A DNA stretch of 24,366 nt, from contig CAZQWH010000003.1 in assembly GCA_964597145.1 (NCBI GenBank), forward strand, positions 57,113 to 81,478. Direction: 5' to 3'. The DNA is from an uncultured Candidatus Saccharibacteria bacterium. Its GTDB lineage: Bacteria > Patescibacteriota > CAZHWT01. The notes below the pieces were generated by a model. The model saw only the letters and a list, made by a program, of their open reading frames with translations. It was not told where the DNA came from and searched no databases. The position numbers were made by a program, and so were the translations under genes. Positions 1 through 24,366 of this stretch are shown in pieces (positions within the stretch are counted from its first letter, which is position 1; each line of letters opens with the position of its first letter).

Positions 1-24
1 GTTCGAATCTCTCCGGGCGCACCA
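1..24 (+). tRNA. 3' terminal fragment of a tRNA gene (5' part lies outside the window); identity undetermined
   Basis: GTTCGAATC T-loop/T-stem, acceptor 3' strand CGGGCGC, discriminator A and encoded CCA at 22-24. Confidence 0.55.
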
Positions 25-173
25 GAGGTCTGATTATGACTAAAAGCCGTAGGCAGGCCTCTGATTGTATGCGGTGAATTGGTTTGGACACTTACTGAGT
101 AAGAGTTCGCTAAAGAGGAGAGTCGCTATAATTGCGCATGCATTGTTATAGCGAAGAACTCTTTACCTCCAGA

Positions 174-196
174 AGTATCTCTCCGGGCGCACCAAA
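174..196 (+). repeat. Direct repeat of the tRNA 3' end (att-like copy 2)
   Basis: AGTATCTCTCCGGGCGCACCAAA; the 18-mer ATCTCTCCGGGCGCACCA is identical to 7-24. Confidence 0.7.
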
Positions 197-336
197 GGTT
201 TGGGAATCACCGTCAGGTGGTTTGCAAATCTTTGTGTACCCAAGTAGGAATTTGAAACGCGAAGCGTGTTCGCTGACTAGGAAAGCATTATCACGACAAC
301 GATTGTCATAATGCGAACTAGGAGCCTGGCCTCGTC

Positions 337-359
337 AGTATCTCTCCGGGCGCACCAAA
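337..359 (+). repeat. Direct repeat of the tRNA 3' end (att-like copy 3), identical 23-mer to 174-196
   Basis: AGTATCTCTCCGGGCGCACCAAA repeated exactly; ends 2 nt before the ATG of the next CDS. Confidence 0.7.
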
Positions 360-360
360 T

Positions 361-786
361 ATGATTATCAATTCGACTCTAAATCAATACGCCGGCGCAT
401 TGCTGGTAACCCCTGATGGCAAAATTATTTTGCAACAACGCGATAATAAACCAGGCATTATGAACCCAGGCCAAATCACCACCTTTGGCGGAGCAGTCGA
501 AGATGGAGAAACGCCCGAGCAAGCCATAATCCGCGAGCTAAAAGAAGAGCTGGATTTAGAATATAACCAGCCTAAACTCTACAAAATTCTTCACAAAACT
601 CAAGCCACCCATGGCGAAGATCGAGAAATGCATATTTACCTCGTCCAGAATATTGACCCAACCGCTCTGGTCGTTCATGAGGGTCAGGGGTATATCCAAA
701 TTTCATCCAACGACAACTTGAGCCAATTTTACTTGACAGCATTTACCCGTGAATTGTTAGCAGATTATTTTAGACTGGTTGATTAA
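361..786 (+). CDS. NUDIX hydrolase
   Basis: Nudix box GGAVEDGETPEQAIIRELKEELDL fits GX5EX7REUXEEXGU; 141 aa. Confidence 0.85.
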   Translation: MIINSTLNQYAGALLVTPDGKIILQQRDNKPGIMNPGQITTFGGAVEDGETPEQAIIRELKEELDLEYNQPKLYKILHKTQATHGEDREMHIYLVQNIDPTALVVHEGQGYIQISSNDNLSQFYLTAFTRELLADYFRLVD

Positions 787-807
787 AGACCTATAGCATG
801 GTACAAT
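779..807 (+). promoter_or_regulatory. Sigma70-type promoter TTGATT-N17-TACAAT with conserved spacer motif AGACCTATAGCATGG
   Basis: -35 at 779-784, extended -10 TGgTACAAT at 799-807; first member of the recurring promoter family. Confidence 0.55.
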
Positions 808-856
808 CATTCGGTAGATATTCGAGTGGCCACAATCACAACCAAAGGGATTGACG

Positions 857-1357
857 ATGAATCATGCTCGCGTCCCTCTACCGCCGGACTTCCGCGAGAC
901 CAATCGACCACTTGTATTCCTAGCCGGTCCTATCCAAGGAGCGCCAGATTGGCATCGTGAGGCTACAGAACATATCCACCGGCTTAATGCCGATCAGTGG
1001 GTAGCTAGCCCCAAGCGATTCGAGTGGAACGATAGGCTCGACTATAACACGCAAGTAGATTGGGAAACCCGCCACCTCAACCAAGCGGCGTATGGCGGCG
1101 GAGTAATCTTGTTCTGGCTGGCATTAGAGGCTCAACATTTCTGCGAGCGTCCCTACGCCCAAACGTCTCGGTTTGAGCTGGGCGAGTGGAAGGTCAAGCA
1201 TGAGCGAGATGGCATTCATCTGGTTGTCGGCATAGCCGATGGTTTTACCAATCAGCGCTATATTCAACGCCGACTATCCCAGGACTGTCGCAGTGTACCC
1301 ATTTTCAACACGTTGGAGGAAACTTGCGCTCAGGCAGTAAAAATGATTGCGGCGTAA
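857..1357 (+). CDS. Nucleoside 2-deoxyribosyltransferase / DNPH1-like Rossmann-fold protein
   Basis: VFLAGPI N-terminal motif and SRFELGEW (resembles the DsGTAFEIGYA catalytic-Glu region of NDT family); ATG at 857 with RBS AAAGGGA; the ORF track start at 851 is a TTG. Confidence 0.55.
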   Translation: MNHARVPLPPDFRETNRPLVFLAGPIQGAPDWHREATEHIHRLNADQWVASPKRFEWNDRLDYNTQVDWETRHLNQAAYGGGVILFWLALEAQHFCERPYAQTSRFELGEWKVKHERDGIHLVVGIADGFTNQRYIQRRLSQDCRSVPIFNTLEETCAQAVKMIAA

Positions 1358-1651
1358 CGTCCCTCATACCACTGTGGCAACCGCCGCAGTGGCTTTTATT
1401 TTTAACCAAAATATCAGCCGATAACATGATGCAATTCCAACGTATATTTACCACGTAATTCATCATATCGAATGATGGCCTCTTCAGAACAATCTATGTT
1501 CCGAAGCCGAAAGTTTTACCGACCCCATTGTGTATAAAATGTGGAACTAAAGGCACCAACGGCAGACTTACCTAGCAGTAAAAATCGCCTCACGCTTCCT
1601 AATTAGCACCCAAGCAGTTACAATAGTTGTCTGTGTCATTTTTTGCTGCAT

Positions 1652-2302
1652 ATGAAAACCATCATCATCTCAGACACTCATTTATCTAACCGGGTTTACC
1701 GTAAAAAATATTACTACCTTAAATCGGTGATAGAACAGGCGGATAGGGTAATTATCGCGGGAGATTTTTGGGACGGGTTTTTAACCAATTTTGATAAGTT
1801 TTTACAGAGTAAATGGCAGTTGCTGTTTCCGTTGTTATTAGAGCGGCAGACAATGTATCTGTATGGTAACCACGACCGGGCCGAATGGAGTGATGAGCGA
1901 GTTAGTCTTTTCTCAGTTGAACAGGCCATGAATACCACCATAGAATGCAACGGTCAACAGTATTTTATTGCCCATGGCCATACCATTTTTACTTCTTTTG
2001 AAGACAAATACCCCATTGTAAACCGCAGCATTCCGCTGCGGATTGGCTCCAGCTTAGATATTATTCATAAACTAGTCTGGGGCAAACGCTTCTTAAATAA
2101 TGACAGCGATATTAATACGCCTATGGCCAATTGGGTAGCAAAAAACTTACCTGCAAACCAAATCTTAATCTGCGGCCATAGCCATTACCCCGAGATAAAC
2201 AGAGCAAAGCGATTTATCAATACTGGGTTTAACGGCTTAGGATATGGCAACTACGTCATTATCGACGAATCCGGCCCCCGAATCATCAAAGACCGCTACT
2301 GA
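1652..2302 (+). CDS. Calcineurin-like metallophosphoesterase
   Basis: Motifs ISDTH, AGDFWD, GNHD, AHGH, CGHSH in canonical order. Confidence 0.8.
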   Translation: MKTIIISDTHLSNRVYRKKYYYLKSVIEQADRVIIAGDFWDGFLTNFDKFLQSKWQLLFPLLLERQTMYLYGNHDRAEWSDERVSLFSVEQAMNTTIECNGQQYFIAHGHTIFTSFEDKYPIVNRSIPLRIGSSLDIIHKLVWGKRFLNNDSDINTPMANWVAKNLPANQILICGHSHYPEINRAKRFINTGFNGLGYGNYVIIDESGPRIIKDRY

Positions 2303-2491
2303 GCCGCCATTAGACACGAATGCGACTCAACCTCAACGGTTAGCGAAGTGATTGTAACTAAAGCCGGCTTCACTAGCTAATTGGATCTGAGTTTGCTACA
2401 ATCTGCCCATCTAAAAATGGATCGAGGATAGCGAGTTGCTGTAACCTCACCGTTAAAATCTTCCGCTTGGAGACATACCTAGGAGCAAGAG

Positions 2492-3289
2492 ATGGAGATT
2501 TCACCAACCGGGATTGCAATTTGGGCGACAATCATATTGGCCTTTTTTGTTGTGAGTGTTGTTCAAACAATTAAACTAGAGCAGCTAAAACGTGACCATG
2601 AGCATCTCGGTTGTCCACCAGCAACACGGGGCCATGGCCACCAGTCAAAACCTCACGCTGCTACAGCCCAAGAAGCCGAGTCGGTTATACAGCTGGCAGG
2701 GTTCGTATACCAGTTCTGCCAAGTCAAACGGGCTACCTATTTGCCAGATGGAACTACTCCCGAAACCGATGCCGACCACACCATTATGTTACTCATGCAG
2801 GCATTGGTGTTGGCGCCGCGTTATCGGCCCCAGCTCGATTTAGGCTTAGTACTGCAGCTTATCTTAATCCACGACATAGAAGAGACGTACGCCGGCGATA
2901 CGCCCACCCTGCAAATTGATGAGGCCGGCCGGAAGACCAAGGAGCAGCGAGAGGCCAGGGCTCGGCAGCGGATTAAAGCTGAATTCGGCTCCGTCTTTCC
3001 CTATTTAGTAGGGTTGCTCGAATTGTACGCGCGACAGGATACGCCGGAGGCACGGTTTGTCAAAATGTTGGATAAATTAATGCCCAACTTAAGCCATGTT
3101 CTCAATGGGGGTGTTACCCTGCACCAGGCTGGCATTACCCTGGAAGAGTATCAAGTTGGGACTAAAGAGCGTACCCAATTTTATCTCTCCACCAGCTATG
3201 GAGCGGACAATCCCGAGTTGTTGTCGTTACGCGACGCCCTACGGCCCTTCCTAGAAAAGGCCGTCTATGGCACCACTTGCCCTAGCTAA
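2492..3289 (+). CDS. HD-domain phosphohydrolase, YfbR-like 5'-deoxynucleotidase family, with N-terminal TM helix
   Basis: DADHTIMLLMQALVLA ... ILIHDIEETYAGDTPT (H...HD...D metal ligands); RBS AGGAGCA; GC-richer than neighbours. Confidence 0.6.
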   Translation: MEISPTGIAIWATIILAFFVVSVVQTIKLEQLKRDHEHLGCPPATRGHGHQSKPHAATAQEAESVIQLAGFVYQFCQVKRATYLPDGTTPETDADHTIMLLMQALVLAPRYRPQLDLGLVLQLILIHDIEETYAGDTPTLQIDEAGRKTKEQREARARQRIKAEFGSVFPYLVGLLELYARQDTPEARFVKMLDKLMPNLSHVLNGGVTLHQAGITLEEYQVGTKERTQFYLSTSYGADNPELLSLRDALRPFLEKAVYGTTCPS

Positions 3290-3335
3290 ACCAATGGCGA
3301 CCCCAAAATAATCGGGTCGCCATTTACATTTTCAT

Positions 3336-3440
3336 GTCACAGTCATTGCGAGTGTATGCGAAGCAATCTTGCTCAGTTCAAGTAAGCCCCAATGTAATCG
3401 GGGGAGATTACCATGTCATGTTATCTCTCGCAAGGACGAC
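3336..3440. repeat. Structured repeat, copy A (related to 10240-10345)
   Basis: Shares GTCATTGCGAG...GCAATC core and a closing stem CTCGCAAGG with the element at 10240-10345. Confidence 0.4.
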
Positions 3441-3479
3441 AAATCTAACGACCTGCCTCCAGCTTTCTAGTCTCGCCAA

Positions 3480-4382
3480 CTAACTATCAGTGCCCTTATC
3501 CACTTCATTGGCCGTGATCATGGCGTTACGGATTTGCTCAGCCAAGTCGTGCATCCCACCAGGAGAGTGGGGGATAAGGATAGCATTAGATTTACTCGCA
3601 TTCCCAACCTCTTTAATCGTGTCAAAGTATTGGGTCATCATGACTAAATTCATCACATCTTGAGGCGAGGCACCATGTACCGAGCCACTAAAGGCCGAGA
3701 CCGATTCACTTAAGCCCTCTATAATCGCCGTTCGCTGGTCGGCAATTCCCCGGCCTTGCAAAGCCTTGCTTTCAGCTTCGGCCTCGGCAGCCTTAACCAC
3801 TCTAATTTTATCGGCTTCGGCTTGTTCTACCGCCGCCACCCGCAACCGTTGGGCAGCATTAATTTCGTTCATACTTTCCTTAACTTTTGAATCGGGGTCG
3901 ATATCGGTAACTAGAGTTTTAATAATACCGTAGCCAAAGTCGTCCATGACTTGGTCTAACTCGGTTTTAACCGCGCTGGCAATGTCATCTTTCATCTGAA
4001 ATAAATCGTCCAAGATAATGGTTGGTACCCGGGCCCGAACGGTGTCGAAGACAAAGGAGGTTATTTGGGCTTGGGGATTCTGAAGGCGGTAGAAGGCATC
4101 TACAACTTTATTTTCCAGCACATGGTACTGGACACTAACAATGACAAACACGAACACATTGTCTTTAGTTTTGGTTTCAACCCGGACGTCGAGCTGTTGG
4201 ACGCGAAGGCTAAGGCGGCCAGCCACACGGTCGACGAAGGGAATCTTAAAGTTAAGCCCCGCATTAGCCACTTTTGTAAACCGACCAAACCGTTCTACGA
4301 GCGCGGCGGTTTGCTGCTTAACCGTAAATAATCCCAGAAAAATATATAAAATAACGATTGCTAGTCCGACTATATAAATCAC
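3480..4382 (-). CDS. SPFH/band-7 (stomatin/prohibitin-like) membrane protein
   Basis: N-terminal TM, SPFH core, coiled-coil AEAEAESKALQ region; GTG start with RBS AAGGAGG 6 nt upstream. Confidence 0.85.
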   Translation of the reverse strand: MIYIVGLAIVILYIFLGLFTVKQQTAALVERFGRFTKVANAGLNFKIPFVDRVAGRLSLRVQQLDVRVETKTKDNVFVFVIVSVQYHVLENKVVDAFYRLQNPQAQITSFVFDTVRARVPTIILDDLFQMKDDIASAVKTELDQVMDDFGYGIIKTLVTDIDPDSKVKESMNEINAAQRLRVAAVEQAEADKIRVVKAAEAEAESKALQGRGIADQRTAIIEGLSESVSAFSGSVHGASPQDVMNLVMMTQYFDTIKEVGNASKSNAILIPHSPGGMHDLAEQIRNAMITANEVDKGTDS

Positions 4383-4499
4383 GCATGGCCTCCTTGTATA
4401 GATAATTATTGACAGTGTAGCATTTTTAATAAGTCAGAAGTAATACGGAATCGTGGCTTAAGCGTCGGTGGGGAATGTCCGATACAATGCAAAATATAT

Positions 4500-4568
4500 G
4501 TCATCCTGAACTTGATTCAGGATCTAATGTAGTAGTTTAGTTGGATGCCGAAACAAATTCAGGATGAC
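4500..4568. promoter_or_regulatory. Inverted/direct repeat element in a divergent intergenic region (GTCATCCTGAA ... TTCAGGAT ... TTCAGGATGAC)
   Basis: One left arm can pair with either of two right arms (alternative hairpins), no U-tract; candidate operator or attenuator. Confidence 0.3.
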
Positions 4569-4613
4569 CGCCATGTGCTGTACGCTATCCGCTAAACGCG
4601 CTACACTTGTCTA

Positions 4614-5036
4614 ATGTTTCCAATCCGCGATATGACCCGCAATCAGGCAACAGTAACGCTAGCAATTATAGTAGGGGCTATAATTGTTGGCATTGGCTTA
4701 ATTCTCACTCAGCAGACAAATTCTACTTCACCCGGCACTCCTACGCCAACCGTAACTCCAGGGCCAATTACAATCGAAGGGACAATCGTTTGCTTGCCGC
4801 ATAAAAACATCCAAGGCCCACAAACGCTTGAATGCGCTTACGGCTTAAAAGCAGACTCGGGTGAATACTATGGTTTACGCGGCTTAGACCAAGATACATT
4901 AATCGATGGCACGCTGACCGTGCAAACCCGGGTACTAGTTTCGGGCACTGCGGTACCACCAGCAGATAACCAACGCTATGGCATTGTGGGCTCAATTGAC
5001 ATTGTATCTATCGAAGTGTTATCAGCCGCAACCTAA
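4614..5036 (+). CDS. Hypothetical membrane-anchored protein (N-terminal TM, Pro/Thr-rich linker, small beta-rich C-domain)
   Basis: ORF 140 aa, divergent from the SPFH gene; start uncertain (4614 or 4632), no clear SD. Confidence 0.45.
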   Translation: MFPIRDMTRNQATVTLAIIVGAIIVGIGLILTQQTNSTSPGTPTPTVTPGPITIEGTIVCLPHKNIQGPQTLECAYGLKADSGEYYGLRGLDQDTLIDGTLTVQTRVLVSGTAVPPADNQRYGIVGSIDIVSIEVLSAAT

Positions 5037-5154
5037 TCGTTGCCTCATATTCTCCCATCAGCAGAAACAAAGTCTAATCCATTCCTTTACCTTAACCCTA
5101 TAATAATGTATACTTTGGCAGAATTGGTCTGCCAACACACGATAGGAGAAGGAC

Positions 5155-5802
5155 ATGGCCATTGAGCAGTTAGTTCTCACCGACCAACCCGATGGAATTA
5201 GGTGGAGCGTCGCTCTATCTCAGCAGCTGTCGAGTGTCTTGGGCACTCACGGCTTGTCCGACCGAGACGCAGGCCGTATTGCCGGAGTCAGCTATCGGAC
5301 TATTAAACGGATGAGGGAATCCGGCAAACCACACACCGAACGGAATATCTGCCGGGTCTACTTCAAATTGGGATTGGTCGATGTAGCCATTCAGCAAGCA
5401 TTAAATAGCCTTCGTCGGACCAATCCGCTCAAGTACGAGCGATTGCGTCGTGGCGCGACCACAGTCCAATTGGCTAAAGCCTCTGGGGTATCCCTTAGCC
5501 TGTTGTTCGATGGGCAGATGAAGGTGCAGCCAGTCTCGGAGCTAACTTGGGAAAAGCTAGAGCTCGCCTGGGAAAAGTATCCGCCACTTGCCAGCCAAAC
5601 GTCGCTCCATGGCGGCAATATCATTCGATTCACCGCTGTGCGCAACCACCGCAAGCAGGTCAGTCGAATGCAGACAAAGGGGGCACTCAACCGAGCCATC
5701 CAACACCACCATCCAAACGGCACGCTGGATGGAGCCACTCACCGACAGTTGGTGAAAGTGCTAGAAGCAGCCATGGAGGATCTGTTGGATCGGAAAAGAT
5801 AG
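5155..5802 (+). CDS. Putative DNA-binding protein with two helix-turn-helix motifs
   Basis: LSDRDAGRIAGVSYRTIKRM and TTVQLAKASGVSLSLLFDGQ HTH-like segments; RBS AGGAGAAGGA; markedly GC-rich. Confidence 0.55.
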   Translation: MAIEQLVLTDQPDGIRWSVALSQQLSSVLGTHGLSDRDAGRIAGVSYRTIKRMRESGKPHTERNICRVYFKLGLVDVAIQQALNSLRRTNPLKYERLRRGATTVQLAKASGVSLSLLFDGQMKVQPVSELTWEKLELAWEKYPPLASQTSLHGGNIIRFTAVRNHRKQVSRMQTKGALNRAIQHHHPNGTLDGATHRQLVKVLEAAMEDLLDRKR

Positions 5803-5918
5803 GCAGACCCGCCTAGCCACGACATTCAAGCTCGTGGCTAGGCTCTAACATTTTTATTTACCTTGATTGTAAATTTCAGTATAATTACTCCATGTGCTCC
5901 CAATAAGTGAGGTCAATA

Positions 5919-6587
5919 ATGAATCTTTCAAAACTTTCTGGACAGAATTACATCGCCCTCCTGCTAATCTTCTTAGGTGGAGGATTTTTACTACAATCGC
6001 TAGATTATTTTAACTTTGGCTGGATTCTCAGCCAATGGTGGCCAGCCATTATTATTATTTTTGGCGTTATCGAGTTTAGTAAGCCCAGCCAGCGCAAAAT
6101 CGGCCCAGGCTTAGTTATTTTATTTGGAACTATCTTACTCTTTAGTCGGTTTAATTCCATAGACGTCAATTTCTGGGCCATATTCTGGCCGTTAGTCCTA
6201 ATTTTTGTCGGCGGCTCAATGCTATTTAGACAATCAGGCCAAAAATTAGCCTCCGATAAATCGGTCGATACTTTGGCTTTTATGTCTGGTACAGAGAAAC
6301 GTCTTAAAACCGAGAATTTTGCCGGCGGTAGTAGTGTAACGATCTTTGGCGGCACAGTAATCGACTTGCGTCAAACCACCCTATCCCAACATGCCAAGCT
6401 AGATTTATTCACCTTTGCCGGCGGGGTAGAAATTTTTGTACCCGAGAACTGTCGGGTTAATAATCAATTATTGGTATTAATGGGTGGGGTAGACGATAAA
6501 ACACAAGATGTAGCCAGCCCCACTCAAACTCTCACCTTAACCGGAACGATTCTAATGGGTGGAGTGGATATAAAATTCCAACGATAG
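5919..6587 (+). CDS. LiaF/YvqF-like membrane protein (multi-TM N-terminus, C-terminal GG-repeat domain)
   Basis: Repeats IFGGTVIDL, FAGGVEIFV, LMGGVDDK, LMGGVDIKF typical of LiaF C-domain (DUF2154-like); ATG 5919 with RBS AAGTGAGG. Confidence 0.5.
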   Translation: MNLSKLSGQNYIALLLIFLGGGFLLQSLDYFNFGWILSQWWPAIIIIFGVIEFSKPSQRKIGPGLVILFGTILLFSRFNSIDVNFWAIFWPLVLIFVGGSMLFRQSGQKLASDKSVDTLAFMSGTEKRLKTENFAGGSSVTIFGGTVIDLRQTTLSQHAKLDLFTFAGGVEIFVPENCRVNNQLLVLMGGVDDKTQDVASPTQTLTLTGTILMGGVDIKFQR

Positions 6588-6683
6588 TCGACAATAGCCA
6601 GCACAGATCATCCCCAGTTACGTACTTGCTGAGATATGGTAGACTGTGGGCGTCGAATTTGGTTTTAGTGTTTGGAGTTGTTT

Positions 6684-7214
6684 GTGGTCACCAACCATGC
6701 ACCTGTTGATTTTGCGCCCCCAGCCCTCCCGGCCTACTGTCAGCGTTGTGGTCAACCGATCATCCCTGTTAACCAAGATCAAACCAAGTTTAAATGTGTT
6801 AACGGACATTCGACGAATCTCAATCCAACTCCAGTCGTCGTCGGAATCATTCCCGCTATCGGAGGTGGGTACGTACTCATTCGTCGCGACAGTCAACCAG
6901 GCAAAGGCCTATTAGCCTTCCCCGGAGGCTACGCTACCACTGCACGAGACATTACGGCCGAGCTTTCACGAGAAATCGAAGAGGAGATTGGCTTGCCCAC
7001 CAATCCAAAATTATGGATCCCGCTCGATTTCCAAAGTGCTACTGGCAACAACAAAATTCTACTTTTTGCCACCCGCGCAGAACCTGTGTCACCGAGCTTC
7101 CCCTGGAGCTTTAGCGATAGAGAGGTGAGCCAAGTGGTAATTGCCACTTCAGTACCAGATGCTATGGCGTTCCCACTGCATCGGGAAATCCTGCAGCAAC
7201 TTCTGCAGCTTTAA
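6684..7214 (+). CDS. NUDIX hydrolase with N-terminal zinc ribbon (NudC-like architecture)
   Basis: CQRCG-x15-C-x3-H ribbon then a degenerate Nudix box ...RDITAELSREIEEEIGL; no in-frame ATG, so GTG 6684 (RBS GGAG) or TTG 6672 start. Confidence 0.7.
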   Translation: MVTNHAPVDFAPPALPAYCQRCGQPIIPVNQDQTKFKCVNGHSTNLNPTPVVVGIIPAIGGGYVLIRRDSQPGKGLLAFPGGYATTARDITAELSREIEEEIGLPTNPKLWIPLDFQSATGNNKILLFATRAEPVSPSFPWSFSDREVSQVVIATSVPDAMAFPLHREILQQLLQL

Positions 7215-7223
7215 TCTCAAAAA

Positions 7224-7260
7224 ACCGGTGTCGGCTTTAACCCGCACCGGTTATTTTTAG
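7224..7260 (+). terminator. Rho-independent terminator
   Basis: ACCGGTG...CACCGGT stem followed by TATTTTT. Confidence 0.6.
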
Positions 7261-7394
7261 ATCCGTATTAGTACAAATCGTAGCCAGATTAGCCCAAATG
7301 CGATATAATCCTATCCGTTGGAAGAGGTTTACGGTGTCAGGTTATAACTGTCCGCTACTTATCCCTTATACCTTGGACCTTATCCCTACACCAT

Positions 7395-7413
7395 CGTGGA
7401 TGTAGCTCAGCTG
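7395..7413 (+). repeat. Duplicated 5' fragment of tRNA-His (TGGATGTAGCTCAGCTG)
   Basis: 17-19 nt identical to 7517-7533, lying ~100 bp upstream of the intact gene; no tRNA fold follows. Confidence 0.6.
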
Positions 7414-7514
7414 CAACGGCGTAGCCGGAATGCAGACAATAAGCGCCTTGCTCTAATCAGCGGAGAGCAATTGATAGAGTAAAATAAGTCGGTACAACTA
7501 AATAAAATACTTAT

Positions 7515-7592
7515 GGTGGATGTAGCTCAGCTGGTTAGAGCGCCTCTCTGTGGAAGAGGAGGTCGTGGGTTCAAGTCCCATCATCCACCCCA
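7515..7592 (+). tRNA. tRNA-His (anticodon GTG) with encoded G-1 and CCA
   Basis: Cloverleaf: G-1:C73, acceptor GTGGATG/CATCCAC, D-stem GCTC/GAGC, anticodon loop CTGTGGA, T-arm GTGGG-TTCAAGT-CCCAT, CCA 7590-7592. Confidence 0.9.
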
Positions 7593-7767
7593 GTAAACTT
7601 CACTTCGTTTCGCTTACTTGAAGTGGTGTGAAGTTTGCTGAAGATAAGCGAAGCTCAAAGAGCGAAGTTTATCCATTAAACTACGCCAGGGCTACGCTTA
7701 ATTGGGATTAAACTTATAGTTAATCTTAGACATCATCATATTCGCTGCCTCGCTACAATGAGGATTC

Positions 7768-8079
7768 ATGTACTACACCTATATTCTACGCAGTCAGAGC
7801 CAGCCAGGCGCTATTTACATCGGCCATACTACTGATTTGAAATCACGCCTTAAGCAACATAACGCCACTTCAAGTGAAAACTACAGCAGGAGGCATGCCG
7901 CTTTGACTGTCGAGACCTATATAGTTTTCAGCAACCATAATGATGCCAAAGCATTTGAATTCTACCTAAAATCAAATTCAGGCAAAGCGTTTATGCGCAA
8001 AGGGCTTATATCAAATCGGTTCAAAGAAGCCTTGGCAAAGTTTAACAATGGTCGCACTAAATTAAGCGAATCGCCGTAA
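7768..8079 (+). CDS. Small GIY-YIG nuclease-domain protein (UPF0213/YhbQ-like)
   Basis: YTYILRS...GAIYIGHTTDLKSRLKQHN matches GIY-x10-YIG...R...H..N; 103 aa. Confidence 0.75.
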   Translation: MYYTYILRSQSQPGAIYIGHTTDLKSRLKQHNATSSENYSRRHAALTVETYIVFSNHNDAKAFEFYLKSNSGKAFMRKGLISNRFKEALAKFNNGRTKLSESP

Positions 8080-8155
8080 AGTTTAATCATCCACCATTCT
8101 GATGTTTGATGGAATTATCGTAATTAACGCTCATACTTAACGTGATCGACAATTA

Positions 8156-8184
8156 TTGATTTTAGACCTATAGCATGATATAAT
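8156..8184 (+). promoter_or_regulatory. Promoter TTGATT-N17-TATAAT with spacer TTAGACCTATAGCATGA
   Basis: Family member 2; extended -10 TGaTATAAT. Confidence 0.55.
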
Positions 8185-8228
8185 AATTATTGGAGTTTGT
8201 TAGTATCCAACTAGAAAGAGAGAGCAGC

Positions 8229-8534
8229 ATGCGCTACAAGAGGCAAGTTGGAATAGCTGCAGTAATCGCACTAATTTTCGCCAGCCTATATGTCGGCGGA
8301 GTAAGGATCGAGTGGGGTGAGAGCAACGAAGCTTTCGCAGATGATTCCATCCTGATCGACGAGAATTCAACCATAACTGCCTTGAATGGCCATGAGCCTA
8401 TCGATCCAGAATACGGAAACTGGAAGAAGGAGTATCAGCCTCGGGCATACAGCCTTCCAATTGGAGATCAGCTGTGCGTCATAGTCCTTCATCCCGAAAA
8501 TGCCGCTATCAGCTGCCTGCCGCCATCGCAGTAG
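8229..8534 (+). CDS. Hypothetical small protein with N-terminal TM anchor
   Basis: ATG 8229 with RBS GAAAGAGAGAG; the 8190 ATG of the ORF track abuts the -10 box and is probably not transcribed. Confidence 0.45.
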   Translation: MRYKRQVGIAAVIALIFASLYVGGVRIEWGESNEAFADDSILIDENSTITALNGHEPIDPEYGNWKKEYQPRAYSLPIGDQLCVIVLHPENAAISCLPPSQ

Positions 8535-8607
8535 GCATGTTCTAGGCGTGCAATTATATCTTGCAAATGAGGCTCGTTTCGATTAAGTCTCACCTAATAC
8601 ATTCTGT

Positions 8608-8633
8608 AAGGCGCCCAACTAGGCGCCTTTTTC
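8608..8633 (+). terminator. Rho-independent terminator
   Basis: AAGGCGCC-CAACTA-GGCGCCTT then TTTTC. Confidence 0.7.
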
Positions 8634-8697
8634 ATGCTCACAATTGAATTTATAGCAACAATACGCTCGTGTAAGAACTGATTTCGAAATATATCCC

Positions 8698-8715
8698 ATC
8701 ACCCACCCCATGAAG
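8698..8715 (+). repeat. Degenerate copy of tRNA-His 3' end (ATCACCCACCCCATGAAG)
   Basis: 14/18 match to ATCATCCACCCCAGTAAA of the tRNA. Confidence 0.4.
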
Positions 8716-9043
8716 ATTTCACCATTTATCACACCTGATGGGATGTTTTGACTACAAGGGCCAACTCGGGCAATCTCATAGATATGTAAACCTATATCTG
8801 TTTTATTCCTATACCTTTACTACAATAGTCATCGATTGATCGATTACAGACCTAGTGTTTAGAAGATGTGGAATGACGCTGATTCACCACAGTGAAGTAG
8901 TAGATGTCCTACGATCATTTGCTGTAGCTGGAGATCCAGCTCTACTAGACCTCAGTAATCTTGCGGTTCAGATCGCAATCTGCTGGTGAATTCAACCGAG
9001 AATAACTCAGCTCCACTAAGCACTTTGAGCCACAACACTCTAT

Positions 9044-9070
9044 GGCACCGGGCAAGCACCGGTGCCATTT
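9044..9070 (+). terminator. Hairpin terminator-like structure with no upstream annotated gene
   Basis: GGCACCGG-GCAAGCA-CCGGTGCC then ATTTCTATT; abuts the palindromic element. Confidence 0.4.
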
Positions 9071-9126
9071 CTATTGAGGTCTATTGAGGTTTAACCCCAA
9101 CCCCCTTGTTGGGGTTAAACCTCAAT
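9071..9126. repeat. Long palindromic element, copy 1 (arms CTATTGAGGTCTATTGAGGTTTAACCCCAAC, core CCCCTT)
   Basis: 31-nt left arm with tandem TCTATTGAGG, 19-nt matching right arm; asymmetric 6-bp centre. Confidence 0.6.
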
Positions 9127-9305
9127 TAATACTCAGGCATCTGTCTGAGCTTTATATTTACTGGATTGATGAGCGAGAACCCACCGATTCAGAGCCTTAG
9201 GCAGCCATTCTGTGCCAACGAGCAACAGAATAGGCGAACTAGGCATTTTCACGTAAGTGAAGAACCCCATTATCCACCCTTCCTTAAAATTACAGAGATA
9301 AATTG

Positions 9306-9337
9306 GCATAAATGGCTATTTAAATAGCCATTTATGC
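9306..9337. promoter_or_regulatory. 32-bp perfect palindrome GCATAAATGGCTATTT|AAATAGCCATTTATGC
   Basis: Exact dyad symmetry, 15 bp upstream of an att-like copy; candidate protein-binding site. Confidence 0.4.
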
Positions 9338-9352
9338 TACAGTGCAAAAACA

Positions 9353-9374
9353 ATCATCCACCCAGGTAAATTTT
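9353..9374 (+). repeat. att-like copy of tRNA-His 3' end (ATCATCCACCCAGGTAAATTTT)
   Basis: Matches the tRNA 3' end and the copies at 10000 and 10854, including the TAAATTTTC extension. Confidence 0.6.
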
Positions 9375-9420
9375 CTCCTCTATAATAACTAAACCGACAT
9401 GAGATCATTGTGATCTTACC

Positions 9421-9449
9421 TTGACATAAGACCTATAGTTATATATACT
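9421..9449 (+). promoter_or_regulatory. Promoter TTGACA-N17-TATACT with spacer TAAGACCTATAGTTATA
   Basis: Family member 3. Confidence 0.55.
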
Positions 9450-9507
9450 AATTCTGAACATCTCTTGTTTGGCCTTTTGACGTTTTAACTATTCAAGGAG
9501 TAACCAC

Positions 9508-9906
9508 ATGAGTGTCGTTACAAGTCTGCGAGAAAAGATCGCCTCGGAACAGCATGCTATCTGGTCTCACTGGATGAAGTACATGTTCACTCAGGGGATC
9601 TACAACAAAGACGGCAGTTGGATAATGCCAGCTGAAAAGGTTGAGCGGTGGAGTCGGCAAATGAATACCGACTACGTCGACTTGACCGACAAAGAGCGCG
9701 AAAGTGATCGCGATCAGGCAGATAAAGTGCTTGCAATTGCTGGTGCTAAAGTTATTCCCAAACTTACCGATGAAGAGCTTCAAACTTGGTTCAGCAACTT
9801 GCCTCCAGTGCCGACTGAAGAGGAAGAGGGTCTTGACCGCATTATCAACGATGCATTCCACAAGGTCTTCGGCCGTCCACTTAATCCAAGTGCACGACCG
9901 GAGTAG
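9508..9906 (+). CDS. Hypothetical protein (132 aa), cassette cargo
   Basis: RBS AAGGAG 7 nt upstream, own promoter and terminator; no recognisable domain. Confidence 0.55.
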   Translation: MSVVTSLREKIASEQHAIWSHWMKYMFTQGIYNKDGSWIMPAEKVERWSRQMNTDYVDLTDKERESDRDQADKVLAIAGAKVIPKLTDEELQTWFSNLPPVPTEEEEGLDRIINDAFHKVFGRPLNPSARPE

Positions 9907-9939
9907 ACTCGTAATAAATGCTGGCCTGGGTCAACCCGT

Positions 9940-9966
9940 TGGCGCCCCCTTGGGCGCCATTTTTAT
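9940..9966 (+). terminator. Rho-independent terminator
   Basis: TGGCGCCC-CCTT-GGGCGCCA then TTTTTAT. Confidence 0.7.
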
Positions 9967-9999
9967 ATGCACATTGTTAATAAAGTCCAAACATTGCTC

Positions 10000-10024
10000 A
10001 ACCATCCACCCCAGTAAATTTTCC
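10000..10024 (+). repeat. att-like copy of tRNA-His 3' end; 16-mer CATCCACCCCAGTAAA identical to 7582-7597
   Basis: Exact 16-nt identity with the tRNA-His 3' end and flank. Confidence 0.75.
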
Positions 10025-10239
10025 CACCTTTCCACAGATAATCAAAACCCCATTTCATCATTCACCTTATGGCATATCTGAAAACCCCTTTTAGACAACA
10101 GCCTTGTGGCAAATCGTCAACTAGAACCGCCGTTAGCTGCAAGTTCGTATTTCGGTAGCACTATTGCTTAAAAGTAACTAGTATTAACGCGAATTACGAA
10201 GCTCAATTTATTCCTTTTATAGCAGCAATGAAAACATTT

Positions 10240-10345
10240 GAGTTATCGTCATTGCGAGCGCAGCGCGGCAATCTAGGTTGGATTACACCCCAGGCAGGAT
10301 TGCTTCGTTTCACTCGCAATGACGTAAAATGCAAAATTATCAGAG
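10240..10345. repeat. Structured repeat, copy B (nested inverted repeats CGTCATTGCGAG...CTCGCAATGACG; GCAATC...GATTGC), flanked by GCGAATTACGAA / TTCGTAATTCGC
   Basis: 12-bp outer stem plus inner stem; related to 3336-3440; candidate small structured RNA or MITE-like element. Confidence 0.4.
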
Positions 10346-10556
10346 ATGTAGTTTCGTAATTCGCGTTATTACCTGAATTGTCGTCGTTTTTCTTCTTACA
10401 CCACTATAGTATTCCATATGAGTTTTCAGAGGGCTATCGTTTCACCAGCTATATGGTTCTGAGTCGTCCGCCCAAGGGTAGCTATTTTGTTATAAGGTTG
10501 ATTGTTAACATAGAAAATGTTATAAGAGTTTAGCTGGATACCTTTCTAGCATCCGA

Positions 10557-10580
10557 CGCGTAAGCATATATGCTTACGCG
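10557..10580. promoter_or_regulatory. 24-bp perfect palindrome CGCGTAAGCATATATGCTTACGCG just upstream of the RBS of the small basic protein gene
   Basis: Exact dyad; ends 7 nt before the SD AAGAGGAG. Confidence 0.45.
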
Positions 10581-10600
10581 CAGCAAGAGGAGACGCCGTC

Positions 10601-10777
10601 ATGACTAAGGGTGGCAAGGCGAAACGGAAGGGCTATACGACGATCGGTGAGGTCTTGTTTGGGCCTACGCCAAAGCCCAGCAGCGGACCGCGAAAGAGTA
10701 AGCGGTTCGACAAGTCGAAAAACCATCACGACTCCCGTAAGGGCGGAGGTGGCAACAATACTGGCCGCCGCCGCTAA
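10601..10777 (+). CDS. Small highly basic protein (58 aa, K/R/G-rich), not in the ORF track (<60 aa)
   Basis: ATG 10601 with strong SD AAGAGGAG 8 nt upstream, stop TAA 10775-10777, followed by a terminator; GC-rich; translation MTKGGKAKRKGYTTIGEVLFGPTPKPSSGPRKSKRFDKSKNHHDSRKGGGGNNTGRRR. Confidence 0.5.
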   Translation: MTKGGKAKRKGYTTIGEVLFGPTPKPSSGPRKSKRFDKSKNHHDSRKGGGGNNTGRRR

Positions 10778-10790
10778 CCCACTGCAGCTG

Positions 10791-10830
10791 GCCGTGTTCT
10801 CGAGGAATTTCTCGAGAACACGGCTTTTAC
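10791..10830 (+). terminator. Rho-independent terminator
   Basis: GCCGTGTTCTCGAG-GAATTT-CTCGAGAACACGGC then TTTTAC. Confidence 0.75.
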
Positions 10831-10853
10831 TAAATTCTAAAATTGTCCAACCA

Positions 10854-10875
10854 ATCACCCTCAGTAAAATTTTCC
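10854..10875 (+). repeat. att-like copy of tRNA-His 3' end (ATCACCCTCAGTAAAATTTTCC)
   Basis: Matches the 9353 and 10000 copies; related CCAACCAATCACC(C)TCA recurs at 11616-11630. Confidence 0.55.
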
Positions 10876-10965
10876 TTTTTATCTCATATAGACCTACCGT
10901 CATCTCATTTCTCTTACTGGGATGTTTGAACCTTAACTCGCACGTCCTATCATGGGCTATGATTC

Positions 10966-10995
10966 TTGACACATAGACCCATAGTGTGATATAAG
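10966..10995 (+). promoter_or_regulatory. Promoter TTGACA-N17-ATATAA with spacer CATAGACCCATAGTGTG
   Basis: Family member 4. Confidence 0.5.
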
Positions 10996-11033
10996 TTTCC
11001 TGTGGATTTTGGTCTAGACTGAGAGGAAAGGCG

Positions 11034-11540
11034 ATGCGAATTCCAACCGTTTTCTTTCTATTGATTGTCATGATCGGAGGAGGAGCTTCCGCTTCGGCAC
11101 AAACATCAACTGAAACTCCACTCAATGAATATCCATTGACCTCGGATGGGGCATACAATGCCACCATCCGAATGGTCGACCACGATCACCTATACCAACC
11201 TATGGAGTGTGGAGTATTTTACTTCCTAGCTCCAGATACCGATATAGTCGATTTTCTTGAGGGTCGACCCGAGACCGAAGTAGGCGCGCCTACAGCGTAT
11301 ACCGACCGAGATGGAATTGCCCGGGCTCGCCTTGAGCCTAATGCTAGCGGTGTATCGCGGGACTTCATCGTCCTGTACGGGCCTCTCGAAGATTGCCCAT
11401 CAGGACTCGCCTGGACGACGCTTGATGGGTTCATCAGAGTTGGTTCAGACGGAATCGCTGCATATATTCCATATGATCAGGGATCCAGTAATTTGCCACC
11501 TTTCAACTGGCAACTCGGCGTCCTAACCGTCTACGGTTAA
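11034..11540 (+). CDS. Hypothetical secreted protein with signal peptide
   Basis: MRIPTVFFLLIVMIGGGASASAQTS signal-like N-terminus; RBS GAGAGGAAAGG; GC-rich. Confidence 0.6.
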   Translation: MRIPTVFFLLIVMIGGGASASAQTSTETPLNEYPLTSDGAYNATIRMVDHDHLYQPMECGVFYFLAPDTDIVDFLEGRPETEVGAPTAYTDRDGIARARLEPNASGVSRDFIVLYGPLEDCPSGLAWTTLDGFIRVGSDGIAAYIPYDQGSSNLPPFNWQLGVLTVYG

Positions 11541-11689
11541 CGACACACGCCCGGCTCTTTGTACATCGCTAAGGGCCGGGCGGCTTTCATTTCAAAAGCA
11601 AATTCTCATAGCACCCAACCAATCACCTCATTAAGCTTCGCGTAATTAGATTGAACTACATACATCCCCCAACCATCCTTTCCTAAATT

Positions 11690-11755
11690 CTATTGAGGTC
11701 TATTGAGGTTTAACCCCAACAAGGGGGTTGGGGTTAAACCTCAATAGACCTCAAT
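11690..11755. repeat. Long palindromic element, copy 2 (same arms as 9071-9126, core AAGGGG = reverse complement of copy-1 core)
   Basis: Near-perfect 29-31 nt arms; centre inverted relative to copy 1. Confidence 0.6.
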
Positions 11756-11768
11756 TAAATCAACCTTA

Positions 11769-11798
11769 TTGACGATTTAGCCTATAGCATGATATATT
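11769..11798 (+). promoter_or_regulatory. Promoter TTGACG-N17-TATATT with spacer ATTTAGCCTATAGCATGA
   Basis: Family member 5. Confidence 0.55.
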
Positions 11799-11843
11799 GC
11801 TTCAGTCGATTTTGCGACAGCTGTTTTCACCAAGGAGAGTTTG

Positions 11844-13232
11844 ATGGAAGTCGGTTCGATAATTGGATTGGGCTTCGGCCTAATCGCAACCGTGGCACTC
11901 CTCGCACTTATCATTTTTGTGATTCACCTACGCAAGGTCGTGCCCACCAACATGGTGCACATCGTGCAGTCCGGCACGGCTACGACCAGCTACGGTAAAG
12001 ACATGGCAGCTGGAAACGCGTACTACGCCTGGCCAGCCTCCCTGCCGCGGCTTGGCGTCTCGGTAATCGCGTTGCCAGTTAGCAACTTCGAAGTGCCTCT
12101 TAAAGACTATGATGCGTACGACAAAGATCGTGTGCCATTCATGGTCGACATAACCGCCTTCGTCCATATCGCTAACACAGAGGTGGCTGCCCAACGGGTT
12201 GCCTCATTTGAAGAACTTGAGGCCCAACTTAGGACTATTGTTCAAGGAGCCGTCCGTAAGGTTCTAGCCTCAGATAACATCGACAACATCATGACGCAGC
12301 GCTCAACCTTTGGCGAAGCTTTTACCCAAGAGGTGAGCGATGGGCTGATGCAGTGGGGAGTTGAGACGGTAAAAAGCATGGAGTTGATGGATATCCGGGA
12401 TGCCAAGGAATCACGCGTCATCGCCGATATTATGGCGAAGAAGATCTCGGATATCAATCGAGAGAGCCGAATCGCCGTCGCCACTAACAACCAAGAAGCC
12501 GAAATGGCTGAACTGCGATCGAAACAAGAGGTCGACCTACGCCGCGAGGAAGTTGAGCAGGCTGTTGGTAAGCGCAAAGCCGAGCGCGAACAGGCTGTTG
12601 GTATGGCCAACGAGGTTTCCCGACAAGAAGTCCTGGAGCTGCAAAAAGAGACGACGCAGCGAAACATGGAAGTTAGGAGCATCGAGGAGACCCGTGAGGC
12701 TCAAATTGCCAGCGCTCGCGCCGTCATTCAGGCCGACCAGGAGCGCCAGACCCAGGAGTTGATCGCGCAAGGTCAACTCAAGGCTAAGGAATTTGAAGCC
12801 CAAGGCATCAAGGCCGAAGGCAACGCGCGAGCCGAAGCGGCAACAGCCATGCAGATGGCGCCAGTTGAAGCTCAGGTGGCTCTGGCTAAGGAAATTGGTA
12901 GCAACGAAGGTTACCAGCAGTTCTTGGCCATGAAGCAGGCTTTGGAGACACACCTGGCGGTCGGCACCGAACAGGCTCGTGCATTGCAAGGCGCTGACGT
13001 TAAGGTTATTGCCAACAGCAATAATGCCTCCGGCGGTGTCAGCAATGTCATGGATCTGTTTAGCGGCCAAGGTGGCACGCAACTGGCAGCCATGGTCGAA
13101 GCCTTCGCCCAGTCGGGCCTAGGCAGCAGCTTCTTCGCCTCAATGCTAAATAGCAGCCAGGCGTCAAGCAATTCGGACGTCATGCGCCAAAATGGTTCCG
13201 GAGATACGTCGGAGGTAATTATGCGGCACTAA
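11844..13232 (+). CDS. Flotillin-like SPFH-domain protein (FloT/YqiK family)
   Basis: N-terminal TM, SPFH domain, long Glu/Ala/Gln-rich coiled-coil flotillin region; ATG 11844 with RBS AAGGAGAG (the track start 11841 is TTG); strongly GC-rich. Confidence 0.85.
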   Translation: MEVGSIIGLGFGLIATVALLALIIFVIHLRKVVPTNMVHIVQSGTATTSYGKDMAAGNAYYAWPASLPRLGVSVIALPVSNFEVPLKDYDAYDKDRVPFMVDITAFVHIANTEVAAQRVASFEELEAQLRTIVQGAVRKVLASDNIDNIMTQRSTFGEAFTQEVSDGLMQWGVETVKSMELMDIRDAKESRVIADIMAKKISDINRESRIAVATNNQEAEMAELRSKQEVDLRREEVEQAVGKRKAEREQAVGMANEVSRQEVLELQKETTQRNMEVRSIEETREAQIASARAVIQADQERQTQELIAQGQLKAKEFEAQGIKAEGNARAEAATAMQMAPVEAQVALAKEIGSNEGYQQFLAMKQALETHLAVGTEQARALQGADVKVIANSNNASGGVSNVMDLFSGQGGTQLAAMVEAFAQSGLGSSFFASMLNSSQASSNSDVMRQNGSGDTSEVIMRH

Positions 13233-13260
13233 CATTAGTCGCCGCACACTTGCGACTCAC

Positions 13261-13293
13261 CCCCAGGGAGCAATTCCTGGGGGTTTTCTTTTC
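13261..13293 (+). terminator. Rho-independent terminator
   Basis: CCCCCAGG-GAGCAATT-CCTGGGGG then TTTTCTTTT. Confidence 0.75.
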
Positions 13294-13506
13294 CCACAAC
13301 CCTACATATAGTAATGCGCCAGTTCAAATACCTATAATCTTCGAGTTTACTTACCCATCTATACCCTACGCCATATATTCAACCATTAAATTATGGAAAC
13401 GCATTAGCCTATGAGGAATTCTTTAGACAACGATCTAAAGAATGTGCGATACACGCAACAGCCAGGTTAGCACTACAACGATAGCAATAGCAATGAACTA
13501 TCCGCA

Positions 13507-13566
13507 GGATTTATTTCAAAGAAATAAATCCTATAGTTTGACGTAGTATATAAAATAGTGTATAAC
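13507..13566 (+). promoter_or_regulatory. Promoter region with perfect 11-bp inverted repeat GGATTTATTTC-AAA-GAAATAAATCC overlapping a CCTATAG motif and TATA-rich -10
   Basis: IR at 13507-13531; CCTATAG at 13530-13536; -10 candidates TATATA/TATAAC. Confidence 0.4.
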
Positions 13567-13603
13567 ATCATCAGCTTACAAGCTCAGACCAGAGGAGTGA
13601 GGC

Positions 13604-14239
13604 ATGGAGATTTTGCTGTTGGTCTTTTGCTTACTTATAGGCGGAGGAGGAGTGTACCTGTGGCAAGAACACAGGCGAGACAGGATAGAGCAACAATTTG
13701 TGCTCGTTCCCCGAAGCTCACTGGGTGAGCGCCTCGAAATTTCGACTGGCAGTGGAGAGCTGATGTGCTCTCACTGCAACGGACTTCTCCAGGAAACGGT
13801 TGAAGCAGCATTGCTGATTAGCACCAAACATCCCAACCAGGCAGAGATCAAGGTCTATCGGCATCACGCTTCCAAGCATCCATATGCCGAACGAGTCGGT
13901 TTAGGAGCAGTTTATGTTTACCAAGACTTCATTTTCCCCTTTGTGGTTCCATCAACCACGCGACAGGAAATTGAGGACTGGGTATTTGCTTCTAAAATTA
14001 TTTCGAGTCATGTGGGGTGGATAGACAACCATACTTTAAGAGTCTGGGATCCACTCGCCGACTTCAGGACTGGTCAGGCGGCTGACTATCCCGAAGAGAA
14101 CCGGCTTCTCGATCAAGAGCGTATGGCGGCAGGTCTGCGGCGCATCCTCAGGATTGCTGACCTAAAACTCTATGATCCGAAAGCAGAGGACATTCCTCTC
14201 TCGGCACCGATTTCAACCGTTGAGCTACCTATAGCATAA
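13604..14239 (+). CDS. Hypothetical protein with N-terminal TM helix
   Basis: RBS AGAGGAGTGAGG; 211 aa, no recognised domain. Confidence 0.55.
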   Translation: MEILLLVFCLLIGGGGVYLWQEHRRDRIEQQFVLVPRSSLGERLEISTGSGELMCSHCNGLLQETVEAALLISTKHPNQAEIKVYRHHASKHPYAERVGLGAVYVYQDFIFPFVVPSTTRQEIEDWVFASKIISSHVGWIDNHTLRVWDPLADFRTGQAADYPEENRLLDQERMAAGLRRILRIADLKLYDPKAEDIPLSAPISTVELPIA

Positions 14240-14261
14240 TAGGACAGCTCAACAACCACCC

Positions 14262-14290
14262 GGCGGCTCTTTTAGAGCCGCCCTTTTTAT
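14262..14290 (+). terminator. Rho-independent terminator
   Basis: GGCGGCTC-TTTTA-GAGCCGCC then CTTTTTAT. Confidence 0.7.
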
Positions 14291-14395
14291 AGGCACTCAT
14301 AACGCGCTACAACACCCAGCAAATACAGATAAATTACCAAAGGACGAAAGGCAAAGATAATTAATGGATGTCTCAGTGTTGCAGGCAAAAACCTA

Positions 14396-14424
14396 CCGCT
14401 TGTTCTATACTGCTATGGTATACT
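14396..14424 (+). promoter_or_regulatory. Promoter with CTATACTGCTATGGTATACT (extended -10 TGgTATACT)
   Basis: Related to the family motif (CTATGG variant). Confidence 0.45.
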
Positions 14425-14448
14425 CTTACTATAAACTAAGGAGGGATT

Positions 14449-14778
14449 ATGCCAGATAATTTTGATAACCAGATAGAAGATAGTGGCCAACAAGATTCAA
14501 CCAAGCCGCCACTTTATCCAAATGAACCATACGAAGTCGGCGACGAGGAAATGTCCGAGCTTAACCGGGGTGGCCCAGCCACCGATGACCAAATGGTTGA
14601 ACTAGATGATCCAGCCAACCCCAACCCCGACGACCAAAATACCCGCCATTTAGAAGGACCAACTCAGCACGTAGCCGATGTTGAAACCAAGGAATGGGAA
14701 GATAGAGTTGCTGCGGAACAACGCGACCAAGAGCTGGAAGCTACCGATCAAGGCAACCCAACCAATCCTAATCTTTAG
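14449..14778 (+). CDS. Small, extremely acidic, low-complexity protein (about 29 Asp/Glu in 109 aa)
   Basis: Strong RBS AAGGAGGG 4 nt upstream; predicted disordered and Asp/Glu/Pro/Asn-rich. Confidence 0.55.
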   Translation: MPDNFDNQIEDSGQQDSTKPPLYPNEPYEVGDEEMSELNRGGPATDDQMVELDDPANPNPDDQNTRHLEGPTQHVADVETKEWEDRVAAEQRDQELEATDQGNPTNPNL

Positions 14779-14865
14779 CTAATTAATAGCACAATCTATC
14801 CTTCCGTTCATATATCTACATCATTTTTTGCAGAAAATGCCAAGTACATTGTTCGCCATGCATAC

Positions 14866-14902
14866 CCATTCAGGAAAAGGTGGGAGGCATTTGCCTCCCA
14901 CC
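14866..14902 (-). terminator. Terminator for the minus-strand gene (stem GGTGGGAGGCA/TGCCTCCCACC, U-tract on minus strand)
   Basis: Perfect 11-bp stem, TT loop; minus-strand downstream TTTTCCTG. Confidence 0.6.
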
Positions 14903-14948
14903 ATATGTGTTGCCTTGCAGTAGAGAGGGGGCGGGTAGAAGATGGGGT

Positions 14949-15308
14949 TTAGGGCCGGTATTTGTTGGACGACTCGGCATCATCGAGTGGCTCGGTGTGT
15001 GGGGCAGGACTGGATCCAAGTCCAATTCCTTGCTCATAATCACTTCCGCCACTCATGATGATGTGGCCACTGGTGGTTTCCAGCTGAACGTCGCCATTGG
15101 GAAACATGCTGACCAATTGACTCAGCTGCAGTTGGGTCTCGGTGTCCATAGGCACCGAAAACTGAAAGTAGCTCTCTTCCCAGTCAGGGTCGAGGCTGGC
15201 CAGGTTTTTCTCAATCTTCTGCCGCTGCTTCTCTGAAAGCGAAGTTGTCTGGACCGTGACGACGGCACGGTCGGCGGATTCCTGTCTGGTCTTGTTCTTC
15301 CTGAACAT
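14949..15308 (-). CDS. Hypothetical protein (119 aa), GC-rich
   Basis: RBS AGGAGCACA upstream on minus strand; terminator downstream; no recognised domain. Confidence 0.5.
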   Translation of the reverse strand: MFRKNKTRQESADRAVVTVQTTSLSEKQRQKIEKNLASLDPDWEESYFQFSVPMDTETQLQLSQLVSMFPNGDVQLETTSGHIIMSGGSDYEQGIGLGSSPAPHTEPLDDAESSNKYRP

Positions 15309-15526
15309 TTTGTGTGCTCCTGTGATTCCCTCCTACTCACAATGGCAACTACACCTAATGGTATAATAGCGTTACACTACACTCAAGACACAGGCTAGGC
15401 GAGAGGAGAAGATGAGGATGAGAGATCGGGGGTAGGACTGCTGGACGATTCAACCCAAAATCTGTATAACTCATCACCCCCCTTCAATCTCCAACCTCTT
15501 ATCGTCAATCTCTCGAACTCGCAGTG

Positions 15527-15555
15527 TTTGACAACTACCATTTTCACTTCTATAC
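15527..15555 (+). promoter_or_regulatory. Canonical promoter TTGACA-N17-TATACT
   Basis: Exact consensus -35, 17-bp spacer. Confidence 0.5.
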
Positions 15556-15597
15556 TAGCCAAAACAAAAGGCAAGCACCAAACGAGAGGGGACAAAC

Positions 15598-15885
15598 ATG
15601 ACTGCGCCTGTGCTGCCAATACCAACCAGTTCATCACGAATTATAAAAAGTCGGCTACACAATGGTAGTTGGGTAAGCTACATAGAAGTAGCAGATCGCA
15701 ACTTTATCTTACGGTACGAGGTATCGCTGGATGGTAGACCTCTAGGCACGCTAGGATTGCTTATTGCTCCACTATCTGGAGAAAGCCTGTGGTTGGCTTC
15801 GACAGATAATCAAACCTGGTCGCCGCCGGTTTGCAATGAACGCGATGCCGCTAAATTCATTCTACCCGTCAGACCAGCTTGCTAA
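15598..15885 (+). CDS. Hypothetical small protein (95 aa)
   Basis: RBS GAGAGGGGA 6 nt upstream and a consensus promoter 40 nt upstream. Confidence 0.4.
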   Translation: MTAPVLPIPTSSSRIIKSRLHNGSWVSYIEVADRNFILRYEVSLDGRPLGTLGLLIAPLSGESLWLASTDNQTWSPPVCNERDAAKFILPVRPAC

Positions 15886-16067
15886 GCCTATCCTTCCAAC
15901 CAGCATGAGGTGGCCGAATAAAACATTCGGTCACCTCGATTCACTTCTAATATCATTTTAAACTTAGAAATAGATTGAGTTTTGACTTTAAGCCTTAGAA
16001 TGAGGAAATGCTATGGTAGCAACGATTACCATAGGGATGGACTATTCACAGGGTATGAGTCAATACA

Positions 16068-16096
16068 TTGACTGATACCCTATAGTATGATATATT
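16068..16096 (+). promoter_or_regulatory. Promoter TTGACT-N17-TATATT with spacer GATACCCTATAGTATGA
   Basis: Family member 8. Confidence 0.55.
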
Positions 16097-16218
16097 TTCA
16101 GCGCTCAATAACGACAGTCAGTGCGGTAATCCATACAGTACAGCCATGACTGTTGCGATTGAGTAGGATCGTGACTGGTTGGAAGTGATTCCAACTATTG
16201 CATTCAGGGAGAGTTGCA

Positions 16219-16605
16219 ATGCAGGATGTGCCGATGCTGCAAACTGGCGAAGTCGTAGCATTTGATAACGAAGGGGGGTACGGCTTTGTTAGAGATACTC
16301 TGACTCATGTCGACTTGTTTTTTCACGTCAACGAGGTGGGCACACTAACCAGCAAACAGCCCGATAGGTTCACTCTGACCTCGGACGGCTATTATGAGCA
16401 CCGCCCAATGGTAGGCGATCGCCTGGTTTACGTTGCGGATCTTAACTACAAAAAAGGCCCACGAGCAACCGTGTGGATCGATGAACGTAGTTACCGGCAA
16501 CAGCTCAGGTGGATAAAACATCAATGGGCAGCCGAGGCTGCTGCTGTGGAGTCATATAACATATTCTCCATAAGTAGCCTTCACCAAGTCGGAGCCACAA
16601 TGTAG
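16219..16605 (+). CDS. Cold-shock-domain (CSD) protein with C-terminal extension
   Basis: GEVVAFDNEGGYGFVRD...DLFFHVNEV matches the CspA-like RNP motifs; ATG 16219 with RBS GGGAGAG. Confidence 0.6.
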   Translation: MQDVPMLQTGEVVAFDNEGGYGFVRDTLTHVDLFFHVNEVGTLTSKQPDRFTLTSDGYYEHRPMVGDRLVYVADLNYKKGPRATVWIDERSYRQQLRWIKHQWAAEAAAVESYNIFSISSLHQVGATM

Positions 16606-16758
16606 TCACATCCGACATTGTTTTACAAAAAGAGACATTCATCGGGCACTAGCACAACTAGTGCCCTATTCTCATTTCAAGCAGTCAGCATCTCTTAACG
16701 GCCAACCAGCCAGATGCTATACTTTGAATAATCTAAACAGACAAATTGCCACCGCACC

Positions 16759-18987
16759 ATGCCATCTACCGAATTACCCAATCCAATCATCCCTAAACAA
16801 AAAAAACGAAGCTTTGCCGAAATCTTTTTTCCAACCTGGACAGAATCACTGTTACGCAAAGCCCGATCCATGGCTTTTCGCCCCATAGAAACAGCCGATA
16901 TTTTGGCTCACAAATGGGGGCCGCCCACCGCTACCAATACCGCATATACTCATTGGCTAGAGAAGAAATCTATGCTCTACAATGCACGCAAACAAGCATT
17001 GCGACACACCGGCAAAGGCACCATGTGGCAAGTACCTTATGGGCAGGCCCGACCACGGACAGCTATTGCCAAAGCCTCAGTTTGGTATACCGCGTACCCA
17101 ATATCCACCATTACCAAGCCTAAACAGTCTATCCTATCGGCACTTGGAGATGAAAACTTATGGCAAATCTTTGAACAAATTGGTATCCAAGGTTTACATA
17201 CGGGCCCCATGAAGCAGGGAGGAGGCATAACTGGATGGTCATACACTCCCAGTATAGATGGCCATTACGATCGGATCAGCAACGATATCGAACCAGTTTT
17301 CGGCACAAAAACTGAGTACCAACAAATGTGTGCTACAGCCGCCCAATATAATGGGCTAATAATTGATGATTTAATCCCTGGACATACCGGGAAAGGTGCC
17401 GATTTCTTGCTGGCTCAAATGGACTACAAGTATTATCCTGGCATTTACCATATGGTTGAAATTGACCGCAAGGATTGGCGATGGCTACCCGAGGTGCCAA
17501 AAGGATACGCATCTATCAATATTAGCCCGGAAATAGAAGAAAAACTAAAGCAAGCAGGGTATATTATTGGTAAATTTGAACGGGTAATTTTTTATGAACC
17601 AGGTGTAAAAGAGACAAACTGGAGTGTGACTAAAGAAATTCGCGGGGTAGACGGCGAAAAACATCGCTGGGTGTATTTACATTACTTTAAAGATGGACAA
17701 CCGGCTATCAACTGGCTCGATCCTACCTTTGCCGGTATCCAGCTAGTAATGGGCGATGCCCTGCACTCCCTCACCGAATTAGGAGCTGGTGGTTTGCGGC
17801 TAGATGCTAACGGTTTTTTGGGGGCCGAAGTCGGCAGCGCCGATAAGCCAGCTTGGTCTGAGGGCCATCCGTTATCAGTCGCTGCTAACCAACTCGTAGC
17901 GAGCATGGTGCGCAAAGTGGGGGGCTTTACCTTCCAGGAACTAAATCTACCGTTGGAAGATATAAAAGCCAACGCTGCCTTTGGCGCCGATTTATCGTAC
18001 GATTTCATTACCCGTCCCGCGTACCATCACTCGCTAGCTACGGGGGACACCGAGTTTTTGCGCTTAATGATGCGCCAGACTCTAGAAATTGGCATCGATC
18101 CGGCCTCCCTCGTCCATGCCCTCCAAAACCACGATGAGTTAACCTACGAACTCGTCCACTTTTGGACATTGCACAAAGATGAGGAATTTTACTTTCAAGG
18201 ATCTATTTTAAAAGGCAGTCAATTACGACAGGTAATTAGAGAGCAGTTAGCAGAGGCGTTAATTGGCGATAAACACACCTACAACAAACCATTTACCGAG
18301 AATGGCATAGCCTGTACGACCCTGAGCGTGATTGCCGCCGTATTGGGCATAGAGTCGTTCAATGCCATCACCAAAGAACAACAAGAACTGATGAAAAAGA
18401 TTCATCTGCTATTAGCCATGTTTAACGCACTGCAACCGGGGGTATTTGCTTTATCTGGCTGGGATATGGTTGGTGCTTTTGTCTTAAACAACAGCCAAAT
18501 CCCCGAACTAATAGCTACTGGCGATACCCGCTGGCTTAATCGAGGTGCATACGATGTTATGGAGGTAAATCCCACCGCAAACGAGTCAATCACTGGCATC
18601 CCCCGAGCTCCACAGTTATACAAGTCTCTCCCAGAACAACTCAAAGATCCCCATTCATTCGCCAGCCAGCTGCAGCAGATTCTGAAAGTTAGAGCCTCAG
18701 TCAATCTAGCTACTAGCCATCAAATCGCCATCCCCGAAGTTGGGCATAAAGGTATTTTGGTAATGCTTCATCAACTAGATACTGGTCAATTGCAAGCTAC
18801 CGTCTTAAACTTTACCCCACAAACCATATCCGAGACCATTCATTCTCCTCATTTTGCAGCCGGCGCCGAGGTAACGAATATGTTTGACCACCACACAATT
18901 AGCACCGTTACCAAACACCACCATTTCGATATAACCTTGGAGCCATACCAAGGCCTCCCACTGCTCATTTCTACTCAGCAACCTTAG
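16759..18987 (+). CDS. GH13-family alpha-glucan-active enzyme (alpha-amylase catalytic domain)
   Basis: Conserved regions DDLIPGHTG (I), GGLRLDANGF (II), AEVGS (III), LQNHDE (IV); start uncertain (no SD at 16759). Confidence 0.75.
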   Translation: MPSTELPNPIIPKQKKRSFAEIFFPTWTESLLRKARSMAFRPIETADILAHKWGPPTATNTAYTHWLEKKSMLYNARKQALRHTGKGTMWQVPYGQARPRTAIAKASVWYTAYPISTITKPKQSILSALGDENLWQIFEQIGIQGLHTGPMKQGGGITGWSYTPSIDGHYDRISNDIEPVFGTKTEYQQMCATAAQYNGLIIDDLIPGHTGKGADFLLAQMDYKYYPGIYHMVEIDRKDWRWLPEVPKGYASINISPEIEEKLKQAGYIIGKFERVIFYEPGVKETNWSVTKEIRGVDGEKHRWVYLHYFKDGQPAINWLDPTFAGIQLVMGDALHSLTELGAGGLRLDANGFLGAEVGSADKPAWSEGHPLSVAANQLVASMVRKVGGFTFQELNLPLEDIKANAAFGADLSYDFITRPAYHHSLATGDTEFLRLMMRQTLEIGIDPASLVHALQNHDELTYELVHFWTLHKDEEFYFQGSILKGSQLRQVIREQLAEALIGDKHTYNKPFTENGIACTTLSVIAAVLGIESFNAITKEQQELMKKIHLLLAMFNALQPGVFALSGWDMVGAFVLNNSQIPELIATGDTRWLNRGAYDVMEVNPTANESITGIPRAPQLYKSLPEQLKDPHSFASQLQQILKVRASVNLATSHQIAIPEVGHKGILVMLHQLDTGQLQATVLNFTPQTISETIHSPHFAAGAEVTNMFDHHTISTVTKHHHFDITLEPYQGLPLLISTQQP

Positions 18988-19020
18988 CCTTACGATAGTG
19001 CAGTCTGCTGAGAGGTTGTT

Positions 19021-19147
19021 CTGACTATAGGCCTATTTTATGTTATACTAATTTATAGAGGAAATTTTAGTCTAAGGTAAGAATTCTGACGAAATCCGCC
19101 GTCACCACAAAACCCCTTGGTATTTCACCAAGGGGTTTTGTTTTTTA
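19021..19147 (+). ncRNA. Candidate small RNA: promoter (CTGACT-N17-TATACT) followed about 55 nt later by a strong intrinsic terminator, with no ORF between
   Basis: Terminator AAAACCCCTTGG-TATTTCA-CCAAGGGGTTTT then GTTTTTT at 19107-19147; no ATG in the about 90-nt transcribed stretch. Confidence 0.3.
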
Positions 19148-19269
19148 AAAGACTTTAACATATCAATCTAAGCATTGGCCAAAAGTTTTGGTGAATGAAA
19201 AATAAGGAGATAGCTCAACTCTCATTGGTTTTTGCAGTAAAAAGGGAGCGATTATCGACCACCAATGGC

Positions 19270-19531
19270 TTAGGGAATAAGATAATGAGTGGCATCTATA
19301 CTCCATTTTTGAGTGGTGGCATCCAAAAATAAAGTTAGCTGTAATCCGCTATCAGCTACAACCTCATAAATATTAACCAAGTTTTTATCGTAGTCTAGTT
19401 GTTGACGAAAACTGGCTTCGGTTACCCGCATCTGCTTATTATTCCAGCGCACAATATGCGGCAAGTAGCGTTTTTTAGCTGGTGAGTAAATTGTCGCCAC
19501 CGAGATACTTGTATCGATACAGTCAGTCATG
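19270..19531 (-). CDS. Hypothetical protein (86 aa)
   Basis: ATG at 19531 with RBS GGGAGA 4 nt upstream on the minus strand (track start 19542 is TTG). Confidence 0.5.
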
Positions 19532-19742
19532 CAGTCTCCCAACTACCCATAATAAACCCGAATCTCAATCTAATTATGAGCGTAAAAGAGTAGAGCGTCA
19601 AGTAGGCAACTTTAGGCCCTGTATGAAAGTAATTACGAAAGATATATTTTCTTTTAATGTTAAATAAAGGATCGTAGCCAAAGAAAACACTAATGCATAA
19701 GTAGTGCTAGCCATGAGCTCGCGCGAGTTAGCAGGCAACCTA

Positions 19743-19771
19743 TTGACTATTAGCCTATAGTATTATATAAT
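19743..19771 (+). promoter_or_regulatory. Promoter TTGACT-N17-TATAAT with spacer ATTAGCCTATAGTATTA
   Basis: Family member 10. Confidence 0.55.
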
Positions 19772-19807
19772 TTAGACATCGTCTTCGGCAGAGCAGGGAG
19801 AAATCTC

Positions 19808-20092
19808 ATGCACACAGGCGAAAATCTTCAGCCACCAACAGCTGGGGAGTTAAAGGGATTAGCCGCGCTGATGATTATGGCAAACATCTTTGTTGTAATC
19901 TTTGGCTGCTATATTCCTCTCAGTGTTGGTGTCAGCCTTGGTTCAGAAATCAGCGGTAGCGGATTGTCCACCGCTGAAATCCTGAAGCATCTGGTTGGCG
20001 CGGCAGGATGCGTGTTATTCGGCATCATCTTGCCAGTACTGTTTGGCTGGATTTCAATCGAGTGCGTCAGTAAAGCATACCGACGCCATTAG
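19808..20092 (+). CDS. Small membrane protein (2 predicted TM helices)
   Basis: RBS GGGAG 7 nt upstream; hydrophobic segments. Confidence 0.55.
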   Translation: MHTGENLQPPTAGELKGLAALMIMANIFVVIFGCYIPLSVGVSLGSEISGSGLSTAEILKHLVGAAGCVLFGIILPVLFGWISIECVSKAYRRH

Positions 20093-20133
20093 AAACCCTG
20101 CCATCCAAAACAATCACCGCCATTGCGGTGAAA

Positions 20134-20165
20134 GGGCCGCCCCGTGGGGCGGCCCTAATTTTTGG
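20134..20165 (+). terminator. Rho-independent terminator
   Basis: GGGCCGCCCC-GTG-GGGCGGCCC then TAATTTTT. Confidence 0.7.
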
Positions 20166-20246
20166 CAATTTGAACCAACCCACCTAATGACCAACTCCAA
20201 TCCAGCACGTCTTTACAGGAAGAGGGTTGACTGCTACAGTAGAAAC

Positions 20247-20474
20247 ATGTTTAAACGAAAATCAGCCGATCAATTGACATTCTACGGAGTGGCACTATTG
20301 CTCATACTGGCAGGAGTAAGTATTCTAGCCTTAGGAGCTGTCCAGCTTATCGGTCAGCTGGCATGGCAGTGGTCTTTTGGCTGGCCAATGGCTAAAGTCA
20401 TGTCTGGCTTAATGATTATCGCCTTAGGATACGTTGTTTTAGAATTAGAATTAATCCGACGAAAGAACAAGTAA
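20247..20474 (+). CDS. Possible small membrane protein (75 aa, 2 TM)
   Basis: Hydrophobic; stop 4 nt before the PIG-L gene start; TTGACT 16-21 nt upstream but no clear SD. Confidence 0.35.
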   Translation: MFKRKSADQLTFYGVALLLILAGVSILALGAVQLIGQLAWQWSFGWPMAKVMSGLMIIALGYVVLELELIRRKNK

Positions 20475-20477
20475 CCT

Positions 20478-21200
20478 ATGAATACTTCCTACAAAGATAA
20501 AGTGGTATTAGCTATTGGAGCCCACCCCGATGATATTGAGTTTGGCTGCGGGGGAACCATGGCTAAGCTCGCCGCAGACGGTGCAACACTCTACTTTGCG
20601 GTTGCTACCGATGGCAACCGAGGTAGTCGCCAGCATGAATTTGAAAAATCAGCCCTCGTTGCCAGCCGAAAACAAGAGCAAGCAGATGCGGCCAAAATCC
20701 TGGGTGCAACTGAAGTTATATTTCTAGACGAAGAAGATGGAAACCTGCTAGCCGACCTTTCATTTAAAGAAAAGGTGGTACGACTGGTGCGACGAATTAA
20801 GCCAGATATGATTTTCACTCATGACCCTAACTGGTACTATCGCCAAAATGACGATGGCACAGCCTCGGTTAACCACAACGACCACCGTGCCTGCGGAGTG
20901 GCCGTATTAGACACGGTTTACCCCTTGGCCCGTGATTTGCAATCGTTCCCCGATCATGCAGTTGAAGGTTTAATGCCACATATTACTCCAGAGCTTTATC
21001 TATGGACATTTGACCAACCAGGATTTGCCTTTGACATAACGAACCATTTTAAGACGAAGATTCAATCAATTGGTGCTCATAAAAGTCAAATCGATGACCT
21101 GGAAACAGTGACCAAGCGAATGAAGGCGCGCCATCAACAATTAGGCAAGCTAAGCGACCTAGAGATGGCCGAGTGCTTTATTCGGTTAGTTTTTAAATAA
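20478..21200 (+). CDS. PIG-L/LmbE-family N-acetylglucosaminyl deacetylase
   Basis: VLAIGAHPDDIEFGCGG and HNDH motifs typical of LmbE-like zinc deacetylases. Confidence 0.85.
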   Translation: MNTSYKDKVVLAIGAHPDDIEFGCGGTMAKLAADGATLYFAVATDGNRGSRQHEFEKSALVASRKQEQADAAKILGATEVIFLDEEDGNLLADLSFKEKVVRLVRRIKPDMIFTHDPNWYYRQNDDGTASVNHNDHRACGVAVLDTVYPLARDLQSFPDHAVEGLMPHITPELYLWTFDQPGFAFDITNHFKTKIQSIGAHKSQIDDLETVTKRMKARHQQLGKLSDLEMAECFIRLVFK

Positions 21201-21232
21201 AACACATGCGCATCTCTATTTGATGTCGGTAT

Positions 21233-21568
21233 TCAATGGTAATAAATTGTTTGGACCACAATTTTGCCATGGCGAATCACAAACGAATCTGCTCCTTGGC
21301 AAATAATCTCATCTCCTTGACGGGCCAACCAGACTAAAAATGCAATCTCACCTTGGGTTATCTGAGACAAATAGGCATAGACAGCATCACCCACTCGCTG
21401 TTGTAAAAGCTGACTAGACTGGCGCACACCATCATAACCGCTAAAAGCACCATCTCCGGTTAAGAGAAGCACCTCTGGGTCAAAGTTTTGTTGCAAGTCT
21501 TGTTCCACATTTTTTTGCTGTCGGAGCTGTAAATGAGATTGAAACACTTCTTGAGTAGATAGGGCCAT
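21233..21568 (-). CDS. Hypothetical protein (111 aa)
   Basis: RBS AAGGAGA 7 nt upstream on minus strand; convergent with the PIG-L gene. Confidence 0.5.
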   Translation of the reverse strand: MALSTQEVFQSHLQLRQQKNVEQDLQQNFDPEVLLLTGDGAFSGYDGVRQSSQLLQQRVGDAVYAYLSQITQGEIAFLVWLARQGDEIICQGADSFVIRHGKIVVQTIYYH

Positions 21569-21659
21569 GCATTTATCTCCTTTGTGATGGTGACTTTGGT
21601 AGTTATTATATAAATGAGTATTATATATACCTATTATTATACATTCAAATTGTCATATA

Positions 21660-22020
21660 ACCAATGAAGGGCTGGCGGATAGGGCAAAGCGGACGGGGCG
21701 GGAGATACAGAATGCGGGATACAGAATATGAAATACGAAACAAATGAGAAAATAGAAGTTGAAAGCTCGAAATGACAAATACTAAATCCAAAAAACGTAT
21801 ATACGCACGTATATACGTCGATCAAATTAACTCAGATAAATTGATGAAGGGTGGGTGGTAGAGTGGAATTCATAATTAGGGGGGGAATGTGCAAAGATTT
21901 AAGCCGCAAGGATGATCGTCTCGCTCTTGCCATGGCGAAGCGGGTGGAATACGGAAGACTGCAGTTAAAAAGAGAAAGTTCGAAATTCGAATCGTACGCT
22001 AAATGCTGTATTCTGAACAT
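21660..22020. repeat. Two diverged tandem copies (~180 bp each) of a purine-rich (+ strand) unit with internal palindromes (ACGTATATACG x2; TTCGAAATTCGAA)
   Basis: Both units start with TGAAGGG(C)TGG.GG.TAG and share GAAAG(C/T)TCGAAAT; non-coding AT/purine-rich 5' region of the MBL gene. Confidence 0.45.
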
Positions 22021-22147
22021 CCACTTATGAGCCGAATATGATTGTAATTGTTTAACAACGGTGTTAATTTTCTGTTTTATATCTTTACATCAGGCAAGCA
22101 ATAGCGTATAGTCTGGGAAAATTCTCGAGACAAACAAGGAGAGTACC

Positions 22148-22945
22148 ATGGGCACCTTGGATCAGCCAATTAGGTTGGCCTCAAATTTATGCTTGGTTTA
22201 CCATGAGTGGCCACATCGCGACAGCGGAAACGTGTATGTCATAACCGGCCGCCACAATGTTCTGGTCGATTGTGGAGTGAATCGAGCTTCAACCAGATTA
22301 AAGCCAATTTGCGCCACCTAAAGCTACGGCCATCCGATATTAGATACGTTATTGCCACTCACGGAGACTACGACCACACCCAAGGATTTCTCTCTTTAGC
22401 TGCCCGGTGTAGTAAGGTCCCACTGCTACTTCATCGGGACGACTGGCTATCTGCAATTAACGGCGACGATGTGCTCACCAAAGCCTATGTGTATAACCAG
22501 CCCTACCACCCCTTACCAGCCGAGCGCTGCATACCCTTGTCCGGTCATCAATTTTTGGCTGCAGGAAACCGGTGAAGTGTTGTTTATCCATACGCCAGGC
22601 CATTCTGTCGGCTCAAGCTGTCTATTAGCAGAGTTTGATGGTCAGCGCTGGTTAATCGCTGGTGATACCGTGGGAGGAGCTATGATTGATTTTCGCCGTG
22701 TTGGCCCCAAAGTTTGGTCTCGCTATCTCAGCCAATGGCAGGCTTCGCTTGCCTGGCTTAGCCAGCTTGAATTTGATTGGATTGTAACCGGACACGACGA
22801 TCAGCCGCTCTCTCGCCAACAATTCAACCGCAAAGTAGGCCGCTTTGGCCACATGCTAAATCCGTGGTTTAGCCTGGACGAAAGTCCAAGCAGCAGTCGT
22901 ACCGTACCTCCCAGTCTACCAATTAATCCCATGGCAGCAGGTTAG
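22148..22945 (+). pseudogene. Metallo-beta-lactamase-fold hydrolase gene interrupted by two compensating frameshifts (frames 2 -> 1 -> 2)
   Basis: ATG 22148 with RBS AAGGAGAG; NVYVITGRHNVLVDCG (frame 2), YVIATHGDYDH (frame 1), FIHTPGHSVGS and TGHD (frame 2). The second shift is at T5 run 22551-22555; the first is probably at the AAA run about 22300. Confidence 0.6.
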
Positions 22946-23104
22946 CCACCAACAAATAAACTCAAGCGCCATGCAGCTATCAGCACAGCATGGCGCCCAT
23001 TATTTCCCTCATCTAAAAATTGGCCTTGTAATGAAAAGATAGCTTCAGTACAATTAACGCTGACCAGCAATAGCTGCATGGTATCACCAAAAGAAAGTTG
23101 TCCC

Positions 23105-23794
23105 ATGAGTAATCCCGTGATCGAAGCCAAAGCATTAACAAAAATATATAAAACCGCCGGAGAAGAACTCGTAGCCTTAAACAAGGTTAGCGTACAAGTT
23201 GCATCCGGAGAAAGTCTGGCCATAGTTGGCAAGAGCGGTAGCGGCAAATCAACCTTAATGCACACTTTAGCTACCCTCGATCGACCAACCAGCGGTAGCT
23301 TAAAAATTAATGGCCAAGAAGTCACCACCTATTCTACCGTCCAATTAGAGCGCCTACGCAATAAATCATTTGGCTTTGTTTTTCAGCAATTCTTTATTAA
23401 CCCACGGAGCTCGTGCATCGAAAATGTGTTGTTACCTCTAATGATCATGGGTATATCACCTACTGAGCGAAACCGACGAGGCCAAGAGATCCTAGAAAAA
23501 GTGGGGTTAGGCAATAAAGCTAAGCAAAAGGCCAATGATTTATCTGGTGGACAAAAGCAACGGCTCTGCATTGCTCGGGCACTCATTACAAATCCAGAGG
23601 TTATTTTTGCCGATGAACCAACGGGAAATTTAGATAGTGAAACGGGAGATCTGATTACAGATATGCTCTTTTCACTGCAACAAGAACAGGGCATCACCCT
23701 AATTGTAGTGACTCATGATGACGATTTAGCCAAGCTCTGCCAACGTCAGCTGGTGATCAAAGACGGCCAAGTGGTTAAGGAGGGGCGGAAATGA
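23105..23794 (+). CDS. ABC transporter ATP-binding protein (MacB/LolD/FtsE-like)
   Basis: Walker A GKSGSGKST, signature LSGGQKQR, Walker B VIFADEPT, H-loop VTHD. Confidence 0.9.
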   Translation: MSNPVIEAKALTKIYKTAGEELVALNKVSVQVASGESLAIVGKSGSGKSTLMHTLATLDRPTSGSLKINGQEVTTYSTVQLERLRNKSFGFVFQQFFINPRSSCIENVLLPLMIMGISPTERNRRGQEILEKVGLGNKAKQKANDLSGGQKQRLCIARALITNPEVIFADEPTGNLDSETGDLITDMLFSLQQEQGITLIVVTHDDDLAKLCQRQLVIKDGQVVKEGRK

Positions 23795-24366
23795 AAATCG
23801 CAGATTCAGTCAAACTGGCTCAAACAAATTTATTACGATCCAAGCTTCGTACATCACTAACCATAATAGCGGTATTTATTGGCGCTCTAACCATTTCTCT
23901 AACCAATGGCGTCAGCAATGGGGTAAAAGCCTATATCGATGACCAACTTGGCAATATTGGCGCCGAAGATACTTTAATTATCCAGGCCAAAATGGATGAG
24001 TCGGCTGCCGGATTTGGTTCAGACAAAGTTTCAGAATATGACCCAAATAAAAACACCGGGGCATTCAATATTGCGACACTGAATAATCGAGATGTAGAGA
24101 AAATTGCCGAGGTAGAAGGACTAAGCCAAGTTTCTCCAGAATTAATGCCAACAGTAGAGTATGTCACCAGGGGCGGCAAAAAATATACCACCGCTATCCA
24201 GGAGTATCCAGCAGGATTAAAGGTGCAATTATCGGCTGGTAGAACGGTCAAAACTGAGGCCCCAGACCAAGTCATGATTCCTACCAATTATCTTGATCCT
24301 TTAGGCTTCGACTCGGCTCAAGCCGCAATTGGTAAATTAGTCACATTTGGCATAAAAAATCCGTCT
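23791..24366 (+). CDS. ABC transporter permease, FtsX/MacB-like (3' end truncated by window)
   Basis: ATG overlaps the ATPase stop (ATGA); N-terminal TM helix then large periplasmic domain typical of MacB-type permeases; open to window end. Confidence 0.7.
   Translation, partial: MKIADSVKLAQTNLLRSKLRTSLTIIAVFIGALTISLTNGVSNGVKAYIDDQLGNIGAEDTLIIQAKMDESAAGFGSDKVSEYDPNKNTGAFNIATLNNRDVEKIAEVEGLSQVSPELMPTVEYVTRGGKKYTTAIQEYPAGLKVQLSAGRTVKTEAPDQVMIPTNYLDPLGFDSAQAAIGKLVTFGIKNPS

What the first reader, a model, noticed from the sequence alone, without database searches (positions are those of the whole stretch)
779..19771. Family of promoters with a conserved spacer motif CCTATAG(C)ATGA between -35 and -10
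Eight promoters share not only TTGACx and TATAAT-like hexamers at 17-bp spacing but also a near-identical spacer (consensus xxAGACCTATAGCATGA). The starts are 779, 8156, 9421, 10966, 11769, 16068 and 19743, plus the CTATGG variant at 14396. The spacer includes the palindromic hexamer CTATAG and an extended -10 TG. Further partial versions are the CTATAG copy overlapping the -35 at 19021, the copy at 13530 and a CTATGGTAGC...CCATAG hairpin at 16001. Spacer sequence is normally unconstrained, so this points to one of the following:
- a dedicated regulator or sigma-factor contact
- a promoter module that travels with the accessory genes it drives (NDT-like, cassette genes, flotillin, acidic protein, CSD protein, small membrane protein)
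Basis: seen in the sequence. Interest (0 to 1): 0.62.

Follow-up and report, generated by a model that had tools for sequence, protein, structure and literature searches.

The report
Conserved CCTATAG box in island promoters
A short DNA word, CCTATAG, sits at a fixed place inside many predicted promoters of a gene island in an uncultivated candidate-phyla-radiation (CPR) bacterium and its close relatives, so it is probably a regulatory signal for accessory genes and not the organism's general promoter.

Summary
Six sigma-70-type promoters in the window carry CCTATAG exactly 5 nt upstream of the -10 (0.08 expected by chance), and one more carries CCCATAG. All are on the + strand.

The window comes from a CPR/Patescibacteria genome (Microgenomates, Daviesbacteria-like), not a phage. 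The box-bearing promoters drive small accessory genes in an island next to tRNA genes.

A relative (about 73-80% protein identity) has nine boxes in 8.6 kb of its own, mostly different, island. It has none in the adjoining 20.5 kb of core-like genes. The two island genes shared by both genomes keep their box while the neighbouring spacer bases diverged.

The box occupies two fixed positions:
- Class I: 5 nt upstream of the -10.
- Class II: 0-2 nt upstream of the -35.

Core-like promoters and the tRNA-His promoter lack the box. Scans of genome, metagenome and viral collections show no general use of it.

Best reading: a lineage-specific cis-regulatory box bound by an unidentified factor, probably a repressor of near-consensus accessory-gene promoters. 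The main rival is an RNA-polymerase-intrinsic optimised spacer. It is not a copy-paste promoter module inside the window, although one promoter module does sit in front of different genes in two relatives. Interest is moderate.

The parts
779..807 (+). Class I box promoter (TTGATT-N17-TACAAT, CCTATAG at 790-796), upstream of the NDT-like gene 851-1357
   Evidence: Pfam
5086..5114 (+). Variant box promoter (TTTACC-N17-TATACT, CCTATAA at 5097-5103), upstream of a 215-aa ORF with two sub-threshold HTH signals (5155-5802)
8156..8184 (+). Class I box promoter (CCTATAG 8167-8173), drives a small membrane-protein cassette that ends in a terminator
9421..9449 (+). Class I box promoter (CCTATAG 9432-9438; no TG), drives the 132-aa ORF 9508-9906
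10966..10995 (+). Class I variant (CCCATAG 10978-10984, 18-nt spacer, -10 TATAAG), drives the secreted 168-aa ORF 11034-11540
11769..11798 (+). Class I box promoter (CCTATAG 11781-11787) of the flotillin-like gene 11841-13232; the orthologous promoter in the relative keeps CCCATAG
13530..13566 (+). Class II box promoter: CCTATAG 13530-13536, then t, TTGACG 13538-13543, 17-nt spacer, TATAAC 13561-13566; drives the 211-aa ORF 13604-14239; CCTATAGTTTGAC is identical in the relative
14217..14246 (+). Box copy (ACCTATAGCATAATA) with no intact -10, at the 3' end of the 211-aa ORF inside an 8-bp inverted repeat; probably a decayed promoter copy
14396..14424 (+). Weak relative (GCTATGG-TATACT, no good -35), upstream of the acidic 109-aa ORF
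16068..16096 (+). Class I box promoter (CCTATAG 16079-16085) of the cold-shock-domain-like ORF; its -35 lies in a 30-bp palindrome (16051-16080); the 105-nt module 15990-16096 recurs in L099 in front of a Peptidase_M50 gene
19021..19147 (+). Degenerate box promoter (CTGACT-N17-TATACT, GGCCTATTT) followed by a roughly 90-nt structured transcript and a strong terminator; the whole unit is absent from L099
19743..19771 (+). Class I box promoter (CCTATAG 19754-19760), drives the 94-aa membrane ORF 19808-20092
7516..7592 (+). tRNA-His gene that anchors the downstream cassette array; its own promoter (7281-7309) has no box
8079..11640 (+). Array of direct repeats of the tRNA-His 3' end plus about 12 nt downstream (8079-8095, 8697-8715, 9352-9373, 10000-10021, 10845-10870, 11615-11640). 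They delimit mini-cassettes of the form promoter, one gene, terminator

Best explanation
The sites are ordinary sigma-70-type promoters (TTGAC, 17-18 nt, TG-n-TATAAT) of a Microgenomates-type CPR bacterium. They carry an extra, lineage-specific cis-element, the box (W W R N)CCYATAG(Y N T).

The box occupies one of two fixed positions on the same face of the helix:
- Class I: immediately upstream of the extended -10, about -24 to -18.
- Class II: immediately upstream of the -35, about -44 to -38.

I infer that a trans-acting DNA-binding factor encoded elsewhere in the genome recognises the box and co-regulates a set of accessory genes. These genes are mostly small, secreted, membrane or nucleotide-handling proteins, concentrated in variable islands next to tRNA genes. 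The promoters are already near consensus and would fire without help, so the factor is more likely a repressor or silencer that clamps the -35/spacer region than an activator.

Shown:
- The box exists and is non-random.
- It is confined to island promoters in two genomes.
- It is conserved in orthologous promoters.
- It has two positional classes.

Inferred:
- A protein binds it.
- The direction of regulation.
For: 1. Non-random and strand-specific. 6 class I sites against 0.08 expected. CCTATAG occurs 8 times on the + strand and once on the - strand.
2. Only the promoter is similar; the flanks of the copies are unrelated. Similarity is therefore maintained by function, not by recent duplication.
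3. Phylogenetic footprint. Flotillin promoters: TTGACgatttagCCTATAGcatgaTATATT against TTGACaacataaCCCATAGtgtgcTATATT. 211-aa gene promoters: CCTATAGTTTGAC is identical while the spacer diverged.
4. Restricted to the island. [quoted passage not shown] It has 0 on that strand in the next 20.5 kb. Core-like promoters in the window lack the box.
5. The islands of the two genomes share only 2 genes, yet both use the box.
6. Two positional classes about 20 bp apart share the same flanking preferences, W W R before and Y N T after. They do so in different promoter contexts, as expected for a protein-binding site. One Saccharibacteria promoter carries both (L032).
7. A class II box is kept at an orthologous promoter in more distant relatives, L152 and L058.
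8. It is not a general feature elsewhere. There is one hit per genome or contig in the genome and metagenome scans. CCTATAG shows no excess in 304 kb of those loci. Viral contigs show no register preference.
Against: - No cognate regulator was found. The only DNA-binding candidate in the window (ORF 5155-5802) has sub-threshold HTH signals and is absent from the 29 kb sampled in the relative.
- The box is short and asymmetric, and always co-oriented with transcription.
- In class I its distance to the -10 is invariant at 5 nt in 12 of 13 sites. That would also be expected of an element read by RNA polymerase itself.
- The class I layout (AT-tract, CC, TATA, then TG) mirrors the four-region organisation of bacterial spacers in general (PMC12641261).
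- The rest of the window's own genome could not be retrieved. 'Not in core promoters' therefore rests on about 5 promoters here plus 20.5 kb of a relative.
- All promoters are predictions. No transcription start data exist.
Confidence: 0.45

Rival explanations
1. RNA-polymerase-intrinsic element. The block CCTATAG-YATG-N-TATAAT is an optimised spacer plus extended -10 read by the lineage's own sigma-A/core enzyme (for example the region near sigma 3.0 and the beta-prime zipper). It makes accessory cassettes strongly and autonomously expressed, and no separate regulator is involved.
For: - The distance to the -10 is fixed at 5 nt while the distance to the -35 varies from 3 to 7 nt.
- The box is contiguous with the TRTG-type extended -10.
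- The layout (AT-tract, GC, AT-tract, TG) matches the general four-region organisation of spacers, and spacer sequence can change promoter strength greatly (PMC12641261).
- Orientation is always the same.
- Near-identical promoters occur singly in many CPR and Firmicutes genomes.
Against: - It does not explain class II sites, where the same box with the same flanks lies upstream of the -35.
- Good promoters of core-like genes in the same DNA and in the relative lack it.
- Viral contigs show no register preference (19 in register, 9 and 33 when shifted).
- Other CPR loci show no excess.
- Exact 7-mer identity is far more specific than a compositional preference.
Confidence: 0.27
2. Common descent only. 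The promoters are diverged copies of one ancestral mobile promoter or cassette promoter (a 'putative mobile promoter'). CCTATAG is what is left of that ancestry and has no function of its own.
For: - The 105-nt module at window 15990-16096 recurs in L099 in front of a non-homologous gene.
- The cassettes sit in tandem arrays bounded by tRNA 3'-end repeats.
- A decayed copy lies at 14228.
Against: - Inside the window no pair of copies reaches the published criterion of at least 50 nt at 80% identity or more (PMC3488235). Similarity is confined to about 29 bp and, within that, to -35, box, TG and -10, while the other spacer positions are randomised.
- Orthologous promoters at about 73% protein identity keep the box but not the adjacent bases.
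- The box occurs in a second register (class II). Descent from a single promoter does not explain that.
Confidence: 0.12
3. The box is read by something other than the bacterial transcription apparatus. Two candidates: a T7-like single-subunit RNA polymerase promoter core (CTATAG at -5 to +1), or a CTATAG-specific DNA methyltransferase or restriction system giving epigenetic control.
For: - CTATAG is identical to the -5..+1 core of T7/SP6 promoters (own knowledge).
- Class II sites share a longer AT-rich upstream stretch; for example ATATACTAACCTATAG is found in two unrelated genomes.
- CTATAG is a palindrome.
Against: - No conserved -17..-6 specificity region in class I sites.
- No phage-type polymerase, methyltransferase or restriction gene in the window.
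- The window has no phage matches.
- CTATAG is not clearly avoided in coding DNA.
- The fixed register to the -10/-35 fits sigma-70 promoters.
Confidence: 0.04

Closest known systems
Transcription-factor operators/regulon boxes placed in or next to core promoter elements (for example operators in the spacer of strong phage or plasmid promoters, or monomeric MarA/SoxS-type boxes used in two positional classes)
   Same: A short conserved word at fixed positions relative to -35/-10. It is found in a subset of promoters, is conserved in orthologous promoters, and occurs in two positional classes on the same helix face.
   Different: No factor is known. The box is only about 7-13 bp, asymmetric and always co-oriented. 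It comes from an uncultivated CPR lineage for which no regulon has been described (literature searches found nothing).
Extended -10 / '-16 region' (TRTG) promoters of Gram-positive bacteria, and the general four-region organisation of spacers (PMC12641261)
   Same: The AT/GC/AT/TG order of the spacer matches the general pattern.
   Different: The exact heptamer CCTATAG at -24..-18 is not part of any described element. It also occurs outside the spacer (class II).
Putative mobile promoters (Matus-Garcia, Nijveen and van Passel 2012; PMC3488235)
   Same: Similar promoters sit in front of non-homologous genes. One 105-nt module is shared between window and L099 with different downstream genes.
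   Different: Within the window the similarity is about 29 bp with unrelated flanks. That is below the family's criterion of 50 nt at 80% identity.
Phage early-promoter families with conserved positions beyond the hexamers (for example T4 or T5 early promoters; own knowledge)
   Same: Many near-consensus promoters, each followed by one small gene and a terminator, with extra conserved spacer positions.
   Different: The DNA is chromosomal CPR DNA syntenic with relatives. It has no phage matches.
tRNA-targeted integrative islands with tandem partial-tRNA repeats (tycheposon-like arrays; own knowledge)
   Same: A tRNA gene is followed by direct repeats of its 3' end that separate small cargo units.
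   Different: No integrase or other mobility gene lies in the window. The units are only 0.5-1.6 kb. The relative's island has the boxes but no such repeats.

Membership tests
Sigma-70-type promoter with extended -10 | -35 hexamer close to TTGACA and -10 close to TATAAT, 16-18 nt apart | tested here: met
   9-11 of 12 hexamer matches at 779, 8156, 9421, 11769, 16068, 19743 and 19021. 10966 has TTGACA, an 18-nt spacer and TATAAG as -10.
Sigma-70-type promoter with extended -10 | TG one base upstream of the -10 (TRTG in Gram-positive-type promoters) | tested here: met
   Present at 779, 8156, 10966, 11769 and 16068. Absent at 9421 and 19743.
Sigma-70-type promoter with extended -10 | Correct orientation and distance to a downstream gene; an experimentally mapped transcription start | tested here: inconclusive
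   All sites are 54-140 nt upstream of a co-oriented ORF. No transcription start data are available.
Organism-wide general promoter consensus | The motif is present at most promoters, including core and housekeeping genes | tested here: not met
   Absent from the promoters of tRNA-His, the PIG-L operon, SnoaL, the metallo-beta-lactamase gene and the ABC transporter in the window. There are 0 boxes in 20.5 kb of core-like genes of the relative against 9 in 8.6 kb of island. Limited by lack of access to the rest of the genome.
Transcription-factor regulon box | Conservation of the site in orthologous promoters while neighbouring bases diverge | tested here: met
   Flotillin and 211-aa gene promoters, window against relative. 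A class II site downstream of the DUF2298 gene in L152 and L058.
Transcription-factor regulon box | A cognate DNA-binding protein that binds the site | not testable with these tools
   Only a weak HTH candidate (5155-5802). No binding data.
Putative mobile promoters (PMC3488235) | [quoted passage not shown] | tested here: not met
   The longest repeat families among the promoters are 33-41 nt at 61-85% identity. The flanks are unrelated.
Putative mobile promoters (PMC3488235) | The same, between genomes | tested here: met
   Window 15990-16096 against L099 about 1990-2086. Homology ends at the -10, and the downstream genes are a CSD-like gene and a Peptidase_M50 gene. One case only.
T7-like single-subunit RNA polymerase promoter | A 17-23 nt conserved promoter with a specificity region at -12..-8, and a phage-type polymerase gene | tested here: not met
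   Only CTATAG is shared. The upstream positions are variable in class I. No such polymerase was found among the window proteins.
Integron gene cassettes | attC recombination sites at cassette ends and an IntI integrase with attI/Pc | tested here: not met
   The cassette borders are copies of the tRNA-His 3' end, not attC-like sites. No integrase in the window.
tRNA-targeted integrative island (tycheposon-like) | A tRNA gene at the border and direct repeats of its 3' part flanking cargo | tested here: met
   tRNA-His 7516-7592 plus at least 3 strong copies (15-17 of 19 nt) and 3 weaker copies downstream. A second tRNA 3' end at 1-24 has copies at 177-202 and 340-365.
tRNA-targeted integrative island (tycheposon-like) | An integrase or other mobility gene | tested here: not met
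   None found in the 24 kb. Only a GIY-YIG endonuclease-like ORF at 7768-8079.
Phage genome / prophage | Similarity to phage DNA or proteins, or phage structural genes | tested here: not met
   No megablast or tblastn match for the whole window or for the 742-aa protein. There are only weak flotillin DNA matches to jumbo phages. The right end is syntenic with CPR chromosomes.

The most novel reading that the evidence does not exclude
The CCTATAG box is the operator of a dedicated regulator, a silencer or master switch for the horizontally acquired, tRNA-linked accessory gene pool. It is conserved across a family-level clade of Microgenomates and may be used in other CPR classes too; a Saccharibacteria locus has three consecutive box promoters. 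On this reading the box promoters also act as the joints at which cassettes are exchanged, since homology blocks begin or end at the promoter in all three inter-genome comparisons. That would be the first regulon defined in these reduced, uncultivated bacteria, and a new way of coupling gene acquisition to regulation.
Probability: 0.2. Interest if true: 0.65.

Novelty: new member of a known kind. Interest (0 to 1): 0.45.

Why it matters
Almost nothing is known about transcription control in CPR/Patescibacteria. They have tiny genomes, few recognisable regulators, and very few cultured or genetically tractable representatives. A robust, conserved cis-element specific to accessory genes gives three things:
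- A concrete handle for finding a regulator, for example by DNA-affinity capture or by phylogenetic profiling of box abundance against transcription-factor families.
- A marker for recognising recently acquired cassettes in metagenome-assembled genomes.
- A set of compact, near-consensus promoters, with or without the box, that could be tested as genetic parts in the few tractable Saccharibacteria.

If the box turns out to be read by RNA polymerase itself, it would document a lineage-specific extension of the core promoter.

Tried and rejected
1. Phage origin. No match for the window or its largest protein in 50,697 phage records. Only weak flotillin DNA matches. PADLOC shows no defence system.
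2. General promoter consensus of the lineage or of CPR.
   - The genome scan gave 25 hits, one per genome (two in one MAG).
   - The metagenome scan gave 40 single hits.
   - There is no second copy in the flanks, except in L044, L048 and L032.
   - About 20 of the 25 genome hits are CPR MAGs, but CCTATAG is not over-represented in those loci (11 observed, 11.8 expected).
3. General coupling of CCTATAG to the extended -10. Viral contigs give 19 loci in register, 9 at a +1 shift and 33 at a +2 shift.
4. Getting more of the same genome. The 81-kb NCBI contig that holds the window was never returned. Logan contigs stop inside the window. The ABC ATPase at the right edge is not on record with either start codon.
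5. Restriction avoidance of CTATAG. No clear depletion in coding DNA, although the ORF mask used was crude.
6. A palindromic operator. Only CTATAG itself is symmetric; the flanks are not. The 30-bp palindrome over the -35 is specific to P16068.
7. A second -10. TATAGT could serve as one, but half the boxes read TATAGC.
8. Rfam: nothing except the tRNA.
9. Literature searches for the sequence or for CPR promoter motifs gave nothing relevant.
10. Homologues of the 211-aa gene, for a wider footprint. Only two proteins exist in 5.8 billion.
Full report
**1.

- Six promoters have TTGAY, 5-7 nt, CCTATAG, 5 nt, then a TATAAT-like hexamer. They start at 779, 8156, 9421, 11769, 16068 and 19743.
- 10966 has CCCATAG.
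- Weaker relatives lie at 5086 (CCTATAA), 19021 and 14396.

The statistics are clear.
- TTGAY-N6-CCTATAG-N5-TANNNT occurs 5 times against 0.02 expected.
- CCYATAG-N5-TANNNT occurs 6 times against 0.08 expected.
- CCTATAG occurs 8 times on the + strand and once on the - strand, against 1.3 expected.

The unusual part is the heptamer with its flanks.

**2. What the DNA is**

It is not phage DNA. The PIG-L deacetylase at 20478-21200 has its closest named relatives in Candidatus Daviesbacteria. An identical copy sits on an 81-kb NCBI contig. Other window proteins are otherwise found only on short Logan contigs from runs SRR11843816-37. The window is therefore chromosomal DNA of a Microgenomates-type CPR bacterium.

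The gene content is as follows:
- two NUDIX genes
- an NDT-like gene
- a metallophosphoesterase and an HD phosphohydrolase
- two SPFH/flotillin genes
- a LiaF-like gene and a GIY-YIG ORF
- many small ORFs with no family
- PIG-L, a SnoaL-like gene, a frameshifted metallo-beta-lactamase gene and an ABC transporter at the right end

The right end is syntenic with relatives.

The left and middle parts are islands attached to tRNA genes.
- The window opens in the 3' end of a tRNA whose last 17-26 nt recur at 177 and 340.
- tRNA-His (7516-7592) is followed by at least six direct copies of its 3' end plus about 12 nt of downstream sequence.
- These copies cut the DNA into units of promoter, one gene and a terminator.

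**3. The box is specific to the island, not the general promoter**

In the window, about nine promoters carry the box or a close variant. About eleven other plausible promoters do not. Those without it include the promoters of tRNA-His, the PIG-L operon, the SnoaL-like gene, the metallo-beta-lactamase gene and the ABC transporter.

The best test came from a co-occurring relative, GCA_964536215.1 (flotillin 73%, PIG-L 80% identical). I joined L104, L103 and L057 into a 29.1-kb composite.
- CCYATAG occurs 9 times on the coding strand in the first 8.6 kb. [quoted passage not shown]
- It does not occur at all on that strand in the remaining 20.5 kb, which holds AAA_18, Clp_N, YibE_F, ABC/MacB, PIG-L, MsrA/B, QueA and DUF2298 genes.
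- The two islands share only two genes.

**4. The box is under selection**

Copies within the window share nothing outside the roughly 29-bp promoter. The two orthologous promoter pairs give a footprint.
- Flotillin: TTGAC, CC(T/C)ATAG, TG and TATATT are kept. Most of the 7 nt between the -35 and the box, and the 5 nt after the box, have changed.
- 211-aa gene: CCTATAGTTTGAC and TATAAC are kept, and the 17-nt spacer has diverged.

**5. Two positional classes**

The box also lies 0-2 nt upstream of the -35. I call this class II. It is seen at window 13530, at relative 2877, 6890 and 8534, at L152 5740 and 18653, and at L058 19810. L152 18653 and L058 19810 are orthologous promoters in genomes whose PIG-L is only 68-71% identical to the window's.

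Both classes share the flanks W W R N before the box and Y N T after it. The two positions are about 20 bp apart, which is the same helix face, on either side of the -35. One Saccharibacteria promoter carries both boxes: CTATAG-t-TTGACA-acaacc-CTATAG-tatgg-TATAAT (L032).

**6. Breadth**

I scanned 185,579 species genomes and the JGI metagenomes with TTGAY-N6-7-CCTATAGYATGRTAYAWT. This gave 25 and 40 hits, essentially one per genome.
- Most genome hits are CPR MAGs.
- CCTATAG is not enriched in the flanking 304 kb.
- There is no enrichment in register with -10-like hexamers.

There are three exceptions.
- L044, a Saccharibacteria MAG, has three consecutive box promoters.
- L048 has class I and class II sites beside tRNA genes and a GIY-YIG ORF.
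- L032 has the double-box promoter described above.

L155 (PIG-L 65% identical, 38.5% GC) shows no box in a promoter context. Viral contigs show no register preference.

The box is therefore a recurrent device of one family-level clade, with hints of use elsewhere in CPR. It is not a universal promoter feature.

**7. Promoters and cassette exchange**

L099 has PIG-L 87% identical to the window's. It carries TTGAAT-taaacCCTATAGtatga-TATACT in front of a Peptidase_M50 gene. About 105 nt upstream plus the promoter are homologous to window 15990-16096, which drives a cold-shock-domain-like gene. Homology stops right after the -10.

In the window-relative comparisons, homology starts at the -35 or at the box. 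Box promoters therefore sit at the edges of homology blocks in all three comparisons.

Inside the window, however, the published criterion for mobile promoters (at least 50 nt at 80% identity; PMC3488235) is not met.

**8. Mechanism**

The promoters are near consensus and should be strong on their own. The same asymmetric box, with the same flanks, is used on both sides of the -35. It is confined to accessory genes.

I therefore favour a trans-acting factor, most likely a repressor or silencer (confidence 0.45). No regulator could be named. ORF 5155-5802, which is itself behind a variant box, has only sub-threshold HTH signals.

The main rival (0.27) is a polymerase-intrinsic optimised spacer.
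- For it: the invariant 5-nt distance to the -10, and the AT/GC/AT/TG layout that spacers show in general.
- Against it: the class II sites, and the absence of the box from other good promoters.

Pure common descent (0.12) does not explain the footprint or class II. Phage-type polymerase or methylation readings (0.04) have no support.

**9. Limits**

All promoters are predictions. The rest of the window's genome could not be retrieved. The contrast between core and island rests on few promoters here and on one relative.

**10. Verdict**

This is a real, conserved, lineage-specific promoter box of a known general kind (a regulon or operator-like element) in a poorly understood group of bacteria. 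Interest is moderate.

Noticed in passing
window 7516-11640: tRNA-His is followed by at least six direct copies of its 3' end plus about 12 nt of downstream sequence (8079, 8697, 9352, 10000, 10845, 11615). They divide the DNA into 0.5-0.85-kb units, most of them one promoter, one small gene and one terminator. This looks like tandem accretion at a tRNA attachment site, but no integrase is in the window.
   Followed up: partly
window 1-365: The window opens in the 3' end of another tRNA (…GGGCGCACCA). Its last 17-26 nt recur at 177-202 and 340-365, separating two roughly 150-nt ORF-less segments.
   Followed up: no
window 9069-9126 and 11688-11745: A 58-nt hairpin repeat (TCTATTGAGGTCTATTGAGGTTTAACCCCAAC…GTTGGGGTTAAACCTCAAT). 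The central 8 nt are reverse-complemented between the two copies (CCCCCTTG against CAAGGGGG). Rfam gives only a spurious sub-threshold microRNA match.
   Followed up: partly
window 16051-16080; L099 about 2050-2076: The -35 of P16068 lies in a 30-bp palindrome, GGGTATgAGTCAATacATTGACTgATACCC. L099 has a different sequence at the same place that is also a palindrome (GGGTTTAATTCtttGAATTAAACCC), so the symmetry is kept by compensatory changes. It may be a separate operator or a hairpin.
   Followed up: partly
window 19021-19147: A degenerate box promoter is followed by a roughly 90-nt strongly structured transcript (z = -5.2) and a 15-bp-stem terminator, with no ORF. The whole roughly 280-nt unit is missing from the close relative L099. 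It is a candidate small RNA gene or an empty cassette.
   Followed up: partly
window 22207-22945: The metallo-beta-lactamase-fold gene is split into two overlapping ORFs, whereas L099 has one intact 265-aa gene. This is a frameshift pseudogene or an assembly error.
   Followed up: no
window 7393-7413: A copy of the first 21 nt of tRNA-His (95% identical) lies 120 nt upstream of the real gene and then diverges. It is a partial tRNA duplication or pseudo-tRNA.
   Followed up: no
window 7768-8079; L048 about 3445-3735: A GIY-YIG endonuclease-like ORF sits directly after tRNA-His. A 37%-identical ORF lies between tRNA genes in an unrelated CPR locus that also has box promoters.
   Followed up: partly
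window 3330-3375 and 10245-10325: Copies of a GC-rich palindromic repeat (CGTCATTGCGAG…GCAATC / GATTGC…CTCGCAATGACG), forming a long hairpin at 10245-10325.
   Followed up: no
window 11806-11822; relative composite about 5268-5284: The 5' untranslated region of the flotillin gene (GTCGATTTTGCGACAGC) is identical in the two genomes although the surrounding DNA diverged. It may be a conserved leader hairpin.
   Followed up: no
window 4601-4616 and 20232-20249: Two genes appear leaderless. Their ATG lies 6-7 nt after a -10-like hexamer (TACACT…ATG at 4614; TGCTACAGT…ATG at 20247).
   Followed up: no
L035, L038, L040, L045 (also L083, L090, L093): In several CPR MAGs a near-identical consensus promoter with CCTATAG drives homologous secreted proteins that share the stretch RY-N-FVN-VFKDNILL. 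This is an orthologous promoter-gene pair conserved across genomes.
   Followed up: no

What the first reader, a model, noticed from the sequence alone, without database searches (positions are those of the whole stretch)
361..3289. Co-directional cluster of four distinct nucleotide-processing enzyme families next to a tRNA att-repeat array
The cluster is NUDIX pyrophosphohydrolase, a nucleoside 2-deoxyribosyltransferase/DNPH1-like N-glycosidase fold, a calcineurin-like metallophosphoesterase and an HD-domain YfbR-like 5'-deoxynucleotidase. It is encoded head-to-tail immediately after the tRNA 3' end repeats. A second, NudC-like zinc-ribbon NUDIX lies at 6684-7214. Together these could dismantle a (modified) nucleotide down to base plus sugar-phosphate. 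That suggests three possibilities:
- a salvage or sanitising module
- a module processing non-canonical or modified nucleotides
- an island-borne module degrading nucleotide second messengers or ADP-ribose derivatives, as immune-signalling or counter-defence systems do
The location at a tRNA integration hotspot argues that the module is acquired.
Basis: partly seen in the sequence, partly recalled or inferred. Interest (0 to 1): 0.6.

Follow-up and report, generated by a model that had tools for sequence, protein, structure and literature searches.

The report
Chance neighbourhood of four nucleotide hydrolase genes
Four real genes for nucleotide-cleaving enzymes sit side by side after a tRNA gene in a small, probably Patescibacteria, genome, but comparison with relatives shows a loose, recently assembled neighbourhood of separate housekeeping genes, not a conserved or imported module.

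Summary
The window has four intact, co-directional genes:
- NUDIX, 361-786
- NDT-like (PF15891), 857-1357
- metallophosphoesterase, 1652-2302
- HD_3 (YfbR-like), 2492-3289

They start 3 nt after the last of three copies of a tRNA-Arg(TCT) 3' end.

The module/island interpretation is not supported.
- **Transcription:** a strong terminator (1369-1392) and a promoter conserved in relatives split the cluster into at least two units.
- **NDT-like gene:** none of the other three families was its immediate neighbour in 66 genomes or lay within 3 kb in 80 loci.
- **Phosphoesterase:** it is a slowly evolving core gene. It sits beside Mur-ligase/LeuRS/VIT1 in four other genomes.
- **Adjacency in relatives:** HD is adjacent to the phosphoesterase only in the two closest relatives. 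NUDIX is adjacent in one of them. The NDT-like gene is adjacent to the others in none.
- **Island features:** no integrase, no bounding repeat and no defence-system hits were found.
- **tRNA-Arg:** it lies next to the phosphoesterase in relatives too, but inverted.

Most likely these are independent nucleotide-pool sanitising and salvage enzymes.

One side observation is more unusual. The "att array" consists of ~165-nt tandem units that are conserved in relatives. Each unit carries a covarying hairpin (loop CAACGA) that matches no Rfam family.

The parts
1..24 (+). 3' end of tRNA-Arg(TCT), cut by the window start
   Evidence: L004 extends 24 nt upstream and shows the anticodon loop and T-arm (my reading). 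ARAGORN calls tRNA-Arg(TCT) with the same 3' end in relatives L088, L089 and L097.
7..32 (+). Repeat copy 1 (the tRNA 3' end itself plus 8 nt)
25..194 (+). Tandem unit 1 (170 nt): hairpin directly after CCA, small hairpin, two-helix motif with a variant loop, then a copy of the tRNA 3' end (177-194)
   Evidence: Weak R1 hit at 109-194 (18.8 bits).
195..357 (+). Tandem unit 2 (163 nt) with the conserved hairpin motif at 270-326, ending in the third copy of the tRNA 3' end (340-357)
   Evidence: R2 hit at 66.2 bits (this copy was a training sequence). Covariation. MFE fold.
361..786 (+). NUDIX1, a 141-aa MutT-like Nudix hydrolase with a canonical Nudix box (GGAVEDGETPEQAIIRELKEELDL)
   Evidence: Pfam, 53.1 bits. 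NCBIfam best partial hits are NudG and MutT, far below cut-offs. PDB relatives are MutT, CTP pyrophosphohydrolase and 8-oxo-dGTPase. A homologue (69-83% identity over two frames) lies directly upstream of the phosphoesterase in L092.
779..807 (+). Promoter-like site (TTGATT-17-TACAAT with an extended TG) upstream of the NDT-like gene
   Evidence: This is a consensus match only.
857..1357 (+). NDT-like protein (PF15891), 166 aa. A stand-alone, highly conserved, uncharacterised family.
1369..1402 (+). Intrinsic terminator (10-bp stem, 7 GC pairs, T-run) ending the NDT-like transcription unit
   Evidence: Also visible directly in the sequence.
1585..1651 (+). Phosphoesterase promoter/5' region conserved with relatives L088, L089 and L092 (contains TACAAT). 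Homology with relatives starts here.
   Evidence: Alignment.
1652..2302 (+). Calcineurin-like metallophosphoesterase, 216 aa. A core gene of the lineage.
   Evidence: Pfam. About 50 homologues at 52-86% identity, most of them exactly 216 aa. No PDB sequence relative at E<=0.01.
2492..3289 (+). HD_3 (YfbR/HDDC2-like) phosphohydrolase, 265 aa, with a ~47-aa N-terminal hydrophobic extension absent from aligned homologues
   Evidence: Pfam. Alignment with invariant H127, D128 and D194 and nearly invariant H96. PDB profile hits include 3KH1, HDDC2, YGL101W and YfbR. AGGAG lies 6 nt upstream of the ATG.
6684..7214 (+). Second NUDIX (not part of the cluster)
   Evidence: Pfam, 24.4 bits. Five unrelated genes lie in between.
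7516..7592 (+). tRNA-His(GTG), the downstream landmark of the region shared with relatives
   Evidence: tRNA-His lies downstream of the phosphoesterase in L097 and L099.

Best explanation
The four genes are genuine. They are independent single-gene functions that became neighbours recently in one lineage of a small, probably Patescibacteria (CPR, Saccharibacteria-like), chromosome.

**How the neighbourhood is built**
- The metallophosphoesterase is an old, slowly evolving core gene with its own conserved promoter. In relatives it lies beside tRNA-Arg(TCT) and upstream of tRNA-His.
- The HD_3 phosphohydrolase sits next to it only in the two closest relatives.
- The MutT-like NUDIX sits next to it in one relative.
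- The NDT-like gene has its own promoter-like site and terminator. It lies between NUDIX and the phosphoesterase only in this genome.

**Likely roles (inferred from family knowledge, not shown)**
- NUDIX1 hydrolyses aberrant or excess (d)NTPs to (d)NMPs.
- The HD_3 enzyme dephosphorylates (d)NMPs to nucleosides.
- The NDT-like enzyme cleaves or exchanges the base of a (deoxy)nucleoside or nucleotide.
- The phosphoesterase has an unknown phosphodiester or pyrophosphate substrate.

Together these are ordinary pool sanitising and salvage functions for an organism expected to depend on scavenged nucleotides. They are not one regulated pathway.
For: **Separate transcription units**
- Terminator at 1369-1392 and a promoter-like site at 779-807.
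- The phosphoesterase upstream region is conserved in L088, L089 and L092, while everything further upstream differs.

**The NDT-like gene stands alone**
- There are 1185 homologues. The 120 listed are 50-60% identical and the named ones span several phyla.
- The 80 genome loci come from CPR, DPANN, Planctomycetota, Bacteroidota, Kiritimatiellota and others.
- Neighbour clustering finds no recurrent family.
- A Pfam scan of 123 immediate neighbours finds no family in more than 3.
- HMM scans of the 80 loci find HD in 1, NUDIX1-like in 1 and the phosphoesterase in 0.

**The phosphoesterase is a core gene**
- About 50 homologues at 52-86% identity, most exactly 216 aa.
- In L096, L180, L187 and L191 it lies near VIT1, a Mur ligase and, where the locus reaches that far, LeuRS.
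- tRNA-Arg lies next to the phosphoesterase in L088, L089 and L097. tRNA-His lies downstream in L097 and L099. LiaF lies between them in L097, as in the window.

**Adjacency is limited to the closest relatives**
- L088/L089 have phosphoesterase-HD-Band7.
- L092 has NUDIX1-phosphoesterase-121 aa ORF-HD.
- No HD, NUDIX1 or close NDT-like gene is found in L096, L097, L099, L180, L181, L187 or L191.

**No island or defence hallmarks**
- No integrase in the window.
- No further repeat copy.
- No plasmid or phage DNA match.
- PADLOC gives only generic hits.
- The NDT-like family occurs in only 5 IMG/VR contigs.
Against: - All four genes are co-directional and share a nucleotide-hydrolysis theme.
- From my rough assumption that 3-5% of genes belong to such superfamilies, four in a row is expected in only a few percent of ~1000-gene genomes. 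I did not test this.
- Phosphoesterase-HD adjacency survives in three genomes whose HD proteins are only 59-62% identical. NUDIX1-phosphoesterase adjacency is seen in two. A looser functional link among these three cannot be excluded.
- L097 has a distant NDT-family ORF (E 5e-6) 3 kb from its phosphoesterase.
- There are no expression data, so read-through of the terminator is possible.
- The taxon is inferred only from the names of a few homologues.
Confidence: 0.62

Rival explanations
1. A partial functional unit. The phosphoesterase, the HD_3 nucleotidase and perhaps NUDIX1 cooperate in this clade to degrade a phosphodiester or pyrophosphate-linked nucleotide to a nucleoside. The NDT-like gene is a later, unrelated insertion.
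For: - Phosphoesterase-HD adjacency in the window, in L088/L089 (83-nt gap) and in L092.
- NUDIX1 lies directly upstream of the phosphoesterase in L092.
- The genes are co-directional.
Against: - The adjacency disappears in all seven genomes with phosphoesterase at 60-72% identity.
- Band7 is also syntenic in L089, so this may be plain inherited gene order.
- HD evolves much faster than the phosphoesterase (59% against 86% identity in the same contig).
- The gap between the two genes is 189 nt in the window, and a 121-aa ORF is inserted between them in L092.
Confidence: 0.2
2. NUDIX1 plus the NDT-like gene (or the NDT-like gene alone) arrived by recombination at the tRNA-Arg locus. That would make this part of the cluster horizontally acquired.
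For: - The genes start 3 nt after the last tRNA 3'-end repeat.
- The NDT-like gene is absent from the same position in L092 and L088.
- It carries its own promoter-like site and terminator.
- It is no closer to Saccharibacteria copies than to those of other phyla, and the tree is star-like.
- tRNA-Arg is inverted relative to the phosphoesterase compared with L088 and L097, which shows local rearrangement.
Against: - No integrase and no downstream repeat.
- The repeats bound only two ~165-nt units that are themselves conserved in relatives.
- No clear GC shift.
- NUDIX1 is present next to the phosphoesterase in L092 without any tRNA.
Confidence: 0.12
3. An immune-signalling, counter-defence or modified-nucleotide processing module. 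It would degrade cyclic oligonucleotides or ADP-ribose derivatives, or clear modified dNMPs as DNPH1 does.
For: - NUDIX, HD, metallophosphoesterase and NDT/TIR-like folds do occur in such systems (general knowledge).
- There is a weak PADLOC PDC-S07 hit for NUDIX1.
- DNPH1 and MilB are structural relatives of the NDT-like protein.
Against: - No sensor, cyclase, effector, DNA-modification or restriction genes are nearby.
- The PADLOC hits are generic domain hits. PHROGs gives only generic NUDIX and metallophosphoesterase hits and one weak hit of unknown function.
- The NDT-like family is nearly absent from viral contigs and has no conserved partners.
- The phosphoesterase is a vertically inherited core gene.
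Confidence: 0.05

Closest known systems
MutT/NudG-type Nudix house-cleaning hydrolases (E. coli MutT, NudG, NudI)
   Same: - Size is 141 aa.
- The Nudix box is canonical.
- Best partial profile and PDB matches are to MutT, CTP pyrophosphohydrolase and 8-oxo-dGTPase.
   Different: - Scores are far below every equivalog cut-off, for example MutT 37.7 against 97.9.
- Metagenome relatives found were at most ~36% identical over most of the protein. The only close homologue found is in L092.
- The substrate is unknown.
Nucleoside 2-deoxyribosyltransferase / DNPH1 / MilB N-glycosidase fold; Pfam PF15891; PDB 4MCJ
   Same: - Rossmann-like fold in the model.
- Foldseek hits to 4MCJ, MilB and DNPH1.
- PF15891 scores above its cut-off.
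- The family has an invariant glutamate in an FEL(G/A)EW motif, which resembles the xELG nucleophile motif of DNPH1 and NDT. The motif comparison is my recollection and inference.
   Different: - Only 14-20% identical to any solved structure.
- No characterised member was found.
- Whether it acts on nucleosides or nucleotides, and as a hydrolase or a transferase, is unknown.
- The family is unusually conserved (39 invariant columns among 26 sequences spanning several phyla).
- It always stands alone.
YfbR / HDDC2 / yeast YGL101W 5'-(deoxy)nucleotidases (Pfam HD_3)
   Same: - HD_3 scores 91.8 bits.
- The H...HD...D metal ligands are conserved or nearly so.
- Profile hits to HDDC2, YGL101W and YfbR structures.
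   Different: - The YfbR-like Pfam model is below its cut-off (18.2 against 25.9).
- No NCBIfam hit.
- It has a unique ~47-aa hydrophobic N-terminal extension that suggests membrane anchoring. None of the 15 aligned homologues has it.
YfcE/MJ0936-type calcineurin-like phosphodiesterases (Metallophos_2)
   Same: - Metallophos_2 scores 48.9 bits.
- The metallophosphoesterase motifs (SDTH, GD, GNHD, GH, GHSH) are readable in the sequence.
   Different: - Below the YfcE subfamily cut-off (39.6 against 56.25) and far below the LpxH cut-off (23.5 against 134).
- No PDB sequence relative.
- The substrate is unknown.
tRNA-linked genomic islands (attL/attR duplication of a tRNA 3' end by tyrosine integrases)
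   Same: Direct repeats of the 3' 17-26 nt of a tRNA lie downstream of that tRNA.
   Different: - The repeat-bounded segments are only ~165 nt.
- They have no ORFs and no integrase.
- They are conserved as tandem structured units in relatives.
- The enzyme genes lie outside them.

Membership tests
Nudix hydrolase superfamily (NUDIX1, 361-786) | Nudix box GX5EX7REUXEEXGU and a Pfam PF00293 score above the gathering cut-off | tested here: met
   The box reads G-x5-E-x7-RELKEELDL; the final G is replaced by D. Pfam scores 53.1 bits against 21.1.
MutT 8-oxo-dGTPase / NudG equivalogs | NCBIfam equivalog score above the curated cut-off | tested here: not met
   MutT scores 37.7 against 97.9. NudG scores 40.6 against 156.
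NDT / DNPH1-like N-glycosidase fold (857-1357) | Profile match and fold similarity to NDT, DNPH1 or MilB | tested here: met
   PF15891 scores 32.6 bits against 30. The model has pLDDT 89. Foldseek gives 4MCJ at E 7e-5, MilB at probability 0.96 and DNPH1 at probability 0.77.
NDT / DNPH1-like N-glycosidase fold (857-1357) | Catalytic glutamate nucleophile at the structurally equivalent position | tested here: inconclusive
   E107 in FELGEW is invariant in 26 sequences. I did not obtain a residue-level structural superposition, so equivalence is inferred from motif resemblance.
NDT / DNPH1-like N-glycosidase fold (857-1357) | N-glycosidic bond cleavage or base-exchange activity | not testable with these tools
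   Needs an enzyme assay.
HD_3 / YfbR-like 5'-deoxynucleotidase (2492-3289) | HD_3 profile match and the H...HD...D metal-binding residues | tested here: met
   HD_3 scores 91.8 bits. H127, D128 and D194 are invariant and H96 is nearly invariant. PDB hits include HDDC2, YGL101W and YfbR.
HD_3 / YfbR-like 5'-deoxynucleotidase (2492-3289) | Narrow YfbR-like model (PF12917) above its cut-off | tested here: not met
   18.2 bits against 25.9.
Calcineurin-like metallophosphoesterase (1652-2302) | Pfam Metallophos or Metallophos_2 above the cut-off, with the metal-binding motifs | tested here: met
   Scores are 48.9 against 27 and 39.6 against 21.5. The motifs DTH, GD, GNHD, GH and GHSH are visible in the translation.
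LpxH / YfcE specific families | NCBIfam score above the cut-off | tested here: not met
   LpxH scores 23.5 against 134. YfcE scores 39.6 against 56.25.
NudC NAD+ diphosphatase (claimed for 6684-7214) | zf-NADH-PPase zinc ribbon plus a NudC equivalog match | tested here: not met
   No PF09297 hit at E<=0.1. No NudC hit for this protein in NCBIfam; the best hits are partial matches to NadM-Nudix domains. A CxxC-x15-CxxxH pattern is present by eye.
Operon / single transcription unit | Short gaps, no internal terminator and conserved gene order across genomes | tested here: not met
   The gaps are 70, 294 and 189 nt. A terminator lies at 1369-1392. An internal promoter region is conserved in relatives. 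The gene order is not conserved.
tRNA-integrated genomic island | Integrase gene, and direct repeats of the tRNA 3' end bracketing the cargo | tested here: not met
   No integrase or recombinase domain in the window ORFs scanned. All three repeat copies lie upstream of the genes and none elsewhere in 24 kb.
tRNA-integrated genomic island | Cargo absent from the same locus in relatives | tested here: inconclusive
   The NDT-like gene is absent in L092 and L088. NUDIX1 is present in L092, and the phosphoesterase and HD are present in both. The tRNA orientation differs between genomes.
Known anti-phage defence systems (PADLOC) | Match to system-specific protein models with partner genes nearby | tested here: not met
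   Only generic hits to candidate families PDC-S07 and PDC-S10. Nothing for the NDT-like or HD proteins.

The most novel reading that the evidence does not exclude
The real novelty at this locus may be the "att array" rather than the enzymes.

**What the array looks like**
- The ~165-nt tandem units lie downstream of tRNA-Arg. A relative also has one unit downstream of tRNA-Gly, ending in a degenerate copy of that tRNA's 3' end.
- Each unit carries a structure-conserved, sequence-variable two-helix hairpin with loop CA(A/G)CGA.

**What it could be**
- A lineage-specific family of non-coding mini-integrative elements, in effect bare attP-like cassettes mobilised in trans.
- Or a new structured RNA.

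The same recombination system might have shuffled NUDIX1 and the NDT-like gene into this position.

Separately, the NDT-like clade (PF15891) is about 50-60% identical across CPR, DPANN, Planctomycetota and other lineages. It could be an unrecognised nucleotide N-glycosidase feeding scavenged nucleotides into sugar-phosphate metabolism.
Probability: 0.15. Interest if true: 0.6.

Novelty: new member of a known kind. Interest (0 to 1): 0.25.

Why it matters
**The gene cluster.** It does not matter much. It illustrates that thematically coherent runs of hydrolase genes in tiny genomes can arise from rearrangement rather than from selection for a pathway. A tRNA-end repeat next to genes is not by itself evidence of an island.

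**Two by-products could matter.**
- The PF15891 NDT-like clade is strongly conserved, widely and patchily distributed across phyla, and apparently uncharacterised. It is common in the reduced genomes of CPR bacteria and DPANN archaea. That makes it a good candidate for an unassigned step of nucleotide scavenging.
- The tRNA-linked tandem units have a covarying hairpin with no Rfam counterpart. They may be a new small mobile element or a new RNA in Patescibacteria.

Tried and rejected
**Whole cluster as an operon.** Rejected because of the terminator, the internal promoters and the gap sizes.

**Conserved partners for the NDT-like gene.** None were found by three methods:
- BLAST clustering of all ORFs in 80 loci.
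- A Pfam scan of 123 immediate neighbours.
- HMM scans for HD, the phosphoesterase and NUDIX.

**Partners around distant NUDIX1 relatives.** None in 80 metagenome loci.

**Defence or phage origin.** Nothing specific turned up:
- PADLOC and PHROGs.
- IMG/VR has only 5 contigs with the NDT-like family.
- blastn against plasmids and phages gave no match.

**A downstream att copy.**
- None at up to 3 mismatches.
- There is an 8-nt GGCACCAA near 1550, but an 8-mer is expected about 0.7 times by chance in 24 kb, so I dismissed it.

**tRNA-like folding of the tandem units.** I tested pairing of the GGTAGG/GGAGAG box with the T-stem strand. It was rejected because L088 unit 1 does not fit and no acceptor 5' strand exists.

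**Literature.** Searches for PF15891 and for CPR nucleotide salvage gave nothing usable.

**Rfam.** The units have no match at permissive thresholds.

**NDT-like phylogeny.** The tree is star-like and uninformative about origin.

**A hidden ORF in the 1393-1651 gap.** None of at least 30 aa lies within the gap.

Full report
**1. What is there**

The first 3.3 kb of the window holds four intact ORFs on the + strand.
- NUDIX, 361-786, 53.1 bits.
- Nuc_deoxyri_tr2 (PF15891), best start 857, end 1357, 32.6 bits against a cut-off of 30.
- Metallophos_2, best start 1652, end 2302, 48.9 bits.
- HD_3, 2492-3289, 91.8 bits.

The narrower labels are weaker:
- The YfbR-like Pfam model is below its cut-off (18.2 against 25.9).
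- No NCBIfam equivalog is reached by any of the proteins. Examples are MutT 37.7 against 97.9, YfcE 39.6 against 56.25 and LpxH 23.5 against 134.

Further support for individual proteins:
- The NDT-like fold is confirmed by an AlphaFold model (pLDDT 89). Its best PDB matches are 4MCJ (putative nucleoside deoxyribosyltransferase), then the CMP N-glycosidase MilB and human DNPH1.
- The HD protein keeps the H...HD...D metal ligands. As a profile it hits HDDC2, yeast YGL101W and YfbR.
- NUDIX1 has a canonical Nudix box and MutT/NudG-like relatives.
- The second NUDIX (6684-7214) is marginal at 24.4 bits. No NudC or zinc-ribbon model hits it. Five unrelated genes separate it from the cluster.

**2. 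The tRNA repeats**

- The window begins inside a tRNA 3' end. Contig L004 adds 24 nt, and I read it as tRNA-Arg(TCT). ARAGORN calls tRNA-Arg(TCT) with the same 3' end in relatives.
- The 17-nt 3' end recurs at 178-194 and 341-357 and nowhere else in 24 kb. Shuffles give a mean of 0.04 matches.
- The NUDIX start codon is 3 nt after the third copy.
All repeats are upstream of the genes, so they bracket only two ~165-nt segments and not the enzyme genes.

**3. Not one transcription unit**

- The gaps between the genes are 70, 294 and 189 nt.
- A 10-bp, GC-rich stem with a T-run follows the NDT-like gene at 1369-1392. An extended -10 promoter-like site precedes that gene.
- The ~70 nt upstream of the phosphoesterase ATG, including a TACAAT, aligns with three relatives. 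Everything further upstream is unrelated.
- No ORF of at least 30 aa lies within the 294-nt gap.

**4. Not a conserved module**

*NDT-like protein*
- It belongs to a large family. There are 1185 hits. The 120 listed are 50-60% identical, and 39 columns are invariant among 26 sequences.
- In one-genome-per-species data it was found in Patescibacteria, Saccharibacteria, DPANN archaea, Planctomycetota, Bacteroidota, Kiritimatiellota and others.
- Clustering all ORFs of 80 loci finds no recurrent neighbour.
- A Pfam scan of 123 immediate neighbours finds no family in more than three.
- HMMs for the HD and phosphoesterase families, and phmmer with the two window NUDIX proteins, find HD in one locus, a NUDIX1 relative in one (5 kb away) and the phosphoesterase in none.
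- Eighty loci around distant NUDIX1 relatives contain none of the other three.

*Phosphoesterase*
- It is much more conserved than its neighbours. About 50 homologues are 52-86% identical, and most are exactly 216 aa.
- At 63-68% identity it lies near VIT1, a Mur ligase and, where the locus reaches that far, LeuRS, in four distinct genomes.
- At 72% identity it lies next to a PAP2 gene.
- HD, NUDIX1 and a close NDT-like gene are absent from all these loci.

*Closest relatives*
- L088/L089 (phosphoesterase 82%, HD 62% identical) have phosphoesterase-HD-Band7.
- L092 (phosphoesterase 86%, HD 59%) has NUDIX1 (frameshifted)-phosphoesterase-121 aa ORF-HD, with no NDT-like gene.

The four-family run exists only in this genome. 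A three-family or two-family neighbourhood exists in a narrow clade.

**5. Not a demonstrable island**

- No integrase or recombinase domain is found among the window ORFs scanned.
- There is no downstream att copy, no sharp GC change and no similarity to plasmids or phages.
- Pieces of the layout are shared. tRNA-Arg(TCT) sits directly next to the phosphoesterase in L088, L089 and L097. tRNA-His follows downstream in L097 and L099. A LiaF-like gene lies between them in both the window and L097.
- In those relatives tRNA-Arg is on the opposite strand, so its 3' end points away from the phosphoesterase. This shows a local rearrangement in the window's lineage rather than insertion of a bounded element.
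- The NDT-like gene alone may be a recent arrival. It has its own promoter-like site and terminator, it is absent at this position in relatives, and it is no closer to Saccharibacteria copies than to other phyla. The tree is star-like, so this evidence is weak.

**6. Defence or modified-nucleotide readings**

- PADLOC returns only generic NUDIX and metallophosphoesterase hits to candidate families.
- PHROGs returns only generic NUDIX and metallophosphoesterase hits and one weak hit of unknown function.
- The NDT-like family is found in only 5 of 2.9 million viral contigs.
- No sensor, cyclase, effector or DNA-modification genes are nearby.
- These readings are not excluded biochemically, but nothing supports them.

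**7. Best explanation**

- These are independent pool-sanitising and salvage enzymes whose juxtaposition is recent and lineage-specific.
- The biochemical roles are inferred from family knowledge and are not shown here. NUDIX would convert (d)NTP to (d)NMP. HD_3 would convert (d)NMP to nucleoside. The NDT-like enzyme would cleave or exchange the base. The phosphoesterase has an unknown substrate.
- That CPR organisms lack de novo nucleotide synthesis is my background knowledge. The taxon itself is inferred only from named homologues: Candidatus Saccharibacteria for HD, and Patescibacteria and Roizmanbacteria for the phosphoesterase.
- A looser phosphoesterase-HD(-NUDIX1) functional link within the narrow clade remains possible. 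I give it about 0.2.

**8. Side observation: the tandem units**

*Conservation*
- The two ~165-nt segments between the tRNA-end copies are not random scars. L088 and L097 have the same arrangement downstream of their tRNA-Arg: two units at 160-170 nt spacing, each ending in a copy of the tRNA 3' end.

*Anatomy of a unit*
- A terminator-like hairpin lies directly after the CCA.
- A small hairpin follows.
- Then comes a two-helix element. It consists of an xTAG box pairing with a downstream CTAx, a purine-rich internal loop, and a 10-12 bp stem with a constant CTAT/ATAG core. The hexaloop is CA(A/G)CGA, or CGACGA in one copy.

*Covariation*
- On seven copies, 92% of cells pair and 11 of 17 pairs show changes on both sides.
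- No shuffle out of 500 reaches the observed score, and slid controls give 22-49% pairing.

*Distribution*
- A covariance model finds one further copy in the window at 13402-13457 (E 1.7e-4).
- A copy lies after tRNA-Gly in L097, followed by a degenerate copy of the tRNA-Gly 3' end.
- No other full-length match (one 20-nt partial hit, E 0.09) in about 1.4 Mb of other loci.
- Rfam has no match.

*Possible identities, none tested*
- Non-coding attP-like mini-elements.
- A REP/RAYT-like element; the 5' (G/T/C)TAG box is suggestive.
- A structured RNA.

**9. Verdict**

The domain calls are right, but the module and island reading is not supported. The cluster is ordinary, and I score interest at about 0.25, mostly for the uncharacterised NDT-like clade and the tRNA-linked hairpin units.

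Noticed in passing
window 25-357; L088 947-1275 (-); L097 5502-5840 (-); L097 599-765 (+): Tandem ~165-nt units lie downstream of tRNA-Arg(TCT) in three genomes, and one unit lies downstream of tRNA-Gly in L097. Each ends in a partly degenerate copy of that tRNA's 3' end. Each contains a two-helix hairpin with a sequence-variable, covarying stem and a CA(A/G)CGA loop. There is no Rfam match.
   Followed up: partly
window 13402-13457 and 15993-16050 (+): Two further copies of the same hairpin motif lie in intergenic regions upstream of same-strand genes (13604, 16198). They are not next to a tRNA. Each is followed by a second long hairpin ending in CCTATAG. This suggests a longer repeated intergenic element.
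   Followed up: partly
window 7393-7413 vs 7513-7533: The first ~18 nt of tRNA-His (GTGGATGTAGCTCAGCTG) are duplicated 120 nt upstream of the gene. This is a 5'-end fragment repeat, which is unusual for integrase scars.
   Followed up: no
window 2492-2632: The HD_3 protein has a ~47-aa N-terminal extension with a 21-residue hydrophobic helix (GIAIWATIILAFFVVSVVQTI) and a good Shine-Dalgarno sequence. None of the 15 aligned homologues has it. The enzyme may be membrane-anchored, or the start may have shifted.
   Followed up: partly
window 857-1357 and loci L007-L086: This PF15891 NDT-like clade is unusually conserved: listed hits are 50-60% identical across bacterial and archaeal phyla, with 39 invariant columns. 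It is frequent in CPR and DPANN genomes, always stands alone, and I found no characterised member.
   Followed up: partly
L092 2234-2688: In the closest relative the NUDIX1 homologue is split over two frames. This is either a frameshift pseudogene or an assembly error in a single Logan contig. It abuts the phosphoesterase gene with a 31-nt gap.
   Followed up: no
window 357-361: The NUDIX1 ATG is 3 nt after the CCA of the third tRNA-end repeat and has no Shine-Dalgarno sequence. The gene may be read from a transcript that starts in, or passes through, the repeat units.
   Followed up: no
L096, L180, L187, L191: In more distant relatives the 216-aa phosphoesterase is repeatedly near VIT1, a 427-aa Mur-ligase-family gene and, where the locus extends that far, LeuRS. 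In L180 the 1068-aa LeuRS carries a precomputed NUDIX Pfam hit inside it.
   Followed up: no
L097 3210-3782; 5153-5208 and 5386-5441; 11860-13509: This relative has three features of note. A distant NDT-family ORF (E 5e-6) lies 3 kb from its phosphoesterase. A different 56-nt hairpin repeat (93% identical copies) lies beyond the tRNA-Arg units. A serine recombinase gene lies directly after tRNA-His.
   Followed up: no
window 3480-4382 (-) and 11841-13232 (+): Two SPFH/Band-7 (flotillin-like) genes lie within 24 kb. The first is syntenic with L089.
   Followed up: no

Follow-up and report, generated by a model that had tools for sequence, protein, structure and literature searches.

tRNA-His and copies of its 3' end

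The window, which is the whole 24,366-nt stretch of DNA analysed, comes from a tiny-genome bacterium, Candidatus Saccharibacteria, and shows negative GC skew throughout its plus strand. An intact tRNA-His(GTG) gene (copy a, 7516-7592, plus strand; ARAGORN; Rfam tRNA 69.9 bits), which encodes its own CCA and has G-1 at 7515, precedes an array of short units and is presumed to be its attB and anchor. Logan contigs break at tRNA-His in every sample. A displaced fragment of the tRNA 5' end, ATCGTGGATGTAGCTCAGCTG, was found by self-blastn and sequence inspection at 7393-7413 (plus strand), 120 nt upstream of the gene and 20/21 identical to 7513-7533. A 5' fragment upstream of the tRNA is the configuration that Islander accepts for 5'-side integrations (PMC4383910).

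The 3' 22-mer of the tRNA was aligned with each intergenic spacer (Smith-Waterman) and scored against 500 dinucleotide shuffles. Plus-strand matches were significant in five consecutive spacers, all downstream of tRNA-His, and end at 8095 (p = 0.002), 8710 (p = 0.002), 9370 (p = 0.004), 10018 (p = 0.002) and 10868 (p = 0.006). In the same shuffle test none of the 18 control spacers elsewhere in the window reached p < 0.05, and no minus-strand match was obtained at p < 0.01, so that the enrichment of the att-like motif, for which the earlier note had proposed a permutation test, holds in five adjacent spacers (p ≤ 0.006) with null controls. At least four array spacers have the tRNA-like core TCATCCACCC in common (≤1 mismatch), and likewise the promoter element TAGACCTATA, but no other 10-mer. 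Besides the tRNA end itself, at 7582, the 16-mer CATCCACCCCAGTAAA is present without mismatch at 10003, and a 14/16 copy lies at 9355. Comparable downstream arrays were absent from 120 other tRNA-His loci (882 kb), and the att-like 21-mer was not found in 2.9 million viral contigs. Weak look-alikes of the motif lie outside the array at 14248-14262 and 15470-15480.

The individual copies, all on the plus strand, sit at the unit boundaries and differ in length and preservation. Copy b (TAATCATCCACC, 8084-8095; Smith-Waterman score 20, p = 0.002; alignment) lies 6 nt past the GIY-YIG stop codon and has only ~10 matching bases, fewer than the full motif earlier placed at 8086. Copy c (TCCCATCACCCACCCCA, 8694-8710) matches the tRNA at 16/17 positions (94% over 17 nt, p = 0.002), extends back into the T-stem and stops exactly at CCA. 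Copy d (CCCATTATCCACCCTTCC, 9266-9283; alignment) is weak, with a 9-mer within 1 mismatch at 9271. Copy e (CAATCATCCACCCAGGTAAATTTTC, 9351-9375), preceded by a perfect 32-nt palindrome (9306-9337), matches the tRNA core at 14/16 positions (p = 0.004) and is 88% identical to copy f over 25 nt. Copy f (CAACCATCCACCCCAGTAAATTTTC, 9999-10023; p = 0.002) consists of a core and a trailer; the core, at 10003-10018, is the only copy with 16/16 identity to the tRNA end, as had been claimed for position 10000. It forms the centre of a ~107-nt module, and a homologous module surrounds copy g (9977-10082 versus 10827-10930, ~107 nt, 67%). Copy g itself (CAACCAATCACCCTCAGTAAAATTTTCC, 10848-10875; p = 0.006; alignment) is diverged and carries 1-nt insertions.

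Copies e, f and g begin within the acceptor stem and continue for 5 nt beyond CCA. An extension absent from the tRNA had been attributed to these three copies; TTTTC is indeed common to them and lacking after the tRNA, but TAAA also follows the tRNA itself. Since e, f and g share flanking arms (~100 nt between f and g), they look like attP-like junctions, and the ~107 nt common to f and g together with the 25 nt common to e and f have the form expected of P-O-P' junctions of related elements. The copies also differ in tRNA extent (c versus e, f and g), as different attP identity blocks would give. Fold prediction gave neither attC-like folding nor hairpins in the boundary modules.

Copy h (CAACCAATCACCTCATTAAG, 11617-11636) is the most decayed, and its match to the tRNA is not significant (p = 0.5). 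It is 79% identical to the upstream flank of copy g, an h-like sequence lies upstream of the orthologous SPFH promoter in the sister species L012 (p = 0.01), and copy h is probably an old distal boundary. A second remnant nearby (CAACCATCCTTTCC, 11670-11683) is a weak copy; this and 9266-9283 are the two weak copies beyond those listed before. The observation of six direct repeats was thus real but overstated, five of the sites being significant (p 0.002-0.006) and the one near 11616 not. At least five true same-orientation copies of the tRNA 3' end punctuate a 4-kb gene-poor stretch. Their decay is not graded by distance from the tRNA: f is perfect at 2.4 kb, and b is short beside it.

Genes and repeats between the copies

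Six units lie between the copies, all on the plus strand. Unit 1 (7593-8083) consists of a long imperfect hairpin immediately following the tRNA (7591-7640) and an ORF (7768-8079) for a 103-aa stand-alone GIY-YIG nuclease domain (Pfam GIY-YIG 5e-14), the sole Pfam domain in the array; a promoter/terminator scan found no consensus promoter or terminator for it. Unit 2 (8096-8693) has a promoter (8156-8184, TTGATT-17-TATAAT with TG), a 101-aa ORF with an N-terminal membrane anchor (8229-8534, Logan gene call) and a hairpin plus T-run (8608-8635); family searches returned no match for the protein. Unit 3 (8711-9265) is apparently decayed. It contains a promoter-like element near 8787, a terminator (9042-9068), a 58-nt palindromic element (9069-9126) and a hairpin (9132-9149), and the interval 8711-9350 holds no convincing ORF, only one of 44 aa within the unit.

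Unit 4 (9376-9998) has a promoter (9421-9449, 11/12), a 132-aa ORF (9508-9906) and a terminator (9940-9959). The N-terminal ~75-aa domain of its protein, which has a weak RyR-like fold, falls into a family whose members occur in phages and phage-like contigs, and matches Microcystis phages (3e-16). A phage-like early-gene contig with this domain also carries HTH_17, methylase, Gp3-like and T4 RNA ligase genes.

Unit 5 (10024-10847) includes a MITE-like hairpin element (10181-10372; 23-nt terminal inverted repeats, z = -8.1), a perfect 24-nt palindrome (10557-10580), a very basic 58-aa ORF (10601-10777, Logan gene call) and a terminator hairpin (10791-10824), and the interval 10024-10870 is mostly the MITE-like hairpin and this ORF. 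Unit 6 (10876-11616) has a host-type promoter near 10967-10996, a 168-aa ORF with a signal-peptide-like N-terminus (11034-11540) and a weak terminator (11566-11583); the protein is an orphan, with no homologues besides itself. The claim of one self-contained unit per interval holds only in part, with the GIY-YIG unit, 8711-9350 and 10024-10870 as exceptions.

A near-perfect palindromic element of 74 nt (11687-11760) separates the last att-like copy from the SPFH promoter (11769-11798); its core of 54 nt recurs at 9073-9126 as a perfect inverted repeat. The array as a whole is only ~40% coding and is rich in palindromes, with one MITE-like element.

Recombinase search, population and synteny

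No integrase, recombinase or transposase was found in any ORF of the 24-kb window, nor did scanning the array in six frames reveal one, in agreement with the earlier note, which had no integrase in view. Six-frame searches detected no integrase or excisionase, nor remnants of them, even at E ≤ 1.

Contigs from more than 10 samples are 100% identical to the window, and those from at least 6 samples span e, f and g unbroken. No cassette-level polymorphism and no excision or deletion variants are visible in the sampled contigs. In GC and GC3 the array genes match their neighbours (0.494 versus 0.487), and their promoters are of the window-wide host form, so that composition gives no hint of a foreign origin.

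On either side of the array, synteny with relatives is broken. LiaF-NUDIX is kept in a relative, where tRNA-His does not come after it, and SPFH with the 211-aa gene is kept in L012, where a different gene precedes the h-like sequence and SPFH promoter. The sister-species homologue of the 132-aa gene adjoins a different gene, so that this gene has changed neighbours, and no tRNA-like motif lies beside the homologue. A close relative with the same locus was sought and none was recovered.

Origin of the array

On balance, we lean towards reading the array as a fossil integration hotspot at tRNA-His, the product of successive site-specific insertions of which single-gene remnants are left. The region from 7593 to ~11690 would then form a small genomic islet in a Saccharibacteria chromosome, with tRNA-His as its anchor. 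Several integrative elements, related yet distinct and most likely tyrosine-integrase-bearing temperate phages or satellites, would have taken the tRNA-His 3' end as attB, each integration regenerating the tRNA and displacing the earlier element and its 3'-end copy downstream. In a deletion-prone, streamlined genome these elements may then have shed their integrases along with almost every other gene, leaving promoter-ORF-terminator 'moron-like' single remnants, dead spacers and palindromic or MITE-like repeats with att scars between. The array is probably static today, its surviving genes presumably expressed from ordinary host-type promoters. From the sequence we infer an integrase-mediated origin, deletional reduction and present inactivity.

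That the copies are of att type, the core idea of the earlier note and still the best-supported reading, is suggested by their direct orientation, unit-boundary position and varying tRNA identity, the shared arms of e, f and g, the phage-borne gene family and the synteny breaks on both sides. A hotspot is further supported by five significant spacers against 0/18 controls, by the lack of arrays at the 120 other tRNA-His loci, and by the orphan 168-aa gene, low coding density and richness in palindromes and MITE-like sequence. Against it stand the absence of any integrase or excisionase remnant, whereas decaying islands elsewhere often retain integrase fragments; the preservation of both arms in the f and g modules, which random deletion need not preserve; the ungraded decay; the native-like GC, GC3 and promoters; and the failure to recover a close relative with the same locus.

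An origin independent of a recombinase, with copies arising by RecA- or microhomology-mediated events and unrelated genes captured later, seems unlikely. Two routes are possible: Campbell-type insertion of taken-up DNA in a naturally competent bacterium, with the conserved tRNA end as homology patch, or local duplication, with gene conversion, of the 3' end of the tRNA and its trailer. Competence and pilus genes are common in Patescibacteria and their horizontal gene transfer is mostly from other Patescibacteria (PMC12455944), which would explain the native-like GC and promoters. The lack of a recombinase trace fits as well, and active recombination in this stretch is shown by repeats of fresh appearance, among them the perfect 54-nt inverted repeat. 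However, additive homologous integration would have had to make do with very short patches of 10-25 nt, and local duplication predicts homologous interiors, whereas the ORFs are unrelated. The strict direct orientation, with identity bounded at the T-stem junction or CCA end, also argues against such an origin, as direct orientation and identity edges at canonical tRNA sublocations are the hallmark of integrase att sites (PMC4383910).

We regard it as distinctly improbable that the units are active, integrase-less mini-CIMEs, integron-like in function, excised, reinserted and shuffled in trans via the tRNA end, e, f and perhaps g by a tRNA-His-specific tyrosine integrase from another part of the genome or from an infecting phage. 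A core of 16-25 nt is nearly intact in e, f and the tRNA, and both arms survive over ~100 nt in f and g, a retention exceeding the prediction of random decay; between e and f lies a neat 648-nt unit whose single gene is complete, the 132-aa gene has changed neighbours, and the contig breaks at the tRNA would fit a second sequence context. Set against this are the lack of a recombinase in the 24 kb, the intact and identical e-f-g contigs, copies b, d and h, too decayed as substrates, the sister-species homologue without an adjoining motif and the viral contigs lacking the 21-mer. An integron- or CIME-like array now serviced in trans, as the earlier note had proposed, thus finds no positive support, given also the absence of hairpin boundaries and the host-type promoters. 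Integron arrays resemble the locus in their co-oriented, mostly single-gene units of 0.6-0.9 kb and recurring boundary sequence; here, in contrast, neither IntI nor attI is present, the boundaries derive from a tRNA and form no attC-like hairpins, and the cassettes have their own promoters and terminators, whereas integron cassettes are promoterless behind Pc. Described CIMEs are several kb or more, with a known cognate ICE or IME, whereas the units here are <1 kb and their mobilisation is putative. CIMEs form by accretion at ICE/IME att sites (PMC5704250; ICEberg 2.0, PMC6323972) and, like the units here, are att-bounded segments without recombination or transfer genes, tandem at a tRNA or other attB and in principle mobilisable by the integrase of a related element.

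It is highly improbable that the motif is a functional cis-element, such as a site bound by a protein upstream of promoters or one where a tRNA mimic is processed, serving regulation or RNA processing between the genes of the locus. It is found on the coding strand in every case, after one terminator and ahead of the next promoter, and is the sole conserved spacer element besides the promoter, but its distance varies from ~50 to ~480 nt to the next -35 and from 6 to 60 nt to the preceding terminator. As it lies downstream of terminators, transcripts probably do not include it; it forms no secondary structure by itself, is missing in 18 other spacers with the same promoter type and is very unevenly conserved. 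Chance, by which a C-rich strand of negative GC skew yields CCACCC-like words such as the weak look-alikes, is effectively refuted by the spacer shuffle test, and the exact 16/16 copy and 107-nt f/g homology also speak against it.

A fossil hotspot at tRNA-His is a feature of known kind, comparable to tDNA islands and the partial tRNAs of Prochlorococcus islands, and unusually miniature. The units resemble phage morons or lysogenic-conversion genes, being autonomous promoter-ORF-terminator units of accessory or uncharacterised function beside att sites, one with a phage-borne gene family; in contrast to morons they have no prophage body, and would be its sole survivors. No cognate element was identified in Saccharibacteria. 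In Prochlorococcus, successive integrations at island tRNAs leave scattered partial tRNAs (Hackl et al., bioRxiv 10.1101/2020.12.28.424599). Those tycheposon islands likewise lie in a streamlined genome, where successive integrations at one tRNA push older elements inward and leave degenerate remnants, usually with no live element, but they measure tens of kb and contain fragmented integrases and identifiable tycheposon modules, whereas only single small genes and att scars are present here. The signature of an intact tDNA with a displaced fragment underlies the island calls of Islander (Hudson, Lau and Williams 2015, PMC4383910). As here, the intact tRNA of such islands is followed by co-oriented displaced 3' fragments outside coding sequence, with identity blocks starting at the T-stem/acceptor junction or the acceptor end. 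Islander islands require a tyrosine integrase and ≥2 kb; this locus has no integrase, intervals of 0.08-0.85 kb and an array of ~4.1 kb. Arrays of three or more islands numbered 4/3,919 in the Islander survey (PMC4383910), while the present locus carries five significant and up to eight recognisable fragments.

Copies of the tRNA-His 3' end

The window is a segment of the cellular chromosome of a Candidatus Saccharibacteria bacterium, and its sole tRNA gene is tRNA-His(GTG) (7516-7592, plus strand), in which G-1 and CCA are both encoded. The flanking genes are ordinary housekeeping and accessory genes (NUDIX, nucleoside deoxyribosyltransferase-like, metallophosphoesterase, HD, SPFH, LiaF-like, amylase-like, PIG-L and ABC ATPase). 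The 3' 22-mer of the tRNA was compared with each intergenic spacer by Smith-Waterman alignment, using 500 dinucleotide-preserving shuffles per spacer. Plus-strand matches were found in five consecutive spacers, ending at 8095 (p = 0.002), 8710 (p = 0.002), 9370 (p = 0.004), 10018 (p = 0.002) and 10868 (p = 0.006). None of the 18 control spacers elsewhere in the window reached p < 0.05 in the same test, and no minus-strand match to the 22-mer was detected at p < 0.01. The enrichment of att-like motifs, which the earlier note had left to a permutation test, is thus confirmed in these five spacers. Its claim that the tRNA end recurs downstream holds for them, but of the copies it named, those other than 10000 (16/16) and 9353 (14/16) are much weaker. 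Copy h, in the sixth spacer (11617-11636), gave p = 0.5 against the tRNA and matches the flank of copy g at 79% over 28 nt. Additional weak copies at 9266-9283 (copy d) and 11670-11683 were missing from its list. Copy quality ranges from perfect (f, 9999-10023) to barely recognisable (b, 8084-8095; d; and h), and the 16-mer CATCCACCCCAGTAAA occurs exactly at the tRNA end (7582) and at 10003, with a 14/16 match at 9355.

A k-mer survey for 10-mers common to at least four array spacers returned solely the tRNA-like core TCATCCACCC and the promoter element TAGACCTATA. No comparable downstream array was found at 120 unrelated tRNA-His loci (882 kb), which were drawn from one metagenome scan with the tRNA 3' 25-mer and, with none above 66/77 tRNA identity, serve as a negative control only. 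The array is real and non-random.

Alignment of all copies defined a core, as had been proposed, of the form (C)CAAYCATCCACCC-CAGTAAA.TTT. The stretch of tRNA covered varies among the copies. Copy c (TCCCATCACCCACCCCA, 8694-8710) extends into the T-stem and ends exactly at CCA, while copies e (9351-9375), f and g (10848-10875) start in the acceptor stem and run on through GTAAA, followed in all three by TTTTC. The earlier note took this extension to be absent from the tRNA, which is correct for TTTTC but not for its TAAA: GTAAA also follows the intact tRNA-His. Copies f and g are homologous over ~107 nt (9977-10082 versus 10827-10930, 67%), and e and f have 25 nt in common at 88%. All copies lie in inter-ORF spacers, with no Pfam domain overlapping any of them. 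A second conserved inverted motif 3' of each core was considered and dropped as inconsistent, judged by eye and by k-mer sharing.

Two features adjoin the gene itself. A 21-nt copy of the tRNA-His 5' end (20/21) is located 120 nt upstream (7393-7413), with a promoter-like TTGATA-16-TACAAC between it and the gene; this fragment may have been left by integration on the 5' side or by a rearrangement. On the other side, a long imperfect hairpin without a T-run starts from the last tRNA bases (CAGTAAACTTCACTTCG...TGAAGTTTGCTG, 7591-7640); it may serve in processing or termination, or represent one more palindromic insert.

Contents of the intervals

The intervals between copies are 0.08-0.85 kb long, the distances from the tRNA to f and to g are 2.4 kb and 3.3 kb, and the coding share of the 4.25-kb array is ~40%. 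Interval 1 holds a hairpin and a stand-alone GIY-YIG domain protein of 103 aa, with no recognisable promoter or terminator. Interval 2 consists of a promoter, a membrane-anchored protein of 101 aa and a terminator; interval 3 is decayed, retaining a terminator, a 58-nt palindromic element and, as its sole ORF, one of 44 aa; and interval 4 (85 nt) contains nothing but a perfect 32-nt palindrome. Interval 5 encodes a 132-aa protein, preceded by a promoter and followed by a terminator. Interval 6 combines a MITE-like hairpin of 190 nt (z = -8.1) with a perfect 24-nt palindrome, a very basic 58-aa protein and a terminator, and interval 7 encodes a signal-peptide protein of 168 aa between a promoter and a weak terminator. 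The description of every unit as self-contained is accurate for units 2, 4 and 6 (in intervals 2, 5 and 7), which have strong host-type promoters and their own terminators, but not for the GIY-YIG unit, which has neither, or for the decayed interval 3. Since CCTATAG-type promoters are found throughout the window, an own promoter and terminator is the local norm and not a property of cassettes. Foreign composition of the array genes was rejected, as their GC/GC3 equals that of their neighbours (0.494 versus 0.487); the slightly lower GC of the region is due to its large non-coding fraction.

The promoter architecture across the window is TTGAc-N8-CCTATAG-N2-TGnTATAAT, with CCTATAG conserved in the spacer between the -35 box and the extended -10 (779-811, 5076-5116, 8156-8188, 9421-9453, 10963-11011, 11766-11814, 13509-13549, 16058-16098, 19021-19053 and 19733-19773), and it is also found in contigs of sister species (L012, a MAG, and L223).

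Searches of NCBIfam, PADLOC and PHROGs returned no function for the cassette proteins, and the 168-aa protein is an orphan. The 132-aa gene has a 68%-identical homologue in a co-occurring relative, with its own host-type promoter and terminator, which adjoins a different gene and lacks the tRNA-like motif. Its conserved N-terminal domain of ~75 aa is widespread as ~80-aa proteins. Microcystis phages of the Ma-LMM01 group encode it (tblastn 3e-16), as does a phage-like early-gene contig that also carries HTH_17, methylase, Gp3-like and T4 RNA ligase genes. The top matches of an AlphaFold model (pLDDT 83) are consistently, though weakly, RyR-domain proteins. Of five contigs with the sister-species homologue (L223-L227), four start ~125 nt upstream of the gene and one (L224) 57 nt upstream; the ~125-nt position, equivalent to the left boundary of the cassette in the window, hints at a repeat or polymorphism there.

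A palindromic element with arms (TCTATTGAGG)x2-TTTAACCCCAAC is present in two copies (9069-9126 and 11687-11760), with no further copies in the fetched loci or viral contigs. The 54-nt cores of the two copies are perfect inverted repeats with the loop flipped, enclosing 2,575 nt with three cassettes. In one Logan contig (L003, SRR11843835) the reverse complement of 9073-9332 is joined to 11702 onward, as in an inverted arrangement; either the segment can truly invert, or the join is an artefact of the k=31 de Bruijn graph. The MITE-like element (10181-10372, ~190 nt) is bounded by terminal inverted repeats of 23 nt (91%), contains a long hairpin, folds as RNA at -76.6 kcal/mol, and has no Rfam family at the gathering threshold. 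The perfect palindromes are GCATAAATGGCTATTTAAATAGCCATTTATGC (32 nt, 9306-9337) and CGCGTAAGCATATATGCTTACGCG (24 nt, 10557-10580). The latter follows the presumed promoter and precedes the Shine-Dalgarno sequence for the 58-aa basic protein, and it resembles an operator.

Recombinases, population contigs and relatives

No integrase, recombinase, excisionase or transposase domain was detected in ORFs of at least 50 aa across the whole 24-kb window. Six-frame translations of 7593-11843 searched against Pfam at E ≤ 1 gave GIY-YIG as the sole domain and no integrase remnant, bearing out the earlier statement that no integrase is in view. The att-like 21-mer, the palindrome and the 132-aa protein had no matches in viral contigs. 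The viral contigs matched by the tRNA 17-mer mostly have a far higher GC (attP-like fragments and tRNA clusters), and the array's flanks are present in none of them; a blastn search with the array found nothing similar among phage records.

Logan contigs with window proteins all come from the run series SRR118438xx and are all 100% identical to the window; the lineage is rare in databases. Cassette-level polymorphism, which had been anticipated, was not seen among these contigs. Copies e, f and g are crossed unbroken by contigs from at least six samples, with no excision or deletion variants visible at them. Contiguity is lost at the tRNA, where contigs end at 7425-7562 and resume at 7590, and at palindromes (9098/9308 and 11717/11726). 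Every short-read assembly of this population breaks in or beside the tRNA (contigs L076-L081, 7425-7619). These breaks imply that the samples also contain the tRNA and ~27 nt of its trailer in a different sequence setting: another strain or species, or a mobile element. Logan contigs likewise begin at a 26-nt sequence (ATCTCTCCGGGCGCACCA...) present in three copies spaced 163-170 nt apart at window positions 7-365.

The NUDIX gene as an anchor gave one relative only, in 1.2-kb contigs; with a 73%-identical NUDIX, it keeps the LiaF-NUDIX synteny, followed by another gene and not by tRNA-His. On the distal side, the 462-aa SPFH/flotillin-like protein (11844-13232; GC locally high, 0.55) has its closest relative, at 73% identity, in the Saccharibacteria MAG L012, where the SPFH gene and the following 211-aa gene are syntenic with the window. 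A sequence resembling copy h lies ~80 nt upstream of the SPFH promoter in this MAG (24 nt at 79%; Smith-Waterman p = 0.01), and the gene preceding it shows no relationship to the 168-aa gene of the window. On this evidence, the former distal limit of the array was h, immediately ahead of SPFH, and what the site contains differs between species. A scan of genomes for SPFH showed no linkage of the gene to tRNA-His elsewhere, with L012 the sole informative case.

Relatives of the SPFH gene at 44-61% identity occur in Chloroflexota, Alpha-, Beta- and Gammaproteobacteria, Bdellovibrionota and many CPR lineages, and also in 21 IMG/VR viral contigs, including jumbo-sized ones; this distribution shows a widely transferred gene. 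Comparison of 14283-23093 with L012 2818-10342 left ~9 kb of the window without a counterpart, flanked by syntenic blocks (SPFH with the 211-aa gene, and the ABC ATPase onward). This segment appears to be a second variable region, of single-gene units mostly of unknown function.

Origin of the array

Co-oriented 3' tDNA fragments at sublocations typical of integrases are a textbook signature of site-specific integration (PMC4383910). In streamlined Prochlorococcus, successive integrations move earlier elements outward, so that partial tRNAs end up scattered (bioRxiv 10.1101/2020.12.28.424599), and temperate phages and genomic islands have been reported in Patescibacteria, including Saccharibacteria (PMC12455944). 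An att-site origin of the copies is suggested by their position as co-oriented 3'-end fragments downstream of their own tDNA and outside coding sequence, by identity blocks that start or end at sublocations typical of tyrosine-integrase att sites, and by flanking arms in common. Taken with these precedents, we read the array (7593 to ~11690), with somewhat more confidence than doubt, as a fossil integration hotspot at tRNA-His. Several related elements would have inserted at the tRNA, and deletion would then have stripped integrases and element bodies, so that moron-like single genes, dead spacers and small repeats would remain between att scars. This reading is weakened by the complete absence of an integrase remnant, by the retention of both arms around f and g, by decay that is not graded by distance, and by native-like composition.

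The strongest rival, itself rather unlikely, is an origin independent of recombinases, by transformation with short-homology recombination or by local duplication or conversion; tRNA-primed retro-copying was dropped because the units contain promoters. Less probable still is that these are active, integrase-less cassettes serviced in trans, as in the CIME-like or integron-like array of the earlier note. The preserved e, f and g modules and the unexplained assembly break at the tRNA are compatible with it, but the population contigs lack polymorphism, several sites are decayed, the boundary modules do not form hairpins, the units bear promoters, and no cognate element was found in the viral contigs and phage records searched. 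If such a system did exist, which we doubt, the tRNA end, e, f and g would be live substrates, with sub-kilobase single-gene cassettes bearing their own promoters captured, excised and reshuffled at tRNA-His; its recombinase would come from a phage or from elsewhere in the roughly 1-Mb genome. One variant of the idea has the 54-nt perfect inverted repeats flipping the distal 2.6 kb of the array. A functional cis-element is very improbable, and chance hardly enters into consideration.

Among known systems, Islander-type tDNA islands resemble the locus in having an intact tDNA with same-orientation 3' fragments downstream (five significant, plus strand), located outside conserved coding sequence. 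They differ in requiring a tyrosine integrase, which is absent from the 24-kb window. Their length of 2-200 kb between the tDNA and its fragment exceeds the single intervals here but takes in the tRNA-f and tRNA-g spans. Tycheposon-type islands are likewise tRNA-adjacent, with partial tRNA copies from successive integrations, but carry an integrase/replication module or its fragments, whereas GIY-YIG is the sole domain detected here. A CIME shares att-flanked DNA devoid of recombination and transfer genes, but has an identified cognate element whose integrase recognises the flanking att sites, with demonstrated or inferable mobilisation; here, the att-like 21-mer had no match in viral contigs, and the population contigs showed no variant junctions. 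Integrons have IntI with adjacent attI and Pc, hairpin-forming attC palindromes and promoterless cassettes. Here, the window has no integrase, the six boundary modules folded as ssDNA have z-scores of -0.5 to +1.3 relative to shuffled sequences and share no conserved hairpin, which rejects attC-like folding, and units 2, 4 and 6 bear promoters; integron identity is thus ruled out. The locus is best filed as an unusually miniaturised form of the known tDNA-island phenomenon. The likeliest explanation is conventional: on present evidence the locus, observed in a single genome, is in essence an ordinary instance of something well known.

To our knowledge, tDNA scars of this kind have no earlier description for this phylum in the literature searched. 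If the fossil hotspot reading is true, tRNA-targeting integrative elements came repeatedly to a Saccharibacteria chromosome, and all that has endured of them in so streamlined a genome is att scars and a handful of single accessory genes, for secreted, membrane, basic and phage-derived proteins. This would be a compact record of gene gain in ultra-small episymbionts. Islands of this class are discarded by standard finders, because those demand an integrase and at least 2 kb. Were the cassettes mobile in trans, they would represent a new type of gene-capture platform, integron-like and tDNA-based, in an ultra-small episymbiont.

In another Saccharibacteria MAG (L046, reverse strand, ~3080-3325), the 3' end of a tRNA-Val recurs as an exact 20-nt copy (CGAGTCCTGTAACGTCCAC) 167 nt downstream of the gene, and a partial 5'-like piece lies between the two. 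This site is probably another tiny tDNA-fragment scar in the phylum.

Follow-up and report, generated by a model that had tools for sequence, protein, structure and literature searches.

Two copies of a palindromic repeat, here called PAL1 and PAL2, bracket a block of three small genes in a Saccharibacteria-like (Patescibacteria) genome, in a tRNA-His-linked array of promoter-bearing micro-cassettes. They are best read as copies of a lineage-specific, cruciform-capable repeat resembling the REP/REPIN, ERIC or Correia (MITE-like) elements, which would act as a passive substrate for inversion; we put the probability of this reading at roughly one half. At least one sampled population has probably undergone inversion of the enclosed block, and this inversion is best read as a structural polymorphism and not a programmed switch.

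Architecture of the two palindromes

Both palindromes were delimited in a window of 24,366 nt, the whole stretch of DNA that was analysed (Table 1). They are intergenic and form stable hairpins on both strands; as DNA, PAL1 folds at -21 kcal/mol and PAL2 at -33 kcal/mol (z-scores -6.6 to -10.7). The first-pass annotation had described palindromic arms around asymmetric 6-bp centres that are inverted relative to each other, and this is what reading of the sequence and a repeat search recover: the centres, CCCCTT and AAGGGG, are reverse complements. Its description of the arms holds for the left side of both palindromes and the right side of PAL2, where the full arm of 31-32 nt is present, but not for the right arm of PAL1, which is 19 nt long and carries one partial unit against two units in PAL2. 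The symmetry of PAL2 reaches 11687-11760 at 94% (34-nt stem).

In direct orientation, PAL1 and PAL2 match over 58 nt with the six centre bases as the sole mismatches, and their full alignment differs by these six bases and the insertion or deletion of one 10-nt unit. Since the copies are identical apart from the centre, together they form a perfect 54-nt inverted repeat. The core, TTTAACCCCAAC-CCCCTT-GTTGGGGTTAAA, has a 12-6-12 layout, and the flanking TCTATTGAGG units are phased at 10 nt. The 14-mer GGTTTAACCCCAAC occurs four times in the window against 0.2 expected, and none of 100 shuffles reached four; its abundance is far beyond chance. Both right ends read CCTCAATTAA, and TAA at 9127-9129 matches the right margin of PAL2. 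TAAAT is present on both sides of PAL2, PAL1 has no matching duplication, and the flanking sequence holds no target-site duplication common to the two. The PAL sequences are not peculiar to one assembly, as Logan contigs from at least nine sequencing runs match the flanks and arms at 100% identity; in these contigs the 9127 flank is connected with the CCCCTT centre, and the 11756 flank with the final base of the AAGGGG centre. None of the Logan contigs reaches beyond the left edge of the window.

Table 1. Coordinates of the palindromes, the segment between them and neighbouring features in the window
Feature	Position	Strand	Remarks
tRNA-His(GTG)	7516-7592	+	3' end ATCATCCACCCCA GTAAA
Intrinsic terminator	9042-9068	+	abuts PAL1; T-tail overlaps first unit of PAL1; terminator scan
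33-nt direct repeat	9069-9101 = 11688-11720	+	left arms including the preceding T
PAL1	9070-9126	.	palindromic repeat; sequence reading and repeat search
PAL1 left arm	9070-9101		TCTATTGAGG twice, then TTTAACCCCAAC
PAL1 centre	9102-9107		CCCCTT
PAL1 right arm	9108-9126		GTTGGGGTTAAA + CCTCAAT; 19-nt perfect stem
Perfect 54-nt inverted repeat, left copy	9073-9126	.	partner 11702-11755; potential substrate for inversion
Bracketed segment	9127-11701	+	2,575 nt; three small orphan genes, five att-like sites
Enclosed genes	9508-9906, 10601-10777, 11034-11540	+	small orphans; promoter and terminator of their own
att-like copies of the tRNA 3' end in the segment	~9269, 9350, 9998, 10846, 11615	all +	
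PAL2	11689-11755	.	palindromic repeat; sequence reading and repeat search
PAL2 left arm	11689-11720		TCTATTGAGG twice, then TTTAACCCCAAC; identical to PAL1 left arm
PAL2 centre	11721-11726		AAGGGG
PAL2 right arm	11727-11755		GTTGGGGTTAAA + CCTCAATAGA + CCTCAAT; two units; 29-nt perfect stem
Perfect 54-nt inverted repeat, right copy	11702-11755	.	100% identity; 2,575 nt between arms
Promoter of SPFH/Band_7 gene	11769-11798	+	13 nt downstream of PAL2
SPFH/Band_7 (flotillin-like) gene	11844-13232	+	promoter at 11769-11798; domain scan

The cassette island

The 3' end of the tRNA-His gene recurs at every cassette boundary of the island that holds both palindromes. With a size of 0.6-0.8 kb, the island's modules are unusually small. 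Of about eight cassette boundaries only two carry a PAL; a motif search of the window found no PAL-like element at 7577, 8086, 8695, 9998 or ~10846. The three cassette genes reported earlier between the palindromes are indeed there, whereas the att-like sites of the segment number five and not two. On the minus strand, ~9160-9200 might hold a tRNA-like remnant, but this candidate was dropped because its score is at background level.

Within the segment, promoters lie at 9421-9449, ~10497-10530 and 10926-10995, each with its own gene and terminator; the second was read by eye and was not flagged by the promoter scan. The Band_7 promoter lies outside the bracketed segment. Because the enclosed genes keep their own promoters and terminators, inversion would switch nothing obvious: judged by the promoter and terminator scans and the sequence, it would neither connect, disconnect nor move a promoter, nor swap coding segments. 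All genes and att-like sites of the segment share the direction of the remaining array, and the orientation found in the window therefore looks ancestral.

Possible inversion of the enclosed segment

Does the segment invert? Inversion of 9127-11701 is physically possible, given the perfect 54-nt inverted repeats. Look-ups in Logan with five window proteins returned contigs of which all but one stop at the palindromes. The exception, contig L013 from run SRR11843835, matches the right-hand junction of the inverted isomer exactly: when 9127-11701 is inverted in silico, the resulting sequence contains the contig as a perfect substring, whereas the unaltered window does not. The only crossing traversal observed among the Logan contigs is thus of the inverted type. 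In simulations of the k=31 graph, a traversal of this type was ~2-12-fold likelier if the inverted isomer is real. Up to k=55, however, both isomers yield one and the same canonical k-mer set, and with a likelihood ratio of this size L013 is weak evidence for inversion. The contig may be a chimeric graph path; there would then be no observed inversion whatsoever. The inversion of the intervening 2.6 kb predicted in the first-pass annotation accordingly gains from the geometry and from the L013 junction, but it is held back by the shared k-mers and the small likelihood ratio.

It is possible, though unlikely, that the repeats are static and that L013 is a chimeric k=31 traversal in a low-coverage sample. 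All 31-mers of L013 are also found in the window, the contigs of the other runs all break at the palindromes, and SRR11843835 gives short contigs for this organism, which indicates low coverage. Moreover, when the window isomer was taken as true, false L013-type traversals did arise in simulation, for example in 28 of 2,500 runs at 5x coverage. In the same simulations, however, window-type traversals were ~4-9 times commoner than L013-type ones, and none was seen among the contigs.

Distribution of the palindrome

A search for further copies, an idea raised with the first-pass annotation, found none: a motif search of the 24-kb window recovered only PAL1 and PAL2, both inside the island. The exact pattern gave no matches in GTDB species-representative genomes and two in JGI metagenomes, both of them unrelated terminator hairpins. 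In IMG/VR, exact patterns of the stem and of the tandem unit each gave none, and BLAST found no match in phages or plasmids. Among the databases searched, PAL thus appears to be an orphan repeat. A genome scan with the tRNA-His 3' end, a pattern that proved too general, returned 119 loci from many phyla, three of them in Saccharibacteria, and none had an att array or a PAL. A literature search on Saccharibacteria cassette arrays and invertons found nothing specific.

The possibility that PAL2 is a conserved operator of the Band_7 gene was considered and rejected. In a sister species there is no PAL upstream of the orthologous Band_7 gene and none in its array, and homology with that species starts at the Band_7 promoter, not at PAL2. 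The absence of PAL2 there marks it as a lineage-specific addition.

Origin of the palindrome pair

How could two copies with opposite centres have arisen? The element may have been copied within the island, either by duplication in direct orientation or by a second insertion. The number of TCTATTGAGG stem units differs between arms (2+1 in PAL1, 2+2 in PAL2), which points to slippage. The centre may then have been flipped by recombination or template switching within the palindrome, or one copy may have been inserted the opposite way. Hairpin loops bounded by perfect inverted arms flip readily. Recurrent flipping of hairpin loops between inverted repeats is reportedly documented in plastomes (PMC6005162, PMC2939885). 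The outer margins of PAL1 and PAL2 agree at 7/8 positions in direct alignment and at 3/8 when inverted, and this better direct match suggests that only the 6-nt centre has flipped. The sequences have the geometry of a loop-only flip, which would fit two self-symmetric palindromes with later recombination equally well. Opposite centres in two palindrome copies are a 50:50 outcome, or result from a simple hairpin-loop flip. General homologous recombination, presumably of the RecA type, could invert the 2.6-kb three-cassette block as a by-product; recombination at the 33-nt direct repeat would equally delete the block, with a loss of 2,619 nt, and not invert it.

Several observations run counter to a passive repeat. 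The units phased at 10 nt and the 12-6-12 core resemble sites for protein binding, which a passive repeat would not require, and the 100% identity of the copies could reflect functional constraint. A family of two copies is thin evidence for a repeat family. The two copies share no target-site duplication, and the scanned ORFs of the window include no cognate transposase. A MITE-like palindrome, which the first-pass annotation had named as an alternative, nevertheless fits better than recombinase targets.

Alternative explanations

Which other functions might the palindromes have? The reading favoured in the first-pass annotation was that they are recombinase target sites. In its full form, the PALs would be dedicated sites for a site-specific recombinase encoded elsewhere, which carries out programmed inversion of the three-cassette block; the core would resemble lox, FRT or dif, and the flanking 10-nt units would be putative accessory binding sites. 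The 12-6-12 geometry, the asymmetric 6-nt spacer, the 10-nt phasing, the opposite spacers, the perfect identity of the two sites and the L013 junction are consistent with this, and invertase-linked invertons have been reported in Candidatus Saccharibacteria (PMC7672463). However, no tyrosine or serine recombinase domain was found in the 29 larger ORFs of the 24-kb window with Pfam, NCBIfam and PHROGs (ORFs of at least 94 aa plus the 58-aa cassette ORF). The inversion would act on no promoter or coding sequence, any hairpin with a 6-nt loop has 12-6-12 geometry, and two copies are expected to have opposite centres half the time. The margins suggest a flip of the loop only, and RecA-type inversion needs no dedicated enzyme where 54 nt of homology are available. 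Recombinase targeting thus found no positive support, and programmed inversion is unlikely. It is somewhat more doubtful still that this is a true recombination switch in a CPR bacterium, in which an unlinked tyrosine recombinase would use the 12-6-12 core and its units to flip the three-gene block or, through the direct arms, excise it. Protein binding in another role is a further, improbable, option: the PALs would be modules of cassette integration or of a regulator, with the TCTATTGAGG units as putative arm-type or accessory sites that bracket an att core, and cassettes would insert between PAL1 and PAL2. The segment does begin and end with att-like sites close to the PALs (PAL1 lies ~140 nt before the site at 9269 and PAL2 ~60 nt after that at 11615), the units are phased, and PAL2 is 13 nt upstream of a promoter. 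Set against this are the cassette boundaries without a PAL, the PAL-free array of the sister species, the lack of an integrase in the scanned ORFs of the window, and the fact that the spacing argument was made after seeing the data.

The perfect 54-nt terminal inverted repeats would also suit a single mobile unit spanning 9073-11755, similar to a foldback transposon with three cargo genes. This is very improbable: the unit has no target-site duplication (its flanks are TTCT and TAAA), no transposase, RAYT and IS transposases included, was found in the scanned ORFs of the window, the interior consists of the same kind of att-bounded cassettes as the surrounding DNA, oriented alike, and direct homology between the left arms continues beyond the inverted-repeat boundary. 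The palindromes are scarcely credible as transcript 3' structures, terminators or insulators, another alternative mentioned earlier, even though they are intergenic and very stable and PAL1 comes immediately after a terminator. A T-run is absent from both strands, and the terminator scan flags the classical terminators of neighbouring cassettes but not the PALs. Rfam gives only sub-threshold matches to a generic hairpin, and PAL2 precedes a promoter instead of following a gene.

Comparison with known systems

Like REP/REPIN, ERIC/IRU, the Neisseria Correia elements and very small MITEs, the PALs are short (~55-75 nt), intergenic and hairpin-forming. They share with this class near-identical copies that adjoin promoters or terminators and whose orientation shows only in a small asymmetric part. 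They differ in that genome-wide dispersal is the defining feature of the class, while PAL is known from two copies in one island of a 24-kb window. In addition, PAL stems are perfect and built from 10-nt tandem units, and there is neither a RAYT or IS transposase in the window nor a consistent target-site duplication.

In invertons such as Hin/hix, Gin/gix, FimB/E-fimS, Bacteroides Mpi and the hsdS shufflons, inverted repeats likewise bracket a segment, and L013 (likelihood ratio ~2-12) hints at both orientations at the PAL locus. The PAL core also resembles 13-8-13 sites of the lox/FRT type in its symmetric arms and asymmetric 6-nt spacer. By contrast with invertons, the scanned ORFs of the window encode no recombinase, the PAL repeat, at 54 nt, is far longer and its copies are palindromes in their own right, and an inversion would neither relocate a promoter nor exchange coding segments. 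The exact reverse complementarity of the loops, the perfect stems and the collinear margins are reminiscent of the 'flip-flop' micro-inversions of plastid hairpin loops. These are known mainly at orthologous sites in organelle genomes, whereas the PALs are paralogous copies in a bacterium, where insertion in opposite orientation is possible.

Similar to integron attC sites, the PALs are palindromic and lie at cassette boundaries in an array whose small genes mostly share one orientation. However, an attC site is an imperfect palindrome that has extrahelical bases and R''/L''/L'/R' boxes, and such sites follow every cassette beside intI and attI; PAL stems are perfect, occupy two boundaries and have no IntI in the scanned ORFs of the window. 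The recurring boundary here is the tRNA-His 3' end, and the cassettes carry their own promoters, unlike those of integrons. The island, and not the PALs, is comparable to Islander-type islands and Prochlorococcus tycheposons, in which a tRNA gene is followed by repeated partial copies of its 3' end that separate small cargo modules; the window lacks an integrase among its scanned ORFs and its modules are unusually small.

Implications

As repeats, the palindromes are probably of an ordinary kind, and the tRNA-His cassette array is the more unusual feature. Ultra-small episymbiotic bacteria are known almost only from short-read MAGs, and a palindromic repeat of this kind makes such islands unresolvable for assemblers, with isomers that are indistinguishable below k=56. 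Since k=31 Logan contigs break at the palindromes and the isomers look alike below this k, the orientation of the deposited contig is not to be taken as established. If a recombination switch were true, it would amount to a shufflon- or integron-like rearrangement of cassettes, which to our knowledge is undescribed in Saccharibacteria. If the segment flips by whatever route, it would be an example of structural heterogeneity in the accessory gene island of an ultra-small episymbiont.

Two Palindromes with Opposite Centres

The first-pass annotation had described a pair of long palindromes with inverted centres; reading of the sequence and a repeat search confirm that the pair, PAL1 and PAL2, is a real feature and was almost correctly described. 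The claim that both carry the full arm holds for the two left arms and for the right arm of PAL2. It fails for the right arm of PAL1, where the perfect stem is 19 bp long; in PAL2 it reaches 29 bp (34 nt at 94%). Aligned directly, the elements match over 58 nt and differ at the six centre bases only (repeat D4), while in inverted orientation 9073-9126 and 11702-11755 are 100% identical over 54 nt and enclose 2,575 nt (repeat I1). As direct duplicates, the two differ only in the flipped centre and one 10-nt unit, and the positions at their margins agree at 7/8 in direct orientation versus 3/8 in inverted orientation. The stem 14-mer occurs four times in the window against 0.2 expected, and single-stranded DNA folding gives -21 kcal/mol for PAL1 and -33 kcal/mol for PAL2, with z-scores of -6.6 to -10.7 on either strand.

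The centres divide the palindromes into four half-sites. H1 and H3 are identical across 33 nt, and CCTCAATTAA is the terminal sequence of both H2 and the outer unit of H4. When the segment 9127-11701 is reversed in silico (the inverted isomer), H1 and H3 join as a perfect 33+6+33 palindrome and H2 and H4 as a second, self-symmetric one.

Positions of the palindromes, their half-sites, the tRNA-His sequences and the conserved promoter sites (window positions unless stated)
Feature	Position	Description
PAL1	9070-9126	TCTATTGAGG-TCTATTGAGG-TTTAACCCCAAC / CCCCTT / GTTGGGGTTAAA-CCTCAAT (sequence read 8900-11900)
PAL2	11689-11755	left arm as in PAL1; centre AAGGGG; two-unit right arm CCTCAATAGA-CCTCAAT
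Half-site H1	9069-9101	joined to left flank
Half-site H2	9108-9129	joined to segment start
Half-site H3	11688-11720	joined to segment end
Half-site H4	11727-11758	joined to right flank
tRNA-His gene	7516-7592	
tRNA-His 3'-end copies	8086, 8695, 9269, 9350, 9998, ~10846, 11615	ATCATCCACCCCAGTAAA and decayed versions; + strand in every case
Conserved promoter sites	779-811, 8156-8188, 9421-9453, 11769-11798, 16058-16098, 19021-19053, 19733-19773	
Conserved promoter site, sister species	L145 873-902	

Is the repeat found elsewhere? The window holds no further copy, complete or partial. A search of the GTDB species-representative genomes for the stem pattern gave no exact match, and a scan of JGI metagenomes returned two matches, both unrelated terminator hairpins. 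The palindromes were likewise absent from IMG/VR and gave no BLAST match in phage and plasmid collections. The same samples contain a sister species, whose flotillin-like SPFH/Band_7 gene is 73% identical (P0122); different small genes are arrayed upstream of its Band_7 gene, and that array contains no such palindrome. Nucleotide homology between the window and the sister species starts at the Band_7 promoter; together with the absence of the palindrome, this marks PAL2 as a lineage-specific addition. The absence from the sister species also rules out PAL2 as a conserved Band_7 operator.

A Cassette Array behind tRNA-His

The palindromes lie in an array (7516-11640) in which the tRNA-His gene is followed by approximately 4 kb of micro-cassettes of 0.6-0.8 kb, set apart by copies of the tRNA 3' end (att-like sites). 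Every micro-cassette carries a small orphan ORF together with its own promoter (TTGAC...GACCTATAG...TATAAT) and a terminator of the classical type. PAL1 sits mid-array, immediately 3' of the terminator at 9042-9068, and PAL2 lies at the distal end, with the Band_7 promoter beginning 13 nt further on. The array resembles the stacked remnants of tRNA-targeting integrative elements of Islander-type and tycheposon-type islands, but its modules are unusually small. A literature search found no description of a micro-cassette array of this kind in Saccharibacteria, and the array is a more unusual feature than the palindromes. The window is probably part of a Saccharibacteria/Patescibacteria MAG: for the trehalose-synthase-like gene at 16759-18987 the best named relatives are from Candidatus Saccharibacteria (~58-60% identity), and the relatives of the SPFH/Band_7 gene include several Patescibacteria. 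Window proteins are present in the Logan assemblies of runs SRR11843815-38.

Several other elements were observed. The product of the first cassette past the tRNA (7768-8079) is a 103-aa, stand-alone GIY-YIG nuclease-domain protein (Pfam E-value 5e-14). The strongly conserved promoter layout TTGAC-N4/5-(A)GACCTATAG-N4/5-TATAAT, with the GACCTATAG box in the spacer, is common to cassette genes, core genes and the sister species, and is perhaps a promoter element specific to the lineage. At 7400-7415, 120 nt ahead of the tRNA-His gene, 14 nt of the gene's 5' part (7520-7535; ATGTAGCTCAGCTG) are repeated, perhaps as a rearranged-tRNA remnant.

A 29-nt perfect palindrome, CATAAATGGCTATTTAAATAGCCATTTAT, lies between two att-like sites at 9307-9335, where Logan contigs also break; it recurs with 100% identity and unrelated flanks at 9227-9255 of the sister-species contig L145, the core genes of the two species being only ~72% identical, and has no copy in IMG/VR. 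Upstream of the promoter of a 58-aa gene is an imperfect hairpin of ~190 nt (10181-10372; RNA minimum free energy -76.6 kcal/mol, z -7.9). It has no match in Rfam, and its core (10247-10277, CGTCATTGCGAGCGCAGCGCGGCAATC...) is a 90% match to positions 1995-2025 of an unrelated metagenome contig (L008), which suggests a widespread MITE-like or structured element. The minus strand of 21791-21860 is 84% identical over 50 nt to L145 630-724, and is thus conserved between the two species. It adjoins an att-like CCACCCTTC motif and ACGTATATACG repeats; its counterpart, on the opposite strand relative to the window copy, lies at the start of the sister species' cassette array. Many Logan contigs end within it, at 21817, and it may be a second cassette-array boundary. 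Logan contigs also end at 7-365, just upstream of a NUDIX gene, where a ~165-nt repeat stands in three tandem copies (26-nt cores ATCTCTCCGGGCGCACCA... at 7, 177 and 340).

Has the Segment Inverted?

At least nine runs yielded Logan contigs (k=31) that are 100% identical to the window, and all of these contigs except one end inside the palindromes: left-end contigs stop at 9098 or 9102, an internal contig spans 9308-11717, and right contigs start from 11726. The exception, L013 (6,170 nt, run SRR11843835), opens with 260 nt of 9073-9332 in reverse complement; from its position 207 onward it reads as 11702-17665. This is precisely the right-hand junction predicted by inversion of 9127-11701; the contig occurs without a mismatch inside the inverted window, and the unaltered window does not contain it.

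How far can such a contig be trusted? At every k up to 55 the two isomers share one set of canonical k-mers, so they are not separable by a k=31 graph. Two k-mers differ at k=56, the diagnostic 56-mers being TATTGAGGTCTATTGAGGTTTAACCCCAACCCCCTTGTTGGGGTTAAACCTCAATT and TATTGAGGTTTAACCCCAACAAGGGGGTTGGGGTTAAACCTCAATAGACCTCAATT for the window isomer (the deposited orientation) and TATTGAGGTCTATTGAGGTTTAACCCCAACCCCCTTGTTGGGGTTAAACCTCAATA and AATTGAGGTTTAACCCCAACAAGGGGGTTGGGGTTAAACCTCAATAGACCTCAATT for the inverted one. All 31-mers of L013 are present in the window, and the contig could arise only through branch k-mers absent from the low-coverage sample SRR11843835. In simulations with reads from each isomer, a minimum abundance of 2, an unbranched-path test and Minia-like tip clipping, L013-type traversal was ~2-3 times commoner with 100-nt reads, and 3.5-12 times with 150-nt reads, if the inverted isomer was true; without tip clipping the ratio was at least 20. 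If the window isomer was true, window-type traversals were expected to outnumber the L013 type by ~4-9:1, and none was observed. These data give modest support, at even odds or slightly better, to the physical existence of the inverted isomer, and L013 is an independent hint, in a single contig, that inversion has taken place. The window's own orientation rests on the deposited assembly; it is biologically coherent, because all genes and att-like sites between the palindromes run in the direction of the remaining array.

Origin and Role of the Palindromes

Inversion of the whole segment leaves the relative orientation of the two centres unchanged, so the opposite centres must date from the origin of the pair. 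They could have arisen by a loop flip inside one palindrome; hairpin-loop flipping is well documented for plastid hairpins. Alternatively, the second copy would have been inserted oppositely, a 50:50 outcome. A recombinase is unnecessary for either route. Of the earlier proposal that the palindromes are recombinase target sites, the geometry stands (54-nt inverted homology, opposite centres), and positive support was not found: none of the window ORFs scanned has a domain of a recombinase, integrase or transposase. A protein could bind the 12-6-12 core and the 10-nt phased units, be it a recombinase, which is improbable, or at accessory sites, which is more doubtful still.

A programmed phase-variation switch is at odds with the gene layout. 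Each enclosed gene has its own promoter and terminator inside the segment and the Band_7 promoter lies outside it, so a flip would turn nothing on or off. A role as terminators was rejected, as the palindromes have no T-runs and were not flagged by a terminator scan that flags the neighbouring cassette terminators. The Rfam matches, to a generic miRNA-precursor hairpin, all fell below threshold.

The palindromes are best explained as a two-copy palindromic repeat of the REP/MITE kind, specific to this lineage. Being homologous over 54 nt in inverted orientation, the two copies make the 2.6-kb cassette block invertible; their direct homology over 33 nt makes it deletable.
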